Shown one piece after another: positions 1-64,000 of a stretch of DNA of 64,000 nucleotides. A program made the position numbers and the translations under genes. How positions within the stretch are numbered: the first letter of the stretch is position 1; every line of letters starts with the position of its first letter. The notes under the pieces are model-generated. The model was not told the origin of the DNA and searched no databases. It saw only the letters and a program-made list of their open reading frames with translations. Source of the DNA: Lepidodermella squamata (lineage: Eukaryota; Animalia; Gastrotricha); contig JBLDXI010000003.1 in the NCBI GenBank assembly GCA_047495785.1, forward strand, positions 992,001 through 1,056,000. Direction: 5' to 3'.

Positions 1-2352
1 CTGAAAACGGGAGGAGTTCTGACGATTGATTTGGTGCCAGAATCAGACAGCGTAACAGTTACCAGCGGAATCAGCTGGAAAAAGCAGCCTAGAGCTCGGG
101 GGCGATTCTTGAAGCAGAAGAAGAATTCCAAACCCCGTCATCCTGGTCTGGGAAGGCCTTGTCCGAAGTGTTATAAACCTCTTCGTGACAAAACATCGTT
201 GGAGCGTCATCTTATGTCTGCTGCATGTCCGATGGGCCCTACTGAATCAACTGATTTGCCATCATTATTAGCCGAGTCGAAGCGGTTAGTCAGTTCGCTA
301 AATAATTAAGAATAATTACGTATCATATTGAAATTGCAGGACGGCGGTGATGAACAAGTACGCTTTAAAAGTGGATAAAGAAGATGAAGGTGAAAAATCT
401 CCATCTCAGCCTTCCGTTAACGTTACCGTAAACAACTTCCAGTCCAGCTCGAATGCGATCACTGCCCCCAGGCAGGGGCCGAAAACGGGTCGTGAAGTTG
501 AGAATTTCATTAACGACTTTCGCAAATCATTTGAGAATCCTATATTTGGCTCGAGTAATCGAGCCCCAGCAACTGTCAAGAAAATTATTGAAGGTGCGGC
601 CCAGGTTATCAATCTTTGTGGGTACAAGTTTGTCGACGATCTATATACTCGCGAGGGATTTCAAGCTCTTAAGCGGCCTTTTAAACGAAATATCAAGTTC
701 GGCACGAAGAAGTCGTTGTGTCAGGCCTACAGAGAATTTGTAGAATTCCTTGAATACTATGATGACCTCGGCATTGACGAACGTCGTCGAGTTCTACTTC
801 TCTCCTTTTTGAAAAAGGCTCACGACTCCTTTAATCGCGGCGTCGCAATTGACAATGCCGATAGGCGGGTACGTATTTCTGAAGCGATAAGAAATAGAGA
901 ACTGCCCACCTTTTCTGAGGTCTGTCTTGTTCTTGATGTTTTTCGAGCTAGGGTATGTTGAAGCATTTTTAATTATTTGAGCTAACTTTTAAGTTTTCAG
1001 GTTGAAGAACTGGACACTAAGCCTGAAATCGACGTTAAAGATTTCAAATTACTTCTCGGTTATGTAGGTTTCAGTCGTGTCAAACGCTGCGCTATTCGCC
1101 CGGGAGCTCTGACACTGATGAAAGTTTCCGAATTCAATAAGCCGGTCTTAGAATCTGAAAACGTGGTTCTAGTACACGTGAAAGGTGAGAGTTTTGAGAA
1201 AGTCCGTAATTTCATCTATGAACGCTTTTCAGGTCAGAAAGCGTCAACATACAACGACGGTTTTGTTAATTACTCCAAAGACGTCTACGACATTTGTTCC
1301 AAATATCTCGAAGACTGGCGTGTTTCATCCGCACTAGCGCAATTCTTCATCTGGCCAACTACAATGAAAGCCGTGACATCCCAAGACCTGGGAAGAGTCT
1401 GCAAGGACTTTTTTCGAGAATCAGTTCAGAAAGACTTTTGTTTTACTGATTTCCGTCAGTATATTCAGACGGTATTCTCACAAACTTGTTCTGATGAGTT
1501 TGAGAAAAAATGGTTTAACAGGATCATGCAGCACAGGTAAAAAATTAGTGACATTGTGTTTGAGGTTGTAAGTTGAAAAAAATCTGCACGCTGATTGGTC
1601 AGTTGGCTCGTATCCATGACTCCGCCTAGCTACTTGATCGTGCGATCCATAAAATGTTTGCAAAAAATATCTTTTTATGAATGGTTTTACGCATTTGTTG
1701 GAAACGCGTGCTACGATACGGCCTTCATAAAAATAATAAAAGCCACAAATTATATAGATCGCACGATCAAGTAGCAAGGCGGAGTCATGGATACGAGCCA
1801 ACTGACCAATCAGCGTGCAGATTTTTTTCAACTTACAACCTCAAACACAATGGACCTTACTAAGTCGGGTTAACTTGACTGCTCCGCTATAGTGATGACG
1901 TTGGACGACAATACTACGAAATGGCTATGGCACCCAGGTTTCATGCCAAAATGGGTCAAAAAATCGAGTCCGAAATGTTAATTCGAGAGAAAAATTGGCT
2001 GGCGACGGGTGGCAACCTTGCCGAAACGGAGGGAGAAAGCGATGTAGATGATTTGACCGAAACTAATGAGATGAGGAGACAATCACGGCTATGCTTGAAA
2101 TCATGCAAACAGCACGATCGGCCATCTCAGAGATCAAAAAAGCCTCCTATTGTCGATTTAACTCGCGACTGTTCCGCTGAATCGTCATCAAACAGCGAAG
2201 ATGTGCCGAAACGTAAACGAGGAAGGCCACCTAAGAGAAGAGATAATGGAACGGCTACAGGGAGAATTCCACGCCTGTCGATTTCGCAAAGCTCTGCTTC
2301 CTCAATTAGTTCAGAGAGCAGCAATAGAGTCAATCTTAAGAAGCCAAGGTAG
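1..2352 (+). CDS. Spliced tyrosine-recombinase gene (Crypton-like element) with N-terminal C2H2-type zinc finger and C-terminal AT-hook; 5' end outside window
   Basis: GT-AG introns 285-339, 953-1000, 1185-1232 and 1537-1892 join the ORFs in frame. Motifs: CPKC-x12-H-x4-C finger; YR residues R (CAIRPGAL), K (KGQKAS), xxxR (TDFRQ), H and Y (MQHSDDVGRQYY); AT-hook KRKRGRPPK. Confidence 0.75.
1552..1852. mobile_element. Foldback MITE with ~100-bp TIRs inside the last YR intron
   Basis: CATTGTGTTTGAGGTTGTAAG... and ...CTTACAACCTCAAACACAATG are near-perfect inverted repeats; GA flanks both sides (2-bp TSD). Confidence 0.85.
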
Positions 2353-2633
2353 CTGAAGAAATCTTCACCAGGCTTGAGAACTCGCTCAAGAAGCGCTAGT
2401 TCGTCCACGAACTCAAGCGCTCAATAAGAAAAAAGTTGACAGGAGAGACTAACTGTGTGTTTGGTGGGATTGGATTGTTTATCGTGTGAATCGTGATATG
2501 ATTTTTTAAAAGTTGGGCTTTTTAAAGATGTCTGATGGCATTGTTTGAGTTTATTTGATGAGCTAGTAAACCACTTTATTTTTAATTAAAGTTCCGATAG
2601 TGTTTTTTACAAGCATGGAAGCTTTCGGAACTG

Positions 2634-2686
2634 CTACCGTAAAACTACCGTAAAACTACCGCTTAAAATACCGCAAAACTACCGTA
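2634..2686 (+). repeat. Short tandem repeat (AAAACTACCGT-like, ~5 copies)
   Basis: ctaccgtaaaactaccgtaaaactaccgcttaaaataccgcaaaactaccgtag. Confidence 0.7.
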
Positions 2687-3382
2687 GGAATCGGCAGCTT
2701 ATGAATATTCATATGTTTACAACTATTAAAACTTCTTGGTCTGTCCGAGTTACACTTTTTATTTATAGCTGAATTCAACCCAAGCATGGAGCTAAGAATA
2801 GTTCGGGCGCTAGATTTCTACTGAAAAGGTCCATCCAATGACCTGCTATTCATACCCAAGCTCTTTAGCCTCACTCAGGCAGTTTCCAACATTGAAGTAC
2901 TACAACTTGATTCGGAAAAACACCTGGCACTCAAGTCGCAAACTTTGATGGCACCCCTGGTTAGGATTTAAGGGGTGATTAGTGAGGTCCCCTAAGAAAT
3001 GGCCCGTTGAACTCAGCGACGTCGGGTTTTGGGGGATTCAACAAACAAGAAAGTTCCCAACATATCGTCCCTATTAACTGTATTGTAAAGGAATCTCGTT
3101 ATTTTCATCGAAATTCGCGTTTCTTCATCATATATTTCGTTCAGCTAAATTTGACGCACCAGCATATCTGTATTTTTTAATAGATTCATGACGGGAGTAA
3201 AAGAATAAGGTCTTGCACATATAACTGGAACGGATTCAATAGATAGTGTAAGGCAATCATTACGAATCATCAACAAAGAAACATTTGAACAAGATTCAGG
3301 CATTAAGTATTAAGTTAAGGTATTTGTCGTTAATTTCCTTCGGAGCTATGATTAATGACTTCATTAAACTTGACATACAATC

Positions 3383-6300
3383 TCACGTATGCTTTCCATT
3401 ATCAGCAAATGCACTGAATGGGCCATTCGACCCGCCCTGTATTGTTGGTTCTAGGTTGGCCCAATCCTCGGAATCATTATAACCATCTGCATTCCGATTA
3501 AAAGCTATTTCTTGAAAAGCCGGTGTCTGTACGGTTGTGTGAATTTGCATCTTATCCACAAACTCGATGCTCAACGATTGATCAAAGCCGTTAAAGCCGT
3601 TGTCGAGGGAGAACGTGGGTTCGACTGGGAAATTTGGAAAGCCGGCGATTCCATCGGGTGCGTTTGACTGCACGGGCTGGTGATCATCGCTAGCGCCAAG
3701 AAAGTTATTCGCTGATGAGCCATTTTCGTCGTCATCGCTGTCCGGCTGATTAGAATCCTCATTCTCAGCCATGAGCTCTTCTTCGTATTCCGCACTGACA
3801 GAATCTACAGTCATCCATCTTATAGATTTGTAATTCTCAGATCCTCTCGCTGCATAACTGTTCTTACTTCGATCAGAACTTTCCTTGTCGATTTCAGAAG
3901 TCAAATCTTTAACGCTTCGATTAGATGGCCAAAAGTACTTGAGGAAAGGAATATGCAAAATTGTGTATCCGAAAGTCGCACTGCCCATAGGTCGAAGCCA
4001 TTCGTTGTCCTTGTAAGTTTCCACTGTGACTACAGAGTCTCTTACAATGGTGTGACTAAAAACGCAGGATGGGTATAACAAAAACAAGGTAAATTATCAA
4101 TTCAAATTACGGTATAACAACTTGGCCACGTTCGCTTTGACTGAAGCGAGCCAGAAACTGAATTGAAATAAAATATTTAGAGTAACATGACGTAAAATTA
4201 TTGAATTTGCAACTGACCGTTCCAACACATTGCTTCACAAAGGCAGATTTACTATACGAGGGAGAAACAAATCCCGCGAATCCATCAGGCCAATAAGCTT
4301 TTAGCCAATCGGTGCATAGCAAATTCAAGGCATCATAGAACCATTCCCAAAAGCTGAAGGGTTTCTTGGGAGCTTTTTCAGGGTCAAAGTGTAGCTTCTC
4401 CCTTTTCACCAACATGTCCCAGCTGACAATTTCGTCGTCAAAGCAACGGCAAGAATCGTAAGGTAAGTCTTGCGGATGATCAGCGGAAGAAAAAAGACAT
4501 GGTGGACACGGCGTGGGGGCGAACATGCGTTCAGCCAAAAAGTGAACATTTTCTGGCTTCAGTCCGCTGCCAAGCCGATATGTCCAGAAACCATTCAAGA
4601 GACTTTTCACATCCTTCCATGAAGCGTCATTAGGTAGTGGAATTGGGTGCTGTCAAAGAATCGATAAAGAGTGTGATGTCTCATGCTCAATACTTATAAT
4701 TTCTTACCTGAATGTCAAAGAACAGTCGCATGATGGAAGGTATGTCGATGGGGAGATAATCGATTGATTGCAACACGGCATATCTTGTGAGCATTGTGTC
4801 TAGACGGATGTAGCTATCACTTTCGAGGCAAGAGCACATCCCACCCGAGTTAGTCGAATTCAATGGGCAAGGCACGAAAGGCTGGTCGGCGACCTGCATC
4901 GCCAGATAATGCCAGGTATCCTCAGTCAGCGGCTCTCGTCCAAGGCTACTCGAAGCGGCCGCAACGCATTGTTTGACATCTTTCCACTGGGCAACATTCA
5001 GACGTATGGGACTCTGTTGGGTTAAATAATCATAATTGGGCAAGATTCAAACGCCTGATAACGTACTATAGCAGAAAAATAGTTGCTCCATGCCACAGCG
5101 ATTTCGGAATTGGCTCTTTGAATGAAATTGGACGTTACAGAAATGGGAAGCGACACTGTACTGATGCTCCACGGCTCGGGAAAATGTTGCCATATAAAAA
5201 TTGGCAACTGTGAAGAGAGCGAAAACTGGATGCGCACCTTTTCCTCCACAACAGAATGTCCATCAGCCACCATTTGATTGTCTCCTAATTTTCGCTTGGC
5301 ACCTTTTTCCAGGCTTTCTATCCTCAGAAATTCAATTGCAGCCACGCAGTGGCCTAATGATGAAAGAGAAATTAATTTTAAATAATGCCCTAAAGTTTCT
5401 GCCCACCGGTCTCCGGTTTATAGACGAGCTCCATTGTTGTGCTTGGGTTAACCGTAAGGTGTGATGTTGGCAGCCAATCGTTGTCGTTTACTAGTTTGAT
5501 GCTAACCTTGAGGTTTTCTGCTTTTATCAACTGTTCAGCTACAGTTTTAGATTTTCTTTTCGGACGTGATGCACACGATGGAGAAGATTTGATGCCCAGC
5601 TGCTGTCTTGCATTTCGAAACATCTGGTACGAAGAGTCTAGCTGTAGATCGATCTTTAATTAACGAGAGCTAATTAAAATCTTCAAAAACATCCGAATTA
5701 TTACCGGAAATCGAGGAAGTGGCAAGAGAAAAGACGGTGAGCCGGCATATTTTTCGAATTCAGGGCGGAATATAACCGAAGGGCAGAGTAATCGAACTGT
5801 CGGAGCTGCAAAACGCGAGCCTGTTCTAGTAGTTTGAGAATGCCAGTTGGTAGCAAAGCCATTTTTCAAGAAAAAATCCGAGAAAATATGTTGGCATGTC
5901 ACGGCAAGTGCCCGCAATCGAGGGCCGAAATGCGGATCTCCCCATGCAGCTTTTGAGGCGAATTGAAACCTTGCTATATCTCTCTCCAATATTTGAGCAG
6001 CGGCGTCGTAAGCGCCTTGCAGATGGTCTAAATCAGTAGTTGGTACGATGCCGAATGAAATTTCAATTTTCTGACGTTCGAACAGTTTCATGTAGGCTGA
6101 AATGCTAGAAATCGTCCGTTGCACTGAAGGCATGTATTGCTCAGTTGCTGCATACAGATGCTGAGACATTGGGGGAACCGATCCTAAATTAGGTTGTAAG
6201 GCATCGGCAAGGCAGTAACTGGCGTGGCGCAGGGCATCAACGGCTGTTTCGAAGTTTTCGAATTTGATCTCAGGAGCTAAACGATCAGCAGCTCTGATTA

Positions 6301-6818
6301 AATGAGGTATTATTTGGCTTTGGAAAAACAGCTCGCTCTCATTTAGAAGTTGAATTTTCAACTTTATGAAGAAATCCATCGCCCCTTGAAGACTCAAAGC
6401 CTGAGGAAAAGACAAGGGTAATAGGTTAGTTTCGTATCTTAGGATGTCTACCGAAAGCTGGTCGACGCGATTCGAGCCATTCCTGCGCAGGACCTGGATT
6501 GCATCAGCTAGGAAATGGCGCACCTAAAACAGAATTTAATTGCACATATCACTGAGCGGTTGAAGACTCTTTTACGTCACTGTTGCACGGAAAAGCACCA
6601 TTGAATAGCAGCCTAAAAGGTAACGATAAGGTAGCTCTTTAGTATTTCATTTTTGGAGAATTGTCTCACCATGAGGTGCTGGTGGAGCTAATCCAGTCAG
6701 CTAAATCTAGCCGACGTTGCCAATCACCGCTTATCTCGTAAACTTGACTGATTAATAAGCCTTCAGCGCTGGAGTCTTGCTGAAGCCACAATTCCAATTG
6801 GGACTTACTCAGAGGCAT
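3383..6818 (-). CDS. STAT: Divergent STAT transcription factor, paralogue 1 (multi-exon)
   Basis: ATG 6818 (MPLSKSQLELW..RLDLADWI, N-domain); coiled coil; DBD VVEEK..TVSLPISVTSNFIQ..AWSNYFS; linker FSFWEWF; SH2 GFVS..FLARFSQSERG; tail Tyr in ENYKS; acidic C-terminus. Confidence 0.85.
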
Positions 6819-7049
6819 CCTGAGACTTTAGTTCATCAAAATTTAAGACGGCTGAAAAATGTGACTCTTCTAATAACTAATAGCTGTCGCATTTTTATAC
6901 CATGCGATAACACGCATTTACTTGGAAATGGAGCCGAGATTAGAAAGGAAGCGGCGTGGGTGTCGATTTTATAATTGTAATTGTGATAAAGTTTGAGATA
7001 AACGTCGCATTTACACGAGCTACTTCGTAATTATCGATGTTAATTACTT

Positions 7050-7465
7050 CATGAGACGTACTAGGACGCCGGGGCTACTATCTCCCCATACAAAATTCTC
7101 TGCGTCACGTGCCGGAATAATGCAAATGATTCACGTGACCGCGGACTAAACATAATAATTTAATGGCAAATTGAAAAATATTTATTTTAATTATTTTTGG
7201 TTATTTAATATTTTTTAAAGTGAAAATTAATTACAAGAACCGGCGCGCGAAACTCGGCGTTTTAGGTTCAGAGATGAAGATCGAGGTCTTGTGGTCGCTG
7301 CAAAAAGTTGATCTTTGCGTAAACACGTGCTTTTTGTGAATGAGATTTTTTGCTGATCGCTGCTAATGAGGTTATTTTTTGCCACCGTGACCTTCGGACC
7401 TCATTAAAAAATAACACGAAAAGCAGTCGTTTTATTCGAGCTCCGGCGTCCTAGTACGTCTCATG
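7050..7465. mobile_element. MITE with 8-bp TSD (hAT- or P-type)
   Basis: TIR CATGAGACGTACTAGGACGCCGG at both ends; TSD AATTACTT at 7042-7049 and 7466-7473. An uninterrupted inverted copy of the target repeat lies at ~10780-10865. Confidence 0.9.
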
Positions 7466-7555
7466 AATTACTTCGGCTGTTGCATCATCATTTTCACTTT
7501 AACTGAAACGAGCGCTGGTTTTTATTTTTGTGTGAAATTTTTAGGTTGTATGCGA

Positions 7556-7654
7556 AAAGAGCAAGCGAAATAAGAGCAATGATAAATGAGCAATGATATA
7601 AGAGCATAACGAGATGAGAGCAACGAGAAAAGAGCAGAACGACGAAAGAGCAAT
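7556..7654 (+). repeat. Degenerate tandem repeat (AAGAGCAA core)
   Basis: About 7 repeated GAGCA units. Confidence 0.6.
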
Positions 7655-7726
7655 CATTAATAATAAATAATGAAAAAATTATTTGATTTTTTGCTTAGGA
7701 TTGACAAGTGATTCTCGACCCATTAA

Positions 7727-8496
7727 CCCTTTCACGGCGGGAAGGCCGATTTGGAATTTCGACGTTGAAAATTCGCAGAAAATCGAATTTGATGCATTCT
7801 TGATCGCCATTTTAAGGAATATTGCTCTTCGATGTTGGCTACAAGGTTCTGAGACCAGAACACCGTTATCTTGCATGGTCAGGACATACTAGCAATTTTA
7901 AAATAGTCAACCTGAGATTGAAATTTCGATTTCTTTCAACTTGAAATTGTATAGGGTTCTGATCATTTTTTGATCCAACAAAAAAACCACCGTGTCCGCC
8001 ATAGTCTCATTGACCTCTGTGTAAATTTTTTAGAGTGGGAAAGAAAAAACGACGACGCTATTGATATTCAATCAAACCGGCCGAATTAGTCCTATCCGCC
8101 CGTACAGGCGGAGTGCGTGATTTTTGCGCTGCAAAAACTGTCGCGAGGAAGAACTGGAAAAGCTGAATTCAGATCTGAATGCTGAGCCTCTAAAACTTCT
8201 TTAAACTGAATGTTTTCGGCGATATAAGTGGGGAAGAATCTTAGGGACATTCATGGGAGTAATTTAGAATCTAAAATTCTAAAGCTGGAGGCATCTGACT
8301 CAGAAATTAGGGTGCTCGAAAAATCAGCTGAAATCAGCTGGGCGGATAGGACGATTTCGGCCAGTTTTCGTACAGCCTTAACGGTGATAGATAAAGACAA
8401 ACGGATTTCAAAATCGGGATCAGGGCCTTCGAAAACCCCTAGAACTGCCGTCAAATATTTTTTCTACCGCAGATAAATAATTCCGCCATGAAAGGG
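7727..8496. mobile_element. Non-autonomous piggyBac-type element
   Basis: TTAA|CCCTTTCACGGCGG...CCGCCATGAAAGGG|TTAA. Confidence 0.85.
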
Positions 8497-8523
8497 TTAA
8501 AAACGCGTATTTTGAGTAATTAA

Positions 8524-8925
8524 CCCTTAGCCGCCGAAGACGTGTACACGCGTTAATTCCGGAGAAAATTCACCGTGGTCGAAGGATTTGGGCTATCGAA
8601 CCCATTGTTGCGTCATAAATTATGATAAATCAATAGTAAGAAACAAGCACTCCCCGAAAATCCAAATTTTCCAAGCCATTCTGACCAGGTCGAAAATAGT
8701 GAGAAAATTTTTAAATGACTTGTTAACACGTCATGAAAACGCGTTAACACGTCATAGCAACGGCGACCCAGTTAAATTTCTTCTGAAAAAGAGGTTCGGC
8801 TTTCAATCTAAGGCTAAATGTAAGACTTTCTGCCGACTCAGAATTTGATTTTAGCCTCTTCTTGATTTTCTGGGATTTTCTGATAGGTGCTCGAGTTAAC
8901 ACGTCATTGCGCCGGCGGCTAAGGG
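8524..8925. mobile_element. Non-autonomous piggyBac-type MITE
   Basis: TTAA|CCCTTAGCCGCCG...CGGCGGCTAAGGG|TTAA; internal TTAACACGTCAT repeats. Confidence 0.88.
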
Positions 8926-8967
8926 TTAAAAAAAAACGTTCCAGAGCGCTGGGACTTTTTGAACACG

Positions 8968-11415
8968 CCCGTAGTTCAGTATTTCTGAATTTTAAAGTTT
9001 ACTGATTGCTTTGAAAAGCATAAGCTAAGTTATGTGTGTCATCTGGTGATAATTGATATATGGATCTATGGACATGCCTAAGTTGCGTTTTTTATGGTGT
9101 CCGGAAAGCTATTGTTCAACGCTGTGATCAATATTTCGGACACCTCCGCAACACAGAAATAACAATCAAGTAATTAGGCCGGAGCTGTCCGAGCTCGAGA
9201 GGCAAACAGTTAAGACTAATCACCCTCCAACTTGATTAGATTAAGCCTTGACAAATCGTGACATGGTTGTAATTAATTTACGACATAGCGCCATCTGACC
9301 CTCGTTAATTTATGACGACGTGCCATACGGTCACTTTGTAGCTAAACGTCGTGGGAAAGCCTTTTTTATTTCGTCGGCACGATCCGCGAAAATCGAGAGA
9401 AATATTGATTTTTTGACATTTTTCGAAATTCACCGAAAATTCTCAATTTTAACTGTCAAATGACGATTATTTTGAATCCAAACTTTTCAAAAAATCCGTA
9501 GTTCAATATTTCTGAATTTAAAGTTTAACGACTGCTTTGAAAAGCATAAGCTAAGTTATGTGTGTCATCTGGTCTTAATTGTCATAATTAGCCCGCGGAC
9601 ACCATAAAAAACGCAACTCTAACGTCGCATTTACACTAGACTACCCATAATTATCCAAGTTAATTACTTTTACTGTTGCGCAATCATTTTCACGAAAGAC
9701 TGAATGCGTTGTTTTATCCATTTTTAAAACAAGAATTGGAAAGATTTAGATTGGGAGCGAGTAAGGTCGTGAAGAAATATCAAGGTAAATTAGCTAGACT
9801 GAGGTCTATGCATGCCTAACACCTTGTTTTTAATTTGCTGTGAAAAGAAATTCGCATTTACGAATTTCCTGAGAAAAAGTAACCATAATTTGAAAGCTAA
9901 AGAAATATTATTTAAATCCGACACATCTAAATAGCGGATCAAAATTGGTGGAATAGTGGCGAAGGTTATATTCCAATATTATTCAAATAATTTAGGGAGG
10001 ATTTTTCATAAATATTAGAAAATTTAATGAAGCTCCTGCTTTGGTAACGAAACCCACAAAAGTCATTGGAAAATCTCGAAACTATCAATATTTTCTGATT
10101 TCTATATTTTCCCCGGTATTTTTTCGAATTACATCGTGTCCCAGAGGTTGCGCAACTATTTTGTAATAGGGGCACTTTTCGTAGGAAATTCAACTAATTT
10201 TAATAAATTAAACCTACAGAGTTTTATTCGCGATTTAACCGAAAAGTATTAAAAATTGATATAAAATTCTCCGAAGAAAGCCCGGAAAACCCCGATGGTA
10301 ACTGGTTCGGTAATTTTTAGTATTTTACCCGGTTGGACAAAATTTCTCCGAGGTGAAATGTTAAATCCCATTAACAAGTGGCATACTTGATTAATATTCG
10401 CGTGATTTTTCGAATTTTTCTTACATTTTTCTGGCCACGAGATGGGACTTGGTCTGATTTTAGTGGTTCTGAACCCGTGTTCGTGATATTCTTACTCATG
10501 GGAAACGCTGTACAATACAGGGTGGCTTGAACTGCCGCCGTGACGCGATTCGTTGCATACTTCATTTTAAGAGGATTTTGGCAACATTTAAGAATTTTTA
10601 TATTCTCGAAATTGATCATTTCTATTTACCAGCAGGAGAATTGTATAGATCAGGTGTCAGCCAACAATGTGATTGCGAAATCGCGATTACTTGATACCTC
10701 AAAATTTGAGTTTTAAATCACCTTGCTGTGACTTGTTAACAGCGCCCATAAAATTTGCACACAAAAATAAAAACAGCGCTCACTCGAGTTTAAGTACAAA
10801 TGATGACGCAACAACTGAAGTAATTAACATCGATAATTACGAAGTAGCTCGTGTAAATGCGACGTAAGTTGCGTTTTTTATGGTGTCCGAGAAGCTATTG
10901 TTCAACGCTGTGATCAATATTTCGGACACCTCCGCAACACAGAACTAACAATCAAGTAATTAGGCTGGAGCTGTCCGACCTCGAGAGGCAAACAGTTAAG
11001 ACTAATCACGCCCCTACTTGATTAGATTAAGCCTTGACAAATCGAGACATGGTTGTAATTAATTTACTCCATAGCGCCATCTGACCCTCGTTAATTTATG
11101 ACGACGTGCCATACGGTCAATTTTTAGCCAAAAGTCGTGGGTAAACCTTTTTTATTTCGTTGGCACGATTCGCGAAAATCGAGAGAAATATTGATTTTTT
11201 GAAATTTTTCGAAAATTACCGAAAATTCTCAATTTTAACTGTCAATTCGCGATTATTTTGAATCTAAACTTGTCAAAAAATCCGTAGTTCAATATTTCTG
11301 AATTTAAAGTTTAACGATTGCTTTGAAAAGCATAAGCTAAGTTATGTGTCATCTGGTGTTGATTGATAAATGGATCTATGGACATGCCTAGCACCTTGTT
11401 TTTAATTTGCTGTGA
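8968..11415. repeat. Nested direct/inverted repeat complex of one non-autonomous element family
   Basis: 9081-9572 recurs at 10867-11356. AGTTGCGTTTTTTATGGTGTCCG is inverted at ~9596-9618. The block CCGTAGTTCAATATTTCTGAATT..GCTAAGTTATGTG occurs 3 times. Confidence 0.75.
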
Positions 11416-11444
11416 GCGAATTCCTCTTCACGGTAGATGGTGAC

Positions 11445-12155
11445 ATGCGCCGAGATTTTGCGCCCAGCGTGTTTGCGCCCACAAAAATGCGCCCCGACTT
11501 TTACGCCCTTACAGTATGCGCCCTGACATATGCGCCCCGACCTTTGCGCCCAGTGTTCTTTCCAATGGCAACTGTTTCATGGTGCTCATATCTTCGAGAT
11601 GTTAGTTAATTTCATGTTACCATGGAGGAGTACAATTTTGAAAGGTAAACGTTTTCTCCACTACATGGCATACCTGCGGTTGACCTCCTAAAATTCTGGA
11701 AAAATATCTAAAAAATATCTTGGCTCCTGTAGAATAAAGCTATCGATTTTGTTTTCCCGGATTCGATTCCATTATTGACTGCTGATTTTTTGGAATCGAA
11801 CCTTCGATAACCCTAAAATCACCTCTCTGGATCCCTTCACCTGGGTGGTAATTTATTAAACTGAAAGGTCTAATACAAAAGTCATAAAATGACTGCGTTT
11901 TCCATTAATGAGCACGCTTGAAGGTGCATCGACTTTTCGCCAACACAGAACTATAGAATAAGAAAATAATTTTCAGGTATATCTTCTTTAATCACAGATC
12001 AGGTATTTGGTGAACAGCCAGTTCATATTAGGATTATATGATTAGGAGAACACAGTTTTCTTCCAAAAAACAAATCTCGGGGCGCAAGTGTCAGGGCGCA
12101 ATTGTCAGGGCGTAAAAATACTGGGTTCAAAACTCCGGGCGCAAATGTCAAGGCT
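11445..12155. mobile_element. Foldback-like element with inverted arrays of TGCGCCC units
   Basis: About 7 GCGCCC units at 11445-11552; inverted GGGCGCAA units at 12078-12150. TSD not resolved. Confidence 0.55.
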
Positions 12156-12996
12156 TGACTGAAATGATAGAAGAAGCTTTCGTGATGACGCAACTGCGAC
12201 TTAAGCCGACATGAAACCAAAACCAAGGAGATTTTCGAATGATGATTTCCCACTTCCAAGAGAATGCCAGCCGCTTATATTTTGCGGTTGTGTCGATCAA
12301 ACACCGAATACGGCGAATCCCATAGTGTTGATGGGCGATGGGCGATGGTCATTTGCAAAATCGGTAATCGTGAGCGATTCTGAAAATGGTATCTTCGTTG
12401 CCGTATTATTAGGAGATTATAAACAGCGCGGTGATAAAATCGGCGAAGTTAGTTGTAGAGTACGCATTGAGACCACCGGAATCGTGGAGACGCCTCAAAT
12501 CGATATTGGGATTTAGAGAGCTCTGATGTTGTTGCTGAAAGGTATTCCGTGTTTATGTTTGAGCCCGAGACCGATTTCGGCCCGGACGCGGCCGGGTAAA
12601 AGCACTTTACCACTTCGCGCTCCGTCTATAACGTGCCCGTATGCGAATTTTACTGTAAGGAACAAATTCGATAGATACTCGGACCGCCAGGTTTGGGCTA
12701 GGACTTGATACATTTATCGGGTAGGGCAATGACTGTAGGTTGACCCAAGCCCGGCGGCCCGAGTGCGGCGCTGAGCAATAGCGCTGGTTCCCATTGTTCC
12801 CCGGCGTGCTCGGGCTAACACCGTGTGCAGTGAAGCGGGCATGTTTGAAAGCAGCCCGAACGCGGAGCGGCAAATCAATGTTACCCGTCTGCGTACCGGC
12901 CGGCTTGAACGCCTGAACGCAGAATTCGGACTCGGACCCCAACATTTTCGAAAATGTTTGAATGATTCATTATTTGTGAAATAAGTACCCGAAACT

Positions 12997-13211
12997 ACAG
13001 CATAAAGGCCGCATCATGAAAAGTGGCCGGTGACTCCAATAATCACCGCACCTGCCAGCGATTAGCAGTCGCCATCAATGAGACACCTGGGGTGACGCCA
13101 AGTAGGTAGGTTATCCGCGCTGCTTAGCGGATAGTAAAATCCTCGCGCTGACTACATACTTATACCTTTCTCGAAAATCAGGAAAATTAATCGCTGCGGC
13201 CTCTATGCTGT
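12997..13211. mobile_element. Possible small MITE
   Basis: ACAGCATAAAGGCCGCA and TGCGGCCTCTATGCTGT form inverted ends. Confidence 0.45.
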
Positions 13212-13625
13212 TGTTAACAGTCAAAATAATTTACCCTTCGATTTATATGCGAAGAGTAAAAATATTCTTTCTGATTTTCGATTTTTCGAGAATCACATGA
13301 ATATTACATGAATTTCAGCACGAATTTCTCAACGATTTTCAGTGCTCCCCGATATATGCAACCCCGCTGTCTGCCCACCCCGTTATTAGCCATCGAAACC
13401 CTGCTAAATAAAGTAGAATTTTTACTTCAATAATTAAACAAATTAAGTGTGAAAAATTAGTAAAAAATGTATTAGATTGACTCTCTTTCGAAGGGTTTCT
13501 GTCGCGTTTTTGCCAATTCTCGACTCTGAATTATTAAGATCGTCCTAATCGCATTCAGCTATCGAAATGATTGCAAGATTATTTGGAAATAAACGGCGAG
13601 CAAAAAAGCGAACAGCGCGATAGCG

Positions 13626-13695
13626 CGACCTCACCATCTCACGACCTCACCATCTCACGACCTCACCACCGCACCACCACACCACCGCCACCGTC
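13626..13695 (+). repeat. Minisatellite (CGACCTCACCATCTCA x~3) and CAC-rich tract
   Basis: Direct inspection. Confidence 0.7.
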
Positions 13696-13724
13696 TAAAC
13701 ATGCAAGTACTGCACACATGATGG

Positions 13725-14631
13725 CTAGCAATAAATAATTGAGGATGATTCATCTAGGTCACCCTGCAAACCCGGACTAGTATTATCTCTCTCCAATATT
13801 TGAGCAGCGGCATAATATGCGCCTTGCAGATGGTCTAAATCAGCGGTTGGTACGATGCCGGAAGAAATTTCAATTTTTTGACGTTCGAACAGTTTCATAT
13901 AGGCTGTAATGCTGCAGATTGTCCGGTGCACCAAAGGCATGTATTGTCCGGTTGCTGCCATCAGCTGCTGAGTCATTGGACGAACCGATCCTAATGGCAC
14001 ATTGGGTTCGATGGCATTAGCAAGGCGACAGCTGGCGCGACCTAGCGCATCAACGGCTGTTTCGAAATTTTCGAATTGGACCTCTGGAGCTGCACCATCT
14101 ACATCTCTGATTAAATGAGGTCTTATTAGGCTCTCGAAATACAGATTGCTCTCTTTTAGAAGTTGGCTGTTCAATTTGCTGAGGAACGCCAGCGCCCCTT
14201 GCTCGTCCAAAGCCTGAAAAATACGTGGGTAATACATTGTTTCCGTATTTTATCGAAGGTTTTCTACCGAAAGCTGGTCTACGCGATCCGAGCCATTCCT
14301 GTGCAAGACCTCGATTGCATCGTCTAGGAAATGACGTACCTAAAACAGACTGATTGCACACAGCATTGACTGGTGGGAGATTCTCTTACCTCATGGTAGC
14401 GCAGAATGTCACTATAGAACAACAGCCTTAAGTAACAATAAGGTAACGCTTTCAGTTTTCCATTTTCAGAGATATGTCTCACCATGAGGTGCTGGTGGAG
14501 CTAATCCAGTCAGCTAAAGCTATTCGACGGTGCAACTCCTCGCTACTCTCATAAACTTGGTCGATTAATAAACCTTCAGTGCTGGTATTTCGCTGAAGCC
14601 ACCATTCCAATTGGGACTTGCTCAGAGGCAT
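13725..14631 (-). pseudogene. STAT: 3'-truncated STAT paralogue 2 (N-domain plus coiled coil only)
   Basis: Highly similar to 26847-27694. Homology stops at ~13783 after QILERD; the frame then reads ~19 unrelated codons to a stop at 13725. Confidence 0.8.
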
Positions 14632-15562
14632 TTAATACTATAGTTCTTTAATATTTTACGACGGCTGAATTCACAGAAAAAAATATGACCGTTCTTATAT
14701 AATCGTCAAAGAGCGATAAAATGTATTTTCTTGGAAATCGAGCCGCAATAAGATAGGAAGCAGCGGGGGTGATTTGCAAATAGTGATAAAATTCAAGATA
14801 AAGAGCCGGAGAAATGTTAGCCCATTCATAATCGAAAAAGCTCATCTTTATTCCTTTATTGTCTCAATTCAGTGTTATATGTGGTTAGGTAAAGAACAAA
14901 ACGGAACATATAATGCTTCACAGTGTTGCGCAATGTGCTAAATGCACGTAATAAAACAGAGACTTTAGCGCTAATTTTGTTAGAGGTCGCGCACTAAATT
15001 TGAAAGTCGTTCCTACGAATCCTATTTAAGACTAAATAAGCAACAGTACCTTTTTTGTGGATAGGAATGTAATCTATGGCCGCTCTAGCGACGCCTCTGG
15101 AGAGCAGTTACTTTGAGGATCAGCCAATCGACATGAGGCCACCTAATTCTTACTCCCTTTTCCCAAGATCATCAATCAACCATCGTTTTTTCACACTTGG
15201 ATGCTACACATTTAGCTGTAATGTTAATCCGCCGCTGATCGCATGCAGGGTCTGGGAGGTAAAAGGTCAAACGATGCCTGTGTTTAAAAAATGTGCGCAT
15301 GTGCAAACTTTTTAATATTCTTGAAGCTGGCGTTCGGTGGTGAAGCCACGATTTTAGACCAGATTTGTTTCCGTCCACAGTACGGATTTTTTCGGAGTAG
15401 TACAGTTGTTTCGCTAGTTTTCATAGGCGGTAGGCGGTAGATTCGGCTTAACGCGTTTTCAATGATCTGATCGGCTTCGGTTGACTGATTCAGCTTGATA
15501 AAATAGGCTAACTTTAACTACTATTCGGTAGATACTATCATTGCTCGGGTTATATGCGCATA

Positions 15563-16221
15563 CCGTAATCCGGTACAACTTTGAACACCCACTTCCATGC
15601 AAATTTTATTGTGCTGTGTAAGTTCAACAGATGCGATTTTGGTCGAGTTTTCAAGTGATCTATGTTATCTCGTATTGGCAACGATCACTACGTTCACTAT
15701 GACGAGATAAGAAGTCTTTTTTCTGCTCCCTACGTTCTCTATGGAGCATAGTGGAGGTCAGTAAATGCGAGCGAAGTCGATAAAAAACTTGAAATATTCT
15801 CCTCAAAGTGAAAATAATGAATGTCTATCGTGTTCAAAGTTTTACTGGTGTTCAAAGCTGTACCGGCTACCCTTACAACTTTGAGCACATGCCGTTCGAA
15901 AACCACTCTATAGAAGGGCGTGCCTTTTTGGCTACGTCTTGAGAAAAGCATAAGCTTGAATTCGCCAAGTTGGACCTCGCGGATATCTGCTACGGTTATC
16001 GCAGGACAACACTTCAAAGTAGACCAAAAACGTTGTTTTTTGGGAATTTTTAGGGAAGAGACTGTGGGGGCTGTGTTGATGAAACTTGGCAAAATGTTAG
16101 ATCTTAACGAGACCTATATTCAGTAAAATTCCCAAGCGGTAGATCCCCATGGTTTCAGAGAAAAGCTGATTTGCGTGAAATGTTCAAACTTGTACCTGTT
16201 CAAAGTTGTACCGGATTACGG
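15563..16221. mobile_element. TA-flanked Tc1/mariner-pogo MITE
   Basis: TA|CCGTAATCCGGTACAACTTTGAACA...TGTTCAAAGTTGTACCGGATTACGG|TA (25-bp perfect TIR). Confidence 0.9.
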
Positions 16222-16700
16222 TATTGAACTCCAAGTCGTAAATATGGGGGCATCAAAGTCCCGCGCCCAATTTAAAGGCGTGCAGCTCAAATGGTTACTT
16301 TGTGGCCGCAATAATACGCGCGCAGCTGGATATATATTTTGGTATCCGAAATTTTACACTTAGCAGCACAATAATTTATTCATCTTAAAATCAATTTTCT
16401 CACCATTAGCCATTAGAACATCCTGAAACGATCTTTAAATGTTCCCGATAATACTGCAGTGGCTATGCCCCAGCCACAATCGGGGGTGTTGATATGCGAA
16501 ATTTAATTTTTCACCTAATTAATGAAAAAGTTATAATTAAAACAATTTAATTTCCTATTTGTAAAATAATTCTAAATTTTCTGAGTCGTCGGTGACTTTT
16601 CCGGGGTCGGAAAACAGCTCCGGCGTTAAAACACCTCCGATTCATACACACGGCTGAGCCTATTGCAGGCTTTCAGGCTGACAATGGTAACAAAGAAATA

Positions 16701-16948
16701 CCGCCAGTTGGGGCTATCCGGACGGCGAAAAAAGGTGAAAAAGTTGAAAAGCTGAAAGGTGAACCCGTATCTTCCTAACGGTCCACTTACTCTCAGGTCA
16801 TGAAATATTTACGGTATGTGGGTCGTCTTTCCACCCAACTCCGTGCAAAATTTCATTGCTAACGGAAGGGTAGTTTTTGAGTCATGCTCATTCTCCTGTT
16901 TGCATGAGCATTCGTCCAAATAGCCCCAATGACTTACCCCGATTACGG
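16701..16948. mobile_element. 248-bp non-autonomous relative of the neighbouring pogo element
   Basis: Left end TA|CCGCCAGTTGGGGCTATCCGGACGGCGAAAAAA matches 17215 onward; 16785-16935 matches 21525-21675; ends TACGG|TA. Confidence 0.85.
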
Positions 16949-17411
16949 TATGCGGGTTTCTGTATTTTTCGAATAGGCCAGTTCAGGGCGGGGAGATGAG
17001 CCACCCCGTAGCAACATTTTGAATATAGATAATTAATTACTAGCTAGTCAGCCCAGGTCCGGGCGGGCCAGCTTTTTTCGTCTTGCTTTTGTCTGCTAAA
17101 AGAATTAATAAAAACGCAGCAACCAATCAAGCCTAATCCAATAAGTACATGGTAGCGGGATAGGCTGCTGTCAGTCGTTTTGGAGCACTACGTTTCAGTT
17201 GTCGCGCTGACATACCGTCACTTGGGGCTATCCGGACGGCGAAAAAAAATTACCCCCTGATTTTTTTGCATTTTTACACGTTTCAGAAGGTCCTGATTCC
17301 AATGGAACCAGGATTCCGAATAGCCCCACGGATGGGGCTATCCGGACAGGTGTGGGGCTATTAGTGATACATAAATACTCATTACAGTTTAAGTTTATAA
17401 GCTGTGAAAAG

Positions 17412-17495
17412 TGGCCGAGTGGTTTATCGCCACTGTCTTGGATGAATGATCACTGGCGAGCCAGTGGTTCAAATCCAGGAAGCTTCACTTTTTTT
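17412..17495 (+). other. tRNA-like Pol III type-2 promoter unit inside the pogo element
   Basis: A box TGGCCGAGTGG (17412-22), B box GGTTCAAATCC (17466-76), T7 run at 17489-95; no clean cloverleaf. Confidence 0.55.
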
Positions 17496-17880
17496 ATAAG
17501 TTTTTTTCCAGCAATTTTTTATTATTATTGTGTGGATTTCCTTCGTCCATCGTTATTTGATCTTAAATATTCCGAATATGTTTACTTTGATATAAATCTA
17601 GGCTCAATTCTCTCGTACTTTCACCGCTACGCGTTTCATCTAACCGAAGTTGAACAGCGCACCTTTGCTTTTAATGCATTATGTGATCGGTACCGGGTTG
17701 ACGGTGACATTTTAAAGAACCAAAAAACAAACTTCAATAATTAATTATAAAATATATTTATTCTCGCGCAGAGAAAGACATTAGGTGAAAAGACATTTGC
17801 AGACGTAATGGCACATATCACACGTGATTAGTATCACATTGGCACTGTTAGTATTGCTCGTATAGTATCACAACAGAAAA

Positions 17881-20344
17881 TCAGGATGGTTTAAAGCGTA
17901 AAAGTTTGCCATCAACGCAATTGATGCGCACCGTCTGGGGCGGTCCTTGCATAGGGAAGCCTTTTTGAATAACTGAGAAGTAATGGTCTGTACCATTGAA
18001 GCCCAAGTGTATCTGTTTCACGTTGCTCAGAGACGACCCAAACGCTGGGAAAACGTGCGTTGTGTGGTAGGTGTGGACCAAAACGTCCACTTGATATACA
18101 CGGGCAAAGGCGACCAAGGTATCGTTATCACCCCATGTGTCTGGATCGTCGCCTTTCCACGTACTCGCCAATTGAAACACTGAAAATATAAGGGCTGGTC
18201 AGTGCAAATTCACATTTATTCGTGGTGAAACAATACCTCGGTTTCCGAAGTCAGCAAGAATGGCCTCGCGATCACCATCGACAGGTAATCCGCCCGCGTC
18301 CATCGTTCCAGCGAACTCGTCCGGGTTGTCAAGCATGTAAGTTAAGACGGCTGTTTTGATTTCTTCAGCTAATTCGAAGTCTCCCTCCAACTGGTGGCTG
18401 AGTGCATAGAATTGGCATCCACTGTAAGAAATAAATTATCGGAATTCCCTCACGTCGCCCTCGTTAATATCTGGCTTACCCGTTACTCGGAACGTCGATA
18501 AGTGTAAGATCGAACGGACTCAGGCGCTTTCGTAACAGCCTTAATCTTTCGAGGCCGTTAGGAATAACCGGCTTACTGCCATTCTCTGGCTTCTTATTAG
18601 GTTTCGGCAAGCTGACAGGAGTAGCGGTAATGGCGATCGGCTGTGAGCTCTTATAAACCCATAGGCTGGCAGGTGTATCTCTCTTGCTGCTTGTGGTAGC
18701 GTTACTGCGAGATTTCGGTCCAGGTTTGCCCTTGGCGGGCCTTCCAGGGCCTCTCTTGCTAATTGGCGTGTCTTGACACAGGTCAATGCTCATAGAGTCT
18801 CCTATATCCTGCAGTGATTGATCGGGGCTTGGCGGGCGCTTACGCTGTTTGACTTTCTCCAGGTCTTCTACGGATATGCTGGTACCTGGCTCGAGGCGCA
18901 CGGCTGTTCCTCTGCCCCTTTTGACAGCCGGCTTGTCGGTTGCCATACATCGCTTCAGATGTTCCAGAATTGCCCGACCCACCTCAGTCTGAGCGAGTTG
19001 TTCCTTAGATTTCGGCAAGTCATAGGTCATAGCTACAGTCAACTTCACACCATCCGAACTAATCTTGACATCAGGAACGAGAACCGCTACGTCTTCAGGT
19101 GACTCACAAGGTAGAATTTCAACATCAGCCAGCGGCTTTACCGGAAGTCGTGATAAAGCCCGACCCATATTGACAGGCCAAATCCCGCATGCATCAAAGC
19201 CGGCGACAATATTTTTCATTCGACCTTTCTTCATGCCCTGGTCATAGGTGACAGCTTTGACTAGCTTGGACAACAGGACAGGAAAATCACATTTTGCTAG
19301 GGATTTTTGCGATCGATTCTCTAGCTTCCAGTTCAGCAGAATTGTCCGCCACTCCTTTTTCAAGGGGCCGAAAAAGGCGACGTCCAGGGGTTGGCAGACA
19401 CTGGTAGCATTAGGCGGCAGCAAAACGAAGCTGATGTCATGGTTTTCACACTCTTCAATGACTTTAAAGGAGATATGGCTCGACAGGTTATCGCCGATCA
19501 GAACCTTTTTTCCAGTACCTGTTTTCAGATAGGGCAACGCCACATTTAGGAACCAATCTTCAAACGTCGGCATCTCGAACCAACCACTTTTACTAATTGA
19601 GAAGCGAGTTTTAGGAGGAGCGCCTTCAGCCCAGCTAGGTCTCAACACTCTTTTACTCCGATAACAGACGTATGTCGGGAGCATCGTCCCATCTGCAGCG
19701 CCGCTAAACATCAGCGAAATGCTACCCTTCGTTGAGTTCAGAATCCTACCCGGTCGCTTTATGCGTCGACGAAACACAAAATGCTTCCGGCCTGGGTCAT
19801 CCGTTAAGTTGGTTTCGTCGTAATTAACGATATAGTGAGGGTCGGCATCTGCCAGCGTTTCGCGTAGGTTAACAAAAAAAGACTCAAGAGTCGTGCGAGA
19901 CAGCTCGGCCTTTGCGGTTGAAATGTTCGAAGCAAATCGTGGCTTAATAGCATCCTTATGTCTTTCGAGAAATGAATAGTACCAGTCGTATCCAGGTTTG
20001 TTATTGTGGAATTCCGACACCTTTATTCCACGCGATTTAAGGTAAGACTCAACCACGCAACGAATGTCATCCCGATTCAACGGGAAACCAAAGTCACCCA
20101 ACATTGACACGTACTTTACCAGGGCTAACTCGACGTCGTCAGCAAGGGCACGCGGATGTCCAGCATAACCGATCTGGGGTGTTCGATAGTGGCGATACAA
20201 GGTGGTTTTTGGTATTCCCGTTTCAGAAGCAACAGAGGCGAATGGCTTCCCATCTTTCAACTGAACCAAAGCGCGTTTTAAGTCAGTCGGCGTGTAATCA
20301 CGACAACTTCGTCGGGTCTTCTTCGCGGTATACTTGCGGACCAT
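17881..20344 (-). CDS. pogo/CENP-B-like transposase (HTH_psq, CENPB HTH, DDE_1, AT-hook-like) fused by splicing to a C-terminal OTU cysteine protease; 782 aa
   Basis: Exons 20344-18480, 18421-18237, 18179-17881. Triad NYDET / GDNLSSH / QPLD with 35-residue spacing. OTU Cys box DVPSNGGCQFYALSHQL, WGD motif, His box HLGFNGTDHYFSV. Confidence 0.88.
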
Positions 20345-20448
20345 GTCAATCGCTTAAATGTCACCAGGCAATTTTTAATAACCCTATTTCCAAAGAAAAA
20401 TTGAATAGACGTAAACATCTCGGACTCGTTATTGCACAGACTCGACCC

Positions 20449-20887
20449 TTAAGCCAACAAGCCGACAACAATTAAAGCAGCTTTTTCAAATTCGCCGTAA
20501 AAGAAAACTATCTCCAAATGGGCTACAACACCCATACCACGTCCGTCGTTGAATCGTTCACCCGTGACCGTAACTTGCATAGGTAGATTCATGTCGATTG
20601 CAGCATGTATCTGAGAAAGGTACTCCCTCCCGACATGACCCAGTGGACGCCGGTCTGTAAGTCTAATTACCTGTAACAGAAAATATAAATGCTTGCATGC
20701 AGTCAATTGTAATGCATCTAACCTTGATCGCTTTTGGATCGTGAACATTATCAGGCTCTTTTTCGAAATAGCAGACATCGCCCGGCAAGCATTTAGCAAC
20801 GAACCTGCTATGCTGCCCCACCAAGAGCGCCTTCGCCTTACCTGTTTTGATAAGCTTGAGGCTTTCCTTAGGACAGGGGGTTAACAT
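20449..20887 (-). CDS. Stand-alone HIRAN-domain protein (128 aa, 2 exons) inside the pogo element
   Basis: Exons 20887-20723 and 20670-20449 (phase 0). Sequence LLVGQH..GDVCYFEKEPDNVHDPKAIKVIRLTDRRPLGHVGRE fits the HIRAN pattern ExxNxxDxxAIxV...GxVP/R. Confidence 0.75.
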
Positions 20888-21893
20888 TTTTCCTAGATGT
20901 TAAAAATGTATCAAATCAAAATCAACGTCGACTTAGTGAATTTATCTGTAAAACTTTGCATTCTTTAAGATACCATCAGAAAATCGTGGTTACTGATAGC
21001 TGAACACATCTAACATTGGTTATAATGACCATTAATAGGTAGCGATACGAACCGTGAAGTGTAACTGTCGCCTGGGCGTCATGCGTGAATAATGCAAGTA
21101 AGCGCAAGCAATCCGCGCTAAGTTCCCTTGCCGGCAGCGTTTAACTCTTAGCGCGTACTGTAATGTGAAAAACAAAATTATTTACAAATAACATAAAAAT
21201 TATTTAATTTCTGTTAATAACATATGAAAAACATAAATATTATATAGTTTATTATTTAGTATTCTCTTCATTAGCCGCATTTTTTGTTCCGATTGCCCCA
21301 CAACCTCATGTTTTCGTGGGGCTAAAAGGACGCAATTAATTAGACAAAAGTATGATTCTGATCGGGCCGTTTTCAATTTTCATGGGTTCCATGGCGTCTA
21401 TAGATTCAGAAAAAATTGGGCGCAGGTCCAGCAATATTCTCTTCGGGTCCAGGTAATTCAACGCAGAACAGTGATTAAACTGAGTTAAACTTACACCTGA
21501 AAGGTAAGCCCATATCTTCACAACCACTTACTCTCAGGTCATGAAATTTTTATGGCATGTGGGTCGTCTTTCCACCTAACTCTGTGCAAAATTTCATTGC
21601 CAACGGCCGGGTAGTTTTTAAGCTATGCTCATTCTCCCGTTTGCATGAACATTTGTCCGAATAGCCCCAATGACCCAGATTACCCCAAATGACGGTACTG
21701 CAGAGGACGATGTTGCCATAGTGAAAGTGGTGCGAATCATGGCGAAATAAGCCGTCCTGTCCCAGCGCATGGACAGGCCTGGGGTCCTGGCTAATCAGCG
21801 GAAAAATGGCATGTTCCGAGAGCAGCGGCGTATTGCTAGATCAACGTGGGATCTAGCCTAGTAGTAGTATTCGCATCTGGCACTACGCCGAGG

Positions 21894-22420
21894 CAGGGTA
21901 TAATACCGACCGGTTTTTTGTTGAAAAAACCACCCACTAGTTTAAACCGGTAAAAACCGGTAAAAACAACCTGTTTTATTTTAAACCTTTTTTCTTTTGC
22001 AATTTCATTATTTTTATTAAAGAAACACGTGTTTATTTTTTCATGATTGTCAGCGTCTTCATTTTATTCATTTTCTTACTTTTGTCTACCTAAGGATTTA
22101 CTCAATCTTCAAAGGTTCGCTGAATGCGAATACGAAACCCGAATTGGATGAATTTGATATCAAATTGAAGCTAGAGATCTGATACTGATACTGATATTAT
22201 GTCTAAGGGCGTGATTCAAACCGGTTCATCAAGCTGGTCAGGATCATAGCCCAGCGCCTAGTAAATGCCAGTGCAGTCGCTTCGCACAGAAATTTCCTCC
22301 GAAACTCGGTGATCAGCATTGCGGTTTGCACGAGCTGATTAGTGTTGCTGCCACCAGAATCGACTGCGTTTACAAGGAATAAATCACCGATGACGAGCGT
22401 GATTTCCATCAAAATAGAAT
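21894..22420 (-). mobile_element. Possible degraded hAT remnant
   Basis: CAGGGT end with AAAACCGG repeats; mixed-frame FWW..RKFLCEAT..ILTSLMNR resembles the hAT dimerisation domain. Confidence 0.3.
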
Positions 22421-22592
22421 TCGGTGCTAAAAAGGATCGATTTAGAAAGGAATTAAACAAACAAATTTGCCAAACGATTTTTTAATTGCAACAAAATTAT
22501 TTGAATCAGACACCATTGCGTGGTTAGGTATTTTATCCAGATTTCGAGCAGAAAATGGGTTTTTCTTCGGAAAATAACCAAACATGTGGGGA

Positions 22593-22707
22593 GAGGAATC
22601 CTCAACGGTGTGGAGGGCAAAACCTCGATTTCAGCCCTTGAAAATACCCCCGCGACGCCCTCGGGCATTTTCACATTTCTGCCCTCAACACCGTTAAGAA
22701 TTTCTTA
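22593..22707. mobile_element. Small MITE/hairpin
   Basis: AGGAATCCTCAACGGTGTGGAGGGCAAAA and TTTCTGCCCTCAACACCGTTAAGAATTTCT are inverted. Confidence 0.6.
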
Positions 22708-22714
22708 ATTTAAG

Positions 22715-23093
22715 CAATGGGGGTTCTATTCCGGCAATCAAAAGCGATGAAACGATTAAATATCTTGGCGTCACTTTCCATGATGAAAGTGTGTTCGACG
22801 AAGCAGCCGTCATCTCCGACCTGAAGGAACAACTAGAACTGCTAGCAAATTCGAATCTATCACTAGCAGACCCAATATTTTCTATTTTAATTAACTCAGT
22901 TCATCGGGCCAAAGCTTATTTATCCGTTTCAAACGGCGCCAATTAAAGCGAGGAAAACATTTTTGGAATCCGTTGACGTCATTATGCGTAGCGTCGTTGA
23001 AGAATGCGTCGGTTTTCCTACAAGCAGGCCCACTAGCTTCTTCTATGCAGCTCGTAAACATCGTGACCTTGGCCTTCCGAAAGCTACTTTATG
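22715..23093 (+). mobile_element. Non-LTR retrotransposon RT/thumb fragment (R2/NeSL-like)
   Basis: IKYLGVTF..LKEQLELLANSNL..PKLIYPF..LESVDVIMRSVVEECVGFP..SFFYAARKHRDLGLP, frameshifted. Confidence 0.75.
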
Positions 23094-24111
23094 AGAAAAA
23101 AGTAAATGAGAATGAAGAAACGTCTTTGTTTGTTTCTATTTCCGGTATCTGAGGATACAAGAAATGCGTGTATCCACTTTTATTTGAGCAATGACATGCG
23201 ATAAGTCAGCTTCACCGCAAATCTAAAGGATCAATTTTCATGATGAATCTGCGGTGATTGTGCAACCATGGTTTATTGCTCGCAAACGACATGTGAATCA
23301 TGGCGGAACAGGGCTATTTCGTGCAATGTATAGCGATAATGTGCGCGAACGACAGGGCGTACGGTGCATGAGAAGTCTACCCAAGGAAACCCCAAAAACC
23401 AAAAAGGGCATTTTGCCTGATAAATTCGGGACCGACTACACGCGGAAGCAACGCCAGCTCGTGGATCCTACTTCGAACACGGTGGCTATGCATTCTATGA
23501 GTAATAGCCAATCCACTTTTTACGCTGGATCTTTGACAAAACCATTTGGGCTGCACAGAAACTTTTTAAGAAGCCTAACCAACCAGGAGAGCCATTTTTC
23601 CTTCATTGGAGTTACATCTAGCTGATTCCGGCCTTGGGACCGATTCTAAGCATAGTTTTGGAAGGCCTTACATTGCCCTCAGGAAGAAGACTGTACGCTT
23701 GTCCACTGACGAATTCTACTAAGAAATGAGAAACGAGAACTTCGATTGAAGCCAGAACGGTCTTGTCAAAGATCCACCTTAAAAAGTGGATTGGCGATTC
23801 TGCAATTGTAAATTTCCGCAGAAAAAGGATTGGTGGGATCTGGGATACATTCTGGCTTCTATCAAAGGTAACGTTTCTAAATACATATACATTTCATGTA
23901 AAACATGAATTTTTTATTGCATTTATCCATGGAAGTAAAAGGATAATGACTTTCACAGACACAAATATAACCGAACCGGGTCAAGAGAATAATATGATAT
24001 AAGGCAATCTCTTATTCGCTTCAAGTATTACCGAAGCAATAATCAACCACATAAGAAACATTTAACCGATTTCTTAGGTTCTTAGGAAATAATGATCAAT
24101 GATTTCATCAA

Positions 24112-27100
24112 TCAAGACAGTCCATCGTACTTCTGCACTCCATTAGTAGCAAATGCACTGAATGGGCCATTCCAGCCGGCCGGTAATGTTGGTTCTAGGC
24201 CTGCCCAATCCTCGGCATCATTATAATCATCTGCATTCCGATTGAAAGCTATTTCTTGAAAAGCCGGTGTCTGTACGGTTGTGTGAATTTGCATCTTATC
24301 CACAAACGCGCTTATCAACGATAGATCAAAGCCGTTAATACTGTTGTCAGGAAACAAAGTGGATTCGCCTGAGAAATTCGAAAAACCGCCTATACCATCG
24401 GTGGCGTTTGGCTGCAAGGGCTGATGATCCTCGCTGGCGCCATGAAAGTTATTCGCTGATGAGCCATTTTCGTCGTCATCGCTGTCCGGCTGATTGGAAT
24501 CCTCATTCTCGGCCATGAGCTCTTCTTCGTATTCCGCACTGACAGAATCTACAGCCATCCATCTTATAGATTTGTAATTCTCAGATCCTCTCGCTGCATA
24601 ACTGTTCTTACTTCGATCAGCTCTTTCCTTGTCGATTTCAGCAGTCAAATCTTTAACGCTTCGATTAGATGGCCAAAAGTACTTGAGGAAAGGAATACGC
24701 AAAATTGTGTATCCGAAAGTTGCACTGCCCATAGGTCGAAGCCATTCGTTGTCCTTGTAAGTTTCCACTGTGACTACAGAGTCTCTTACAATGGTGTGAC
24801 TAAAAACGCAGGATGGGTATAACAAAAACAAGGTAAATTATCAATTCAAATTACGGTATAACAACTTGGCCACGTTCGCTTTGACTGAAGCGAGCCAGAA
24901 ACTGAATTGAAATAAAATATTTAGAGTAACATGACGGACAATTATTGAATTTGCAACTGACCGTTCCAACACGTTTCTTCACAAAGGCAGATTTACTATA
25001 CGAGTGAGAAACAAATCCCGCGAATCCATCAGGCCAATAAGCTTTCAGCCAATCGGTGCATAGCAAATTCAAGGCATCATAGAACCATGCCCAAAAGCTG
25101 AAGGGTTCCTTGGGAGCTTTTCCAGCGTCAAAGTAAAGCTTCCCACTTTTCACCAACATGTCCCAGCTAATGATTTCGTCGTCAAAGCAAAGGCAAGAAT
25201 CGTAAGGTAAATCTTGCGGATGATTAGCGGCAGAAAAAGGGCATGGTGGACACGGCGTGGGTGCGAACATACGTTCAGCCAAAAAGTGTATATTTTCTGG
25301 CTTCAGTCCGCTGCCAAGCCGATATGTCCAGAACCCATTCAAGAGACGTTTCACATCCTTCCACGAAGCCTCATTAGGTAGCGGGATAGGTTGCTGTCAA
25401 AGAATTCAAAAAGAGTACAATATCTGATGAACAATTTCATTATAATATTACCTGAATGTCAAAGAAGATTCGCATGATGGTAGGCATGCAGAATGGGAGA
25501 AAATCGTTTGACTGCAACATTTCATATCTCGAAAGAATTGTATCTAAACGGACGTAACTATCGTTTTCGAAGCAGGAACACTTCACACCCGAGTGAGTTG
25601 AGTTCAATGGACATGATCTCATAGGTTGGTTGGCGACCTGTATCGCTAAATAATGCCAGGTAGCCTCTGTCAGCGGTTCTCGTCCAAGGCTACTCCAAGC
25701 GGCCTCAACGCTGTGTTTGACTTCTTTCCACTTGGCAACATTCAACCGTAAGGGACTCTGATAGTTAGATTATTAGGGCAGGTAAGATTAAAATGCCTGA
25801 CAACGTACATTTGCTGCAAAATAATTGCCCCAAGCCACAGCGATATCAGCATCAATTCGCTGACTGGGATGCACTATTAGAGAAATAGGTAGCGATACTG
25901 TGCTGATACTCCACGGCTCTGGGAATTGTTGCCATATGAAAATTGGCAGTTGTGAAGAGAATGAAAACTGGAGGCACAGCTTTTTCTCAACAACAGAATG
26001 TCCATCTTTAGCCGCCATTTGGTCGCCTTCCAATTTTCGCTTGGCACCTTTTTTCTTCTTTCCATCCTCCGTCTTTTCTATTCGAAGATATTCAACTGCA
26101 GCCACGCAGTGACCTAATGATGAGAGGCAAACAAATGAATTCATAACGAGGATGAAACATTCCTACCGGTTTCCGGTTTGTAGACAAGAACAGTTTCCAT
26201 TTTAGTGACGAAGTTGTTCACTTCCACCTTAAATTGCGATGTTGGCAGCCGATCGTCGTCGTTTACCAGGTTGATGATAACCTTGACGTTTTCTGCTTTT
26301 ATCCATGGTTCTACTTCAGCTTTAGCTTGCTTTGCCGGGCGTGACGCAACACTTTCTGCGTCATCGCTCTCAGGCAAAACTGATGTGTTTGTCTTATCGT
26401 AGTTGGCCGGCAAGAAACGCGCATTACGCTCGATAGAACAGGCTTTGATGCCGAGCTGACGCCATGCGTTTTGAAGAAACTGGTACGAAGAGTCTAGCAA
26501 CTGTAGATCGATCTGTAATTAACGAGAGCTTATTGACAATTCTTTAACAGCTTCACAATTATTACCGGAAATCGGGGAACTGGCAGGAGAAAAGACGGTG
26601 TTTTACCGCCGGCATGTTTTACCGATTGTGGACGGAAAATGACCGACGGGCAGAGTAATCGAACTGACGGAGCTGGAAAACGGGCGGCGCTCGTTCTAGC
26701 TATTTGAGGATGCCAGTTGGTGACAAGGCCATTTTTCACAAAGAAATCGATGAAAATATGCTGGCACGTGACGGCTAGCGCCTGCAATTTTCGGCCAAAG
26801 TTTTGGTCCATCCATGCGACTTGAGCGGCGAAGTGGAGTCTTGCTACATCTCTCTCCAATATTTGAGCAGCGGCATCATATGCGCCCTGAAGATGGTCTA
26901 AATCAGTGGTTGGTACCCTGCCAAATGAAATTTCAATTTTTTGACGTTCGAACAGTCTCATGTAGGCTGTAATGCTACAGATTGTCCGGTGCACGAAAGG
27001 CATGTATTGTCGGGTTGCTGCCATCAGCTGCTGAGTTATTGGATGAACCGACCCTAATGGCACATTGGGTTCGATGGCATTAGCAAGGCGACAGCTGGCG

Positions 27101-27694
27101 CGACCTAGCGCATCAACGGCTGTTTCGAAGTTTTCGAATTGGACCTCTGGAGCTGCACCATCTACATCTCTGATTAAATGAGGTCTTATTAGGCTCTCGA
27201 AATACAGATTGCTCTCTTTTAGAAGTTGGCTTTTTAACTTGCTGAGGAACGTCAACGCCCCTTGCTCATCCAAAGCCTGAAAAAAGACATGGGTAATACT
27301 TTTTTTTCGTATAGATCTCAGGTTTACTACCGAAAGCTGGTCAACGTATTTCGAGCCATTCCTGTGCAAGACCTCAATTGCATCGTTTAGGAAATGACGC
27401 ACCTAAAACAGACTGATTGCACACTGCATTGACTGGTGGGAGATTCTCTTACCTCATGGTAGCACAGAATATCACCATAGAACAACAGCCTTAAGTAACA
27501 ATAAGGTAACGCTTTCAGTTTTCCATTTTTAGAGAAATGTCTCACCATGAGCTGCTGGTGGAGCTAATCCAGTCAGCTAAAGCTATTCGACGTTGCAACT
27601 CCCCGCTACTCTCATAAACTATGTCAATTAATAAACCTTCAGTGCTGGTATTTTGCTGAAGCCACCATTCCAATTGTGACTTGTTCAGAGGCAT
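24112..27694 (-). CDS. STAT: Divergent STAT paralogue 3 (multi-exon)
   Basis: Same exon structure as paralogue 1; DBD TVSLPISLIVHPSQ..AWGNYFA; SH2 FLARFS; tail Tyr in ENYKS. Confidence 0.87.
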
Positions 27695-27868
27695 CTAAGA
27701 CTTTAGTTCTTCAATGATACGACGGCTGAAATTACATAAAAAATTTGATTCTTCTAATAACCGCCATAGGATTTATACCTAGAACGATAACATGTATTTC
27801 CTTGGAAATCGAGCCGCGATAAGGAAGGATTCCTTTCTTATCGCGGCTGGTAGCAGCGGGGGTGTCGA

Positions 27869-27980
27869 TGGCGTTCGCGTAATAATGCTCTGGGTGAGCT
27901 GAAAATAGCTAAAAAAGTAGCTAAAATGCATGCAAAAAGTAGCAACGCTATTTTAAAAGAGTATTATTACGCGAATGCCC
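27869..27980. mobile_element. Small MITE upstream of STAT paralogue 3
   Basis: GGCGTTCGCGTAATAATGCTCT and AGAGTATTATTACGCGAATGCC are inverted; absent from the equivalent upstream region of paralogue 2. Confidence 0.65.
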
Positions 27981-28195
27981 TGTACTTGAGATAATTCATG
28001 GGAGAACTTTGAGCTGATTCATAATCCAAAAAAGCTCATTTCTATTTTTTTATTGTTTCAATTCTAGAGGTAACATATCGGTGATTGTGTCGGTTAACTG
28101 TGTTTAGTTGAAGAACAAAACGAAACGCGTTAGAGTCCGCAATGGGTAGGTTGATCTGAGCAAATCGAAACTGGTGTTCTTTATCAATTGAATGG

Positions 28196-30961
28196 TCATT
28201 GCATTTCGTTATCGCTGGTGTCGCTTTCGTCAACGCCTATCCAGCGCAGTGGCTTGTAACCTTCCTCGCCCTGTGGCTTGGGGTTAATCGTTACTAAGTT
28301 GAGGCTGAGAACTCTTGTTAGGATATCCTTTTTCGGGTACATAGATGGCCACCAGCATTCTAGCGGCTTGACATCGATGATTCTCTGTGCAAAAAGTTTG
28401 ACATCCTGGCTAGGTTGGATAGTACGATCCTTGAATGCCTTTACCAGTAAGACATTATTCGATGAAAGCATGCAATACCTAAGGCCGAAAGGATATTAAA
28501 CAGATCATGTTTGATGTAATTTCTTACGGAAAGGCGATTTGCCCCAAGTCATTCAGGCTAAATCTAAGAACAAACTACAGAGAAATATATAGTTAACAGT
28601 TAAAATGAGATAAAAACACGACTCACAGCGCCCGGGTGGCTATGAACCAAAGCACTCTCGCAATACTGCTGGGAAACAAATCCCAACAGCAATTCAGGCC
28701 AGAAAGGCTTCAGCAATGGACTACTGACTAGTTTGACGTAGGAAAAAAACCATTCCCAAAAACTAAATTTGAGCAAATCTGGTTGTCTTGGCTTGGCATT
28801 CGAACCTTGGTGAGGTCTCGCCTTCAACCTGTCCTTAGTTAGCTTTTTCCACGAGACAGCTACGCTGTCGTAACAGCTGCATGCTGAAGCATTTAAATTG
28901 GTATTAGCGAACGCAAATGGGCAAGACTGGCGCTCTTCCCCAAACAGCCGCTCAGCCAGCAGATGGATATTCTCAGGCTTCAGTCCAGAACCACAAGCCC
29001 AGTTCCAGTAGCTATTAAGCATGCATTTCACGTCCCGCCAGTAGGCAGTTTCAGGAACACGAAAGGACGGGGAGCGTGCCTACAAATCAAAAAATCGAAA
29101 AAAATCCTTTAAAATCTATAGTCTCTCTTACGATCTTGGAAAAATAGTTATCCCATAAGATCGTCACAGTTGCATTTGAAATCTGATTGTTATGCACAGT
29201 TACAACGATTGGCAAAGATAAGGTTCTCGCGAGTGCACGGCTATTTGGATTGGACGATGGGTTGGGTTGCGGCAGGAAAACTTCAGACAACGCTATGGTA
29301 CTCTCGAACACTAGGCAAATCTTTTCTTCAACAACTCGATGCTGAGTTCTCGCGCTTGCGCTTGTTGATGCTTCACTACCAGATGTAGCGCGTTCCCGTT
29401 TGTAGTTCTTCAAGTAAAGCTTATCCAAAGCTGCAACACAACGGTTTTTGGCAGGGTGGTATACCCAGTTGGAGGTTTTGATGTGCTGTCCTCTAGTCGA
29501 GTTTTCATCTTTTGAGACCGTTGATTCGTCGCAATAGTAAACTTGCACATTAGCATTCGTTGCCATGATCCATTTTTCCCCGTTTCCAGCATTCCGCTTC
29601 GCTGACGAAGCCATCCTCCGCAAAGGTTGACTAGCATTTGAGGACGAGGCTGAGTTTAAGCTCAATTCTAGGACACCCTGAGCTGACTCTTTTTTAGCAA
29701 GAAACTCGCAATCTAGCTTGAAATTTGCTTCGACGAATTGAGAAGTAATCAAATTTGAGTGATGAACTCCTAAACTCCTGGTGGTGTAACTTGTAACACC
29801 TTCGTCAATCTGAGAAAATAGAACAGTGCAAATAATTCTAATCAGGTTGTAATCGCAATCAAATTACGGAAGATATTGGCCATTGAAAAAGCGGACCGAG
29901 CTCAAGCTGTGATAAAGAGCTGGCATAGTACTGATGCAAGAGGTTTTCACGGCAAAAGATCAAGCTAGGGCATAGCATCCGAACGACAGGTGTGATGGAA
30001 AAACGACACTTATTTTCAGAAGATATCTTGCGAACAATTTGTGCCATCTGCTCCTCCAGAAGCATGCACTTGTTCACCAAGAAGTTCCTTAGAAAATCAA
30101 GTAGCACGTTAATTAGATCCCTCAAGGAAGCAGCCATTTCCGCTAAGTTGTGATCCGCGGCAAAGTGTAGCCCCAGTTCCAGCCTTGGCAAGGTTTTCGA
30201 GACGGTCTGGGCTACAGCGTCATAAGCCCCTTGCAAATGATCAGCGCTAGTCGTTACTAGCTCAGCGAAGGTCAAACGTGCTATTTGCCTATTAAATAGG
30301 TGCATATAGTTTGTGAATGTCGTGCGGCATGCCGAGATAGCAAGCTTCATGTCCTCCGCGCAAGTTGTAATTCCTATCCTGATGCGGTCAAGGCTACTAG
30401 CGTCGAAGAATCGGCCGCCCATGGTGATATCGCTGAGAACTACAGCAACGTGGAAGCTGGATTGGACAAAGCTTTCCGTCGCATTTTCAAAGTTCGTATC
30501 AGTGAAGGCTCTCATTGGTTCATCAACAGCGGATAGGAAGCTTGGATTCACAAAATACTTATCGTACTCATTGCTTTCAATTAGCAGACAGTGGCGTAAG
30601 GCTGTCAGGTAAGAAGAGGATTTCGTTTCATCAGCCAGCAAGTTCTTGAGTGAAATAACCAATTTTGTTTCGAAATTAAAAATTATTTAGGTCAATTTAC
30701 CTCGAATGATCGAATGATAGAGTAATGTCTCGAATTGTTCTCATCACCAGATAGAAAGTTGATCGCCCTCTGAATCACAGTCCTTGACTGTGAAACTGTC
30801 TGCCCACTGATTCTAAACCAGTTATCGCCATGAATAGTGATCCAAGGTGCGAGAGCTATCCTAGGCTCCAAATTTAGCCCATTCTGTGCGTATATACCTT
30901 CCAACACATGTTTGTTTGAGCTATTGTGCCATAAATTCAATTGAAAGCCGTCGATAGGCAT
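28196..30961 (-). CDS. STAT: STAT paralogue 4, most canonical (STAT5/6-like DBD), very short C-tail
   Basis: ATG 30961; DBD VVEEKICLVFES..TLSLPIVVTVHNNQISNATVTILWDNYFS; FSFWEWF; SH2 GFVSQQ..FVLRFSLNDLG; GYKP phosphotyrosine-type motif. Confidence 0.92.
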
Positions 30962-31561
30962 CAGCAACTTCACGTAGCAATGCTGGGTTGGTAAATTTTT
31001 CGCTATATAAGCGCTATTTAGCCGCGAGTAGAAAGTTCGTCATTTGTACCACAGAAATGTGCTATTAATTACGCTTAAACGGGTTTGTACTGAGATATCG
31101 CGTGCTATTTTCAAAATAAGCGTGGCGGGAATTCCGCGGAAAAAGATTTGCGACGTTTAGGCGATAAGGTACTCAATAGCGAAACACCCACTCAATTTAA
31201 CTGCCAGTCCAATTCTATGGAAAAACAAGTATTATTTATGTCTCAAAACCTGCTCATTCTCTAAAAATAATTGATAAGGAAACCAATGTGACTAATGACT
31301 AACCATGCATTCTTTTACTTTTTCTCAAAAAGTAAATGACAATGAAAAAACGCGGATAGCCTTGTTTTCGCTTCCTCTGAAAATAAGTTTATCGCCCACG
31401 ATTGTACAGTGACCATTCGCTGTGAATAGCCCTACTGAGCGTTTATTTTGTTCCCGATATTGGCGGATACAAAAGGTGTCCAAACTGCATTGACAAGAAT
31501 GGCAGATTAAATCTCCTATTGTACTGGACGACTTTCATAAAAATACAGGAAATTATACATT

Positions 31562-31650
31562 TTCAACCAATTTATTTATCAGGGTCCAAAATTACGGTCT
31601 ACAAACGAGGGAGTTCTTTTCAGGAGGGTGCCACTAACGAGGGAGCACTG
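31562..31650. mobile_element. Single end of the CAGTGCTCCCTCG-TIR element family
   Basis: ...CGAGGGAGCACTG|TA; reverse complement of 41407-41495 with a few mismatches. Confidence 0.7.
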
Positions 31651-32180
31651 TAATTGAAATTGAAAAAGCGTGTGTTTTACTTTTTCGACTGAACATCGAA
31701 TCTGTTATCCTTTCCTCGTGTTTTCTCGTTTATAGACATTGAGGCACACGGCGTAGACCGTAGGCATTACTTCGTTTTTCTCACCTTCAGGCTTGTTTTA
31801 TCGTATTGTGATACTGATATGAGTAGTCTGTGTCGATCAGGCTGCTTCCATAATTTACCATGATCGTTACACACGTTCCTGACTGCGGAGGCGAAGCCGA
31901 ATAAGCTTCGTGTGGCACGTTCATTAATTATTGCTTTTGAATACATTGAGCACAGACAAATTTCTTCGACTTTTCCCCCAAGTGTTGCGTAGCGTTATCA
32001 AGTAGCTCAGTGATAATCGAAGATTTCCTTAGACCTTAGGCTGAAGACGTAATAATGCTGGGAGCGAATCCAGTACGAATCCAGTATTTACAGCGCGATT
32101 TTAAAGCGATCAATATCAGTTATGCTTCTGTGCGCTCAGACATTTCACTGTACCTGCGATGTTTCATCATTTTTAGGACA

Positions 32181-34723
32181 ATGTTTAGCTATAATTCAAA
32201 GCTGCTTGTCTTTCTCATTGGGTCAGTAGAATCCGTCATTCTTATGAATTCTTCCATGCCGGATTCGATCAGCATCGCAGATAAGCTTTCATCAAACAGA
32301 ACCGTCTTATCCGTAATAGCATCAATAATGTACTCTGGAATGGTTCCTTTAGGCCCAACAACTATCGTAGCCGCTCGTTTAGCTCTGCGAAAGCTTCGTG
32401 AACAGCCAAACTGGCTGTCGAACTACGACTTGGCTTTCGATCTTATCGACGATCAAGCTGATGACGCGCTTTACCTGTCCGCACTAATGCAGAAACTGCT
32501 TAATCAAGATGCAAGCAAAGCTTACTTACCAATTGTGGCCTTGGCTGAATATTGCAATATGGGCCAGCTTGCGGCGTCGTACATAATGCCATCTTTCAAC
32601 TTACTTGGGGCAAGTTTTACAGTCTATCCCTGAAGATTCTGAACTAAGGTTCAGGGTGAGGCTGGGAAAGGGGGAGGGGCATACCTCTTGTTTTGTAGCC
32701 TACTCCTTAAAATAAGTCTTCGTTAATTTCTTTCCAGATTGCCGCCTATCCACTAGAGCCTAAAATGTGCTATGAACGCCCCAAATTTCCGAACCTAGTC
32801 GCATTAGGAGAACGGCAAGATTATGTCGCAACAGCTATTGCATCAGTAGTCGAGAAAATCGGCTGGAAACGCATTTCAATCATAAGCGACACTAATACCT
32901 ACAACAACGTCATTGATGGATTCGTCGTTGATGAAATGGAAGCTCGTAACATAACAATAGCCTACATGGCGAAAATCCGCGAAAATACAGAGGATCTGTA
33001 CGAGCTTGAATCTACTTTCCAAGAACTTCTAAAAAGGCAGCCGCGAATTATTTTATTGAATTCTGTCAGTAGTGTTTTGGTTGGATGCTTCTTACATCGA
33101 TATGGCCTTTTCGGCCCTGGTTACGTGCACCTTCACTATTCATGGAATTCATATAGCGAAAACTCAGAAATTCCTCCTTTGGTTGAGCCTTGGTGTACAA
33201 AGGCAATGTTGATTGACGTTTTAGCGACAACTATTTTCTACGGCGATGCTCCTATTGGCGATATTTTCGGGCCTAATTTAACCGATTCGGTAGGTATGAC
33301 TATCAAGCGGTTCTATGACCTCGTGTCAACAAGCGTTGACCAGCCTGAACTCGCAGTCGGCTGGGAATACTGGATTCCAACCTACTACGACCGTTTCATA
33401 ATGATAGGGCTGATTTTGAACGAGACTGAAAATATCTTAAAAACTCGACTCAACTCCACGCTGGGCGAGTGGACGACAGATTCTGAAAAATTCCAGAAAT
33501 ATGGCTCGTTGATCGTCAACATAATGATCGAGGCAACAAGCCGTGTTGAGGGTCTAGGACTGAAAGGTGACTACAGTTACAACATGACGAACCACTGGTC
33601 TACAGGGAGCATGCCTATTATCTTCAGGCAAATCGCAATGAACGAGTTCCGGAACGAAAGCTTTTCCACTACTATCGGCTATTACAAGTCTAACCGTAAA
33701 CCAGAGACAGTTGTTATACATTGGGACCTGATAAAATGGCGAACCTTGGGGAACTCCATACCCAGGGATTCTGTCATTACGCTCCCCATGTCTCAGGCTA
33801 TATTGTCAGTTGCAGCAGGTTCTGCGATAATCGTCATAGCGAGCCTCATTTTAGTCATAGGTATACTTATTTTCATCCGGCAAATCAGATTACTGGTCCA
33901 GGACAATAAGAAGACGCTACCTTATATGCTAATCGTTATCGGCGATTCTAGTCTAAGCCTGGCTGCGGTAGCGTTTGGCATCGAATCAATGGACACAAGC
34001 ATGTTGGAACTATGCACTCTGCAGACTTTCTTCGCTTTTTGTGGACTAACCGCCATTTCCGCCGGATGCTATGCAAAATTGCAAAATTTTCAATGTATAA
34101 TGGCAGGAATAGCTTCGACTACGCCAAGGCCGAAAACTGCATCGCTATTCTCTTATAGACCTTCCAGAGCGAGCTCCTCAAAAAGACGGCGTGACAGTAC
34201 TGCGCAAGTTATGTGCCGCAGTAAATTTTGGGATAAAATAGCCTACGTCACGGCTCCTCTTTCCCTTACGCTGCTCATCATATGCTTGGCTATAGCCCGA
34301 GACTTGAATGAAACTCATCAACTCCCGGTATTTTATTCAGAGAACGACAGCAGCTTGGCTTACAAGCCATACGTAACATATTGCCAACCTCTGAAAGCTC
34401 TGATTTCAAACAAAGTAACCCTTGCCTTGATTATTTTGGCAACCGCAGTCGCCATTACCCCGATACTTCTCAGCTTATTCATTGCTTTATCGTTGAATTC
34501 CTCAATCAAATCAAAAGAAGCTTACATGGATCGCGAATTAGTTCGCGAGGTGAAGCTTGTCGCGGTTTTCATCTATTCTTTAGTAATCATATTCATCGCG
34601 GTGATTTTTATAGGCATTCTGTTGGCGAATGATCGGCTATCTTTGATATATTTGATCCCACTTGTGTCAATAACGCTTTCCGTTATTAACCTTACAATGT
34701 TTTGCAAATACTTCACACATTAG
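32181..34723 (+). CDS. Class C GPCR, GABA-B-like (Venus flytrap plus 7TM, no cysteine-rich domain), copy 1
   Basis: Signal-like N-terminus; AARLALRKL..WLSNYDL; GWKRISII; PRIILL; IPRD followed by seven hydrophobic helices; ECL2 Cys. Exons 32181-32609 and 32738-34723 (GC-AG intron). Confidence 0.85.
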
Positions 34724-35171
34724 CACTGTTCATATTTTTGTTCACGATACATAATAAAGATTTTAGAATCTCGTCTATAACAAAAATAATTTTATGACCT
34801 AATTTTCGCTTCGGACAGTGCAATCAAAGTTGCCCTTGGAACTGAGACAAGTTTGGCCAGGCAGTCATGATTCGTCACTGGCTCTCCAACCGCCTTCTAT
34901 AAATGCAACCCTCGATACGCGCATTTGCATGGATCCCGCCTCCCCTTGGTATAACAAGTATATATCGAGTTCTATAATCAGTCTGTGCCTCAGTAAACAA
35001 CGATGTTGATAAGAATCGTAACGCGGAAAATTGCAGGGTTTGATCGAAAAGTCGCCTTCCTCTAGACGTCTGTGAACCAAGGAATGTTTTCACTTCGGTC
35101 CTACTTAAAAAGGTCAGATTTTGTAAAACAGGAACATAGTCACGCTTTTTCAACTGTTAGTAATTACAAGA

Positions 35172-35805
35172 ATGATTTCATCCGTTACCATTGCAGTTTT
35201 GGTCGTATGTGGCCTCTCTCACACAACAGCGATACCAGGTTTCAATGAAAATGCATTAGTTTTGGACCATTTTTTATATTAATTTTTCAGCTCAAGAATA
35301 TGGCAAGCGCAGCATTATAATGAATGCTGCCGCTAGCTTTGAGTATAACAGGCTGGTGGGCTATCTTCCACGTTTACTTGAGCTCACGAAATTGGAATAC
35401 GTCAATGCAAAGGAGCAGCTGGGCAGTGCTTTCTGGTGCCTCCGCAAAATCCAGGAAACTGGCGCTGTAGACATAAACGTAGCTGCGGTGACCAAGGTAA
35501 TCGGGAGAACCATCAGCGATGCCAAGCATATCCCAAGTTCTATCAGCAGCTCTATTTTCCGTCGTGTTAAAGTGGAGGATGTCATGCTGGACATTCTTGT
35601 CAGCCAATCTGCTGAACTACAAAAATGGATCGCCATGGGCATTCCGAAGGCACAGGATCTCCTCGAGCAGGTTCAAGCCGCTATTCAAGTGCTGAAGAAA
35701 AAGAACGGCACTTTAGCATTCAGCGAATTCAACCCGCTCGCCCTGTCTGTTGCCAGGTTTTCGAGCGAGCAAGCGAATCTATTAAGGTATCCTAAAAGCC
35801 AATAA
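35172..35805 (+). CDS. Unknown secreted helical protein, copy 1 (signal peptide, GKR site)
   Basis: Exon 35172-35238 encodes MISSVTIAVLVVCGLSHTTAIP; intron 35239-35290; then AQEYGKRSIIMN.. in frame with the 161-aa ORF. The structure is conserved in paralogues. Confidence 0.75.
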
Positions 35806-36282
35806 CCTGCTGCTAAGCAATTTTATAAACGCAACACCAAAAGATTTTATAGGATGACGTGAGACTGATTGACGATTGACGAAGTGAAACCTAATCAATA
35901 AATGACTAATTCATCAATTTGCGTTATCCATGATTGCGCTAACATATCTCGTTCCTCAGCTTGAAGAATCGATCATTCACTCGCCGGAGTACCACCACGC
36001 AACCAACATTGCGCAATGAAAGCAAGACTCTTTCATTTTCCTCTTTGTGACCGCAGCATAGTGTTAGCAAATGATCAGATATCTTTTATATATTTGTATG
36101 GTATGATATGAGTAAAAAGTTTATATCTGAACGGAGCCGACCGAGATTTACGAATCGAAACGAGCCGGAGGCGATTTGAGATGAGTAAATCGAGTGCGGC
36201 GATGCGAGTGCGGCGATGGATAACGAATGTTATACCGTAAAATATCGAATTGGCCAAGCTACTCGACCTATATTTCTGGGGA

Positions 36283-36358
36283 CAATTCTATATTTGATCC
36301 CACTTGTGGCAGTAACGCTTTCCGTTATTAATCTTAAAGTGTTCTGCAAACACTTCGT
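36283..36358 (+). pseudogene. Fragment of GPCR TM7 coding sequence
   Basis: tatatttgatcccacttgtggcagtaacgctttccgttattaatcttaaagtgttctgcaaacacttc is similar to 34648-34715. Confidence 0.7.
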
Positions 36359-37249
36359 TTCATGTTCGTGATCCAATCTGAATCTGTATTTTTGTTGGCG
36401 TTAATTAAAATTGATCCCAATTTAAGTTCAATTTTTTTAGTCCTGCAGATGCACTCTTGTGGGTTTATGGGGCGGTGACGGGTGACGGACAACCTCTGAG
36501 GTGAGGCCCCGAGAACTAAACCATGTACAGCAAAATATTGTTCATTCCAGTCAAGTATGGACCAGCAAAAGCTTCAAAATTTAGTCAAATTATTGATATG
36601 TAGAGAAGTTTGTGAATGTTTGGGACTTCTGCTTGAATTCGGTAGTTGAGAAAAATTAATGTCAGCAGCTGACCGTGTTTGAAAAGATATATTATGTCAT
36701 TTTTCACCATTTTTGTACAGCTGTGTAATCAGATATTCGCCGCTAAATTGAAGATTGTTAAATTAAAAAAATTGATGAACCTCGTGACCATTATGAAAAC
36801 GCAATCATTAAAAGTATGTACTCACATACTTATAAGCTATTAGAATTCATATGCTCGACGACTCTGTGAGTGGTAAAAGTGGCTTAGTGACGTACAAGGC
36901 TGTACTTGAAGCCAATCAATGATACTGAGGATCCTGAAGCGCTAGGAGAAAATCTAATTATTACTATTTTCGTTTTCTCCCTTCTTCAGGCTTACCTTCG
37001 TGCATCGTGATAGTGATATGGACAATCAGTGGTGTCCAAGCTGATTTTCATAAGATACCTTGAACACATTACAGCAGAATTTTCGCCGCGTTTCGTCCTA
37101 ACTTGACACTTGACACGTAATGCGGGGAGAAGATCCAATAATCATAGAGAATATTTGAAACATATTCGATCACTTTTGCTCTTGTGTTCTCAAAAGTTAA
37201 TCTGCAATCTGTGATGATTTTAATAATTTAGGATTTAGGAAATAGGACC

Positions 37250-39867
37250 ATGTTTGGCTCGTTTCAAGCGGTTCAAGCAGTACTCATTTTTCTGACTTCA
37301 ATATTGTCAGTGGGATCTGTCATTCTTATGAATTCATCCATGCCGGATTCATTCAGCATCGCAAATAAAATTTCATCGAACAGAACCGTCTTGTCTGTCA
37401 TAGCATCGATCATGTACACTGGAATGGTTCCTTTGGGTCCAACAGCGATTGTAGCAGCTCGCTTAGCCCTGCAAAAGCTTCGTGAACAGCCCAACTGGCT
37501 GCCAAACTTCGACTTGGCCTTCGATCTCATCGACGACCAGGCCGATGACGCGGTTTGCCTCTCCGCCCTAATGCAGAAACTGCTTGATCATAATGAAGCC
37601 AATGCTTACTTACCAATTGTGGCCTTGGCTGAGTATTGCAATATGGGCCAGCTAGCAGCGGCTTACATTATGCCATCTTTCAACTTACTTGGGGCAAGTT
37701 TCGCACTTCATCCATGTAACATGGTAGCATGTTAGGTCCGTAGCAAAATAGGTCCATTCCATGAGGGATTAGCTAGAATTGACGGAATGGGGAAGACGGA
37801 CCTCTTCTCTTGCCACCTCCTCAAAATAAATATTCATTTATAACTGTTGTTTAGATTGCCTACTATCCACTGGAGCCTAAAATGTACTATGAACGTTTCA
37901 AATTTCCCAACCTGGTCGCATTAGGAGAACGGCAAGATTTCATCGCAACAAGCATTGCATCAGTTGTCGAAAAAATCGGCTGGAAACGTGTTTCGATCAT
38001 AAGCGACACAAATACATACAACAACGTCATTGACGGATTCATCGTTGATGAAATGGAAGCGCGTAACATATCCATCGCCTACATGGCAAAAATTCGTGAA
38101 AATACAGAAGATATGTACGAGCTAGAGACTACTTTCGAAGAACTGCTGAAAAGGCAACCGCGAATTATATTGTTGAATGCTGTCAATAGCGTTTTGGTTG
38201 GATGCTTCCTACATCGATATGGCCTTTTCGGCCCTGGTTACGTCCATCTTCACTACTCTTGGAATGCATACAGCGAAACCTCAGAAATACCACCATCAGT
38301 GAAGCATTGGTGCACTCAGGCGATGTTGATTGACGTTTTGACATCAACTATTTTCTATGGCGATGCTTCTGTCAGCGACGTTTTCGGGCCTGAAACAACT
38401 GATTCAGTAGGCATGACTATGAAGCAGTTGTATGACATCGTATCGGCAAGCGTTGACCAGCCTGAACTCGCAGTCGGCTGGGAATACTGGATTCCGACCT
38501 ACTACGACCGTTTCATAATGATAGGGCTGATTTTGAACGAGACTGAAAATATCTTAAAAACTCGACACAACTCTACGCTAGCCGAATGGACGGCAGGTTC
38601 AGAGAAATTCCGGGAAAATGGCAATTTGATCGTCAAAAAAATGATTGAAGCATTAAGCCGCGTTAACGTTCTAGGACTGAAAGGAGATTACAGTTACAGC
38701 ATGAAAAATCACTGGTCTACCGGGAGCATGCCTATTATCTTCACGCAACTCACATTCAACGAGTTCCGAAACGAAAGCAAGTCAACAGCTATTATAAGCC
38801 ATCTAACTGGAAACCAGAAACCACAGGCAATAGTAATACATTGGGCCCTGATAAATTGGCGGACCTTTGGAAACTCCATACCAAGAGATTCTGTCATCAC
38901 GCTACCCATGCCGCAAACTCTTTTGTCCGTTACAGCTATTTCCGCAATCATCGCCATAGCTTGCCTCATTCTACTATTAAGCATGCTGATTCTCGTTCGC
39001 CAAATCCAATTGCTGGTCCAGGACAACAAGAAAATTGTTGATTACATGCCAATCGTTATCGGCGATGCCAGTCTAAGCCTGGTTACGCTAGCGTTCGGCA
39101 TTGAGTCGATAGATACAAGCCTGCTAGAGCTGTGCACTCTGCAGACCTTTTTCGCGTTCTTTGGAATCACCGCAATTTGCACCGGCTGCTATTCAAAATT
39201 GCAGCAAATGAAATTTTTAATGACAAGAATAACTATGCCGAAGCTGAAATCTTCATCTCTATTTCCCCATAGATCTTCCAGATCGAGCTTCTCAAGAAAA
39301 CGGCAGGGAGGTGGTACTAAAATGAGCCGCAGTAAATTTCAGGAAAAGGTAGCCTACGTCACGGCACCCCTTTCACTTACGCTGCTCATCATATCCTTGG
39401 CTATGGTCCGTGATGTGACTGAGATCCATCAGTTCCCAGTACTTTATTCAGGGAACGACAACAGCTTGGCCTACAAGCCGTTCGCGACATATTGCCAACC
39501 TCTGAAAGCTCTAGCTTCAAACAAAGTAACACTAGCCTTGAGTATTTTGGCATCTGCCCTCTCCATTTCTCCTATTGTTCTCAGTTTGTTCATTGCTTTT
39601 TCGTTGAATTCCTCAATCAAATCAAAAGAAGCTCACATGGGTCGCGACTTGGTTCGTGAGCTAAAACTCGTATCAGTATTCGTATATTCCCTAGTGATCG
39701 TATTCATCGCGGTGATTTTTATCGGCGTTCTGTTGGCGAATGATCCGCTATCTTTGATATATTTGATCCCTATCGCGTCAATGACGCTGTCCATCATTAA
39801 CCTCACCATGTTCTGTAAAAGCTTCACACGTTATAACCGTATAGCTTTTCATCATTCAATAAGTTGA
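37250..39867 (+). CDS. Class C GPCR, GABA-B-like, copy 2
   Basis: Paralogue of copy 1; exons 37250-37693 and 37855-39867. Confidence 0.85.
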
Positions 39868-40518
39868 ATTCTGTCAACTTCAAATATTGAAAATCTCTAA
39901 GGTAAAATCTATAAAATAACTGTGATTGTTGCTTCAGGTTACGTTGGATCGTTAGAAAGCATTTTACGGTAATTTGCATAAAGTGCACCTTTGTTACAAC
40001 GAACCTTGATGGAGCCACATAAAAGTTGTATGAGCAAAATTTCGCTATAGCAAGGGTGAATATAATAAGAGAAGCCTCTTGCGTGGCAAAAGTTTGGCTC
40101 GTTATAAACCGAAGTTCCTTATAAATAGGTATTATTATCGGTTCATAATTATCGTCTAAATAACTATGCTGATAAGAATCATAGTTTGGGCAATTGCGGG
40201 ATTCGGTTGGAAGTCATATCCTAATGCGTTTGGACTCACAAGCACTCATGATTCACCGCTAGCTATTCAACCCTTGATATGCACATTTGCGTGGATCCGC
40301 CTCCCCTGATATAATAAGTATATACCGAGTTCTATAATCAATCCGTTCCTCTGTAAATAACGATGCTGATAAGAATCACAACAAGGGGCTCGATCGAAAA
40401 GTTGCCTTACGCTAGACGCCTGTGAACCAAGGAATGTTTTCACTTCGATACTTCTTAAAAAGGTCACAGTCTGTAAAATGAACACAGTCGCGCCTTTCTA
40501 CAGTAAACTGTTGCCAGA

Positions 40519-41135
40519 ATGATTTCAGCCATTTCCGTTGTTGCTTTGGTCGTATGCAGCCTCTCAGTCACATCGGCAATGCCAGGTTTCAAAGCGGAAA
40601 GCATTTAGCAAATGTTCACGTTAATTTTTCATTTCAAGAATATGGCAAGCGTAGCGTTATAATGAATGCCGCCGCCAGGTATCAATACAATAAGGTTTTG
40701 GGCAACCTCCCGCGCTTCGTTGATCTCGCGAAGGTGAATTACGCCAATGCAAGAGAGCAGGTTCGCAGCTCTTTCATTGTCCTTGACCTGATCGCCAGAA
40801 CAGGTGATGCTGATATCAACATCGCTGGAATGACCAAGTTAATGGACAGATGGCTCAAGGATGCCTCGAATGTCCCGGGTTATAGTGGCGAGACTACTGC
40901 CCCTCGTGCTGAATTGGAGGATATTATGATGGACATTCTCGTCAGCCAATCTGCTGAACTAGAAAAATTGATCGCCAGAGGTATTCCGAAGGCTCAGGAT
41001 CTCCTCGAGCAGGTTCAAGCCACCATTAAGATGCTGAATGAATACGGCACTTTAGCATCCATAGAATTCAACCCGATCGCCGATTCTGTTTACCGGTTTG
41101 TCAGCCAGCAGAAGTATCTAATAGCGAATCCTTAA
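40519..41135 (+). CDS. Unknown secreted helical protein, copy 2
   Basis: Signal exon MISAISVVALVVCSLSVTSAMP; acceptor shifted 6 nt (exon 2 from 40639), giving EYGKRSVIMN.. Confidence 0.72.
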
Positions 41136-41406
41136 AACCAGAAACCTGATATGCTGATGACGAATGAAATGCTACTCCATCACTTACTACTAGGCCATAT
41201 TATTTGTGACGACATGAAGCTGATGAGTGACGGCCGTAGCAATAAAAGAATAATGTAACATAAGTCATTTTACCTTTTACACCTTCTGATGAATCATCGA
41301 GCTGCTCGCCGAAAATGTTGACCTCAGGTTTTTGGGAAATAGGAAAGGATAACAGATTCGATGTTCAGTCGAAAAAGTAAAACACACGCTTTTTCAATTT
41401 CAATTA

Positions 41407-43336
41407 CAGTGCTCCCTCGTTAGTGGCACCCTCCTTAAAAGAACTCCCTCGTTTGTAGACCGTAATTTTGGACCCTGCTAAATAAATTAGTTGTAAATTT
41501 TTAATTAAACAAAAAATAATTTTCTGATCAATTAAAAAAATTAAGTGTGAAAAATTTGCGTTCTTAGAAACCTAGCGGCGCGTTGCCGTGGTTTAGAGAG
41601 ATCCAGCTTTTTCAAGCTTAGTGGATACAAGTTAAAAGATCATCAGTGCATTTAGTTGTTCTTATGGATTTGAAATGAGTTTGATTATGCAACAGAGTGC
41701 GTGGATTAGCTGCTACTCAGGTCGTGCTGCGAGTGGTCCTGATTTTTCAGTTAAAATTCCATCAGAAATTACGCCAGTTCATCTGAAAACAATTAGTAAT
41801 TCGTTTCAACAAAACTATAAAAATGCCCTTCTATCTTTAACCTTCTTTATTTGCGGATTTTTCATGAGGTCAATTGCTGATCAACCAATAGACCCATTGA
41901 ATTGCCCTGATTTTTCATTATTTAGCAGTTTTCCCGGCCAGGAAATCTCTTTGAATGTTGCAGCATTATTAGCATGAATCAGGATTAAAATCGTGACTTT
42001 TTCTTAGGAAAAACTGAAACTTCGTGGTGTTTTGTTCAACTTCTGAAGTTATTTCTCAATCTTTGAATGAATCCCGCTGGAATAAACCGTGAGCCTAATT
42101 GGAAATCACTAATAAAATTCAGGTTTTCCTGGTCGAAAATTCCTGATTACTTTTCCAATCTAAAAGATTACTTTTTCAGTTTTTCAAATTTATTTCCCAG
42201 CCGTGTTGCGTAATCACGAAAAATCAAGTCCTTGTTTTCAGATCTAATTAAATTTTGATACATGAATTTATTCGCATTCGCTAATTCATCATTACACCGA
42301 TTTCATTCGCTCGAGTTCGAGTTATTGGAATTATTAGTCGATCGATGGTTGATGGGCCTGATCTACTAACATGAAAATGGATGCCACTACTTTACGATTT
42401 CATTACTCAGCGCCCTGGCAATTTTCTCGGTGTTTTCACAACTTTTAATAATTAGATTTTGACTTTAAAAAACGAAACATCCCGAGGAGGGGCGGCGGGA
42501 GCTTCTGCCCAATTTTTGTAACTGACTCTGATCTTAATTGGCCAGTCAAATGGAAATCAGATTCGCTCAGAATTAATCGAAATCAGATTAATTAATTCGA
42601 TTCGCTCGAAATACCCATCGAATCGGTGTTTCCTCTTGGCGGAACCGCACGTCTTATGCTTTGAAGTTACGAGATCCGTTATCGCTCAATGCCAGTAATT
42701 CGATGAAATTGAAAGAGTAACAGCGTAAAAATAATCGAAAATATATAATTCGTCCTAATTTTTTCACATTTAATATTAATCATTTTTTTAACGATTTCAC
42801 GAATTTTTGGCGAAGCATGAGTTCTGAATTCAACGCTTCGCGTTATAGAGAATGTTACGCTTTGCTTGTGATTTGTTTCAGAGAAATAACCGAAAAGTGA
42901 TTTCATGCCACTGGAAAATTGGCTGATTCAAAATTTGGTTCCGCTCACTGTAAATTCACGGTAAAAGGAGGAGCCATTTGTGACACCATCCTAATTTGAA
43001 GCCCCATTGACCGGGTAACGGCTTGGGATGACCAAGATTATTGAAATTTTAAGCTGTGATTTTAAATGGAATTATTTTACTATTTTAATTTAAGTTAATT
43101 TAAAAAACGCAATTTTGATTCATCGCGTTAGCGTTTAATAGCCTTCAGCGAGCAAAACTTGCGAGTACACATAATCCGTGTCCGTCTCTTTCAGCACGTT
43201 GCAATGGCAACTGTCTTAAGACTTGGCAACGGTCTATTTTTAGCTCCTGCATCCAATAACAGCCCTCGTTATAGCTTTCCCTTGTTTAAAGACCGGGTCT
43301 GGCTCCCGACCCAGTGCTTTTATCGAGGGAGCACTG
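41407..43336. mobile_element. 1.93-kb non-autonomous TA-flanked DNA transposon (Tc1/mariner-pogo-type ends)
   Basis: TA|CAGTGCTCCCTCG...CGAGGGAGCACTG|TA; no transposase ORF recognised. Confidence 0.85.
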
Positions 43337-45002
43337 TATTCGTATATTCCCTAGTGATCGTATTCATCGCGGTGATTTTTATCGGCGTTCTGTTGGCGAA
43401 TGATCCGCTATCTTTGATATATTTGATCCCTATCGCGTCAATGACGCTGTCCATCATTAACCTCACCATGTTCTGTAAAAGCTTCACACGTTATAACCGT
43501 ATAGCTTTTCATCATTCAATAAGTTGAATTCTGTCAACTTCAAATATTGAAAATCTCTAAGGTAAAATCTATAAAATAACTGTGATTGTTGCTTCAGGTT
43601 ACGTTGGATCGTTAGAAAGCATTTTACGGTAATTTGCATAAAGTGCACCTTTGTTACAACGAACCTTGATGGAGCCACATAAAAGTTGTATGAGCAAAAT
43701 TTCGCTATAGCAAGGGTGAATATAATAAGAGAAGCCTCTTGCGTGGCAAAAGTTTGGCTCGTTATAAACCGAAGTTCCTTATAAATAGGTATTATTATCG
43801 GTTCATAATTATCGTCTAAATAACTATGCTGATAAGAATCATAGTTTGGGCAATTGCGGGATTCGATTGGAAGTCATATCCTAATGCGTTTGGACTCACA
43901 AGCACTCATGATTCACCGCTAGCTATTCAACCCTTGATATGCACATTTGCGTGGATCCGCCTCCCCTGATATAATAAGTATATACCGAGTTCTATAATCA
44001 ATCCGTTCCTCTGTAAATAACGATGCTGATAAGAATCACAACAAGGGGCTCGATCGAAAAGTTGCCTTACGCTAGACGCCTGTGAACCAAGGAATGTTTT
44101 CACTTCGATACTTCTTAAAAAGGTCACAGTCTGTAAAATGAACACAGTCGCGCCTTTCTACAGTAAACTGTTGCCAGAATGATTTCAGCCATTTCCGTTG
44201 TTGCTTTGGTCGTATGCAGCCTCTCAGTCACATCGGCAATGCCAGGTTTCAAAGCGGAAAGCATTTAGCAAATGTTCACGTTAATTTTTCATTTCAAGAA
44301 TATGGCAAGCGTAGCGTTATAATGAATGCCGCCGCCAGGTATCAATACAATAAGGTTTTGGGCAACCTCCCGCGCTTCGTTGATCTCGCGAAGGTGAATT
44401 ACGCCAATGCAAGAGAGCAGGTTCGCAGCTCTTTCATTGTCCTTGACCTGATCGCCAGAACAGGTGATGCTGATATCAACATCGCTGGAATGACCAAGTT
44501 AATGGACAGATGGCTCAAGGATGCCTCGAATGTCCCGGGTTATAGTGGCGAGACTACTGCCCCTCGTGCTGAATTGGAGGATATTATGATGGACATTCTC
44601 GTCAGCCAATCTGCTGAACTAGAAAAATTGATCGCCAGAGGTATTCCGAAGGCTCAGGATCTCCTCGAGCAGGTTCAAGCCACCATTAAGATGCTGAATG
44701 AATACGGCACTTTAGCATCCATAGAATTCAACCCGATCGCCGATTCTGTTTACCGGTTTGTCAGCCAGCAGAAGTATCTAATAGCGAATCCTTAAAACCA
44801 GAAACCTGATATGCTGATGACGAATGAAATGCTACTCCATCACTTACTACTAGGCCATATTATTTGTGACGACATGAAGCTGATGAGTGACGGCCGTAGC
44901 AATAAAAGAATAATGTAACATAAGTCATTTTACCTTTTACACCTTCTGATGAATCATCGAGCTGCTCGCCGAAAATGTTGACCTCAGGTTTTTGGGAAAT
45001 AG
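43337..45002 (+). repeat. Near-identical direct duplication of 39677-41342
   Basis: Offset 3660; I noticed only one substitution (40206 G vs 43866 A). Confidence 0.95.
44179..44795 (+). CDS. Unknown secreted helical protein, copy 3 (same protein as copy 2)
   Basis: Lies within the duplication; identical ORF translation. Confidence 0.72.
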
Positions 45003-45111
45003 TGAATTCTAACCAAATTATTGAAGTCAGTACCAAATCTTTGAAGTCAGTACCAAACATTGTTTAATTGTGTATCATATAATTCCAAAAAGTTCCAAAT
45101 CCCCGATTTCA

Positions 45112-45270
45112 AGTCCTAGCCTCTAACCCTAACCTAACCATAGCCCAGCCATATCCCCTACGTTAACCCTGACCCTAGCCCTAATCCTTAATCCTAACCC
45201 TAACCCTAATCCTAACCTAACGGTCACCATAATCCCTAATCTTAACCCTAACCCTAACCATATCTCTAAC
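45112..45270. repeat. Degenerate (CCCTAA)n tract
   Basis: Repeated taaccc/taatcc units. Confidence 0.75.
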
Positions 45271-46329
45271 TCGGTTTCGCCATAGGATTTTCCTCTGGTG
45301 TTTTGGCGAAATCTTGTTCGGTGAAGAGTTCGAAAATCGAAAGCGCCTGTAAGTCAATCTCTCTAAGTTGCTATCCCTCTATTTACCTGGTGGCAAAAGT
45401 AATGAAAGTAATTCATTTGAAAATTTCCCTGCATTTAGAACGATTTTCCGATTTATCACGAAATTGCGTTTTTATCCGTGTTTTTTCGCATCTGTCCAAG
45501 GATCAATTTGTCCCCCGCCGTTACTATTATTTGTACCTTTTCTGTCGTAATGATGGATTCCGTTAATATGGAAGAAAAGTATGAATTTAAACATCTAGCA
45601 GTGGAAGAGCAAACCGCAGGTACATTGCAAAATGATGCGTTTTCCACAAACATTGACATTTATTTTATTTTCCATTTCGCCATTGTTTTCAGATCTCTCC
45701 TCGTAATGATATTATTATTGCTTTTCCGATATCTATACAAATTTTTAAGATAAAATCTGAGGAGCTATGCGTGATTTTTTTCAGGGAGACACTCATAAAA
45801 AACGGCCTATGCTATACAGAGGAAGATTACAGGTTAAACTTCTGCATCAATTGCGATAGCCAAAAATTTCGCAACTGTTTAATGGAAATAAATAATCATT
45901 AAGTTGAAAAAATTAAATTGCTTTGCTCTTCAAGAAATATAGCGCACGTATAAACTCATAAGGCTTTCAGAAAAAGTAAGGTAACAACGCAAGTTTTAAG
46001 ACGCGAAATAATTATTATGCATAGAAGGTATACAGTTTCTGATTTTTAGGCACATTATTATTTGAGTTAAAGTTATGCTTTTGTCTCTCGTCGAATATTA
46101 AACAATAAGTGAAAACGAAAGTGTTTGATTGGACGAAAAGCGATGATAGAGAAAATGAATGACACAGAAAGTTACAGAACTTCGAGACGAAAAAATTCCT
46201 GCGAGCGGCAGTGACTATTAAGAGAATTCATCGTAATACTAGGCTGTTTTTTTCCTTCAAAAGTCTTAATAATTATTTTTGGCACCGCTGAGAACAGAAA
46301 TTTAATGGTTAAGCTGTATTGCGTTGGTT

Positions 46330-48963
46330 TCACGAGCTCGCCGAACCAGCTGCTGCGCCTGCTGCCGAGCGAAGATTGCCCGAGACATAGACGGCAGCAG
46401 ATCTCCGACTTCCAAGGCCGATTCTATGCTGATGAAGAGTACCAGCGGCAGCAGTCATTACCATGCGCTCGATGCCACAATCCGGGTTGCAGAATCGAGC
46501 GATTCTGAAGTAGCCATTCTCACCCCAATGTTGGCCCCATGAGTTGTCCGCAATCTAAAATCGGTAATTTGTCACAATTTTGAAGTAAATCTTAACGCAA
46601 TTCTTACCCAATATTTGTAGGTCCGACCATTCGCAGCCGTTTCCTCTCCCCAGCCGACGACTCGGACTGAATGCAGACCCATTTGGCGGAACTGTGACGG
46701 CTTGTCATCGCTAGCTCGCGAGTATTCATAGATGCCAGATTTGTATAGGAAGAGATCTTCGCGAACGTTGAATACAGCTATCACAGGGCCGTTTCGCTTG
46801 ATTTCATACTGAATCTGCCGCTCCTCGGGCTTGATTAGCACCCAAGGCGTGGCAGTTGCTTTCCGCTCACGCGCGACATTGGCCGATTTCGGACAGGCTA
46901 CATCGCCGCGGTAATTGGGGCTTTCTCGCTGGGCGCGATGCGACTGGCGAATAAAGTCGAGGCACCACCTTTCCAAGCTGTGTTGACGTGTATAGCCAAC
47001 GGCGTCTTGGTGGGGCAGAAAGACTGGGAAACAACCCTCGGAAACGCTCCTGTAAACAACAATGAACTTTGACCCGTGTTTACAAAAATGACCTTGTTTT
47101 CGCACCCTCGTTCAGAGATAAAAAAAACCTACCACGCTTCATTGAAGCGTTTTTTATAGCTCGAGCCAGAATTTTTTGCATGAGCTAGTACGATAGCGTT
47201 AAAAACACGTTACTACCATTTTAGAGAACCCCAACCGGCTGTAATTATTTTTACTTCAAAACTCACTCGAATTGTCGCAAGAAACCGGTAGCTGCGTAGA
47301 TGTCCTTAGCAGCACAGAACGCTTCGCTAGGCTCCGTTCGGTTGTAGGCGGCCAAGCATGAAATTAAGAATTGCGGCGCGACTCGTTTTCTCAACATCTC
47401 TCGCTTGTGAATGGTCAAGCGGTCAGATAGAACAGCTGTTTACACAAACCACTAAAATTCCTGTATCAAGTTGGCAATTTTTTCAAACCTGTTGTAGAGA
47501 AGGCGTAGGAAACATTGCAATTTTGCTGATCGCGAACAGGATGTAGACCTCCTAGAGCTAACACTCTCTGCTCCTTTCTCCAGTCGAAACTTCTCTCAGG
47601 ATGGAACCGCCTCAAATCGTGATGAACTGTCTTATAGGCGTGTTCTGAGTTGCTTGGCAATAGGGTTCCCAACCGTTCGTTGAGGCCCTCTTTCAGGGTC
47701 TTGCCCCAGAAGAACGAGTAATTGGCTGCTCTCCAGCCTAATTGGCCGTTCTGGTTGAGTTCATTCACCTTGTCGATGAGGTCTGATCTCACCAAGCAGA
47801 CCTCATTGTCACATCTCCAGTTGAGAACATCACCAGTCTTGGCACATTTACTGTAGGAAAAAAACAGATTTGTTAAATAAAATGTCCGAATTTTGCGGCG
47901 GTAAAACTCCTTCAGACGAATTTCAAAAAATCATCAATGCATCTGAGGAAGAAAATGCCAAGGAAACGGCTGTCTTCAACGTTAAGTACTCAGATGAAGA
48001 GCTGAAATCTCGCCTGGAACCCGTTCAATTCTGCGTTGCTAGGGTAAGTTTGCCTTATAATACCGAAGTAATCTGTAATGAAATTGTCTTAGGAATGCGG
48101 CACAGAGCTTCCGGGAACCGGGAAGCTCCTACATGTTAAGGGAAATGGCCATTTCGCGTGCATTATTTGCTCGGCTAAGCTTTTCCATTCCGAAACCAAG
48201 TTTAATTCCGGAACTGGATGGCCGAGCTTCACGAGACCAGCCGGAGCCCTAAGATTTTTCAAGTAATGCATTTTTCATTTTTTCGGGAATTTGTCTAATT
48301 CTTGATTTTCAGGGATTATGCTATTGTTGGCCGCCCTAGGATTGAGGTGGTTTGCGGCAGTTGCGGTGCTCATCTAGGCCACGTTTTCGACGACGGACCG
48401 CAACCAGGCCAACTACGCTATTGCATCAACTCGATCTGTCTGAACTTTGTGGAAGAACCTACCACAGATTGCAATTCTGCTTGACTTCTTGATTCATTTC
48501 ATAGCGGCGCCCGTTGAACAGGCAATTGTCTAAATTGAAGAGGGAATAAATAAAATTGAGATTCAGAAATGTACATGCGTCATTTACTTTTCAATTCGCC
48601 CTTGCAGTAAGACCGGTAGTCAGGGCAGCAGTCCGAATGTTGCGGAGTCTCGCAGAATTCATCACAATAGCACGTCCAGTTGTACTTGCGAACGAACCGC
48701 GAGCAGTCGTCGACTCTCCGCGTACAGCACTGCGGAAGATGGGGCAGGCGAGCTGGGAGCTCGCAGAAAGGCTGCCCAGCGAATTCATCCAAGATATCCT
48801 GAGGCAGGTAGACTTTAACGGGCGATTCTTTGTAGTAGCCATGGTGCGACGCGCTTGTCGAGCTGGCTTGCGCCAGTACCAGCAGGGCAACGCAGCAGAG
48901 GCTTATCAGCATCGAGGCGGGCTTGTCACGAGGCAGTAATTTCAGCGATAATGCTATGTTCAT
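46330..48963 (-). CDS. TINAGL1: Tubulointerstitial nephritis antigen-like protein (somatomedin-B plus inactive cathepsin-B-like C1A domain)
   Basis: Exons ~48963-48588, 48529-48463, 47850-47489, ~47435-47267, ~47050-46608, 46554-46330. Motifs CYCDEFC..SDCCPDY; NCNLCKC; [11 protein letters not shown]; [12 protein letters not shown] (Ser at catalytic Cys); GPV; HSVRVVGWG; [15 protein letters not shown]. Confidence 0.9.
47882..48484 (+). CDS. MSRB: Methionine-R-sulfoxide reductase B (Zn-type, Cys form), nested antisense
   Basis: Exons 47882-48043, 48093-48262, 48313-48484. Motifs [50 protein letters not shown]. Confidence 0.93.
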
Positions 48964-51607
48964 TTATTTAATAGTTATCACATTGAACTCTCTCATCTGC
49001 AACATTTGCCTAGAAAAATAGAAATCAAAATATAAATTCTAGAGACTCGCAAGGACCGAAAATTCATATACAAAAGTATCTTCATGGATCGTGATGGGTC
49101 TGGTCAACAAAATGGGCCTGATGTTTGCAAGCACTGGAGCGTGGCGCAAGACATGACCGGATACAGGAGATAAACAGACCCCATCAAGGATAAGAGTTTG
49201 AACCGGCTCTGTATAAGATGCTCTTATGTTATATCCACAGATTACAGGTATATTGCCTCTTGAAATGCTGCCCTCAGCCGTGCAGTCTACATTCAAGTAA
49301 ACATCAGCTGATTGAAATGGATACAATCCGACGAGAGCACTGTATCTCCGTCCATCACTCCACTTTAGGATGGTCACCTGATGTTTACTTTCTTTAAAAT
49401 AAAGAATCCATCCATAAGAAAGACACAGGCGCCTTAAGGCTTAGAAGCTACAGCTCCTTTGTGGATAGAGGCGGCCGCTAAGACTAGATATCAAACTTCA
49501 AAGGTTCTATGATCCAAGTTCTTTCAAAAGTCAAAGAAAGTTTCAGTTAAGGAACTGGTCTAAAAGTCTGTTGAGAATGGAGCTTCTGCTCAATCCATGA
49601 GGGAAGCTCCGATCCTGATTTTAACCAAAAATGGTTCATTCTCAGTCTTGTCTATGAGGCCTGATCCATTCTTTCCTGGGATCCATCCAAGGAATGAGAA
49701 GGAACAAAGAATTAATGGCTCTTTTCGGGATCAATCAATCATAGAGAAGGATTCTCATCGATGCTACATCGATCCAATGATCCTATTAAAGGGTTGGCTC
49801 ATTCAGTTATAGAGATTAGGAAAAGGCAAAAATCCTGCGATGCAAAATACTGATTTTCTGCAAAATCAGGTATTGGGCGCTTCAGACGTTTTTTCACAGT
49901 AACACAGTCTCAAGCGCAGAGAGTAAGAGGTAAGTCATTGTTAGAAAAAAACCAAAAAAAGGATGAGTCGGTCTTGGAATGCTTTGACTCAGGGCTTTGC
50001 GACTCGTTGAAAGTGGGTTCAGTAAGGCCTCGAGAATCCGGATGCCCTTTCAAGATCTAAGGTTACGCTAGTTCCGGGGCCTGCTAGTCGAAGGATACAG
50101 AGGGCGAGTGAAAGCTGGAGAGTCGCTGGCAGGAAACGGCATTATAATACCCCACTCTCGGGGGTTTTTATTTACATCGGCGAAAGAGAGGACGATGCCA
50201 TTTGAAAAAGTGACACGGCGATGACTTCTGGAGACAATAATGTAAATAATGAAAAAAGGTAATAACTCGCATCAGCAAAGGCAGCAGGCACCAAGTGGGA
50301 GGGAGCCGGGCGCGATGATGGGCCGCTAATAATAGTAATAATAATAACGATAATATGCGCGTCGTTTTTCTTGTCGCGCGCGCGCGCTCAACACCAAAAA
50401 GTTGCGCGCGCTTTATTAAACGCAGTAATAATGCGCGCGAAATCACTTTATCGCGCGCTCGCGCAGGCTAATGGCACACGCGCAGCAGCAAGTAAACAAA
50501 AACGCGGCAGAGTTGAATGGCTATGAAAAGATGGCTCGCATGCTTGTATCTCATGACAGCGGCCGTAGGGACGATACGCAAAAAGTGTAAAAATATATAG
50601 TATCGCCGGCTATAGGTTAACTATACGAATATAACGGGTGTAACCAGCGTGTTTATTACCCTACTGTGTGGCCTCTCTACGCGACATGTATACATTGTCA
50701 ACGTGCGGAAAATGTTGATGATGATGATGATTTGAAGGCTAAACAAAGCGGATCAAAACGCGAAACAAAAGACGTCGTCGAGTACGTATTGATAAGGCCC
50801 CGGATAGCTCGACACTTGGCCCCGCCTAATATAAACAGCTTCGGAGCGATACACAGACGCATAAAAAAACGACGAGCGGCGCCTTAAAAAATCTGCCGAG
50901 CAAACAGCGGCGCCTCTGTCTGTATATTTATCATCGCTTTCTCGAGTATTGATGTAAGACAGTCAAGAGTTAGTCCGCGGCTACTCATTTGCATAAACCG
51001 AAGCCGCGCTAGGTGTGAACAACCACACGCAGGTGCGCGATCGAGTGCGATCATGCGTGACGCGCAACGGAAACCGAGCGCATCTTTTTCCGTGTAAATA
51101 TTATATGCCTATACATTTCGCGCTCTCAAACCAGACAAAAAATTAGAAAATAACATTAAATCAATGAAAAAATAATCGAGACCCTAAGAAACGAGAATCT
51201 GGGTTCGTTTTAGTTATCCTATTTTTCGAGGAACAAAACCTTGGCCACAATTCCAACTTGTATAGCCTTCTATAGAAATTTCAAGGATTGGATCCAAAGT
51301 TGACGTGGGCATGGCCAATGCGAGGGACGCAATTTATATAAATTAGGGGAATTTTCGAAAAGGTTGCAAGAACTTGCAAAACTTGGAGGGGACCTTTCTC
51401 AAAAAACAAGCCAAGTATTTCAATAATTTTAAGGTTTTTTATCTATTTTTTTGCTCTATAAGAATTTTGCTCTACAATTAAGTCCTGGATAATTTAGTAA
51501 CGAATAGGATGTATAAAATACATTATTATGTGGTATATTTTATCTATTTCTACATACCTAATTTTTCAAATCGAACTTGATTTTTCACGATTTATTAGGT
51601 TTTCCTG

Positions 51608-51747
51608 GTTAGGGTAGGGTTAGGGTTAGGGTTATTTTCTTAAACTTGTGCAAATAGGAAAAAAGCAACACATAATTATAGGTAAAATATACCACATAGT
51701 TAATTAGGGTAAGGGTTAGGGTTAGGGTTAGGGTTAGGGTTAGGGTT
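51608..51747. repeat. Interstitial (TTAGGG)n tracts
   Basis: Tracts at 51608-51634 and ~51704-51747. Confidence 0.8.
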
Positions 51748-54700
51748 GGCAAATTTAACGTTTCATAACCAGAAAATGACAGAAAAATTTGAATATTTGA
51801 AAAATTTTCATGGTAATTAAAATGGAGGTGATATTTCCAAGAAAATTGCACCCTATAATTTACAAGAGAGGACCATATTAGCAAAATGAAAAAACGCACC
51901 TAAAATTAGGAAAAAAATGTAAGAAAAAAATCGGGAATTTATTTATTGTAAGGGGTAAAAAATTTACGGCGTTTTTTCTGTTTCCCGCCAAATGTTTTAA
52001 AATAACAGGAAAAATGCGACGATTCATATTGAATTCTCTAGGGTTGAAAAAAAATCGCAGCAGAGATTGAACGGAAAGTTTACACTGCGAATCTTGACCT
52101 CAAATCGATAACAAGGCCCGCCTGTTGGTTAGGTTATAGTTAAGACACATCGAATAAAATAACAACACGGATTGCGCGCCAGTTTTTTCCGCAACAGATG
52201 ATAATAATAATAACACCGATTAATAATAAAAATAAGGGCGCCGGCCGCGCGGGTTGGGTTAATAGCGGGCATCACATCATTATTATACATGGCCACCACA
52301 CGCGCAAAAGAGTGGCCACTTCGCGCTATAGCCGGGCAAAGGCTCGGCCAGCAGAAAATAGGCGCGCAATTTTATTGTTGCGCGCATTGATAACCCGCAC
52401 GATGATGCGCGTTGTTACAAGTTATTAGCTGCCGCAAAAACATTGCGCGCAAAAATATATATATTCTATATTTTTTGACGTGCGCGCTTTTACTATCATT
52501 GTAACAAATTTTCTATCATAGGTAACAATGCCGCCACATCGCATGCGCCGCTTCGCCCAACAGCTGCCGGCTAGGTTGTTATTTTTCATTCTTAGTTTTT
52601 AGGTATATCAAGCGCACCAGTAGGTAATAAGCAGCGGCGGCTATTTAGCGCAATTTGTAATGGTCGATTGAGATGGATAGAGCGAAAATTTTCACACACT
52701 AATAGTATAATCAGAACCAGGCGCGAAAAAAGTCAGTACTGGTAACAGGTGAAAAATTGAAAAATGCAAAATAAATTATTTAAATTTCCCTGCTATCCAT
52801 GGTCTTCATTTTTAAGGTGGATAGAGCTCAAATTATAATCTAAATTCGAGGGAAATCTGTTGAGTTTTAGTCCCACTATAAAATCTAGCGGAGGAATAAA
52901 AAAAATCTGGGAAAATTCGGTCCAGGCAGGTAAAATACCGAAAATTACCGAATCGAATACCATCGGGTTTTTCCGGGTTTTCTCGGAATTGTTTCGATCA
53001 AGTCGCGATTGAAGGTTAGGAGGGGTTAGGAGAGGAAGGTTGGGTAGGTTTAATTTCAGAAAAATATATAAATATAGCTCGCAAAACTATTATCAAATTA
53101 GAAAATGGTTATCGGACACCCTGTAATAAGATGACAGAGGTTAAATATGCCACAATGCGTAATAATTAGATTAGCCACCTTGTAAAAAAAGCTTCTTGTA
53201 ACAATAAGCCCGAAAATATGTAAGGTCGTGATTTGACCACGGTTGAATGGCCGTGAAACAATGCGGTGTATCAACCGAGGCGAGTTCGAAAAATCGTTAC
53301 ATTGAACAAACAAGCGGCGTGACCTCAACGCAAAAAATCAAGGTCATGCAGTATATAATATTATAATCTATAATCTATAAGCTGTAATTATTGATAAATA
53401 ATAATAAGCCGCGTTTTGCGCTGTAATTATGAATGGCGTGGCTGTAGTTTATTTAGGGACAATAATATAATAGCATTAATTGCTATTATTGCTACGCACT
53501 CGGTAACCGTGATTAGGCCTGCTCACGGTATAAATAATCCGATATTTGCCCTGAGACGCGCGGCGGGATGAGCAGCCGCGCAGGCCTCTAGTATTAGGCA
53601 CAAGATCGAACAACAATGACAATAGGGCATAAGCTAAACAAGCGATGCGACACATTCGGTTTTAGATGTGTCCACGCGCGCGCTTCTACGGAAAAGGTAG
53701 TGGAGACGCCTCTCGTTTTCTTTCAGCCGTTGCCGTTGTTTATCGCCACTATACGCGCGTGTTGACACAACTCTTTTGACGCGCTGTCACCAGCGCAGCC
53801 AAACGATACCGAGGTAATGGGTAATGGCTTTCGGCCAGAAACCACCGAAAAACCGCTCCCGAACATATGGCGGGCGGTTGTGCGGCTTTTAGCCTGCGCA
53901 CACACACACGCGCGTGCGTTGCCAGCGAACCTGAAAAAGGTGACCCGTTAATGGCGCGACGAGGGCCGGTTAATATAGCAGCCGTGTCTCATATAGCTGC
54001 GTGTATCGTTTTTGCGTTGTATCATCCCACCGCTGTTCACACAATTACGGTGTAATAAATATTCGCAAAAATAAGGAACAGAAGCTGCAACGGGTAAATA
54101 ATCATGTTTAGTCACCTTGAGCGACTAATTTATTATTATTATTTTTCCAATATTTTTTCGGCGTGAAAAGATGATGTGGTGGTATAAAAATTCCCGGGCG
54201 TAAACAACTCTTTATTTCCGAATATAAATACGACAATTAATTCGAATGCCATCGGAATTATTTCGTCTTCTCGTAAAAAGTGTGAAAATGCGCGCACCTG
54301 TTATTAGTGCGTCACACTCGAGTCGCGCGCGTGCGCTCATTTCGAGACGCGCACTCGAATATATCAGCAGCATGCCTCTCGCGAATCGATCAGCTGTCAT
54401 GGATAAACAACGACGAGAGCTTGCCTAAATTCTTGAACTCTTCGCCCGGTTCATTTCTCCGGTATCAACATTCGGTGCAAAACGCGGCCAAAACATTTTC
54501 GATATTCGTATTTATTTTATTCAGAAAATTCGTAAATATTCGTAAATAATAATTAAAAAAAAACCGTGTAAATTACAGAGATCGGTGAAGGTCAAAGAGG
54601 TGTGGCAAGATCAACAATCGATAATATTATCACATTTTTTGATCGGAAAAAATCAGGAAAAATATCACAAAAAGTGGACAGCATAGCAAAAAATTGTGAG

Positions 54701-54820
54701 ACTGGAATAAATATTCACATATCATATTTTCTTGAAACAAAAATTAAAAATCTCAAAATTTTTTAATAATCAGAAATGCCGAGAAAACAATATTTTTCAA
54801 AAATGTCAGTGAATTTTTTT

Positions 54821-57800
54821 TCAAATCCATTCCGAAGCTCCACTGTTATCGTCCTTGGTCGGATCCAAATAAGCCGAAAATTCGGTAATAACCCGAATTG
54901 GCAGAAATCGATCAGTTAACGAATCCGGCGGGACAGGATTAGAAGTGACAACAATGAATTTAAAACCAGCCATGCGGGCTATATTGAACGAATTCGGGTT
55001 ATATTCGTTCCCGTCAGATTTTTTCACGAGATCCAAATAAATTTCCTCATGAATAAAAGTGCGTTTTTTAATCAAAAGATCCAGCAAATCTTTTTTGATT
55101 TCGTCGAATCGAACGCGCACACTCGTGTCGAAAATCGAGTCGAATTCAAGCAGGTCCAGCACGAACGGTTTGCCGTAGCGAACCGCGCCTAGCAAGCCGA
55201 GTCGAATAGCTTCGGATCGCATTTCGTTCGGGTGCAACGCGTGGATGTAGTTGGTATCGCGGTAGCGCAGGAAAGTCGCAGCCTGGCCGGACGGGTCGAT
55301 AAGCAGCGGCCATTTGTCGGAGCGAGACAGCTTGTCGCCGATATCCAGAATCAACACGTCGTCCAATTCGCGTAAATTCACCTAAAAATCAGAGTTTTAA
55401 TTTAATAAATAATTCTAGTTGATTATTAGAAATTTACCTTATCATAATTAGGACTAGAATACACACTGATTTAACTAATTAATTAATTAATTAATTTTAT
55501 TATATTAATTTATTTATTTACTAATTATTTTGTCTTTCTTCCTCTCTTATGTCAAAAGTATCTTCGAATGGCAATGAAATTTCTTATTGAGCAACTGTTA
55601 CGAACTTCACTTGCTGAAAGCTTTAACTCAATGCCATTCGAAGATGCATGGTCTGCTGTTATATATTCAACTTTCTTCGATGAAAAATATCGCTCATCAC
55701 AGGTTTCGAAATCACATCAAGTCGGTAGAGCGTTGAGATACGACGCAGAAAAACGTTTAGTGTTAAAGCAACGAGTGGCCGATGATACTTACGAGTATCA
55801 GTGCAACATCGACGGCTGCACGGCTGTTATCAAAACCTACACCTCTAGTGGTCGGATCGCTTCGACTTTGAATCGGCATATTGCTAGCAAGCATGTTGAG
55901 GTATGGCTCGAAGCCGCACGCAAGGGCGAGGCTAAGCCGCGAAAGCAGGATCGAAAAAGTTTGCTCGGTAATTTTGTTATCGTCAATCATGAGCCATTTT
56001 AGTTTTTAGTAAAAATCATAGAAAAAATCTGAACGAAAATAAGTGAAACTGTCGGCAAAAGGCAGAATGAACTGGTCGACAGTTTTCTCTCCATCGCCCA
56101 TTCTATTTTCCTCAAAGCTATCGCGTTCAATTGTCACGCAGGCATTTGGGGCTCAAAAGCGCAGCACTCGTTCCTAGGGCTGAACGTTGAGTTCATATCC
56201 GATTAAATGAAACGCTTCCGATTCACAGCCGATCATCTATATTTTCCTGGTCATTTTCAGCCTTTAAACCTTTAGTTGAAAATACGAATCGGAAAGTACG
56301 ATCCTGAAACTGATCCCATGACTCGATTCCTCGACCCGCTTGGCACAACCGAATTTAGGATGGCTCCTTGCAACTCGCCATGCAATTCCTTAACACTTTA
56401 CGCGCCGGGGTCCTGGCGAGAAGCCATTCCTGTGTCGCCGGGGTATTTTCGACGTGCCGACCAAAAAATTCGACCCCCATATTATGATATTTTCTGGCAG
56501 AGGACAGAATTCTAAGACCATTGGTCGATGTCCCGAATTTTTTTGACTCATCCTTATTACGTAATGTTCAAAAAACCATTACGCACATTTGCGTATGCGG
56601 CGCCAGGCGGTAGAACGAATACGCACATGTGCGTATATGGCTATTCGCTTCAAATTGTGTTTACGCACCTATGCGTATACGGCGCTAGGTTGAAGACTGT
56701 GATTGAAGACCGTATACGCATATTTGCGTATACGGCGCCACGCAGATGTTGCAGCTAGCAGGTGTGGGAGAAAGCATACTTTTTTAATTTCACTCATTTC
56801 TCTCTACTATTTCGAATAATGTCACGCGTCAAACAACTTAACGCCATCGCTACTGCATTTCTTGAACTTAGTTCATCCTCCAAGAATGATGATAAGGAAA
56901 GTGATCCTGATTTTGTCACTGAGCGAATACCCCGACGGCGGCCCCAACGGCGACGAGCCGCATCTGTTGCTTTTGATCAAATTTGATGGCCTTATTGTTT
57001 TCCAATTTTTTGCTGATCGCAGCTGGTTTGTAAAAATTTGAATCATCATTGATTTCATATTTTGAAATATGGCGAATCAGATAGTTCAGAAATAAAAAAT
57101 TCAGCGATAACAGAAAATCGATAACCGATAATCGATAATCGATAATCAGTGATTTCTTGAGTGAAAATGCATTTTTTGGTGATTTTGACAACAAATTTGA
57201 AAACTAAAGGTGTGAATTGACTTTGGACTACTGTTAACTAATTTCTCAAAGCGATGGGTAGGGCAAAAAAAAATCGCAAAGAAGCCTCACTCATGGATAC
57301 GCACATTTGCGTATATGGCTATATTCTGCAAAAATCTGCATACTCACATGTGCGTATATGGCTATTCTCTGCAAATTTTCGTATACGCAAATGTGCGTAT
57401 ACGGCGCGTAAAGTGTTAAACAACACAACCCTGCTGACCGGTCCCGTTCAATCCCTAATCAGTATCTCTGAGAACCTCGTGACGGCAATCTTGTGTTAAG
57501 TATTTTTGGAGGCGAAAGCGAGAACACTGCATCAACGCTCATTCAGGCTACATGGCCTTTGCAACATGGGGTCCCGTGACCCGCGAATTGCTGTTTACTC
57601 ATAAATTGGTGCCAAACCCACCTGTCGCCGCGCTCCCCAACAAGCGGTCGAAGGTGCCCATTGTAGGCCAGTACTAGCTCCGAAGAAATCGAATGCTCGA
57701 AAGCAGCCCGTGGCCCCGAGTGCAAGCGCTGCCGAAGATGTCCAAGGTGGCCAAGTCAAAAAAGCCGAGATATCTTTCTCAAAGTGCCAAAGGCGGCTTA

Positions 57801-60800
57801 GGCGATGTAAGCCAGCTGCCGACGGCGCCCGATCGACCAACCATAATCGCAGTGTCCCGTCCTCTCCAACGTGCTGAAACCGGCCACGGCGATGGAAGCC
57901 ACCCACCTATTATCATTCGACTGGCTCAACCTGCCCGAAGTTCCCCTGTTGATTATGTCGGCGGTAGCCAACAGGGCAAGGCTCCCCATCAGCCTGTTGC
58001 CCCACAACTCGGTGCGTTAACTGAGCAGGACAACCAAGGTGGCCGAGTGAGTGGTGTAGAAAGGCTTATTCCTGAACCTGAACCCGATGTACCTTATGTT
58101 CGAGCCGACGGGCGGACAGTTTGGAATTTTTCAAAGCAGTTTTCACCGGTCGATAGATCTAGTGTATTTATAAAACGGAATGTCTATTCGTACATAACTA
58201 TGTACGCGATAATTGCTATTCGTACATAGTTTCGATATGCTTTTTTCTAAGATAAACGGCTTGCTCAATTTTCATCCCATCAATCTAATTTGTTGCGTGC
58301 TGATAGCTGACCATCAGGCCTATCTCCCCTCAAAAAATCACCATTGGACCCCCTAAGGTAGATTCGCAAAATATCATTATTTAAATTGTTTTTCACGACC
58401 CTAGATGGATTACTTTGGAAGATAATCTGACGAAATTTGACCATTAGATAGGCCTCACTTTGCTGCATCTCCCTGTGAAATTCCATGGTATCATCGTCAA
58501 ATCTCGAATTTCCACACCCATTTGAATAACTCTGAAAATTCGCGCAAAACTATGTACGAATAGCAATTTTCGCGTACATAGTCATGTACGAATAGCTTGA
58601 CCCTTTATAAAAAAACAGTGATCCATTGTGACGTAATCACTGCTTTTAGTACACAAACTCACGGTTTTTTGAACATAATTTGAAAAGTACATATCTAGAA
58701 CCGCCTTGAAAAACTGAATATGATAGGCCGAAAAAGTCACTTTTGAAAAATGGTGTCGATAGCACTTTTAGTCGCTGCTATGACGATATACCGTATTTGT
58801 TCCTATAGCAGCCCGGGTTACTAAAATTTCAAGCTCGAAATTTTGAAAATAATTTTTGGTGAATCCTTCATTTTTGATGTTTCCGAACCGACTTGACCCC
58901 TCAACCCTGGGCTACTATTAGGGATGGGCGATTATTAGTGGATGGGCTACTTTCGGAACAAATACGGTATTTCCGAGAATCGCAATAAATAAGTAGAAAC
59001 GAAAGGGTTTTTTATTTCTATATTTAATAGACCCGTCTTCAATTCCAAGATGGATTCCCAAGTTGGGTTTAGGCCTCAAAGTCAATTTTGACAGACAAAA
59101 AATTGAATAATTCATAATTGAAACTGACCTCAATTTCGTCTGATTTCTTCGCTTTCATCGCATCCTCGCCTGTGAACATGATCTCACGGCGTCGCAGCCT
59201 AAGCGCCGCCAGTTTGCCACGCGCCTTATCCAGTTCGATTTTCGCTGCTTCCAACTCGAGCTCGGCGTCATTCAACGCCTGTTTCGCCAGTTGAACCTGC
59301 GACTCGTTGCTAGGCGGCGTCGAGTCCAGAAATTTGAACCGCCGGTTGTAGCTATCCTGGCCCGACTTGACGCTCTGAGTCTTCAGCTGAACTTCACGCT
59401 CCGCTGCGTCGATTTGATCGTCCAACTGCTCGCAACGCGCTTTCTTCAACTCCTCAACCTAAATACAATTAAAATAAAAATTTCAAGGTATTGCTAGGTG
59501 TAAGGACAACTAGGTTATATCTATAATTGTAGGGCTGGCCCTTCTGCGACCTGCGCAAGTGATTCGCACCTGACACTTATCCACTGAAATATTTCTTCAT
59601 TTTCCATGTTTCATGATTATAAACTATGGGTTTGAAGAAAACTGTTGAACCTTTCCATTCAACAAAACAAGCATCTGTAAGGTTGTGGAAATCAGAATAT
59701 CCATCCTCTCGATTTCCAGCCTATCATGGACATTCCGATACGAAGCAGATTATTCACCGAAAATCTAAGGTTGCCTTTTTCGCCCCGGCGTATTCATTTG
59801 CCCGAACAAAAAATGTCGAGCGCGCGTGTCGTAAAACAACGGGAATACTGCAACTGCAACTGACTAAATTAGAAGGCGCGTGCCTCAAGGCAAGACGTGT
59901 TTCTGTGCCAGTTTCCACCGGTGCATCAAGCTCTCCCTCAGGCTATCAAGCCCGCCCAGCAGTGATGATGCTGTTCATTTGCTTTTTGTTCTCTGTTTGA
60001 GGCATAAAATAACGAATGAAGCTCGCCAGGATATTGCTGCTCTGATTCGGCGTTTGTTAAAATCATTCTTCTGCTCTACTCAAATTTCTTTCTCTGACAT
60101 TTCTGCCTATAAGTATGAAATATTTTCTGATTTCTTGGTCCAAGGATCGCTCGCTCACATGATGTGGTCTGATGACAACATGCTTCAAGGCTTCACTTAA
60201 CTGCAACTGGGTGTTGCCGGGTACCTTCGCATTAACTGGCAAGACGCTGGAAATTTCTACACGCCGAAATTGTTGCCAATGGCTACGAGGCTGAGATTCA
60301 AGTCGCACATAATGCCATCCTTCGTATGAACCAAGCACCGATCAAGTCGAAGAAACTGAAGCCTTCGGTCATCACCAGCGACAGCGAAGACGAATATGTG
60401 CTTCTGCGACCATCTCCTTATCCATATCGTTAGCGGCGCGCCAAAACAACCACTTTACTATTTATAGATTTTATATGGATAGTACGATCGAGAGTAGAAA
60501 AAAATCAGTGCTCAAATGGCCTATCGTACTTTATCATTACGTTCAGCGACTTCAAGTACGATCGAATGAATCATCTAAGTGGTTGTTTTGGCGCGCCGCT
60601 AACGATATCCAACGCCATCTCCTTCAGCGACACCGGCGAAGTCTGTTCCGGCCGAACTCGTTCGCATGCCGCCTCCAAAGCCGATTCAGCTGGGCGGCAA
60701 AACACCCGCGTTGTCTCAACCTGTTCGTACACTTGGCACGTTTCGCCAGCTCTCGAGCGAACGGTCTCAATACGTCTCGGCTACGCCGTCGTCGTCATCT

Positions 60801-62099
60801 TCTACACGCCCACTATCATCGTCTATCGAAGAAACTTCAGCCGATGGTCGCGAATCAAGGGTAGGTCATCTGATTTTTATTCAGCTTATTTTCTTCGGTA
60901 TAACCGACAAGGACTAGATGGCACTGCTGCTGTGCCGTTCCGAAGGTGCCTTACCGATCAAATGGCCTGCATTGCCTTTGTCGTTGAAAGTTGGTCATCA
61001 CCTTCTACTTGCCAGAGCCCGAAATTTTACATCGTTTTTCGATGGTCACCAAGCTTCAGTGGCTGGTGGACAGTAGAGCCTAGTGGCCGAGTGGTTCGTG
61101 TTATCAGCGATCAACACATGCGCTCTGACGTCGAATTCGCTTTTCACGCTCTGCCTGGCAAGCAGACCTTCTGCAATCAAGCCGTGCGTCAATCGCGGTA
61201 AATAACAGCTAGGGCCAACCAAGATCATCCAAAACGACTTGAGCCAAGATCTTCTAAGATTTTGCAAAGATCGCGCAGAAACGCGGCCGATCTCAAAGGA
61301 TATTTGCTGATCATTGAAGAATCTAACTAAGACCAATTCTCCAGGGGTGAAATTCGTCAAAGTGCGAATATCGGTGATAACACAACAAAAAATAGGGTAA
61401 AAAATGTCGAAATTGTTCTTACTTCGCGTTTATGCTTCTCCTTTGTCCGGTTGATGACGCTCAGCATGTGCTCGGTCTGGGCAATGTTCCACGACTGGAA
61501 GACAGCTTTCATGACTTCGTTCGGCGACACCTGCTCCGGCGTCTGGCCGTCATCGGCGTACAGCCGCGGGTCCGCGCCCGTTTCCAGCAGCACTTCAACG
61601 GCATCGACATGACCGCAAAACGCCGCTCGCCACATTGGAGTACGACCGAACTGCCCACGAGCGTTTGGATCAGCTTCAAGACTGACTAGATACCGGATAG
61701 CGTCCACACTCCCACCGGCTAAAGAATAAAGGAAAGAAAAATGTCAATATTTTCCTGAAGTAAGGTTATAGAACTACAGAATCTAAACCTAAAATAAAGA
61801 TAAAATGGATATTTTGAATCGTGCTTACTGGCTGCTTCAGAAAGCGGCGTGTTGCCATTAGGATCCGTGCAGTCGACAAGGGCTCGAACTCGCCGCGACC
61901 CGGCCAATTTTCGAAATTTATCAGGCACATTTCGCTTGGTGGTTGTGGCAGGCTTGGACGATGCATCGCCGCGTTCATTCGACGCGCCTTCTTCATCTTG
62001 AACTTCCTTGGCGCGAACTTCGTCGAATACTGCCTGCAGCGTACTCACATCGCCGTCATACGCAGCTTCCAGCACTTTTTTCTTGTATCGATTGAATTC
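54821..62099 (-). CDS. IQANK1: IQ motif and ankyrin repeat domain-containing protein-like, 3' exons (5' exons not located in window)
   Basis: Exons 62099-61829, 61718-61423, 59458-59129, 55381-54821 join in frame: LEAAYDGD, ankyrin repeats (GNTPLSEAA, GRTPMWRAAFCGH), coiled coil, ELDDVL..WPLLIDPSGQAATFLRYRDTNY. Confidence 0.85.
55568..56240 (+). mobile_element. Degenerate hAT transposase remnant (BED finger) in IQANK1 intron
   Basis: YQCNIDGC..STLNRHIASKH BED-like finger; downstream AGIWGSKAQHSFLGLNVEFISD* resembles the first catalytic hAT block, with D changed to G and a stop. Confidence 0.65.
56394..57415. mobile_element. Non-autonomous piggyBac-type element
   Basis: TTAA|CACTTTACGCGCCG...CGGCGCGTAAAGTG|TTAA; 7 internal palindromic TACGCA-NNN-TGCGTA units. 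Confidence 0.88.
58176..58603. mobile_element. Mutator-like MITE
   Basis: ~55-bp inverted ends (CTATTCGTACAT repeats); 9-bp TSD TTTATAAAA. Confidence 0.8.
58791..58967. mobile_element. TA-flanked MITE
   Basis: TA|CCGTATTTGTTCC..AGCCC and GGGCT..GGAACAAATACGG|TA. Confidence 0.85.
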
Positions 62100-62739
62100 C
62101 TAAAAATATAGGAAAGCTTTTAGAACTGCCCAGTCACAAATATAGTTATAATTGTCCAAGTTTAAAACTATTTCAAGAAATCTCAAGCCGGCTATGATCA
62201 TCGATTCAACAGAAGATTCCCTCGGTGAATCCGCAAAAGCTACTCGGGTTATCAACACTCAACTGAGCAGCCATCAAGCTGGCTTCAACGTAACCCCGTA
62301 ATCGCACTACCTGCTAGGCCGAACATACACGTTCCCGAAGATTGCCTACACTTCCTTGTTGGTTTGGGAAGAACAAGGAATGAAGAATAATAAACATTCC
62401 GGTTTTAAACAAACTTGGTTTTTGGCGAGTACTTTACAAAAACGGCACCGTCTAATTTGGTAAAAGACATGGCTAACATTGTACCTCATATCTGTCTCTC
62501 GTCCTGACACTGGACTGGATGCGAATGGTGATTATACATTTTGCATAGAACGCTGTCACTACAACATGTGTACTGTTTCCGCGCCAGTTTTTCAAACGCA
62601 TCCAAGCAGGATCACGACTTGGCGCAATCATTACCCACGAGCACCGCCCAACTGTCAGCTTGGCTAACGCAACATTGAACAATTTCGTCTTTCCGCCGTT
62701 CACTTTTGATTTCGGAGACCCCGAGTTGATCAAGGTAAC

Positions 62740-63570
62740 TTCCTCAGACTGCATGCTTAGAATTCGGAGTGCCCTAGGGTTCCGTCTTGGGACCTATATT
62801 ATTTACGATCTACGTGAATGAACTGCCTCAGACATCACTCAAGTCTACTGTTATTCAATATGCAGATGACAACACCATTTATTTCTCGGCTGAAATCGAT
62901 GTTTCTGAAATCGAAAGACCTTGAAAATCGTGTAAACTATAGCTAATAGGTTCTAACTGTCTCAAAAAATCCTTGCTAATGATTGTTACACTGAAATCAA
63001 TTGGCAAGTACCAATATTACTATAAACGGGGTCTCAATTGAAAAAACACATTCGATTTGTTTGTTGGGTTTCACTCAAGACGAAAAACTGCTCTACAGGG
63101 AACTAATCGGGTCCCCCACAGAGTAGCAGGCTTCAAATAAAGCAGAGAGCAACAAATGGTGCACACTTCAGACCAAATGGCTTCAGAGCACTCTCATAAA
63201 AAAATAAAAAAGTAAAAAAAGTATTAAGCTATGATCACCATATGTTTTGGAATTAATGCTATTATTTTACTTTGAAGCCATTTTTTAATTTTGCTTTGAG
63301 GTCATGGTGCTTTGAAGCTTTTGCTTTGAAGCCTGTTACTAAATTTTCCCTACTTTGTAGGGGACCCAACTAAGCGAGAAAGCTTGCTCGAAAGGCTCGA
63401 AAAGGTATTAATGCTCTTCAATTAGCGGCAAAAATGGCTTGATAGGGACTGCCTGAAATCAATGGCAAATGGCTTGGTTTTTTTGCTTTGATATTATCCT
63501 AAATGAAACCTTTCCGACTTCTCTACAAAAACTAACAAATTACTGTCAAGCTACTAGAAACGTAGGTATA
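62740..63570 (+). mobile_element. Degenerate LINE (CR1/L2/Jockey-group) reverse transcriptase
   Basis: GVP*GSVLGPILFTIYVNELP..QYADDNTIY from 62766; contains stops and frameshifts. Confidence 0.85.
63106..63370. mobile_element. MITE interrupting the LINE
   Basis: GGGTCCCCCACAGAGTAG and CTACTTTGTAGGGGACCC are inverted; internal TTTGAAGC repeats. Confidence 0.7.
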
Positions 63571-63637
63571 CTTCGGAAATATTAATTCTGAGAAAAATAA
63601 CGGAAAAAATCAGAGTTTTGGTCTGGTCTTTCTAAAG

Positions 63638-63765
63638 TATACCAAACCTATACCAATACCAATACCAATACCGGTCCGAGACCGGTTTGGCCGTAATAAA
63701 GGTGATGGTATGGTCTACGGTATAGCTTAAGGCGGTCTGGTATGGTCTTCCGATGTCGGTATTTG
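63638..63765. repeat. (ATACCA)n / (TGGTAT)n inverted short-repeat patch
   Basis: Direct inspection; likely the subterminal region of a MITE. Confidence 0.5.
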
Positions 63766-64000
63766 CAAAAAATTCGAAAAGCGCTTCAGCAAGCGATATA
63801 ATCCACCTGGCACAACGTGGCGTCTTTGCACTACACGCTACTAGTCAGGTTAAAACGCACATATGTATATTCGCAACAACTTGTACATTATTCCAAAGAT
63901 AAAAAGTATTCTGATCATACCGCGCTGTACCAAATAATTGCGCGCGCGTTGAAACATCAACTTTTTAACGCTGAGGAATTTTGAAAAACAAATTAGATAT

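Follow-up and report, generated by a model that had tools for sequence, protein, structure and literature searches.

The window analyzed here, a 64,000-nucleotide stretch of one contig of the gastrotrich Lepidodermella squamata, harbors four STAT-derived units, all located on the minus strand between position 3383, the stop of gene A, and position 30961, the start ATG of gene D. The sequence-only reading had described four co-oriented STAT genes; four co-oriented units are indeed present, but only A, C, and D are complete genes and B is a 5′ fragment. Gene A (3383..6818) comprises 10 exons (6818-6670, 6612-6576, 6523-6452, 6400-5705, 5653-5407, 5353-5067, 5013-4708, 4649-4218, 4157-4111, and 4055-3383) encoding 981 aa; its exon borders were transferred from C by alignment. 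Gene C (24112..27694) also comprises 10 exons (27694-27546, 27489-27453, 27402-27331, 27276-26566, 26512-26167, 26113-25809, 25757-25452, 25393-24962, 24901-24855, and 24799-24112) and encodes 1030 aa. Gene D (28196..30961) consists of 6 exons (30961-30701, 30644-29868, 29809-29132, 29079-28627, 28574-28528, and 28478-28196) encoding 832 aa in the conventional domain order; its stop codon is located 501 bp upstream of the start of gene C. Introns of the three genes measure 49-60 nt (49-58 nt in D) and all of them are of the GT-AG type.

Both A and C carry a long acidic tail after a tail Tyr, whereas in D only 19 residues follow this Tyr and the acidic tail is absent. Outside the conserved motifs, strong divergence had been claimed for the copies, and this was borne out by the alignments: D is 24-41% identical to A and C at the protein level; A and C share 65-100% identity in each exon except the 12-codon exon 2 (42%).

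Fragment B (13785..14631, minus strand) contains exons 1-3 (14631-14483, 14426-14390, and 14339-14268) and ends 429 nt into exon 4 (14213-13785); in the upstream direction, homology extends to position ~14771. At the DNA level, B is ~90% identical to C and 77.5% identical to A. It has retained an open frame and its splice sites, and comparison with C revealed 44 differences in 228 codons with a dN/dS of 0.39. The DNA-binding, linker, and SH2 parts are missing, and no remnant of the 3′ part was found in the array spacers. Homology of B stops at 13784/13785, inside the coiled-coil exon, where it directly abuts the terminus of a repeated element (12700..13784) which has 88 matches in the genome, several of them sharing the same last base. 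Full-length copies of this element were identified on contigs C15 and C25, and in both cases the terminal ~125-130 nt are repeated in inverted orientation at a distance of ~2 kb; within the window, the element has one terminus only. The array spacers contain differing repeats, and a Pfam scan of ten spacer ORFs gave no match. The spacer between B and C harbors an ORF of 622 aa (18476..20344, minus strand) encoding a pogo-type DDE transposase (Pfam DDE_1, 62 bits).

Membership of these genes in the STAT family was examined domain by domain. All searches and folds were run per exon, and codon columns of the per-exon alignments were pooled for dN/dS counting only. The Pfam model STAT_linker (cut-off 27) matched D with 34.3 bits and A with 27.4 bits, and C just below the cut-off with 25.6 bits; a six-frame scan of the whole genome with this model yielded scores of 32-35 bits. 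The model STAT_bind (cut-off 27) gave 29.7 bits for D, 13.7 bits for C, and no match for A. Alignment of the A and C exons with the DNA-binding domains of D and of E, a paralogue located elsewhere in the genome, gave 33-38% identity and E-values of 1e-8 to 1e-11. The DNA-contact loop of D and E is presumably of the STAT5/6 type (SLPIVVTVHN.Q ... LWDNYF). Its motif SLPxVVxVH is changed in C and further changed in A; thus, DNA binding by A and C may be changed or lost.

An SH2 Arg and a tail Tyr had been reported for three of the copies, and both residues are found in A, C, and D. The SH2 motif is interrupted by an intron and reads GT|FLARFS in A and C and GA|FVLRFS in D, with the Arg codons at 4146-4148 in A, 24890-24892 in C, and 28563-28565 in D (minus strand); the exon flanking the motif has sequence matches in the PDB to the beginning of the SH2 domain of STAT5B and STAT6. 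The tail Tyr codons (minus strand) are located at 3830-3832 in A, 24574-24576 in C, and 28256-28258 in D, which places the Tyr 86-87 residues past the SH2 Arg in all three proteins, and this residue is aligned with the phosphotyrosine of the GY(I/V)K motif of reference STATs from arthropods and others. The best PDB sequence matches were STAT6 and STAT5B for D and STAT5B for C.

The Pfam coiled-coil model STAT_alpha did not match A, C, or D. An AlphaFold model of C exon 4, of intermediate confidence (pLDDT 59.7), could be superposed on the STAT2 coiled coil with Z 12.8 and an rmsd of 2.5 Å over 136 residues; all other STATs gave Z 10-12, and unrelated helical bundles of the syntaxin type score equally. 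The N-terminal model STAT_int (cut-off 26) gave no match with exon 1 of D and a sub-threshold match of 21.8 bits (E-value 2.7e-4) with paralogue E, and E shares a homologous exon 1 with A, B, and D. No STAT was found when a profile of the N-terminal exons was compared with the PDB. A profile built from six paralogous linker-SH2 exons retrieved 381 proteins at E<=1e-3; among the best 10 of these, eight are named, seven of which are called or read as STATs and one is labelled a HEAT-repeat protein. Two sturgeon proteins among the top profile matches, taken for contaminants, were not accepted as relatives; they read like vertebrate STAT models that are joined or contain internal repeats.

A second linker domain, divergent in sequence, is present in A, C, and G, a further paralogue in this genome. 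For A and C, it is encoded by a separate symmetric exon 7 (A 4708-5013; C 25452..25757, minus strand), which in C comprises 306 nt with phase 0-0. Comparison by hhalign of exon 7 from A, C, and G with the linker part of exon 8 from A, C, G, D, and E gave a probability of 97.6% (E-value 3e-12); furthermore, exon 7 of C shows a weak Pfam STAT_linker match (E-value 0.017).

A sliding identity profile revealed a tract of 600 bp with 96-99% identity between A and C (C 24519..25118; A 3775-4374, minus strand). It runs from the last part of exon 8 through intron 8, exon 9 (with the SH2 Arg), and intron 9 into the initial part of exon 10, which contains the tail Tyr; DNA identity outside the tract, in the 5′ two thirds, is 75-80%. 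Sequence identity amounts to 97-100% for introns 8 and 9 as compared to 58-81% for introns 1-7, and dS is 0.145 in exons 8-10 as compared to 0.49 in exons 1-7. By its identity pattern, the SH2-Tyr tract looks as if it was homogenized by gene conversion. Each STAT would remain latent until its tail Tyr (Y-K-x-I/L-R-W) is phosphorylated; the phosphorylated Tyr would then be bound by the SH2 domain of a partner, and the resulting dimer would contact DNA via its immunoglobulin-like DNA-binding domain. Since the SH2-Tyr modules of A and C are kept nearly identical, apparently through conversion, A and C could pair; since their DNA-binding loops differ, their targets may differ.

The genome was also searched for JAK, as had been proposed. 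No JAK-specific domain was found, although this test was weak: FERM_F1 and FERM_F2 gave no match in a per-exon search with mostly vertebrate-built models and without a positive control, and the JAK SH2_1 and Jak1_Phl models gave sub-threshold matches only in the same search. Of the SH2_1 candidates on contigs C28 and C2, one was identified as an ordinary SH2 exon adjacent to exons of phospholipase C and the other as a zinc-finger gene, and a double-kinase locus on contig C19 was rejected because the adjacent domains are Ser/Thr kinases.

These genes may be real and still not encode tyrosine-activated activators: D and B, the latter comprising the N-terminal domain and half of the coiled coil, could serve as decoys or dominant negatives, and A and C, with their altered DNA-contact loops and doubled linker, might act in a non-canonical way or in one that depends neither on phosphorylation nor on JAK. 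Such a role is proposed for nematode STAT-like proteins, and STAT-like genes occur without a JAK in C. elegans (PMC13203501, PMC5587905). The short tail of D, the long acidic tails and altered DNA-contact loops of A and C, and the outcome of the JAK search are in line with this explanation. However, A, C, and D have all retained the SH2 Arg together with the tail Tyr motif, and homogenization of the SH2-Tyr segment in A and C is hard to explain with an unused phosphotyrosine-SH2 contact; we consider this explanation unlikely, though a serious alternative.

Invertebrates typically possess one STAT gene or a few. The genome of L. squamata contains at least six STAT genes, among them gene E on contig C74, the most conventional STAT of this genome, and gene G with an open frame of 698 aa on the same contig as C and D. 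A weak STAT_linker match on contig C48 was not counted as a STAT; none of the STAT exons match there. The assembly does not contain the mitochondrial COX1 gene, and a Protein Atlas search with the neighboring receptor gene yielded diatom-rich clusters that are uninformative for taxonomy. In a phylogenetic tree, (E, P0001) and (D, (G, (A, C))) formed one clade with a support of 100/99 apart from 55 other STATs; the tree is based on 124 columns of one exon with long branches of 0.5-0.8 changes per site, and the clade could be aided by long-branch attraction. The lineage-specific radiation suggested by the sequence-only reading is supported by this tree, in which A, C, D, and G group with the genome's own STAT E; no evidence pointed to the immune role considered possible in that reading. 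P0001, the nearest E-type relative, originates from a 53.7-kb metagenome contig and is the single STAT in the 21 kb examined. No orthologue of A, C, D, or G was found in any database searched. An alignment of the A, C, G, and D exons yielded two matches in JGI metagenomes (21-25% identity) and none in a prokaryote genome collection. Protein searches with the 698-aa frame of G and with exon 4 of C gave no match either, although length limits and the withholding of records from this genome deprive these two results of weight. The duplication behind the branch of A, C, D, and G apparently predates the split from the nearest database relative; hence, only the A/B/C duplications would be recent.

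Alternatively, A, C, D, and G may be old paralogues common to other phyla which have diverged too far to be recognized, with long-branch attraction producing the clade with E. The long branches and the small number of alignment columns would permit this, and grouping of P0001, an E-type gene of another species, with E indicates that the split is not recent. We regard this explanation as improbable: 1.84 billion representative proteins include nothing more similar to A, C, D, or G than ordinary STATs, all five D introns are located at the same places as C introns, D adjoins C, and both share their contig with G.

Selection on A and C was analyzed by comparison of their codons. The pooled dN/dS was 0.39 (95% bootstrap interval 0.32-0.46) at a dS of 0.34, a pairwise value which alone cannot show constraint on both genes. 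At least seven exonic indels distinguish A and C, and every one is in frame, as are all other exonic length differences between the two; of the five introns that differ in length, four do so by a number of nucleotides not divisible by three. Furthermore, all ten exons of each gene are open. A and C, the copies 1 and 3 for which neutral evolution had been considered, are thus not decaying but under purifying selection. It is very improbable, and for A, C, and D nearly refuted, that the array consists of neutrally decaying pseudogenes and that only conventional STATs elsewhere in the genome work; weak Pfam scores and the plainly truncated B would agree with decay, but A, C, and D have open frames of 832-1030 codons over 6-10 exons and the splice sites of A and C are intact. 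An artefact of assembly, which had also been considered, or of whole-genome amplification is hardly credible: the probable source assembly was made from multiple-displacement-amplified, chimera-prone DNA (PMC11660948), but the copies differ by ~5-25% over most of their length and by indels where amplification chimeras would be identical, each spacer holds different repeats, and the exon structure is coherent.

We conclude that the array is, with high probability, a real tandem cluster of STAT-family transcription factor genes which arose by DNA-level duplication in the lineage of L. squamata. An old tandem duplication of a conventional STAT, gene E, would have given rise to D and to the ancestor of A and C, and the second linker domain would then have been acquired in the A/C/G branch. 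The split of A and C would be recent (dS ~0.5), and B, a partial copy of C, would be younger still and would have been cut at the end of the transposon-like repeat. Transposons may later have pushed the copies apart. A, C, and D are retained by purifying, though relaxed, selection.

The array genes resemble the STAT5/6-like STATs of other invertebrates, for example Drosophila Stat92E and Nilaparvata lugens STAT5B (P0013), in their GTFLxRFS SH2 motif and in the aligned position of the phosphotyrosine. They differ from these in an identity of only ~30% with Pfam scores around or under the cut-offs, in the second linker of A, C, and G, in the altered DNA-contact loops of A and C, and in number, six STAT genes being present here as compared to one in the fly. 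C. elegans possesses a fast-diverging paralogue, F58E6.1, and its sta-1 gene is accompanied by incomplete tandem copies (Wang and Levy 2012, PMC3670131). As in nematodes, duplication within the lineage was followed by fast divergence, partial tandem copies lie by the parent gene, and no JAK is recognized. Nematode STATs match the mammalian domain structure only in part (PMC3670131), whereas the gastrotrich genes have retained an N-terminal exon with homology to the corresponding exon of E, which shows a weak STAT_int match; furthermore, copies are more numerous here, and a doubled linker is not described there (PMC3670131).

Mammalian STAT5A and STAT5B and other vertebrate clusters arose by tandem duplication, with conversion between the adjacent STAT5 genes (Liongue et al. 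2012, PMC3296744). Local tandem duplication and conversion over a segment of adjacent STATs are shared with the array, which represents an independent spiralian event with far higher divergence outside the converted SH2 segment. Anopheles gambiae likewise has an additional invertebrate STAT, which was linked to an expanded immune gene set and is an intronless retrocopy (PMC3670131); unlike this mosquito gene, the array copies keep their introns, indicating an origin by DNA duplication. In flatworms, which are placed near gastrotrichs in PMC6468455, no STAT is detectable according to PMC13203501.

Tandem duplication, fast divergence, and partial copies are already well described for STATs (PMC3670131, PMC3296744), and the array is a case of ordinary gene-family growth except for the extra internal linker domain in A and C. 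We tentatively propose, as a speculation more likely wrong than right, that the doubled-linker STATs A, C, and G form a new structural class in which an altered spacing of DNA-binding and SH2 domains changes the DNA sites of the dimers; the additional exon might be skipped in A and C, activation might proceed without JAK by the very large tyrosine kinase repertoire of this genome, and conversion might keep the SH2-Tyr modules matched for pairing of paralogues. Six STATs in a gastrotrich indicate that the STAT family can expand and change its architecture outside vertebrates. The four STAT-derived units make up one young array, the SH2-Tyr module appears to undergo concerted evolution, and a doubled linker is present in three genes of this genome. 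Gastrotrich STATs could help to address the question of which kinase acts on STATs where a JAK is not seen, and A, C, and G may serve as a natural experiment on the influence of linker length on STAT dimers at DNA.

Gene models were built from the minus-strand translation by tracing of GT-AG introns, and three complete genes were obtained, all on the minus strand: STAT D (30961-28196; 6 exons, 832 aa), STAT C (27694-24112; 10 exons, 1030 aa) and STAT A (6818-3383; 10 exons, 981 aa). The stop of D and the start of C are separated by 501 bp; introns of the array genes measure 49-60 nt, and GC content of the window is about 42%. The array ends proposed by the sequence-only reading coincide exactly with the stop of A and the start of D. 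Of the four STAT genes it had proposed, A, C and D are complete, but the fourth unit, fragment B (14631-13785, minus strand), consists solely of exons 1-3 plus the first 429 nt of exon 4. Self-comparison of the window gave DNA identities of 78-85% for A versus C, 90% for B versus C and 77.5% for B versus A, and the strong divergence of copies was borne out by D, which shares only 24-41% protein identity with A and C. The published L. squamata assembly was made from amplified DNA (PMC11660948); amplification chimeras are impossible for the array because divergence among its copies is about 5-25% along most of their length, and an assembly artefact is very unlikely. The window also contains a direct repeat of 1667 bp (39676-41342 and 43336-45002; 99.94% identity) within a duplicated receptor/unknown-gene unit, and the A-B spacer one of about 500 bp (9079-9581 and 10865-11365; 93.6%).

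All searches and folds were run exon by exon rather than with a joined spliced protein. Exon pieces matched Pfam STAT_linker with 34.3 bits (D), 27.4 bits (A) and 25.6 bits (C) at a cut-off of 27 bits, and D also matched STAT_bind (29.7 bits). The best PDB sequence matches of the linker-SH2 exon were STAT5B and STAT6. In the unspliced ORF, a short in-frame intron masks the SH2 motif, which after splicing is GT|FLARFS for A and C and GA|FVLRFS for D. The tail Tyr lies 86-87 residues past the SH2 Arg within a Y-K-S/P-I/L-R-W motif, in alignment register with the pTyr of reference STATs; both residues are thus retained in all three copies, as had been read from the DNA. A six-paralogue profile of the linker-SH2 exon, searched against 1.84 billion representatives, identified 381 proteins (E ≤ 1e-3); of the ten best that were looked up, eight bear a name, of which seven are STATs by name or reading and one is labelled a HEAT-repeat protein. 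The N-terminal exon of A, C and D is linked to STATs solely via paralogue E, itself below cut-off on STAT_int (21.8 bits). The AlphaFold model for exon 4 of gene C is a helical bundle of middling confidence (pLDDT 59.7); it matched the STAT2 coiled-coil domain with Z = 12.8 (rmsd 2.5 Å, 136 residues) and every other STAT with Z = 10-12, scores also reached by unrelated bundles. This predicted fold argues less strongly for STAT identity than the sequence does.

Six-frame searches of the genome (121.2 Mb, 151 contigs; the window is C3:992001-1056000) revealed at least six STAT loci: A, C, D, G (contig C3, 4.44 Mb), F (contig C45) and E (contig C74), the most conventional, with GTFLLRFSS and 60 bits on STAT_linker. 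In a maximum-likelihood tree built on the linker-SH2 exon alone (61 rows, 124 columns), E paired with the metagenome ORF P0001 (47-56% identical to E) and this pair grouped with (D, (G, (A, C))), support 100/99, separate from 55 other STATs; F, on a long branch, did not join this clade. As P0001 pairs with E, the split between E and D/G/A/C appears older than that from the P0001 species. The databases searched, including the 1.84 billion protein representatives, yielded no orthologue of A, C, D or G. The proposed lineage-specific radiation is supported by the phylogeny.

Receptor genes of family C, each with a ligand-binding domain and seven helices and 28-45% identical to one another, adjoin both STAT D (at 32055-34723, plus strand) and STAT E (at 1890-4262, minus strand, of the fetched stretch L002); the STAT-receptor pair may be an old segmental duplication, though orientation differs. 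The reading frame of G stops shortly past the SH2 domain. Just upstream of G lies a segment (positions 1807-2046, plus strand, of the fetched stretch L001) whose translation is 55% identical to the tail at the C-terminus of protein C; it may be what is left of a further array member.

The linker domain is present a second time, in diverged form, in exon 7 of A and C and in the corresponding part of G (hhalign probability 97.6%, E = 3e-12). In A and C this exon measures 306 nt in phase 0-0, hence the frame would be preserved if it were skipped. Among the best 150 STAT representatives, two linker matches occurred only in two chimeric sturgeon gene models.

Copies A and C were compared for neutral decay, which the sequence-only reading had named as a possible refutation. 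All exons are open and every splice site is intact; exons differ in length only by multiples of three, but four of the five length differences in introns are not such multiples. Codon columns of per-exon alignments were pooled solely for substitution counts. By exon, dN/dS was 0.25-0.56, except for exon 2 (12 codons, 1.11) and the identical exon 9; the pooled value was 0.39 (bootstrap interval 0.32-0.46, 978 codons). Taken together, these results refute neutral decay. For B versus C, dN/dS was also 0.39, with 44 differing sites in 228 codons, too few to separate a young pseudogene from a short N-terminal protein.

A and C are 75-80% identical across the 5' two thirds; identity rises to 96-99%, introns included, at 25118-24519 of gene C and 4374-3775 of gene A, and dS drops from 0.49 in exons 1-7 to 0.145 in exons 8-10. 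The tail Tyr and SH2 domain both fall within this tract, which is most simply read as gene conversion. A converted segment was recorded in the adjacent mammalian STAT5 genes (PMC3296744).

The repeat adjoining the B breakpoint has 88 matches in the genome, several terminating at the precise base adjoining B. Full copies of about 2.2 kb (contigs C15:1653142-1655392 and C25:216207-218449) carry their terminal 125-130 nt or so inverted about 2 kb away. The window contains a single repeat terminus, and no 3' remnant of B was found in its spacers; hence either the rest was lost in a transposon-linked rearrangement or B was a partial copy from the start. The B-C spacer contains a pogo-type transposase.

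An exon-wise genome search, run without a positive control, gave nothing above cut-off for four JAK-specific Pfam models. The sub-threshold SH2_1 matches that were fetched as JAK candidates proved to be other genes, as did the one adjacent kinase pair examined. Of 891 first-look candidates, at least 143 matched the tyrosine-kinase Pfam model, many of them clustered in tandem (contigs C30:1.29-1.34 Mb, C46:0.40-0.42 Mb, C29:3.73-3.76 Mb, C24:1.14-1.23 and 5.17-5.19 Mb, C31:0.85-0.96 Mb), a pattern suggestive of a large expansion of kinases. Also seen were three cytosolic HSP90 loci that closely resemble one another (C10:2.62 Mb, minus; C10:2.68 Mb, plus; C68:15 kb, plus); the two on C10 form an inverted pair with about 60 kb between them.

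STAT numbers are one in fly and two in Ciona (PMC3296744), and in flatworms STAT was not detected (PMC13203501). Duplication of STAT genes, tandem and partial and with rapid divergence, has been reported from nematodes, mosquitoes, fish and mammals (PMC3670131); the array is therefore one more instance of a known process. An immune role of the array would be only an analogy. New here are the number of STAT genes, six in a gastrotrich, and the linker doubling.

What the first reader, a model, noticed from the sequence alone, without database searches (positions are those of the whole stretch)
17215..21695. Intact pogo transposon pairing an OTU-protease-fused transposase with a separate HIRAN gene
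Seen: one TA-flanked TIR element holds two co-oriented spliced genes, a 128-aa HIRAN-like protein and, 104 bp downstream, a DD35D transposase spliced to an OTU domain with intact Cys and His boxes. Known: HIRAN in HLTF/Rad5 binds free 3' DNA ends at stalled forks, where those proteins promote PCNA polyubiquitination; OTU domains are deubiquitinases and occur in some other transposon groups such as Ginger and Helitrons. Inference: the element may encode a kit that binds 3' ends or forks and removes ubiquitin marks, steering targeting or repair of excision breaks. I do not recall this pairing in a pogo element.
Basis: partly seen in the sequence, partly recalled or inferred. Interest (0 to 1): 0.9.

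Follow-up and report, generated by a model that had tools for sequence, protein, structure and literature searches.

The report
Pogo transposon carrying HIRAN and OTU modules
This is a real, apparently still active cut-and-paste "pogo" jumping gene that carries two unusual extras, a small protein with the DNA-3'-end-binding HIRAN fold and an OTU (deubiquitinase-type) domain spliced onto its transposase; I found this pairing in none of the transposon papers I could search.

Summary
Window 17215-21695 is a 4,481-bp TA-flanked TIR element. On the minus strand it has a 2-exon, 128-aa HIRAN-like gene, a 104-bp spacer, then a 3-exon, 782-aa DD35D pogo transposase whose C-terminus is an OTU domain with Cys and His boxes.

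- **OTU:** exon profiles hit OTUD3 (E 8e-9) and OTUD5 in the PDB.
- **HIRAN:** sequence support is weak (Pfam 14-22 bits, below the cut-off). An AlphaFold model of a paralogue, built with the family alignment, matches only HIRAN structures (Z 7.6-9.3; the next fold scores 4.4).
- **Copies:** this is the only full copy of its type, but at least 40 MITEs of about 930 bp share its ends and TA duplications, some 98-99% alike, so mobilisation was recent.
- **Paralogues:** two diverged elements in the same genome (transposase about 50% identical) keep the same two-gene layout, intron positions and catalytic residues. One of them was already noted by this scan (s1-391705). Synonymous sites are saturated while HIRAN, DDE and OTU dN stays at 0.2-0.6, so the modules look constrained.
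- **Other species:** one distant pogo-like element has the HIRAN gene but no OTU. The closest foreign transposases have neither.

Function is inferred. Two pogo surveys mention neither domain. Repbase and Dfam could not be searched.

The parts
17213..17214 (.). left TA target-site duplication
   Evidence: TA flanks both ends of this copy and of 14 MITE copies
17215..17237 (+). left terminal inverted repeat (CCGTCACTTGGGGCTATCCGGAC)
17215..17425 (.). left end shared with the ~930-bp MITE family (167-211 bp, 90-99% identity); holds subterminal TGGGGCTATCCGGAC-type repeats at 17222, 17315 (inverted) and 17333
17757..17762 (-). AATAAA poly(A) signal about 120 nt after the OTU stop; the only canonical one in the element after either gene
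17881..18179 (-). transposase-OTU exon 3: OTU C-terminal half with the TWGDNDTLVAFAR motif and His box (H749), plus the stop codon
   Evidence: the exon profile hits OTUD3 4bou at E 8.3e-9
18180..18236 (-). intron 2 (57 nt, GT..AG, phase 1)
   Evidence: same position in the C15 and C4 paralogues
18237..18421 (-). transposase-OTU exon 2: OTU catalytic Cys box (C624) and following helix
   Evidence: the exon profile hits OTUD5 at E 1.4e-3 and OTUD1 at 0.013, aligned at the catalytic Cys
18422..18479 (-). intron 1 (58 nt, GT..AG, phase 2), splitting the OTU domain
   Evidence: conserved in the paralogues
18480..20344 (-). transposase-OTU exon 1: N-terminal HTH region, DDE_1 core (D176, D285, D321 = DD35D), variable basic linker with an AT-hook-like RGPGRP motif, and the start of the OTU domain
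20345..20448 (-). 104-bp spacer between the HIRAN stop and the transposase ATG; no AATAAA (one ATTAAA)
   Evidence: spacers of 100-125 bp in the paralogues and in L045
20449..20670 (-). HIRAN-like gene exon 2 (73 aa plus stop)
   Evidence: protein-language-model features of the homologous C15 exon point to HIRAN clusters, score 0.93
20671..20722 (-). HIRAN-like gene intron (52 nt, GT..AG, phase 0, after ...AIK)
   Evidence: same position in C15, C4 and the foreign element L045
20723..20887 (-). HIRAN-like gene exon 1 (55 aa; LLVGQH...EPxNxHDxxAIK motif)
   Evidence: Pfam HIRAN 14-17.5 bits
21292..21695 (.). right end (upstream of the genes; presumed promoter region) shared with the MITE family (404-423 bp, 87-96% identity), with subterminal repeats at 21317 and 21655
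21675..21695 (+). right terminal inverted repeat (...CCCCAAATGACGG)
21696..21697 (.). right TA target-site duplication

Best explanation
This is an autonomous DNA transposon of the pogo superfamily (DD35D, TA target, TIRs with subterminal repeats). Besides its transposase it encodes two accessory modules.

Shown:
- The element's ends, and the gene models as read from the sequence. Splicing has no RNA support; it rests on GT..AG ends, reading phase and conservation in the paralogues.
- The DDE_1 core.
- An OTU-family domain fused through a basic, AT-hook-like linker to the transposase C-terminus.
- A separate upstream 128-aa protein of the HIRAN fold.
- Conservation of this layout in three diverged lineages of the genome.
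- Recent mobilisation of matching MITEs.

Inferred:
- The transposase binds the TIRs and subterminal repeats and does TA-targeted cut-and-paste of the master copy and, in trans, of its MITEs.
- The HIRAN protein binds the free 3'-OH, short single-stranded DNA ends that DDE cleavage creates, at the transposon ends or in the donor gap. In HLTF the HIRAN pocket holds the 3'-terminal dinucleotide and Asp94 reads the 3'-OH.
- The tethered OTU domain removes ubiquitin (or a ubiquitin-like mark) from the transposase itself or from repair or chromatin factors at that site. This would stabilise the transposase or steer how the break is repaired.
- Both genes are probably expressed from one transcription unit. 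There is a single canonical poly(A) signal after the OTU stop, the spacer is 100-125 bp, and a pyrimidine tract plus AG lies just before the transposase ATG in C15, C4 and L045.
For: - Anatomy.
- OTU: exon-3 profile against the PDB gives OTUD3 at E 8.3e-9 with the His box aligned. The exon-2 profile gives OTUD5 at 1.4e-3 and OTUD1 at 0.013, aligned at the catalytic Cys. A profile of the three spliced OTU domains finds the genome's Pfam-verified OTU genes. A deletion derivative at C55 has DDE_1 (E 4.5e-11) and OTU (E 4e-4) in one ORF.
- HIRAN sequence signals: Pfam 17.5 and 14.2 bits on exon 1 and 21.7 bits over profile positions 20-76 in the C15 paralogue. Language-model features of exon 2 give HIRAN clusters at 0.93, for 85 of 100 hits.
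- HIRAN fold: AF2 model of the contiguous C73 paralogue with the family alignment has pLDDT 68. The Foldseek top 18 are all HIRAN (3k2y, HLTF, Rad5) at probability 0.96-1.0, followed by a sharp drop. VIA-align gives Z 7.6-9.3 over 93-100 residues, against 4.4 for the next fold.
- Conservation: the C15 and C4 elements have the same genes, order, intron positions and TA-flanked TIRs. dN is 0.22-0.60 for HIRAN, 0.24-0.28 for DDE and 0.39-0.46 for OTU, against 0.7-3.9 for the linker, with dS saturated.
- Foreign element: L045 has the HIRAN gene with the same intron site upstream of a distant pogo-like transposase.
- Activity: at least 40 MITEs with TA duplications, with subfamilies 98-99% identical.
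- HIRAN biochemistry: PMC5773155 and PMC4666394.
- OTU in other transposons: PMC2836005.
Against: - No RNA evidence for splicing or expression.
- Pfam HIRAN and OTU scores on exon pieces are below the gathering cut-offs.
- HIRAN profiles find nothing in PDB sequences.
- Language-model features of exon 1 pointed to ASCH at 0.89 rather than HIRAN.
- The HIRAN fold model is of a diverged paralogue with a 54-nt in-frame insert, not of the window protein.
- OTU residues: the position two after the catalytic His is Phe/Tyr, not Asp as in OTUD3. The window copy has Asn where C15 and C4 have Asp at Cys-3. Protease activity is therefore not assured.
- The HLTF-type aromatic pair cannot be mapped with these tools.
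- The closest foreign transposases (L043, L044, L050, L051) transpose, or transposed, without either module, so neither is needed for basic pogo chemistry.
Confidence: 0.55

Rival explanations
1. The OTU domain is chiefly a processing protease, or a catalytically dead ubiquitin binder, rather than a deubiquitinase acting on host targets. It could cut itself off the transposase, as papain/OTU-like proteases of RNA viruses process polyproteins, or merely dock the transposase on ubiquitinated chromatin.
For: It is covalently tethered by a long, fast-evolving basic linker (dN 0.7-3.9). The acidic residue at His+2 seen in OTUD3 is absent. The window copy has Asn at Cys-3 where the paralogues have Asp.
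Against: Cys and His are invariant in three lineages with saturated synonymous divergence, which argues for retained catalysis. OTU domains in Ginger1 transposases and Helitron proteins show the same C-terminal arrangement and have been discussed as ubiquitin-pathway modules (PMC2836005).
Confidence: 0.15
2. The HIRAN protein is a self-regulator, or an inhibitor of rival elements. By capping 3'-OH transposon ends it would limit strand transfer or copy number, rather than helping transposition or repair.
For: Each of the three lineages persists as a single full-length master copy among dozens of MITEs. The HIRAN gene is the first cistron. In L045 against the window element it is more conserved (37-45% identity) than the transposase (24-31%).
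Against: No direct evidence. MITE subfamilies at 98-99% identity show that mobilisation goes on in its presence. One master copy plus many MITEs is also common for elements without such a gene.
Confidence: 0.15
3. The HIRAN and OTU sequences are passengers: host gene fragments captured by the transposon, with no role in its life cycle.
For: The nearest foreign pogo relatives lack both. DNA transposons are known to capture host fragments (general knowledge).
Against: Both are complete domains with their own start or in-phase splicing. They are kept open, with conserved motifs and intron positions, in three lineages whose synonymous sites are saturated. The HIRAN gene recurs in a far more distant element from another sample. 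The Pfam HIRAN search of this genome found no host parent gene.
Confidence: 0.08
4. The gene models are wrong: the OTU exons form a separate downstream gene or a pseudogene, and there is no fusion protein.
For: No transcript evidence.
Against: The OTU fold starts inside the transposase ORF. Exon 2 begins in phase with no upstream ATG. GT..AG introns of 52-67 nt lie at identical positions and phases in three paralogues. The C55 deletion derivative carries DDE_1 and OTU in one ORF.
Confidence: 0.05

Closest known systems
pogo superfamily DNA transposons with a DD35D triad (Passer-type groups; groups 33-40 of Dupeyron et al. 2020, PMC7325037; Gao et al. 2020, PMC7386202)
   Same: DDE_1 catalytic core, DD35D spacing, TA target duplication, TIRs and MITE derivatives. 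The best database relatives, at 37-47% identity, are pogo/Tigger/jerky-like proteins of arthropods, molluscs and tunicates.
   Different: Described pogo elements encode a transposase only; neither survey mentions OTU or HIRAN. Here there is a second gene, and a C-terminal OTU domain reached by splicing. I did not place the element in a named pogo family, because no reference sequences were at hand.
Ginger1 transposases and animal Helitron proteins with C-terminal OTU domains (Bao, Kapitonov and Jurka 2010, PMC2836005)
   Same: An OTU-like cysteine protease domain fused to the C-terminus of the element's main enzyme. The same idea of a link between transposition and the ubiquitin pathway.
   Different: A different transposase superfamily (Gypsy-integrase-like, or Rep/helicase), different target duplications, and no HIRAN partner gene.
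HIRAN domains of HLTF and Rad5, and the bacterial stand-alone HIRAN protein lp_0118 (PDB 4s0n, 4xzf, 6l8n, 3k2y)
   Same: The fold (Z 7.6-9.3). A stand-alone size like the bacterial proteins. An invariant N-x-H-D...AIKV motif in the region that gets the Pfam HIRAN hit.
   Different: Not fused to a SNF2 or RING module. Sequence similarity is below the Pfam cut-off and undetectable against PDB sequences. It is encoded by a transposon. From memory only, the GxRYY aromatic motif of HLTF appears replaced by GQH.
Lemi1/Emigrant (pogo-like element and its MITE in Arabidopsis, PMC1636448)
   Same: A pogo-type master element whose TIRs and subterminal repeats are shared with a MITE family that it is thought to mobilise.
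   Different: No accessory HIRAN or OTU modules are reported there. I read only the title and abstract.

Membership tests
pogo superfamily (IS630-Tc1-mariner group) | DDE_1-type catalytic domain | tested here: met
   Pfam PF03184 at E 6.1e-17, 62 bits, against a cut-off of 22
pogo superfamily (IS630-Tc1-mariner group) | DDD triad with about 29-56 residues between the second and third Asp | tested here: met
   D176, D285 and D321 give DD35D, invariant in the three paralogues; range from PMC7386202
pogo superfamily (IS630-Tc1-mariner group) | TA target-site duplication and terminal inverted repeats | tested here: met
   15 of 15 copies examined are TA-flanked; 23-nt TIR at 83% complementarity plus subterminal repeats
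pogo superfamily (IS630-Tc1-mariner group) | N-terminal CENP-B/psq-type HTH DNA-binding domain | tested here: inconclusive
   HTH_psq reaches only E 0.11 in the window protein; most homologues carry PF05225
OTU cysteine proteases (Pfam PF02338; OTUD subfamily) | Significant profile match | tested here: met
   Exon profiles against the PDB give OTUD3 at 8.3e-9, OTUD5 at 1.4e-3 and OTUD1 at 0.013. Pfam itself is below its cut-off or silent on single exons. The spliced protein could not be submitted by reference.
OTU cysteine proteases (Pfam PF02338; OTUD subfamily) | Catalytic Cys and His in their conserved boxes | tested here: met
   C624 in GGCQFYALSHQL and H749 in TDHYFSV, invariant in three paralogues and aligned to the OTUD5 Cys and OTUD3 His boxes
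OTU cysteine proteases (Pfam PF02338; OTUD subfamily) | Third (acidic or Asn) triad residue | tested here: inconclusive
   His+2 is Phe/Tyr where OTUD3 has Asp. Asp at His-1 is invariant. Asp at Cys-3 is present in C15 and C4 but is Asn in the window copy.
OTU cysteine proteases (Pfam PF02338; OTUD subfamily) | Deubiquitinase activity | not testable with these tools
   Needs Ub-AMC or di-ubiquitin assays
HIRAN domain (Pfam PF08797) | Profile match above the curated cut-off (24.7 bits) | tested here: inconclusive
   17.5 and 14.2 bits on the window's exon 1; 21.7 bits across both exons of the C15 paralogue, read through its intron; nothing for exon 2 alone or for the C73 copy. The spliced protein has no reference and was not submitted.
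HIRAN domain (Pfam PF08797) | Beta-barrel-with-helices HIRAN fold | tested here: met
   AF2 model of the C73 paralogue with the family alignment (pLDDT 68). The Foldseek top 18 are all HIRAN. VIA-align Z is 7.6-9.3, rmsd 3.0-3.9 over 93-100 residues, with the next fold at Z 4.4. The model is of a paralogue, not of the window protein itself.
HIRAN domain (Pfam PF08797) | 3'-OH-reading Asp and base-stacking aromatic residues (HLTF D94, Y72, Y93; PMC5773155, PMC4666394) | tested here: inconclusive
   An invariant N-x-H-D just before AIKV lies in the stretch that Pfam aligns to HIRAN positions 18-44. Residue-by-residue equivalence to HLTF could not be computed.
HIRAN domain (Pfam PF08797) | Binding of free 3' DNA ends | not testable with these tools
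   Needs EMSA or fluorescence anisotropy with 3'-OH against 3'-phosphate substrates
Ginger1 / Helitron OTU-bearing transposons | Gypsy-integrase-like transposase (Ginger1) or Rep/helicase protein (Helitron) | tested here: not met
   The enzyme here is DDE_1/pogo with a TA duplication; it resembles these elements only in carrying an OTU domain

The most novel reading that the evidence does not exclude
The HIRAN protein is a transposon-encoded chaperone for 3' DNA ends, and it works together with the transposase-tethered OTU deubiquitinase. It would hold the 3'-OH ends made by DDE cleavage while the OTU strips ubiquitin from PCNA, histones or the transposase. The element would thus carry its own counterpart of the HLTF/Rad5 damage-tolerance switch, run in reverse, to control the repair or timing of transposition. 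This would be a new class of accessory function for cut-and-paste transposons, older than this genome, since a distant pogo-like element in another organism also has the HIRAN gene.
Probability: 0.2. Interest if true: 0.85.

Novelty: new variant of a known kind. Interest (0 to 1): 0.62.

Why it matters
Eukaryotic cut-and-paste transposons of the Tc1/mariner-pogo group are textbook one-gene elements. How they deal with the DNA ends and gaps they create is left to host repair.

This is a pogo lineage that has kept two accessory modules through long divergence: a 3'-end-binding fold and a ubiquitin-protease domain. It points to transposon-encoded control of end handling or ubiquitin signalling.

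It also looks experimentally tractable. There is one intact master copy of 4.5 kb, and its natural MITE substrates include subfamilies whose copies are 98-99% identical.

The finding extends the known occurrence of OTU domains in transposons (Ginger1, Helitrons) to a third, unrelated superfamily, so recruitment appears recurrent. As far as I could search, it is the first HIRAN domain linked to a transposable element.

Tried and rejected
- **Word-indexed protein searches.** The HIRAN exon 1 search found no candidates. The OTU exon-3 alignment, limited to proteins of 54-171 aa, found none. These are blind to longer or spliced relatives.
- **Metagenome scans.** The HIRAN exon-1 profile gave nothing. 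The OTU exon-3 profile gave only an unrelated GC-rich protist-like OTU protein, L046.
- **Phage tblastn** with HIRAN exon 2 gave only chance hits at E of 1 or more.
- **PDB sequence searches** with HIRAN profiles A1 and A5 and with the C73 ORF gave no HIRAN hit.
- **Pfam** on the C73 HIRAN-like ORF, on exon 2 of the HIRAN gene and on OTU exon 3 gave nothing useful.
- **Top 120 transposase homologues** have no OTU-like or HIRAN-like segment. Four foreign loci (L043, L044, L050, L051) have neither module nearby; two of those contigs are only about 2 kb.
- **RNA evidence.** Only one non-RNA run holds the element. Contigs of the probable source sample would add nothing.
- **tRNA-like stretch at about 17405-17495.** Neither ARAGORN nor Rfam recognises it, and it is not repeated in the genome.
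- **dN/dS proper** could not be computed because dS is saturated. I used the contrast between the domains and the linker instead.
- **Left out on purpose.** The spliced 128-aa and 782-aa proteins were not submitted to Pfam, PDB, structure or complex prediction.
- **Nested or composite origin** of the HIRAN gene was considered and rejected. There are no extra TIRs or duplications around it, and the same order and spacing occur in four elements.

Full report
**1. What is in the window**

The stretch 17215-21695 is bounded by inverted termini, CCGTCACTTGGGG... on the left and ...CCCCAAATGACGG on the right. Each terminus abuts a TA. Subterminal copies of a TGGGGCTATCCGGAC-like motif occur in both orientations near both ends.

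All coding capacity is on the minus strand. I read the junctions by eye and then assembled them by script. This gives two genes.

- **HIRAN-like gene.** Exons 20723-20887 and 20449-20670, separated by a 52-nt GT..AG intron in phase 0, encoding 128 aa.
- **Transposase-OTU gene.** It starts 104 bp after the HIRAN stop. Exons are 18480-20344, 18237-18421 and 17881-18179, with GT..AG introns of 58 and 57 nt, encoding 782 aa.

- The big exon carries Pfam DDE_1 (E 6e-17).
- The catalytic residues are D176, D285 and D321, i.e. DD35D.
- The last ~180 residues carry an OTU Cys box (C624) and His box (H749).
- The first strand of that domain (LRKRLxPFDLxLxxVP) lies in the transposase exon, before the splice donor. 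The OTU domain therefore cannot be made without the predicted splice.

**2. Is it a real mobile element?**

A DNA search of the window's own 121-Mb assembly finds this copy as the only full-length one. It also finds at least 40 short derivatives of about 930 bp. They share the left 167-211 bp and the right 404-423 bp at 87-99% identity.

Fourteen of these, extracted with their flanks, all have the same termini and TA on both sides in unrelated flanking DNA. Some subfamilies are 98-99% identical between loci. The TA duplication and the TIRs are therefore functional features, and a matching transposase has acted recently. A decayed, internally deleted MITE lies 280 bp to the left, at 16701-16933.

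**3.

*OTU: yes.*

- A profile of exon 3 from the three paralogues hits human OTUD3 (4bou) at E 8.3e-9, with the His box aligned.
- The exon-2 profile hits OTUD5 (1.4e-3) and OTUD1 (0.013), aligned at the catalytic Cys.
- A profile of the spliced domains retrieves this genome's Pfam-verified OTU genes.
- An internally deleted relative at C55 has DDE_1 and OTU in one ORF by Pfam.
- Pfam's own model is insensitive to the single exons.

Two cautions apply. The residue two after the catalytic His is Phe/Tyr, where OTUD3 has Asp. The window copy has Asn, while the two paralogues have Asp, three residues before the Cys.

*HIRAN: probable, and by fold rather than by sequence.*

- Pfam gives 17.5 and 14.2 bits on exon 1.
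- Pfam gives 21.7 bits across both exons of the C15 paralogue. All of these are under the 24.7-bit cut-off.
- PDB sequence searches find nothing.
- Language-model features of exon 2 point to HIRAN clusters, at 0.93 for 85 of 100 hits. Those of exon 1 point weakly to ASCH, at 0.89.

The decisive evidence came from a fourth, diverged HIRAN-like ORF at C73. It is contiguous because its 54-nt insert, or GC-AG intron, is in frame. I folded it with an alignment of all the family's exon peptides. The model has pLDDT 68 and pTM 0.59.

- Foldseek's first 18 PDB hits are all HIRAN: lp_0118 (3k2y), six HLTF entries and K. lactis Rad5, at probability 0.96-1.0. Probability then drops to 0.13.
- VIA-align gives Z 7.6-9.3 over 93-100 residues. 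The next fold scores Z 4.4.

The model is of a paralogue, not of the window protein, and I say so in the membership table.

**4.

A protein search of the genome finds two diverged paralogous elements.

- C15:2697166-2701581 is 4,416 bp and intact.
- C4:1071795-1076483 is 4,689 bp. It has one frameshift in the linker and a nested young repeat.

Both are TA-flanked with CCGT(C/A)A.TTGGGGC termini. Both carry, in the same order and orientation, a HIRAN-like gene, a spacer of 121-124 bp, and a transposase-OTU gene. The introns lie at the same codon positions.

Transposase identity to the window copy is about 50-57% and HIRAN identity about 40-48%. Synonymous sites are saturated. dN values are:

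| Region | dN |
|---|---|
| HIRAN | 0.22-0.60 |
| DDE core | 0.24-0.28 |
| OTU | 0.39-0.46 |
| Linker | 0.7-3.9 |

Both modules have therefore been under purifying selection since the lineages split.

Each lineage is one master copy with its own MITE family. Decayed transposase-OTU remnants elsewhere, at C54, C59, C25 and C15:3.53 Mb, show a longer history in this genome.

**5. Beyond this genome**

The 120 best transposase homologues in the 5.8-billion-protein collection are 36-47% identical and come from arthropods, molluscs and tunicates. None carries an OTU-like or HIRAN-like segment.

In a tree, the three paralogues form a clade with support 1.0. Their sisters are P0044 and P0055. The P0055 contig shows the same ...CCCCAAACGACGG/TA terminus but only a transposase. 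Two further loci with long flanks also lack both modules.

An exhaustive profile search of 1.84 billion representatives with HIRAN exon 1 found one true hit, P0121 (E 1.3e-5). Its 4.8-kb contig (L045) carries the following:

- A two-exon HIRAN-like gene, with the intron at the same AIK|V site.
- A pogo-like transposase 100 bp downstream that is only 24-35% identical and ends in an AT-hook.
- No OTU.

So the HIRAN-pogo pairing is older or more mobile than the OTU fusion. The HIRAN protein (37-45% identity) is better conserved than the transposase across that distance.

**6. Expression architecture (inference)**

The only canonical AATAAA lies about 120 nt after the OTU stop. The spacer between the genes has none. 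In C15, C4 and L045 a pyrimidine tract plus AG sits just upstream of the transposase ATG. One transcription unit with alternative or trans-splicing is the simplest reading. No RNA run holds the element, so this is untested.

**7. Mechanism**

*Shown:* a pogo DD35D transposase with TA targeting; mobilised MITEs; a tethered OTU-family domain with Cys and His; a stand-alone HIRAN-fold protein; long-term constraint on both.

*Established elsewhere:* the HLTF HIRAN pocket binds the single-stranded 3'-terminal dinucleotide, with D94 reading the 3'-OH and Y72 and Y93 stacking on the bases (PMC5773155, PMC4666394). OTU domains are C-terminal additions in Ginger1 transposases and occur in animal Helitron proteins. 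There they were proposed to link transposition to ubiquitin-regulated repair (PMC2836005).

*Inferred:* DDE cleavage leaves 3'-OH ends, and from general knowledge Tc1/mariner-type excision leaves short 3' overhangs. The HIRAN protein is well suited to hold these at the transposon ends or in the donor gap. The OTU domain, brought there by the transposase, would remove ubiquitin from the transposase or from repair or chromatin factors. The rivals are a processing or inactive OTU, HIRAN as a self-limiter, passenger genes, and wrong gene models. They are weighed in their own sections.

**8. Novelty**

OTU-transposase fusions are known in other superfamilies, so that half is a new instance of a known theme. 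I found no report of OTU or HIRAN in pogo elements in two dedicated surveys. Full-text searches found no paper linking HIRAN to any transposon; the 'HIRAN' hits were other words beginning with those letters, I presume surnames such as Hirano. Repbase and Dfam could not be consulted. I rate it a new variant of a known kind, of solid interest to transposon biologists, with function unproven.

Noticed in passing
window 16701-16933: A decayed, internally deleted copy of the same MITE family (MITE positions 1-33 plus about 735-912, 84-97% identity), lying 280 bp to the left of the autonomous element.
   Followed up: partly
window about 17405-17495 (3' UTR of the transposase-OTU gene): A tRNA-like stretch (GTGGCCGAGTGGTT... 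GGTTCAAATCC, followed by a run of T). ARAGORN and Rfam do not call it, and it is unique in the genome.
   Followed up: partly
L047:3713-4605 (G000:C73:259712-260605): A fourth, diverged HIRAN-like ORF of 135 aa, contiguous, with a 54-nt in-frame insert or GC-AG intron at a different position. It directly follows and overlaps a truncated Tigger-like ORF with HTH_Tnp_Tc5 (E 6e-11). It may be a chimeric or rearranged pogo-HIRAN gene.
   Followed up: partly
L037:3561-5444 (G000:C13, about 4.5256 Mb) and L038:3670-5634 (G000:C10, about 2.2592 Mb): Two related ORFs of 628 and 655 aa with no Pfam transposase hit, ending in AT-hook motifs plus an OTU Cys box; the OTU continues in a downstream exon. 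They look like another repeat or transposon family with the same linker-plus-OTU module. Their OTU scores better against the pogo-OTU profile than the host OTU genes do.
   Followed up: partly
L035:5508-6071 (G000:C55, about 822.5-823.1 kb): An internally deleted relative in which DDE_1 (E 4.5e-11) runs straight into the OTU Cys box (E 4e-4) in a single 188-aa ORF.
   Followed up: yes
L034:4045-4517 (positions 250-722 of the C4 element): A roughly 475-bp repeat nested in the 3' part of the C4 paralogue, with at least 15 copies 97-100% identical elsewhere in the genome. This is a very young short element of another family.
   Followed up: no
L045 (Logan contig SRR21620664_320696, 4,786 bp): A complete-looking foreign pogo-like element, with subterminal CCCTAATTTGGGAA / TTCCCAAATTAGG inverted motifs near both contig ends. 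It carries the HIRAN-like gene but no OTU, and its transposase has its own intron and ends in an AT-hook. The source organism is unknown.
   Followed up: partly
G000:C15 and many contigs: The C15 paralogue has its own, older MITE family of about 1 kb (30 or more copies, ends 80-89% identical). An internal segment (element positions 143-332) also occurs inverted within the MITEs.
   Followed up: no

What the first reader, a model, noticed from the sequence alone, without database searches (positions are those of the whole stretch)
25452..25757. STATs with a duplicated linker domain on an extra symmetric exon
Paralogues 3 (25452-25757) and 1 (4708-5013) each have a 306-nt phase 0-0 exon between DBD and linker. 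It repeats the next exon's pattern: WK(D/E)VK..L...HYLA..CP..CSC..D....(S/T)IMR.FFD versus WKDVK..L...HFLA..CP..SC.C.D...SFW.WFYD. Paralogue 4 has a single linker. A 102-aa second linker would change SH2-to-DBD geometry and possibly half-site spacing, and the exon could be skipped in frame. I know no STAT with this architecture.
Basis: partly seen in the sequence, partly recalled or inferred. Interest (0 to 1): 0.82.

Follow-up and report, generated by a model that had tools for sequence, protein, structure and literature searches.

The report
STAT genes with duplicated linker exon
Two neighbouring STAT signalling genes of a small invertebrate (probably a gastrotrich) carry an extra, conserved coding exon that is an old, diverged copy of the STAT linker domain, so the proteins should have two linker modules between the DNA-binding and SH2 domains, an arrangement I found in no other STAT.

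Summary
The genes lie on the minus strand. Paralogues p3 (25452-25757) and p1 (4708-5013) each have an open 306-nt, phase 0-0 exon (E6) with AG/GT splice sites. It sits between the last DNA-binding-domain exon and the linker/SH2 exon (E7).

- **Homology:** E6 aligns along its whole length with the first ~107 residues of E7. Local-alignment z is 6-9.6 against shuffles, and hhalign gives probability 94.5%, E 7.8e-8. E6 shares a His + 3 Cys motif specific to this gene cluster.
- **Insertion:** against p4 and 16 full-length STATs, E6 is a clean 102-residue insertion at the DBD|linker boundary. p4 has only a 51-nt intron there.
- **Selection:** p1 versus p3 gives dN/dS 0.34 for E6, like the other exons.
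- **RNA:** one contig joins E5 to E6 at the predicted acceptor, and all 26 sampled words of p1's E6 are in the same RNA run. The E6-E7 junction and any skipped isoform were not seen, so how often the exon is included is open.
- **Fold:** support for a linker fold is weak (pLDDT 66, STAT1 linker Z 3.8).
- **Elsewhere:** among 105 hits from 1.84 billion representatives, only two sturgeon assembly artefacts show two linkers.

Effects on geometry or half-site spacing remain untested speculation. The scan had noted the STAT array, not this exon, on this same window.

The parts
25452..25757 (-). p3 exon E6: the extra 306-nt, phase 0-0 exon (102 aa), a diverged partial copy of the linker exon
   Evidence: Open frame. 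AG/GT sites. RNA joint 25757>25809. hhalign against the window's linkers, probability 94.5%. dN/dS 0.34.
25758..25808 (-). 51-nt intron between the DBD exon E5 and E6
   Evidence: Spliced out in an X1 RNA contig, ends CT..AC on the plus strand, which is GT..AG on the minus strand.
25394..25451 (-). 58-nt intron between E6 and E7, predicted and not seen in RNA
   Evidence: GTAATA donor and TTTGACAG acceptor restore the frame. No joint was recovered.
24962..25393 (-). p3 exon E7: canonical linker domain plus the start of SH2 (144 aa)
   Evidence: Pfam STAT_linker 37 bits, E 4.5e-9. AlphaFold pLDDT 80, matching STAT6 at Z 8.8 and STAT1 at Z 8.4. Its donor is confirmed by the joint 24901>24962.
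25809..26113 (-). p3 exon E5: C-terminal half of the DNA-binding domain, ending ...AVAWGNYFAAN
   Evidence: Joints 26111>26165 and 25757>25809. Weak STAT_bind match. Alignment to 16 STATs.
24112..27694 (-). Whole p3 gene, 9 exons, 1048 aa: N-terminal region, coiled coil, DBD, E6, linker, SH2, tail
   Evidence: Model built. Five of its eight introns are confirmed by RNA joints.
4708..5013 (-). p1 exon E6, the orthologous extra exon (70.6% aa identity to p3's E6)
   Evidence: 26 of 26 sampled words are present in RNA run X1.
4218..4649 (-). p1 exon E7: canonical linker plus the start of SH2
   Evidence: 87-88% aa identity to p3's E7.
3383..6818 (-). Whole p1 gene, 9 exons, 998 aa, all splice sites GT..AG
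   Evidence: Exon boundaries mapped from p3 through a genomic alignment.
28627..29079 (-). p4 linker exon, the only linker copy in p4
   Evidence: Pfam STAT_linker 46.8 bits. Gene model and junction.
28196..30961 (-). Whole p4 gene, 6 exons, 832 aa: a single-linker STAT with a 51-nt intron where p1 and p3 carry E6
13785..14631 (-). p2: a 5' STAT fragment (residues 1-247, 86-88% identical to p3) with no DBD, linker or SH2
   Evidence: tblastn of p3 against the window.

Best explanation
In the common ancestor of p1 and p3, a tandem duplication copied the 5' two-thirds of the linker exon together with its acceptor. A GT inside the copied coding sequence became the new donor. The result is a new 306-nt, phase 0-0 exon (E6) between the DBD exon and the original linker exon. 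E6 then diverged quickly and has since been kept as coding sequence in both genes. When spliced in, it gives STATs of about 1000 aa with two linker-type modules in a row. The first module (L') is attached to the DBD as in every STAT. It keeps the strand and helix with W-K-D/E-V-K, the H-Y-L-A helix, the His/Cys3 loop and a shortened last helix, but has lost the FxFWxWF aromatic motif. The second module (L) is the original linker. It keeps that motif and runs into the SH2 domain. Shown: the exon structure, its homology to the linker, purifying selection, and use of the E6 acceptor in RNA. Inferred: that L' folds as a linker-like helical module, that it is included in most transcripts, and that it lengthens or re-angles the arm between the DBD and SH2.
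For: - **Structure:** open frames and canonical splice sites in both genes.
- **Homology:** collinear alignment with 14 invariant columns, including a His + 3 Cys motif found only in this cluster's linkers. Shuffle z 6-9.6. hhalign probability 94.5%, E 7.8e-8. hhalign against 14 unrelated database STAT linkers, E 6.7e-4 on columns 8-46. Pfam STAT_linker E 0.017 on the same stretch of p3's E6.
- **Insertion:** in a full-length alignment with p4 and 16 STATs, E6 is a clean 102-residue insertion at the DBD|linker boundary.
- **Selection:** dN/dS between p1 and p3 is 0.34 for E6 (dS 0.46). Fisher p = 3e-4 for fewer non-synonymous than synonymous changes per site. Other exons give 0.25-0.49.
- **RNA:** an X1 contig joins 25809 to 25757 with GT..AG ends, and all 26 sampled words of p1's E6 are in X1. 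X1 is RNA-derived, since it shows five intron-skipping joints and no depth over the 25394-25451 intron.
- **Origin:** the ML tree places E6 as sister to E7 of p1/p3, with p4 outside and an E6 stem of 2.4 substitutions per site. Read through the donor, E6 continues as FFDIQ-VIL*, which echoes WFYDALNLL of E7.
- **Fold:** the predicted secondary structure of E6 (E-H-H-h-E-H-H) is collinear with that of E7. All three STAT entries seen among the representative PDB chains match the E6 model in their linker regions, at ranks 2, 26 and 30 of 48,161. The best TM-by-query match in the ESM Atlas is an SH2 + STAT_linker cluster.
Against: - The E6-to-E7 junction was not recovered in RNA. X1 depth over p3's E6 is 0-6 against 15-45 on the neighbouring exons, so inclusion may be partial.
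- The fold evidence is weak and partly circular. The model has pLDDT 65.6 and its alignment contained real linkers. Foldseek found nothing. Z of 3.0-3.8 is within the background of EF-hand-like helical hits.
- Pfam finds nothing in p1's E6.
- The tree node that places the duplication after the p4 split has only 59% bootstrap support.
- There is no protein-level or functional evidence of any kind.
Confidence: 0.72

Rival explanations
1. E6 is a cassette exon. Both genes make a canonical single-linker STAT (E5-E7) and a longer double-linker isoform (E5-E6-E7), and the ratio is regulated. The extra module then works as a switch on STAT activity or target choice, not as a fixed part of the protein.
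For: The phase is 0-0, so skipping keeps the frame and gives exactly the p4-type junction. X1 depth over p3's E6 is much lower than over the flanking exons, and its last 70 nt have no depth. Exons born by tandem duplication often start out as alternative exons (general knowledge).
Against: No E5-E7 joint (25809>25393) was reported. The reference-allele contig runs from E5 into E6. p1's E6 is fully covered in the RNA run. Contig depth cannot rank parts of a gene, and X1 differs from the reference by many SNPs at a 95% alignment threshold. Flanking introns of 51 and 58 nt are typical constitutive introns here.
Confidence: 0.22
2. E6 is a non-functional relic: a pseudo-exon inside a long DBD-linker intron, spliced in only occasionally as noise, with no role in the protein.
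For: The copy is truncated, has lost the aromatic FxFWxWF motif, is highly diverged (stem of 2.4 substitutions per site) and is barely recognised by Pfam.
Against: Both copies keep 102 open codons, about 0.75% chance each, after dS of 0.46. dN/dS is 0.34 with Fisher p = 3e-4. Both keep good splice sites. The linker-defining residues and the His/Cys3 motif are invariant. Without E6 the intron would be 415 nt in a gene whose other introns are 50-60 nt.
Confidence: 0.04
3. E6 and E7 are mutually exclusive alternative exons, the common fate of tandem exon duplicates, giving two STAT isoforms with different linkers.
For: They are adjacent, homologous, both phase 0-0 exons.
Against: They are not interchangeable. 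E6 has 102 codons and ends inside the last linker helix. E7 has 144 codons and carries the rest of that helix and the first ~40 residues of SH2 (WPDGFAGFVS...VGT). An E6-only isoform would therefore lack part of SH2. The 58-nt intron between them is a normal size for this genome, so nothing sterically prevents joint inclusion.
Confidence: 0.02

Closest known systems
Canonical metazoan STATs (e.g. STAT1, STAT5, STAT6; PDB 1yvl, 6mbw, 4y5u)
   Same: Same domain order around the site: the end of the DBD (SLP-VV..H..Q...A.I.W.N.F), a linker (Pfam STAT_linker above threshold for E7 and for p4), and SH2 with GTFLxRFS. The E7 model superposes on the STAT6 and STAT1 linker + SH2 start at Z 8.8 and 8.4.
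   Different: p1 and p3 carry an extra 102-residue linker-like module between the DBD and the linker. All three window STATs have a Cys-rich loop (His + 3 Cys) inside the linker that 14 database STATs lack. The N-terminal and coiled-coil regions are too diverged for Pfam.
Paralogue p4 in the same array (28196-30961)
   Same: Same family, same Cys-rich linker loop, and the same phase-0 intron position at the DBD|linker boundary.
   Different: Single linker with only a 51-nt intron where E6 sits, no intron inside the DBD, and a short C-terminal tail.
Acipenser sinensis predicted STATs MGH0147658.1 and MGH0156063.1 (P0023, P0035)
   Same: They are the only database hits with two linker matches in one protein.
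   Different: P0023 contains a perfectly identical 99-residue repeat (DBD end + linker start). P0035 contains two complete linker-SH2 units. Both are flagged UNVERIFIED_CONTAM in a draft assembly. I read them as assembly or gene-model artefacts, not as old diverged duplications.
Internal domain gain by tandem exon duplication (general mechanism)
   Same: Adjacent homologous exons of the same phase, with the upstream copy inheriting the acceptor context. The new exon is symmetric, so it can be included or skipped.
   Different: The duplicate is partial and uses a donor recruited inside former coding sequence. The two copies are not interchangeable, unlike classic mutually exclusive exon pairs.

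Membership tests
STAT transcription factors (whole genes p1, p3, p4) | Linker domain (Pfam PF21354 STAT_linker) above the curated cut-off | tested here: met
   p3 E7 scores 37 bits and the p4 linker 46.8 bits against a cut-off of 27. A PDB sequence search with the profile returns only STATs at E<0.2; the sole non-STAT row is at E 0.94.
STAT transcription factors (whole genes p1, p3, p4) | STAT DNA-binding domain (PF02864) | tested here: inconclusive
   p4 scores 29.2-29.7 bits against a cut-off of 27, so it is met for p4. p3's E5 scores only 12.6-13.6 bits. The alignment with 16 STATs nevertheless shows the conserved end of the DBD in p1 and p3.
STAT transcription factors (whole genes p1, p3, p4) | SH2 domain with the phosphotyrosine-binding Arg in GTFLLRFS | tested here: met
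   The spliced models read VGTFLARFSQSE (p1, p3) and PGAFVLRFSLND (p4), aligned with GTFLLRFSDSE of 16 STATs. The E7/E8 and E8/E9 junctions are confirmed by RNA joints. Pfam SH2 could not be scored because the domain is split over three exons.
STAT transcription factors (whole genes p1, p3, p4) | C-terminal activating tyrosine | not testable with these tools
   Candidate sites by position only: GSENYKSIRW (p1, p3) and GEEGYKPLRW (p4).
STAT transcription factors (whole genes p1, p3, p4) | N-terminal STAT_int and coiled-coil STAT_alpha domains | tested here: not met
   No Pfam match at E up to 10 for the N-terminal and coiled-coil exons. The word search with the coiled-coil exon found nothing. 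The regions are present and of the right length, but too diverged to score.
STAT linker domain (the extra exon E6 itself) | Sequence match to the family profile | tested here: inconclusive
   Pfam STAT_linker gives 16 bits, E 0.017, below the cut-off of 27, for p3's E6, and nothing for p1's E6. hhalign against 14 database linkers gives E 6.7e-4 but probability 27%. hhalign against this genome's own linkers gives probability 94.5%, E 7.8e-8.
STAT linker domain (the extra exon E6 itself) | Linker (EF-hand-like helical) fold | tested here: inconclusive
   The model has pLDDT 65.6 and linker-like secondary structure. Foldseek found nothing. VIA-align gives STAT1 475-563 at Z 3.8, Dictyostelium STAT at Z 3.1 and STAT6 at Z 3.0, all in their linker regions but within the background. 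The Atlas best TM-by-query is 0.51, to an SH2 + STAT_linker cluster. The E7 control reaches Z 8.8.
STAT linker domain (the extra exon E6 itself) | Complete domain, including the FxFWxWF last helix that leads into SH2 | tested here: not met
   E6 ends at P-[TS]-I-M-R-[IL]-F-F-D-I-Q. The tryptophans are replaced and the helix is cut short.
Cassette (alternatively skipped) exon | Both inclusion and skipping junctions observed in RNA | tested here: inconclusive
   An inclusion junction (E5-E6) was seen. No skipping junction and no E6-E7 junction were seen, and only contigs of one RNA run were available.

The most novel reading that the evidence does not exclude
p1 and p3 encode STATs whose arm between the DNA-binding domain and the SH2 dimerisation clamp is lengthened by a second folded, possibly zinc-stabilised (His/Cys3) linker module. 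Their dimers would then read half-sites at a different spacing or angle from p4 and all known STATs. In-frame skipping of the symmetric exon would let one gene switch between the two geometries.
Probability: 0.15. Interest if true: 0.75.

Novelty: new variant of a known kind. Interest (0 to 1): 0.48.

Why it matters
The STAT domain order (coiled coil, DBD, linker, SH2) is regarded as fixed from slime moulds to mammals. The rigid linker couples SH2-mediated dimerisation to DNA binding. A naturally retained second linker module between the DBD and the linker is therefore a natural experiment on how much that coupling tolerates. If the long isoform binds DNA, it could show how arm length sets half-site spacing. 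It is also a clear and datable example of a protein domain gained by partial exon duplication with a donor recruited inside coding sequence. The limits are plain: it occurs in one obscure lineage, nothing functional is known, and the same exon could turn out to be a minor isoform.

Tried and rejected
- **Plus-strand reading:** full of stops, because the genes are on the minus strand.
- **Word search:** the coiled-coil exon found no relatives. The length window also excluded full-length STATs.
- **Stretch counts:** in the exhaustive profile search I hoped the number of matched stretches would flag double-linker STATs. Most hits show two stretches only because the variable loop splits the profile. 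I re-scanned the 105 hits locally for two N-terminal-part matches. P0051, with nine weak repeats, is a bacterial repeat protein and a false positive.
- **Searches that found nothing:** Foldseek against the PDB and the ESM Atlas feature search.
- **Spliced region not folded:** I could not fold DBD-E6-E7-SH2 as one chain. It has no single reference, and I did not type long sequences.
- The second run search gave only word coverage for p1's E6.
- **Artefact from amplification:** I considered an assembly artefact from multiple displacement amplification (the method of the probable source assembly, PMC11660948) and rejected it. E6 and E7 are only ~27% identical, and p1 and p3 differ by ~25% at the nucleotide level upstream of E7.
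- **Literature:** three searches found no report of a STAT with two linkers.

Full report
**What is at the coordinates**

The plus strand of 25452-25757 and of 4708-5013 is full of stops. The minus strand is open for 102 codons in both. The window holds a tandem array of STAT-like genes on the minus strand. tblastn of the p3 pieces finds three relatives:
- a full paralogue at about 3383-6818 (p1);
- a full but more distant one at 28196-30961 (p4);
- a 5' fragment at 13785-14631 (p2, residues 1-247 only).

**Gene models**

I built the p3 model from splice signals and RNA joints. It has nine exons: 27694-27546, 27489-27453, 27402-26566, 26512-26167, 26113-25809, 25757-25452, 25393-24962, 24901-24855 and 24799-24112. 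It encodes 1048 aa.

Mapping these boundaries onto p1 through a genomic alignment gives nine exons with GT..AG at every intron and an intact 998-aa frame. p4 has six exons and 832 aa. Introns are 50-60 nt throughout.

The finding's exon (E6) is flanked by a 51-nt intron (25758-25808) and a 58-nt intron (25394-25451). It begins and ends on whole codons, so skipping it would stay in frame.

**RNA evidence**

Two public runs hold the locus.
- **X1** is RNA-derived. Its contigs skip five introns of p3 with GT..AG ends (24800-24854, 24902-24961, 25758-25808, about 26114-26166 and about 27403-27452). It has no depth over the 25394-25451 intron.
- **X2** behaves as DNA. It may be the sample the assembly came from.

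The joint 25757>25809 shows that the E6 acceptor is used and joined to the DBD exon.

No joint was recovered for the E6 donor, and none for E5-E7 skipping. X1 depth over p3's E6 is 0-6 against 15-45 on the neighbouring exons. These are contigs from a sample with many SNPs against the reference, so depth cannot be used quantitatively.

For p1, all 26 sampled 31-mers of E6 are present in X1. So E6 is transcribed and spliced at least at its 5' side. The level of inclusion is unresolved.

**Is E6 a copy of the linker?**

- **Alignment:** the two E6 copies, the two E7 exons and the p4 linker align collinearly over all 102 residues. The 14 invariant columns include W11, V14, K15, L30, H36, L38, A39, C51, C67, C69 and F104 in E7 numbering.
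- **Chance:** local alignment scores exceed shuffles by z 6.2-9.6.
- **Profiles:** hhalign of E6 against the window's three ordinary linkers gives probability 94.5%, E 7.8e-8 over 77 columns. Against 14 linkers of unrelated database STATs it still picks the equivalent helices (columns 8-46 to 12-50), but with E 6.7e-4 and probability only 27%.
- **Pfam:** STAT_linker matches the same stretch of p3's E6 at E 0.017, below its cut-off. It does not match p1's E6 at all.
- **Full length:** aligned with p4 and 16 full-length STATs, E6 is a clean insertion at the DBD|linker boundary.
- **Extent of the copy:** it is partial. It ends at ...IMR(I/L)FFDIQ, opposite ...FWxWFYDAL of E7. It therefore lacks the rest of the last linker helix and has lost the aromatic FxFWxWF motif. 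Read through the donor, it continues VIL*, echoing NLL of E7. That fits a donor recruited inside duplicated coding sequence.
- **Shared loop:** the Cys-rich loop with an invariant His and three Cys is present in all five copies of this cluster. It is absent from the 14 database linkers. This ties E6 to a duplication within this lineage.
- **Tree:** an ML tree places E6 as sister to E7 of p1/p3 with p4 outside, but with only 59% bootstrap. The E6 stem is very long, at 2.4 substitutions per site.

**Selection**

Between p1 and p3, E6 has dS 0.46, dN 0.158 and dN/dS 0.34, within the range of the other exons (0.25-0.49). Non-synonymous changes per site are significantly rarer than synonymous ones (Fisher p = 3e-4). 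Two independent 102-codon open frames with preserved splice sites, after that much synonymous divergence, argue strongly that E6 is translated.

**Fold**

With a 19-sequence alignment that includes real linkers, so the test is partly circular, AlphaFold gives E6 pLDDT 65.6. Its secondary structure is strand-helix-helix-(short helix)-strand-helix-helix. This is collinear with the E7 model, which has pLDDT 80.3.

Foldseek finds nothing for E6. VIA-align over 48,161 representative chains ranks STAT1 (residues 475-563, Z 3.8, 68 aligned) second, Dictyostelium STAT 26th and STAT6 30th. All three align in their linker regions, but within a background of EF-hand-like helical hits. The best TM-by-query match in the ESM Atlas (0.51) is an SH2 + STAT_linker cluster.

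As a control, the E7 model hits the same three STAT entries at Z 8.8, 8.4 and 5.9, well above background. The fold evidence is therefore compatible with a degenerate linker module, but it does not prove one.

**Is the architecture known?**

A profile of the five linker copies was scored against 1.84 billion representative proteins. It found 105 hits, the best at only 61 bits. So neither this species nor close relatives are in that library.

I re-scanned the hits for two linker N-terminal matches. Only two Acipenser sinensis predictions qualified. One carries a perfectly identical 99-residue repeat and the other two complete linker-SH2 units. Both are flagged UNVERIFIED_CONTAM, and I regard them as artefacts.

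Three literature searches found no report of a two-linker STAT. The search is limited, because a profile from such a diverged lineage reaches only a small fraction of all STATs. The claim is therefore 'none found', not 'none exists'.

**Organism**

The published assembly (122 Mb, 157 contigs, 43% GC; PMC11660948) fits the scan's tally of pieces and the window's ~42-43% GC. I did not verify the identity by sequence.

**Mechanism and verdict**

The most likely history has four steps:
1. A partial tandem duplication of the linker exon in the p1/p3 ancestor.
2. Recruitment of an internal GT as the new donor.
3. Fast divergence of the new copy.
4. Retention under purifying selection in both daughter genes.

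The protein should then read DBD - L' (E6) - L (E7) - SH2. L' keeps the canonical connection to the DBD, and L keeps the canonical connection to SH2.

Whether L' extends the arm, bulges out as a side module or is used only in a subset of transcripts cannot be decided here.

I rate this a real, new variant of a known family. It is of moderate interest until inclusion and function are shown.

Noticed in passing
window 24450-25350 (p3) versus about 3700-4600 (p1): Nucleotide identity between p1 and p3 jumps from ~0.75 upstream to 0.92-1.00 from the start of E7 through most of E9, introns included. dS is 0.17 for E7 against 0.42-0.66 for E1 and E3-E6 (the 12-codon E2 gives 0.32). This looks like a gene-conversion tract that homogenises the linker-SH2-tail half, and its boundary sits at the E6|E7 intron.
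   Followed up: partly
window 25393-24962, 4649-4218, 29079-28627, 25757-25452, 5013-4708 (all minus strand): All five linker copies share an invariant His and three Cys (H36, C51, C67, C69 in E7 numbering) in a loop that 14 database STAT linkers lack. This is a candidate lineage-specific zinc site inside the STAT linker.
   Followed up: no
window 13785-14631 (-): 'Paralogue 2' is only a 5' fragment: exons 1-2 and the first 185 codons of exon 3, 86-88% identical to p3. No DBD, linker or SH2 was detectable downstream, so it is a truncated duplicate or pseudogene.
   Followed up: partly
window 26499-26501: Contigs of both runs (X1 RNA, X2 DNA) lack three bases here (GTT on the minus strand, one Leu codon at the start of p3 exon 4), as does p1. 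It is an in-frame indel allele or a small assembly difference.
   Followed up: partly
window 25713/25862 and 26862/26974: X1 contigs show two 'opposite strands' joints inside p3. These are probably hairpin artefacts of contig assembly rather than biology.
   Followed up: no
database proteins P0023 and P0035 (Acipenser sinensis MGH0147658.1, MGH0156063.1): Sturgeon STAT predictions with an exact 99-residue internal repeat (DBD end + linker start), or with two linker-SH2 units. Both are flagged UNVERIFIED_CONTAM and are likely assembly or gene-model artefacts that mimic a double linker.
   Followed up: partly
window 29132-29809 (p4) versus 26114-26166 (p3) and 5354-5406 (p1): p1 and p3 have an intron inside the DNA-binding domain that p4 lacks. 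p4 also ends shortly after the candidate tyrosine (…EGYKPLRWIGVDESDTSDNEMQ*), whereas p1 and p3 have acidic tails of roughly 200 residues (about 170 in p1, 220 in p3).
   Followed up: no
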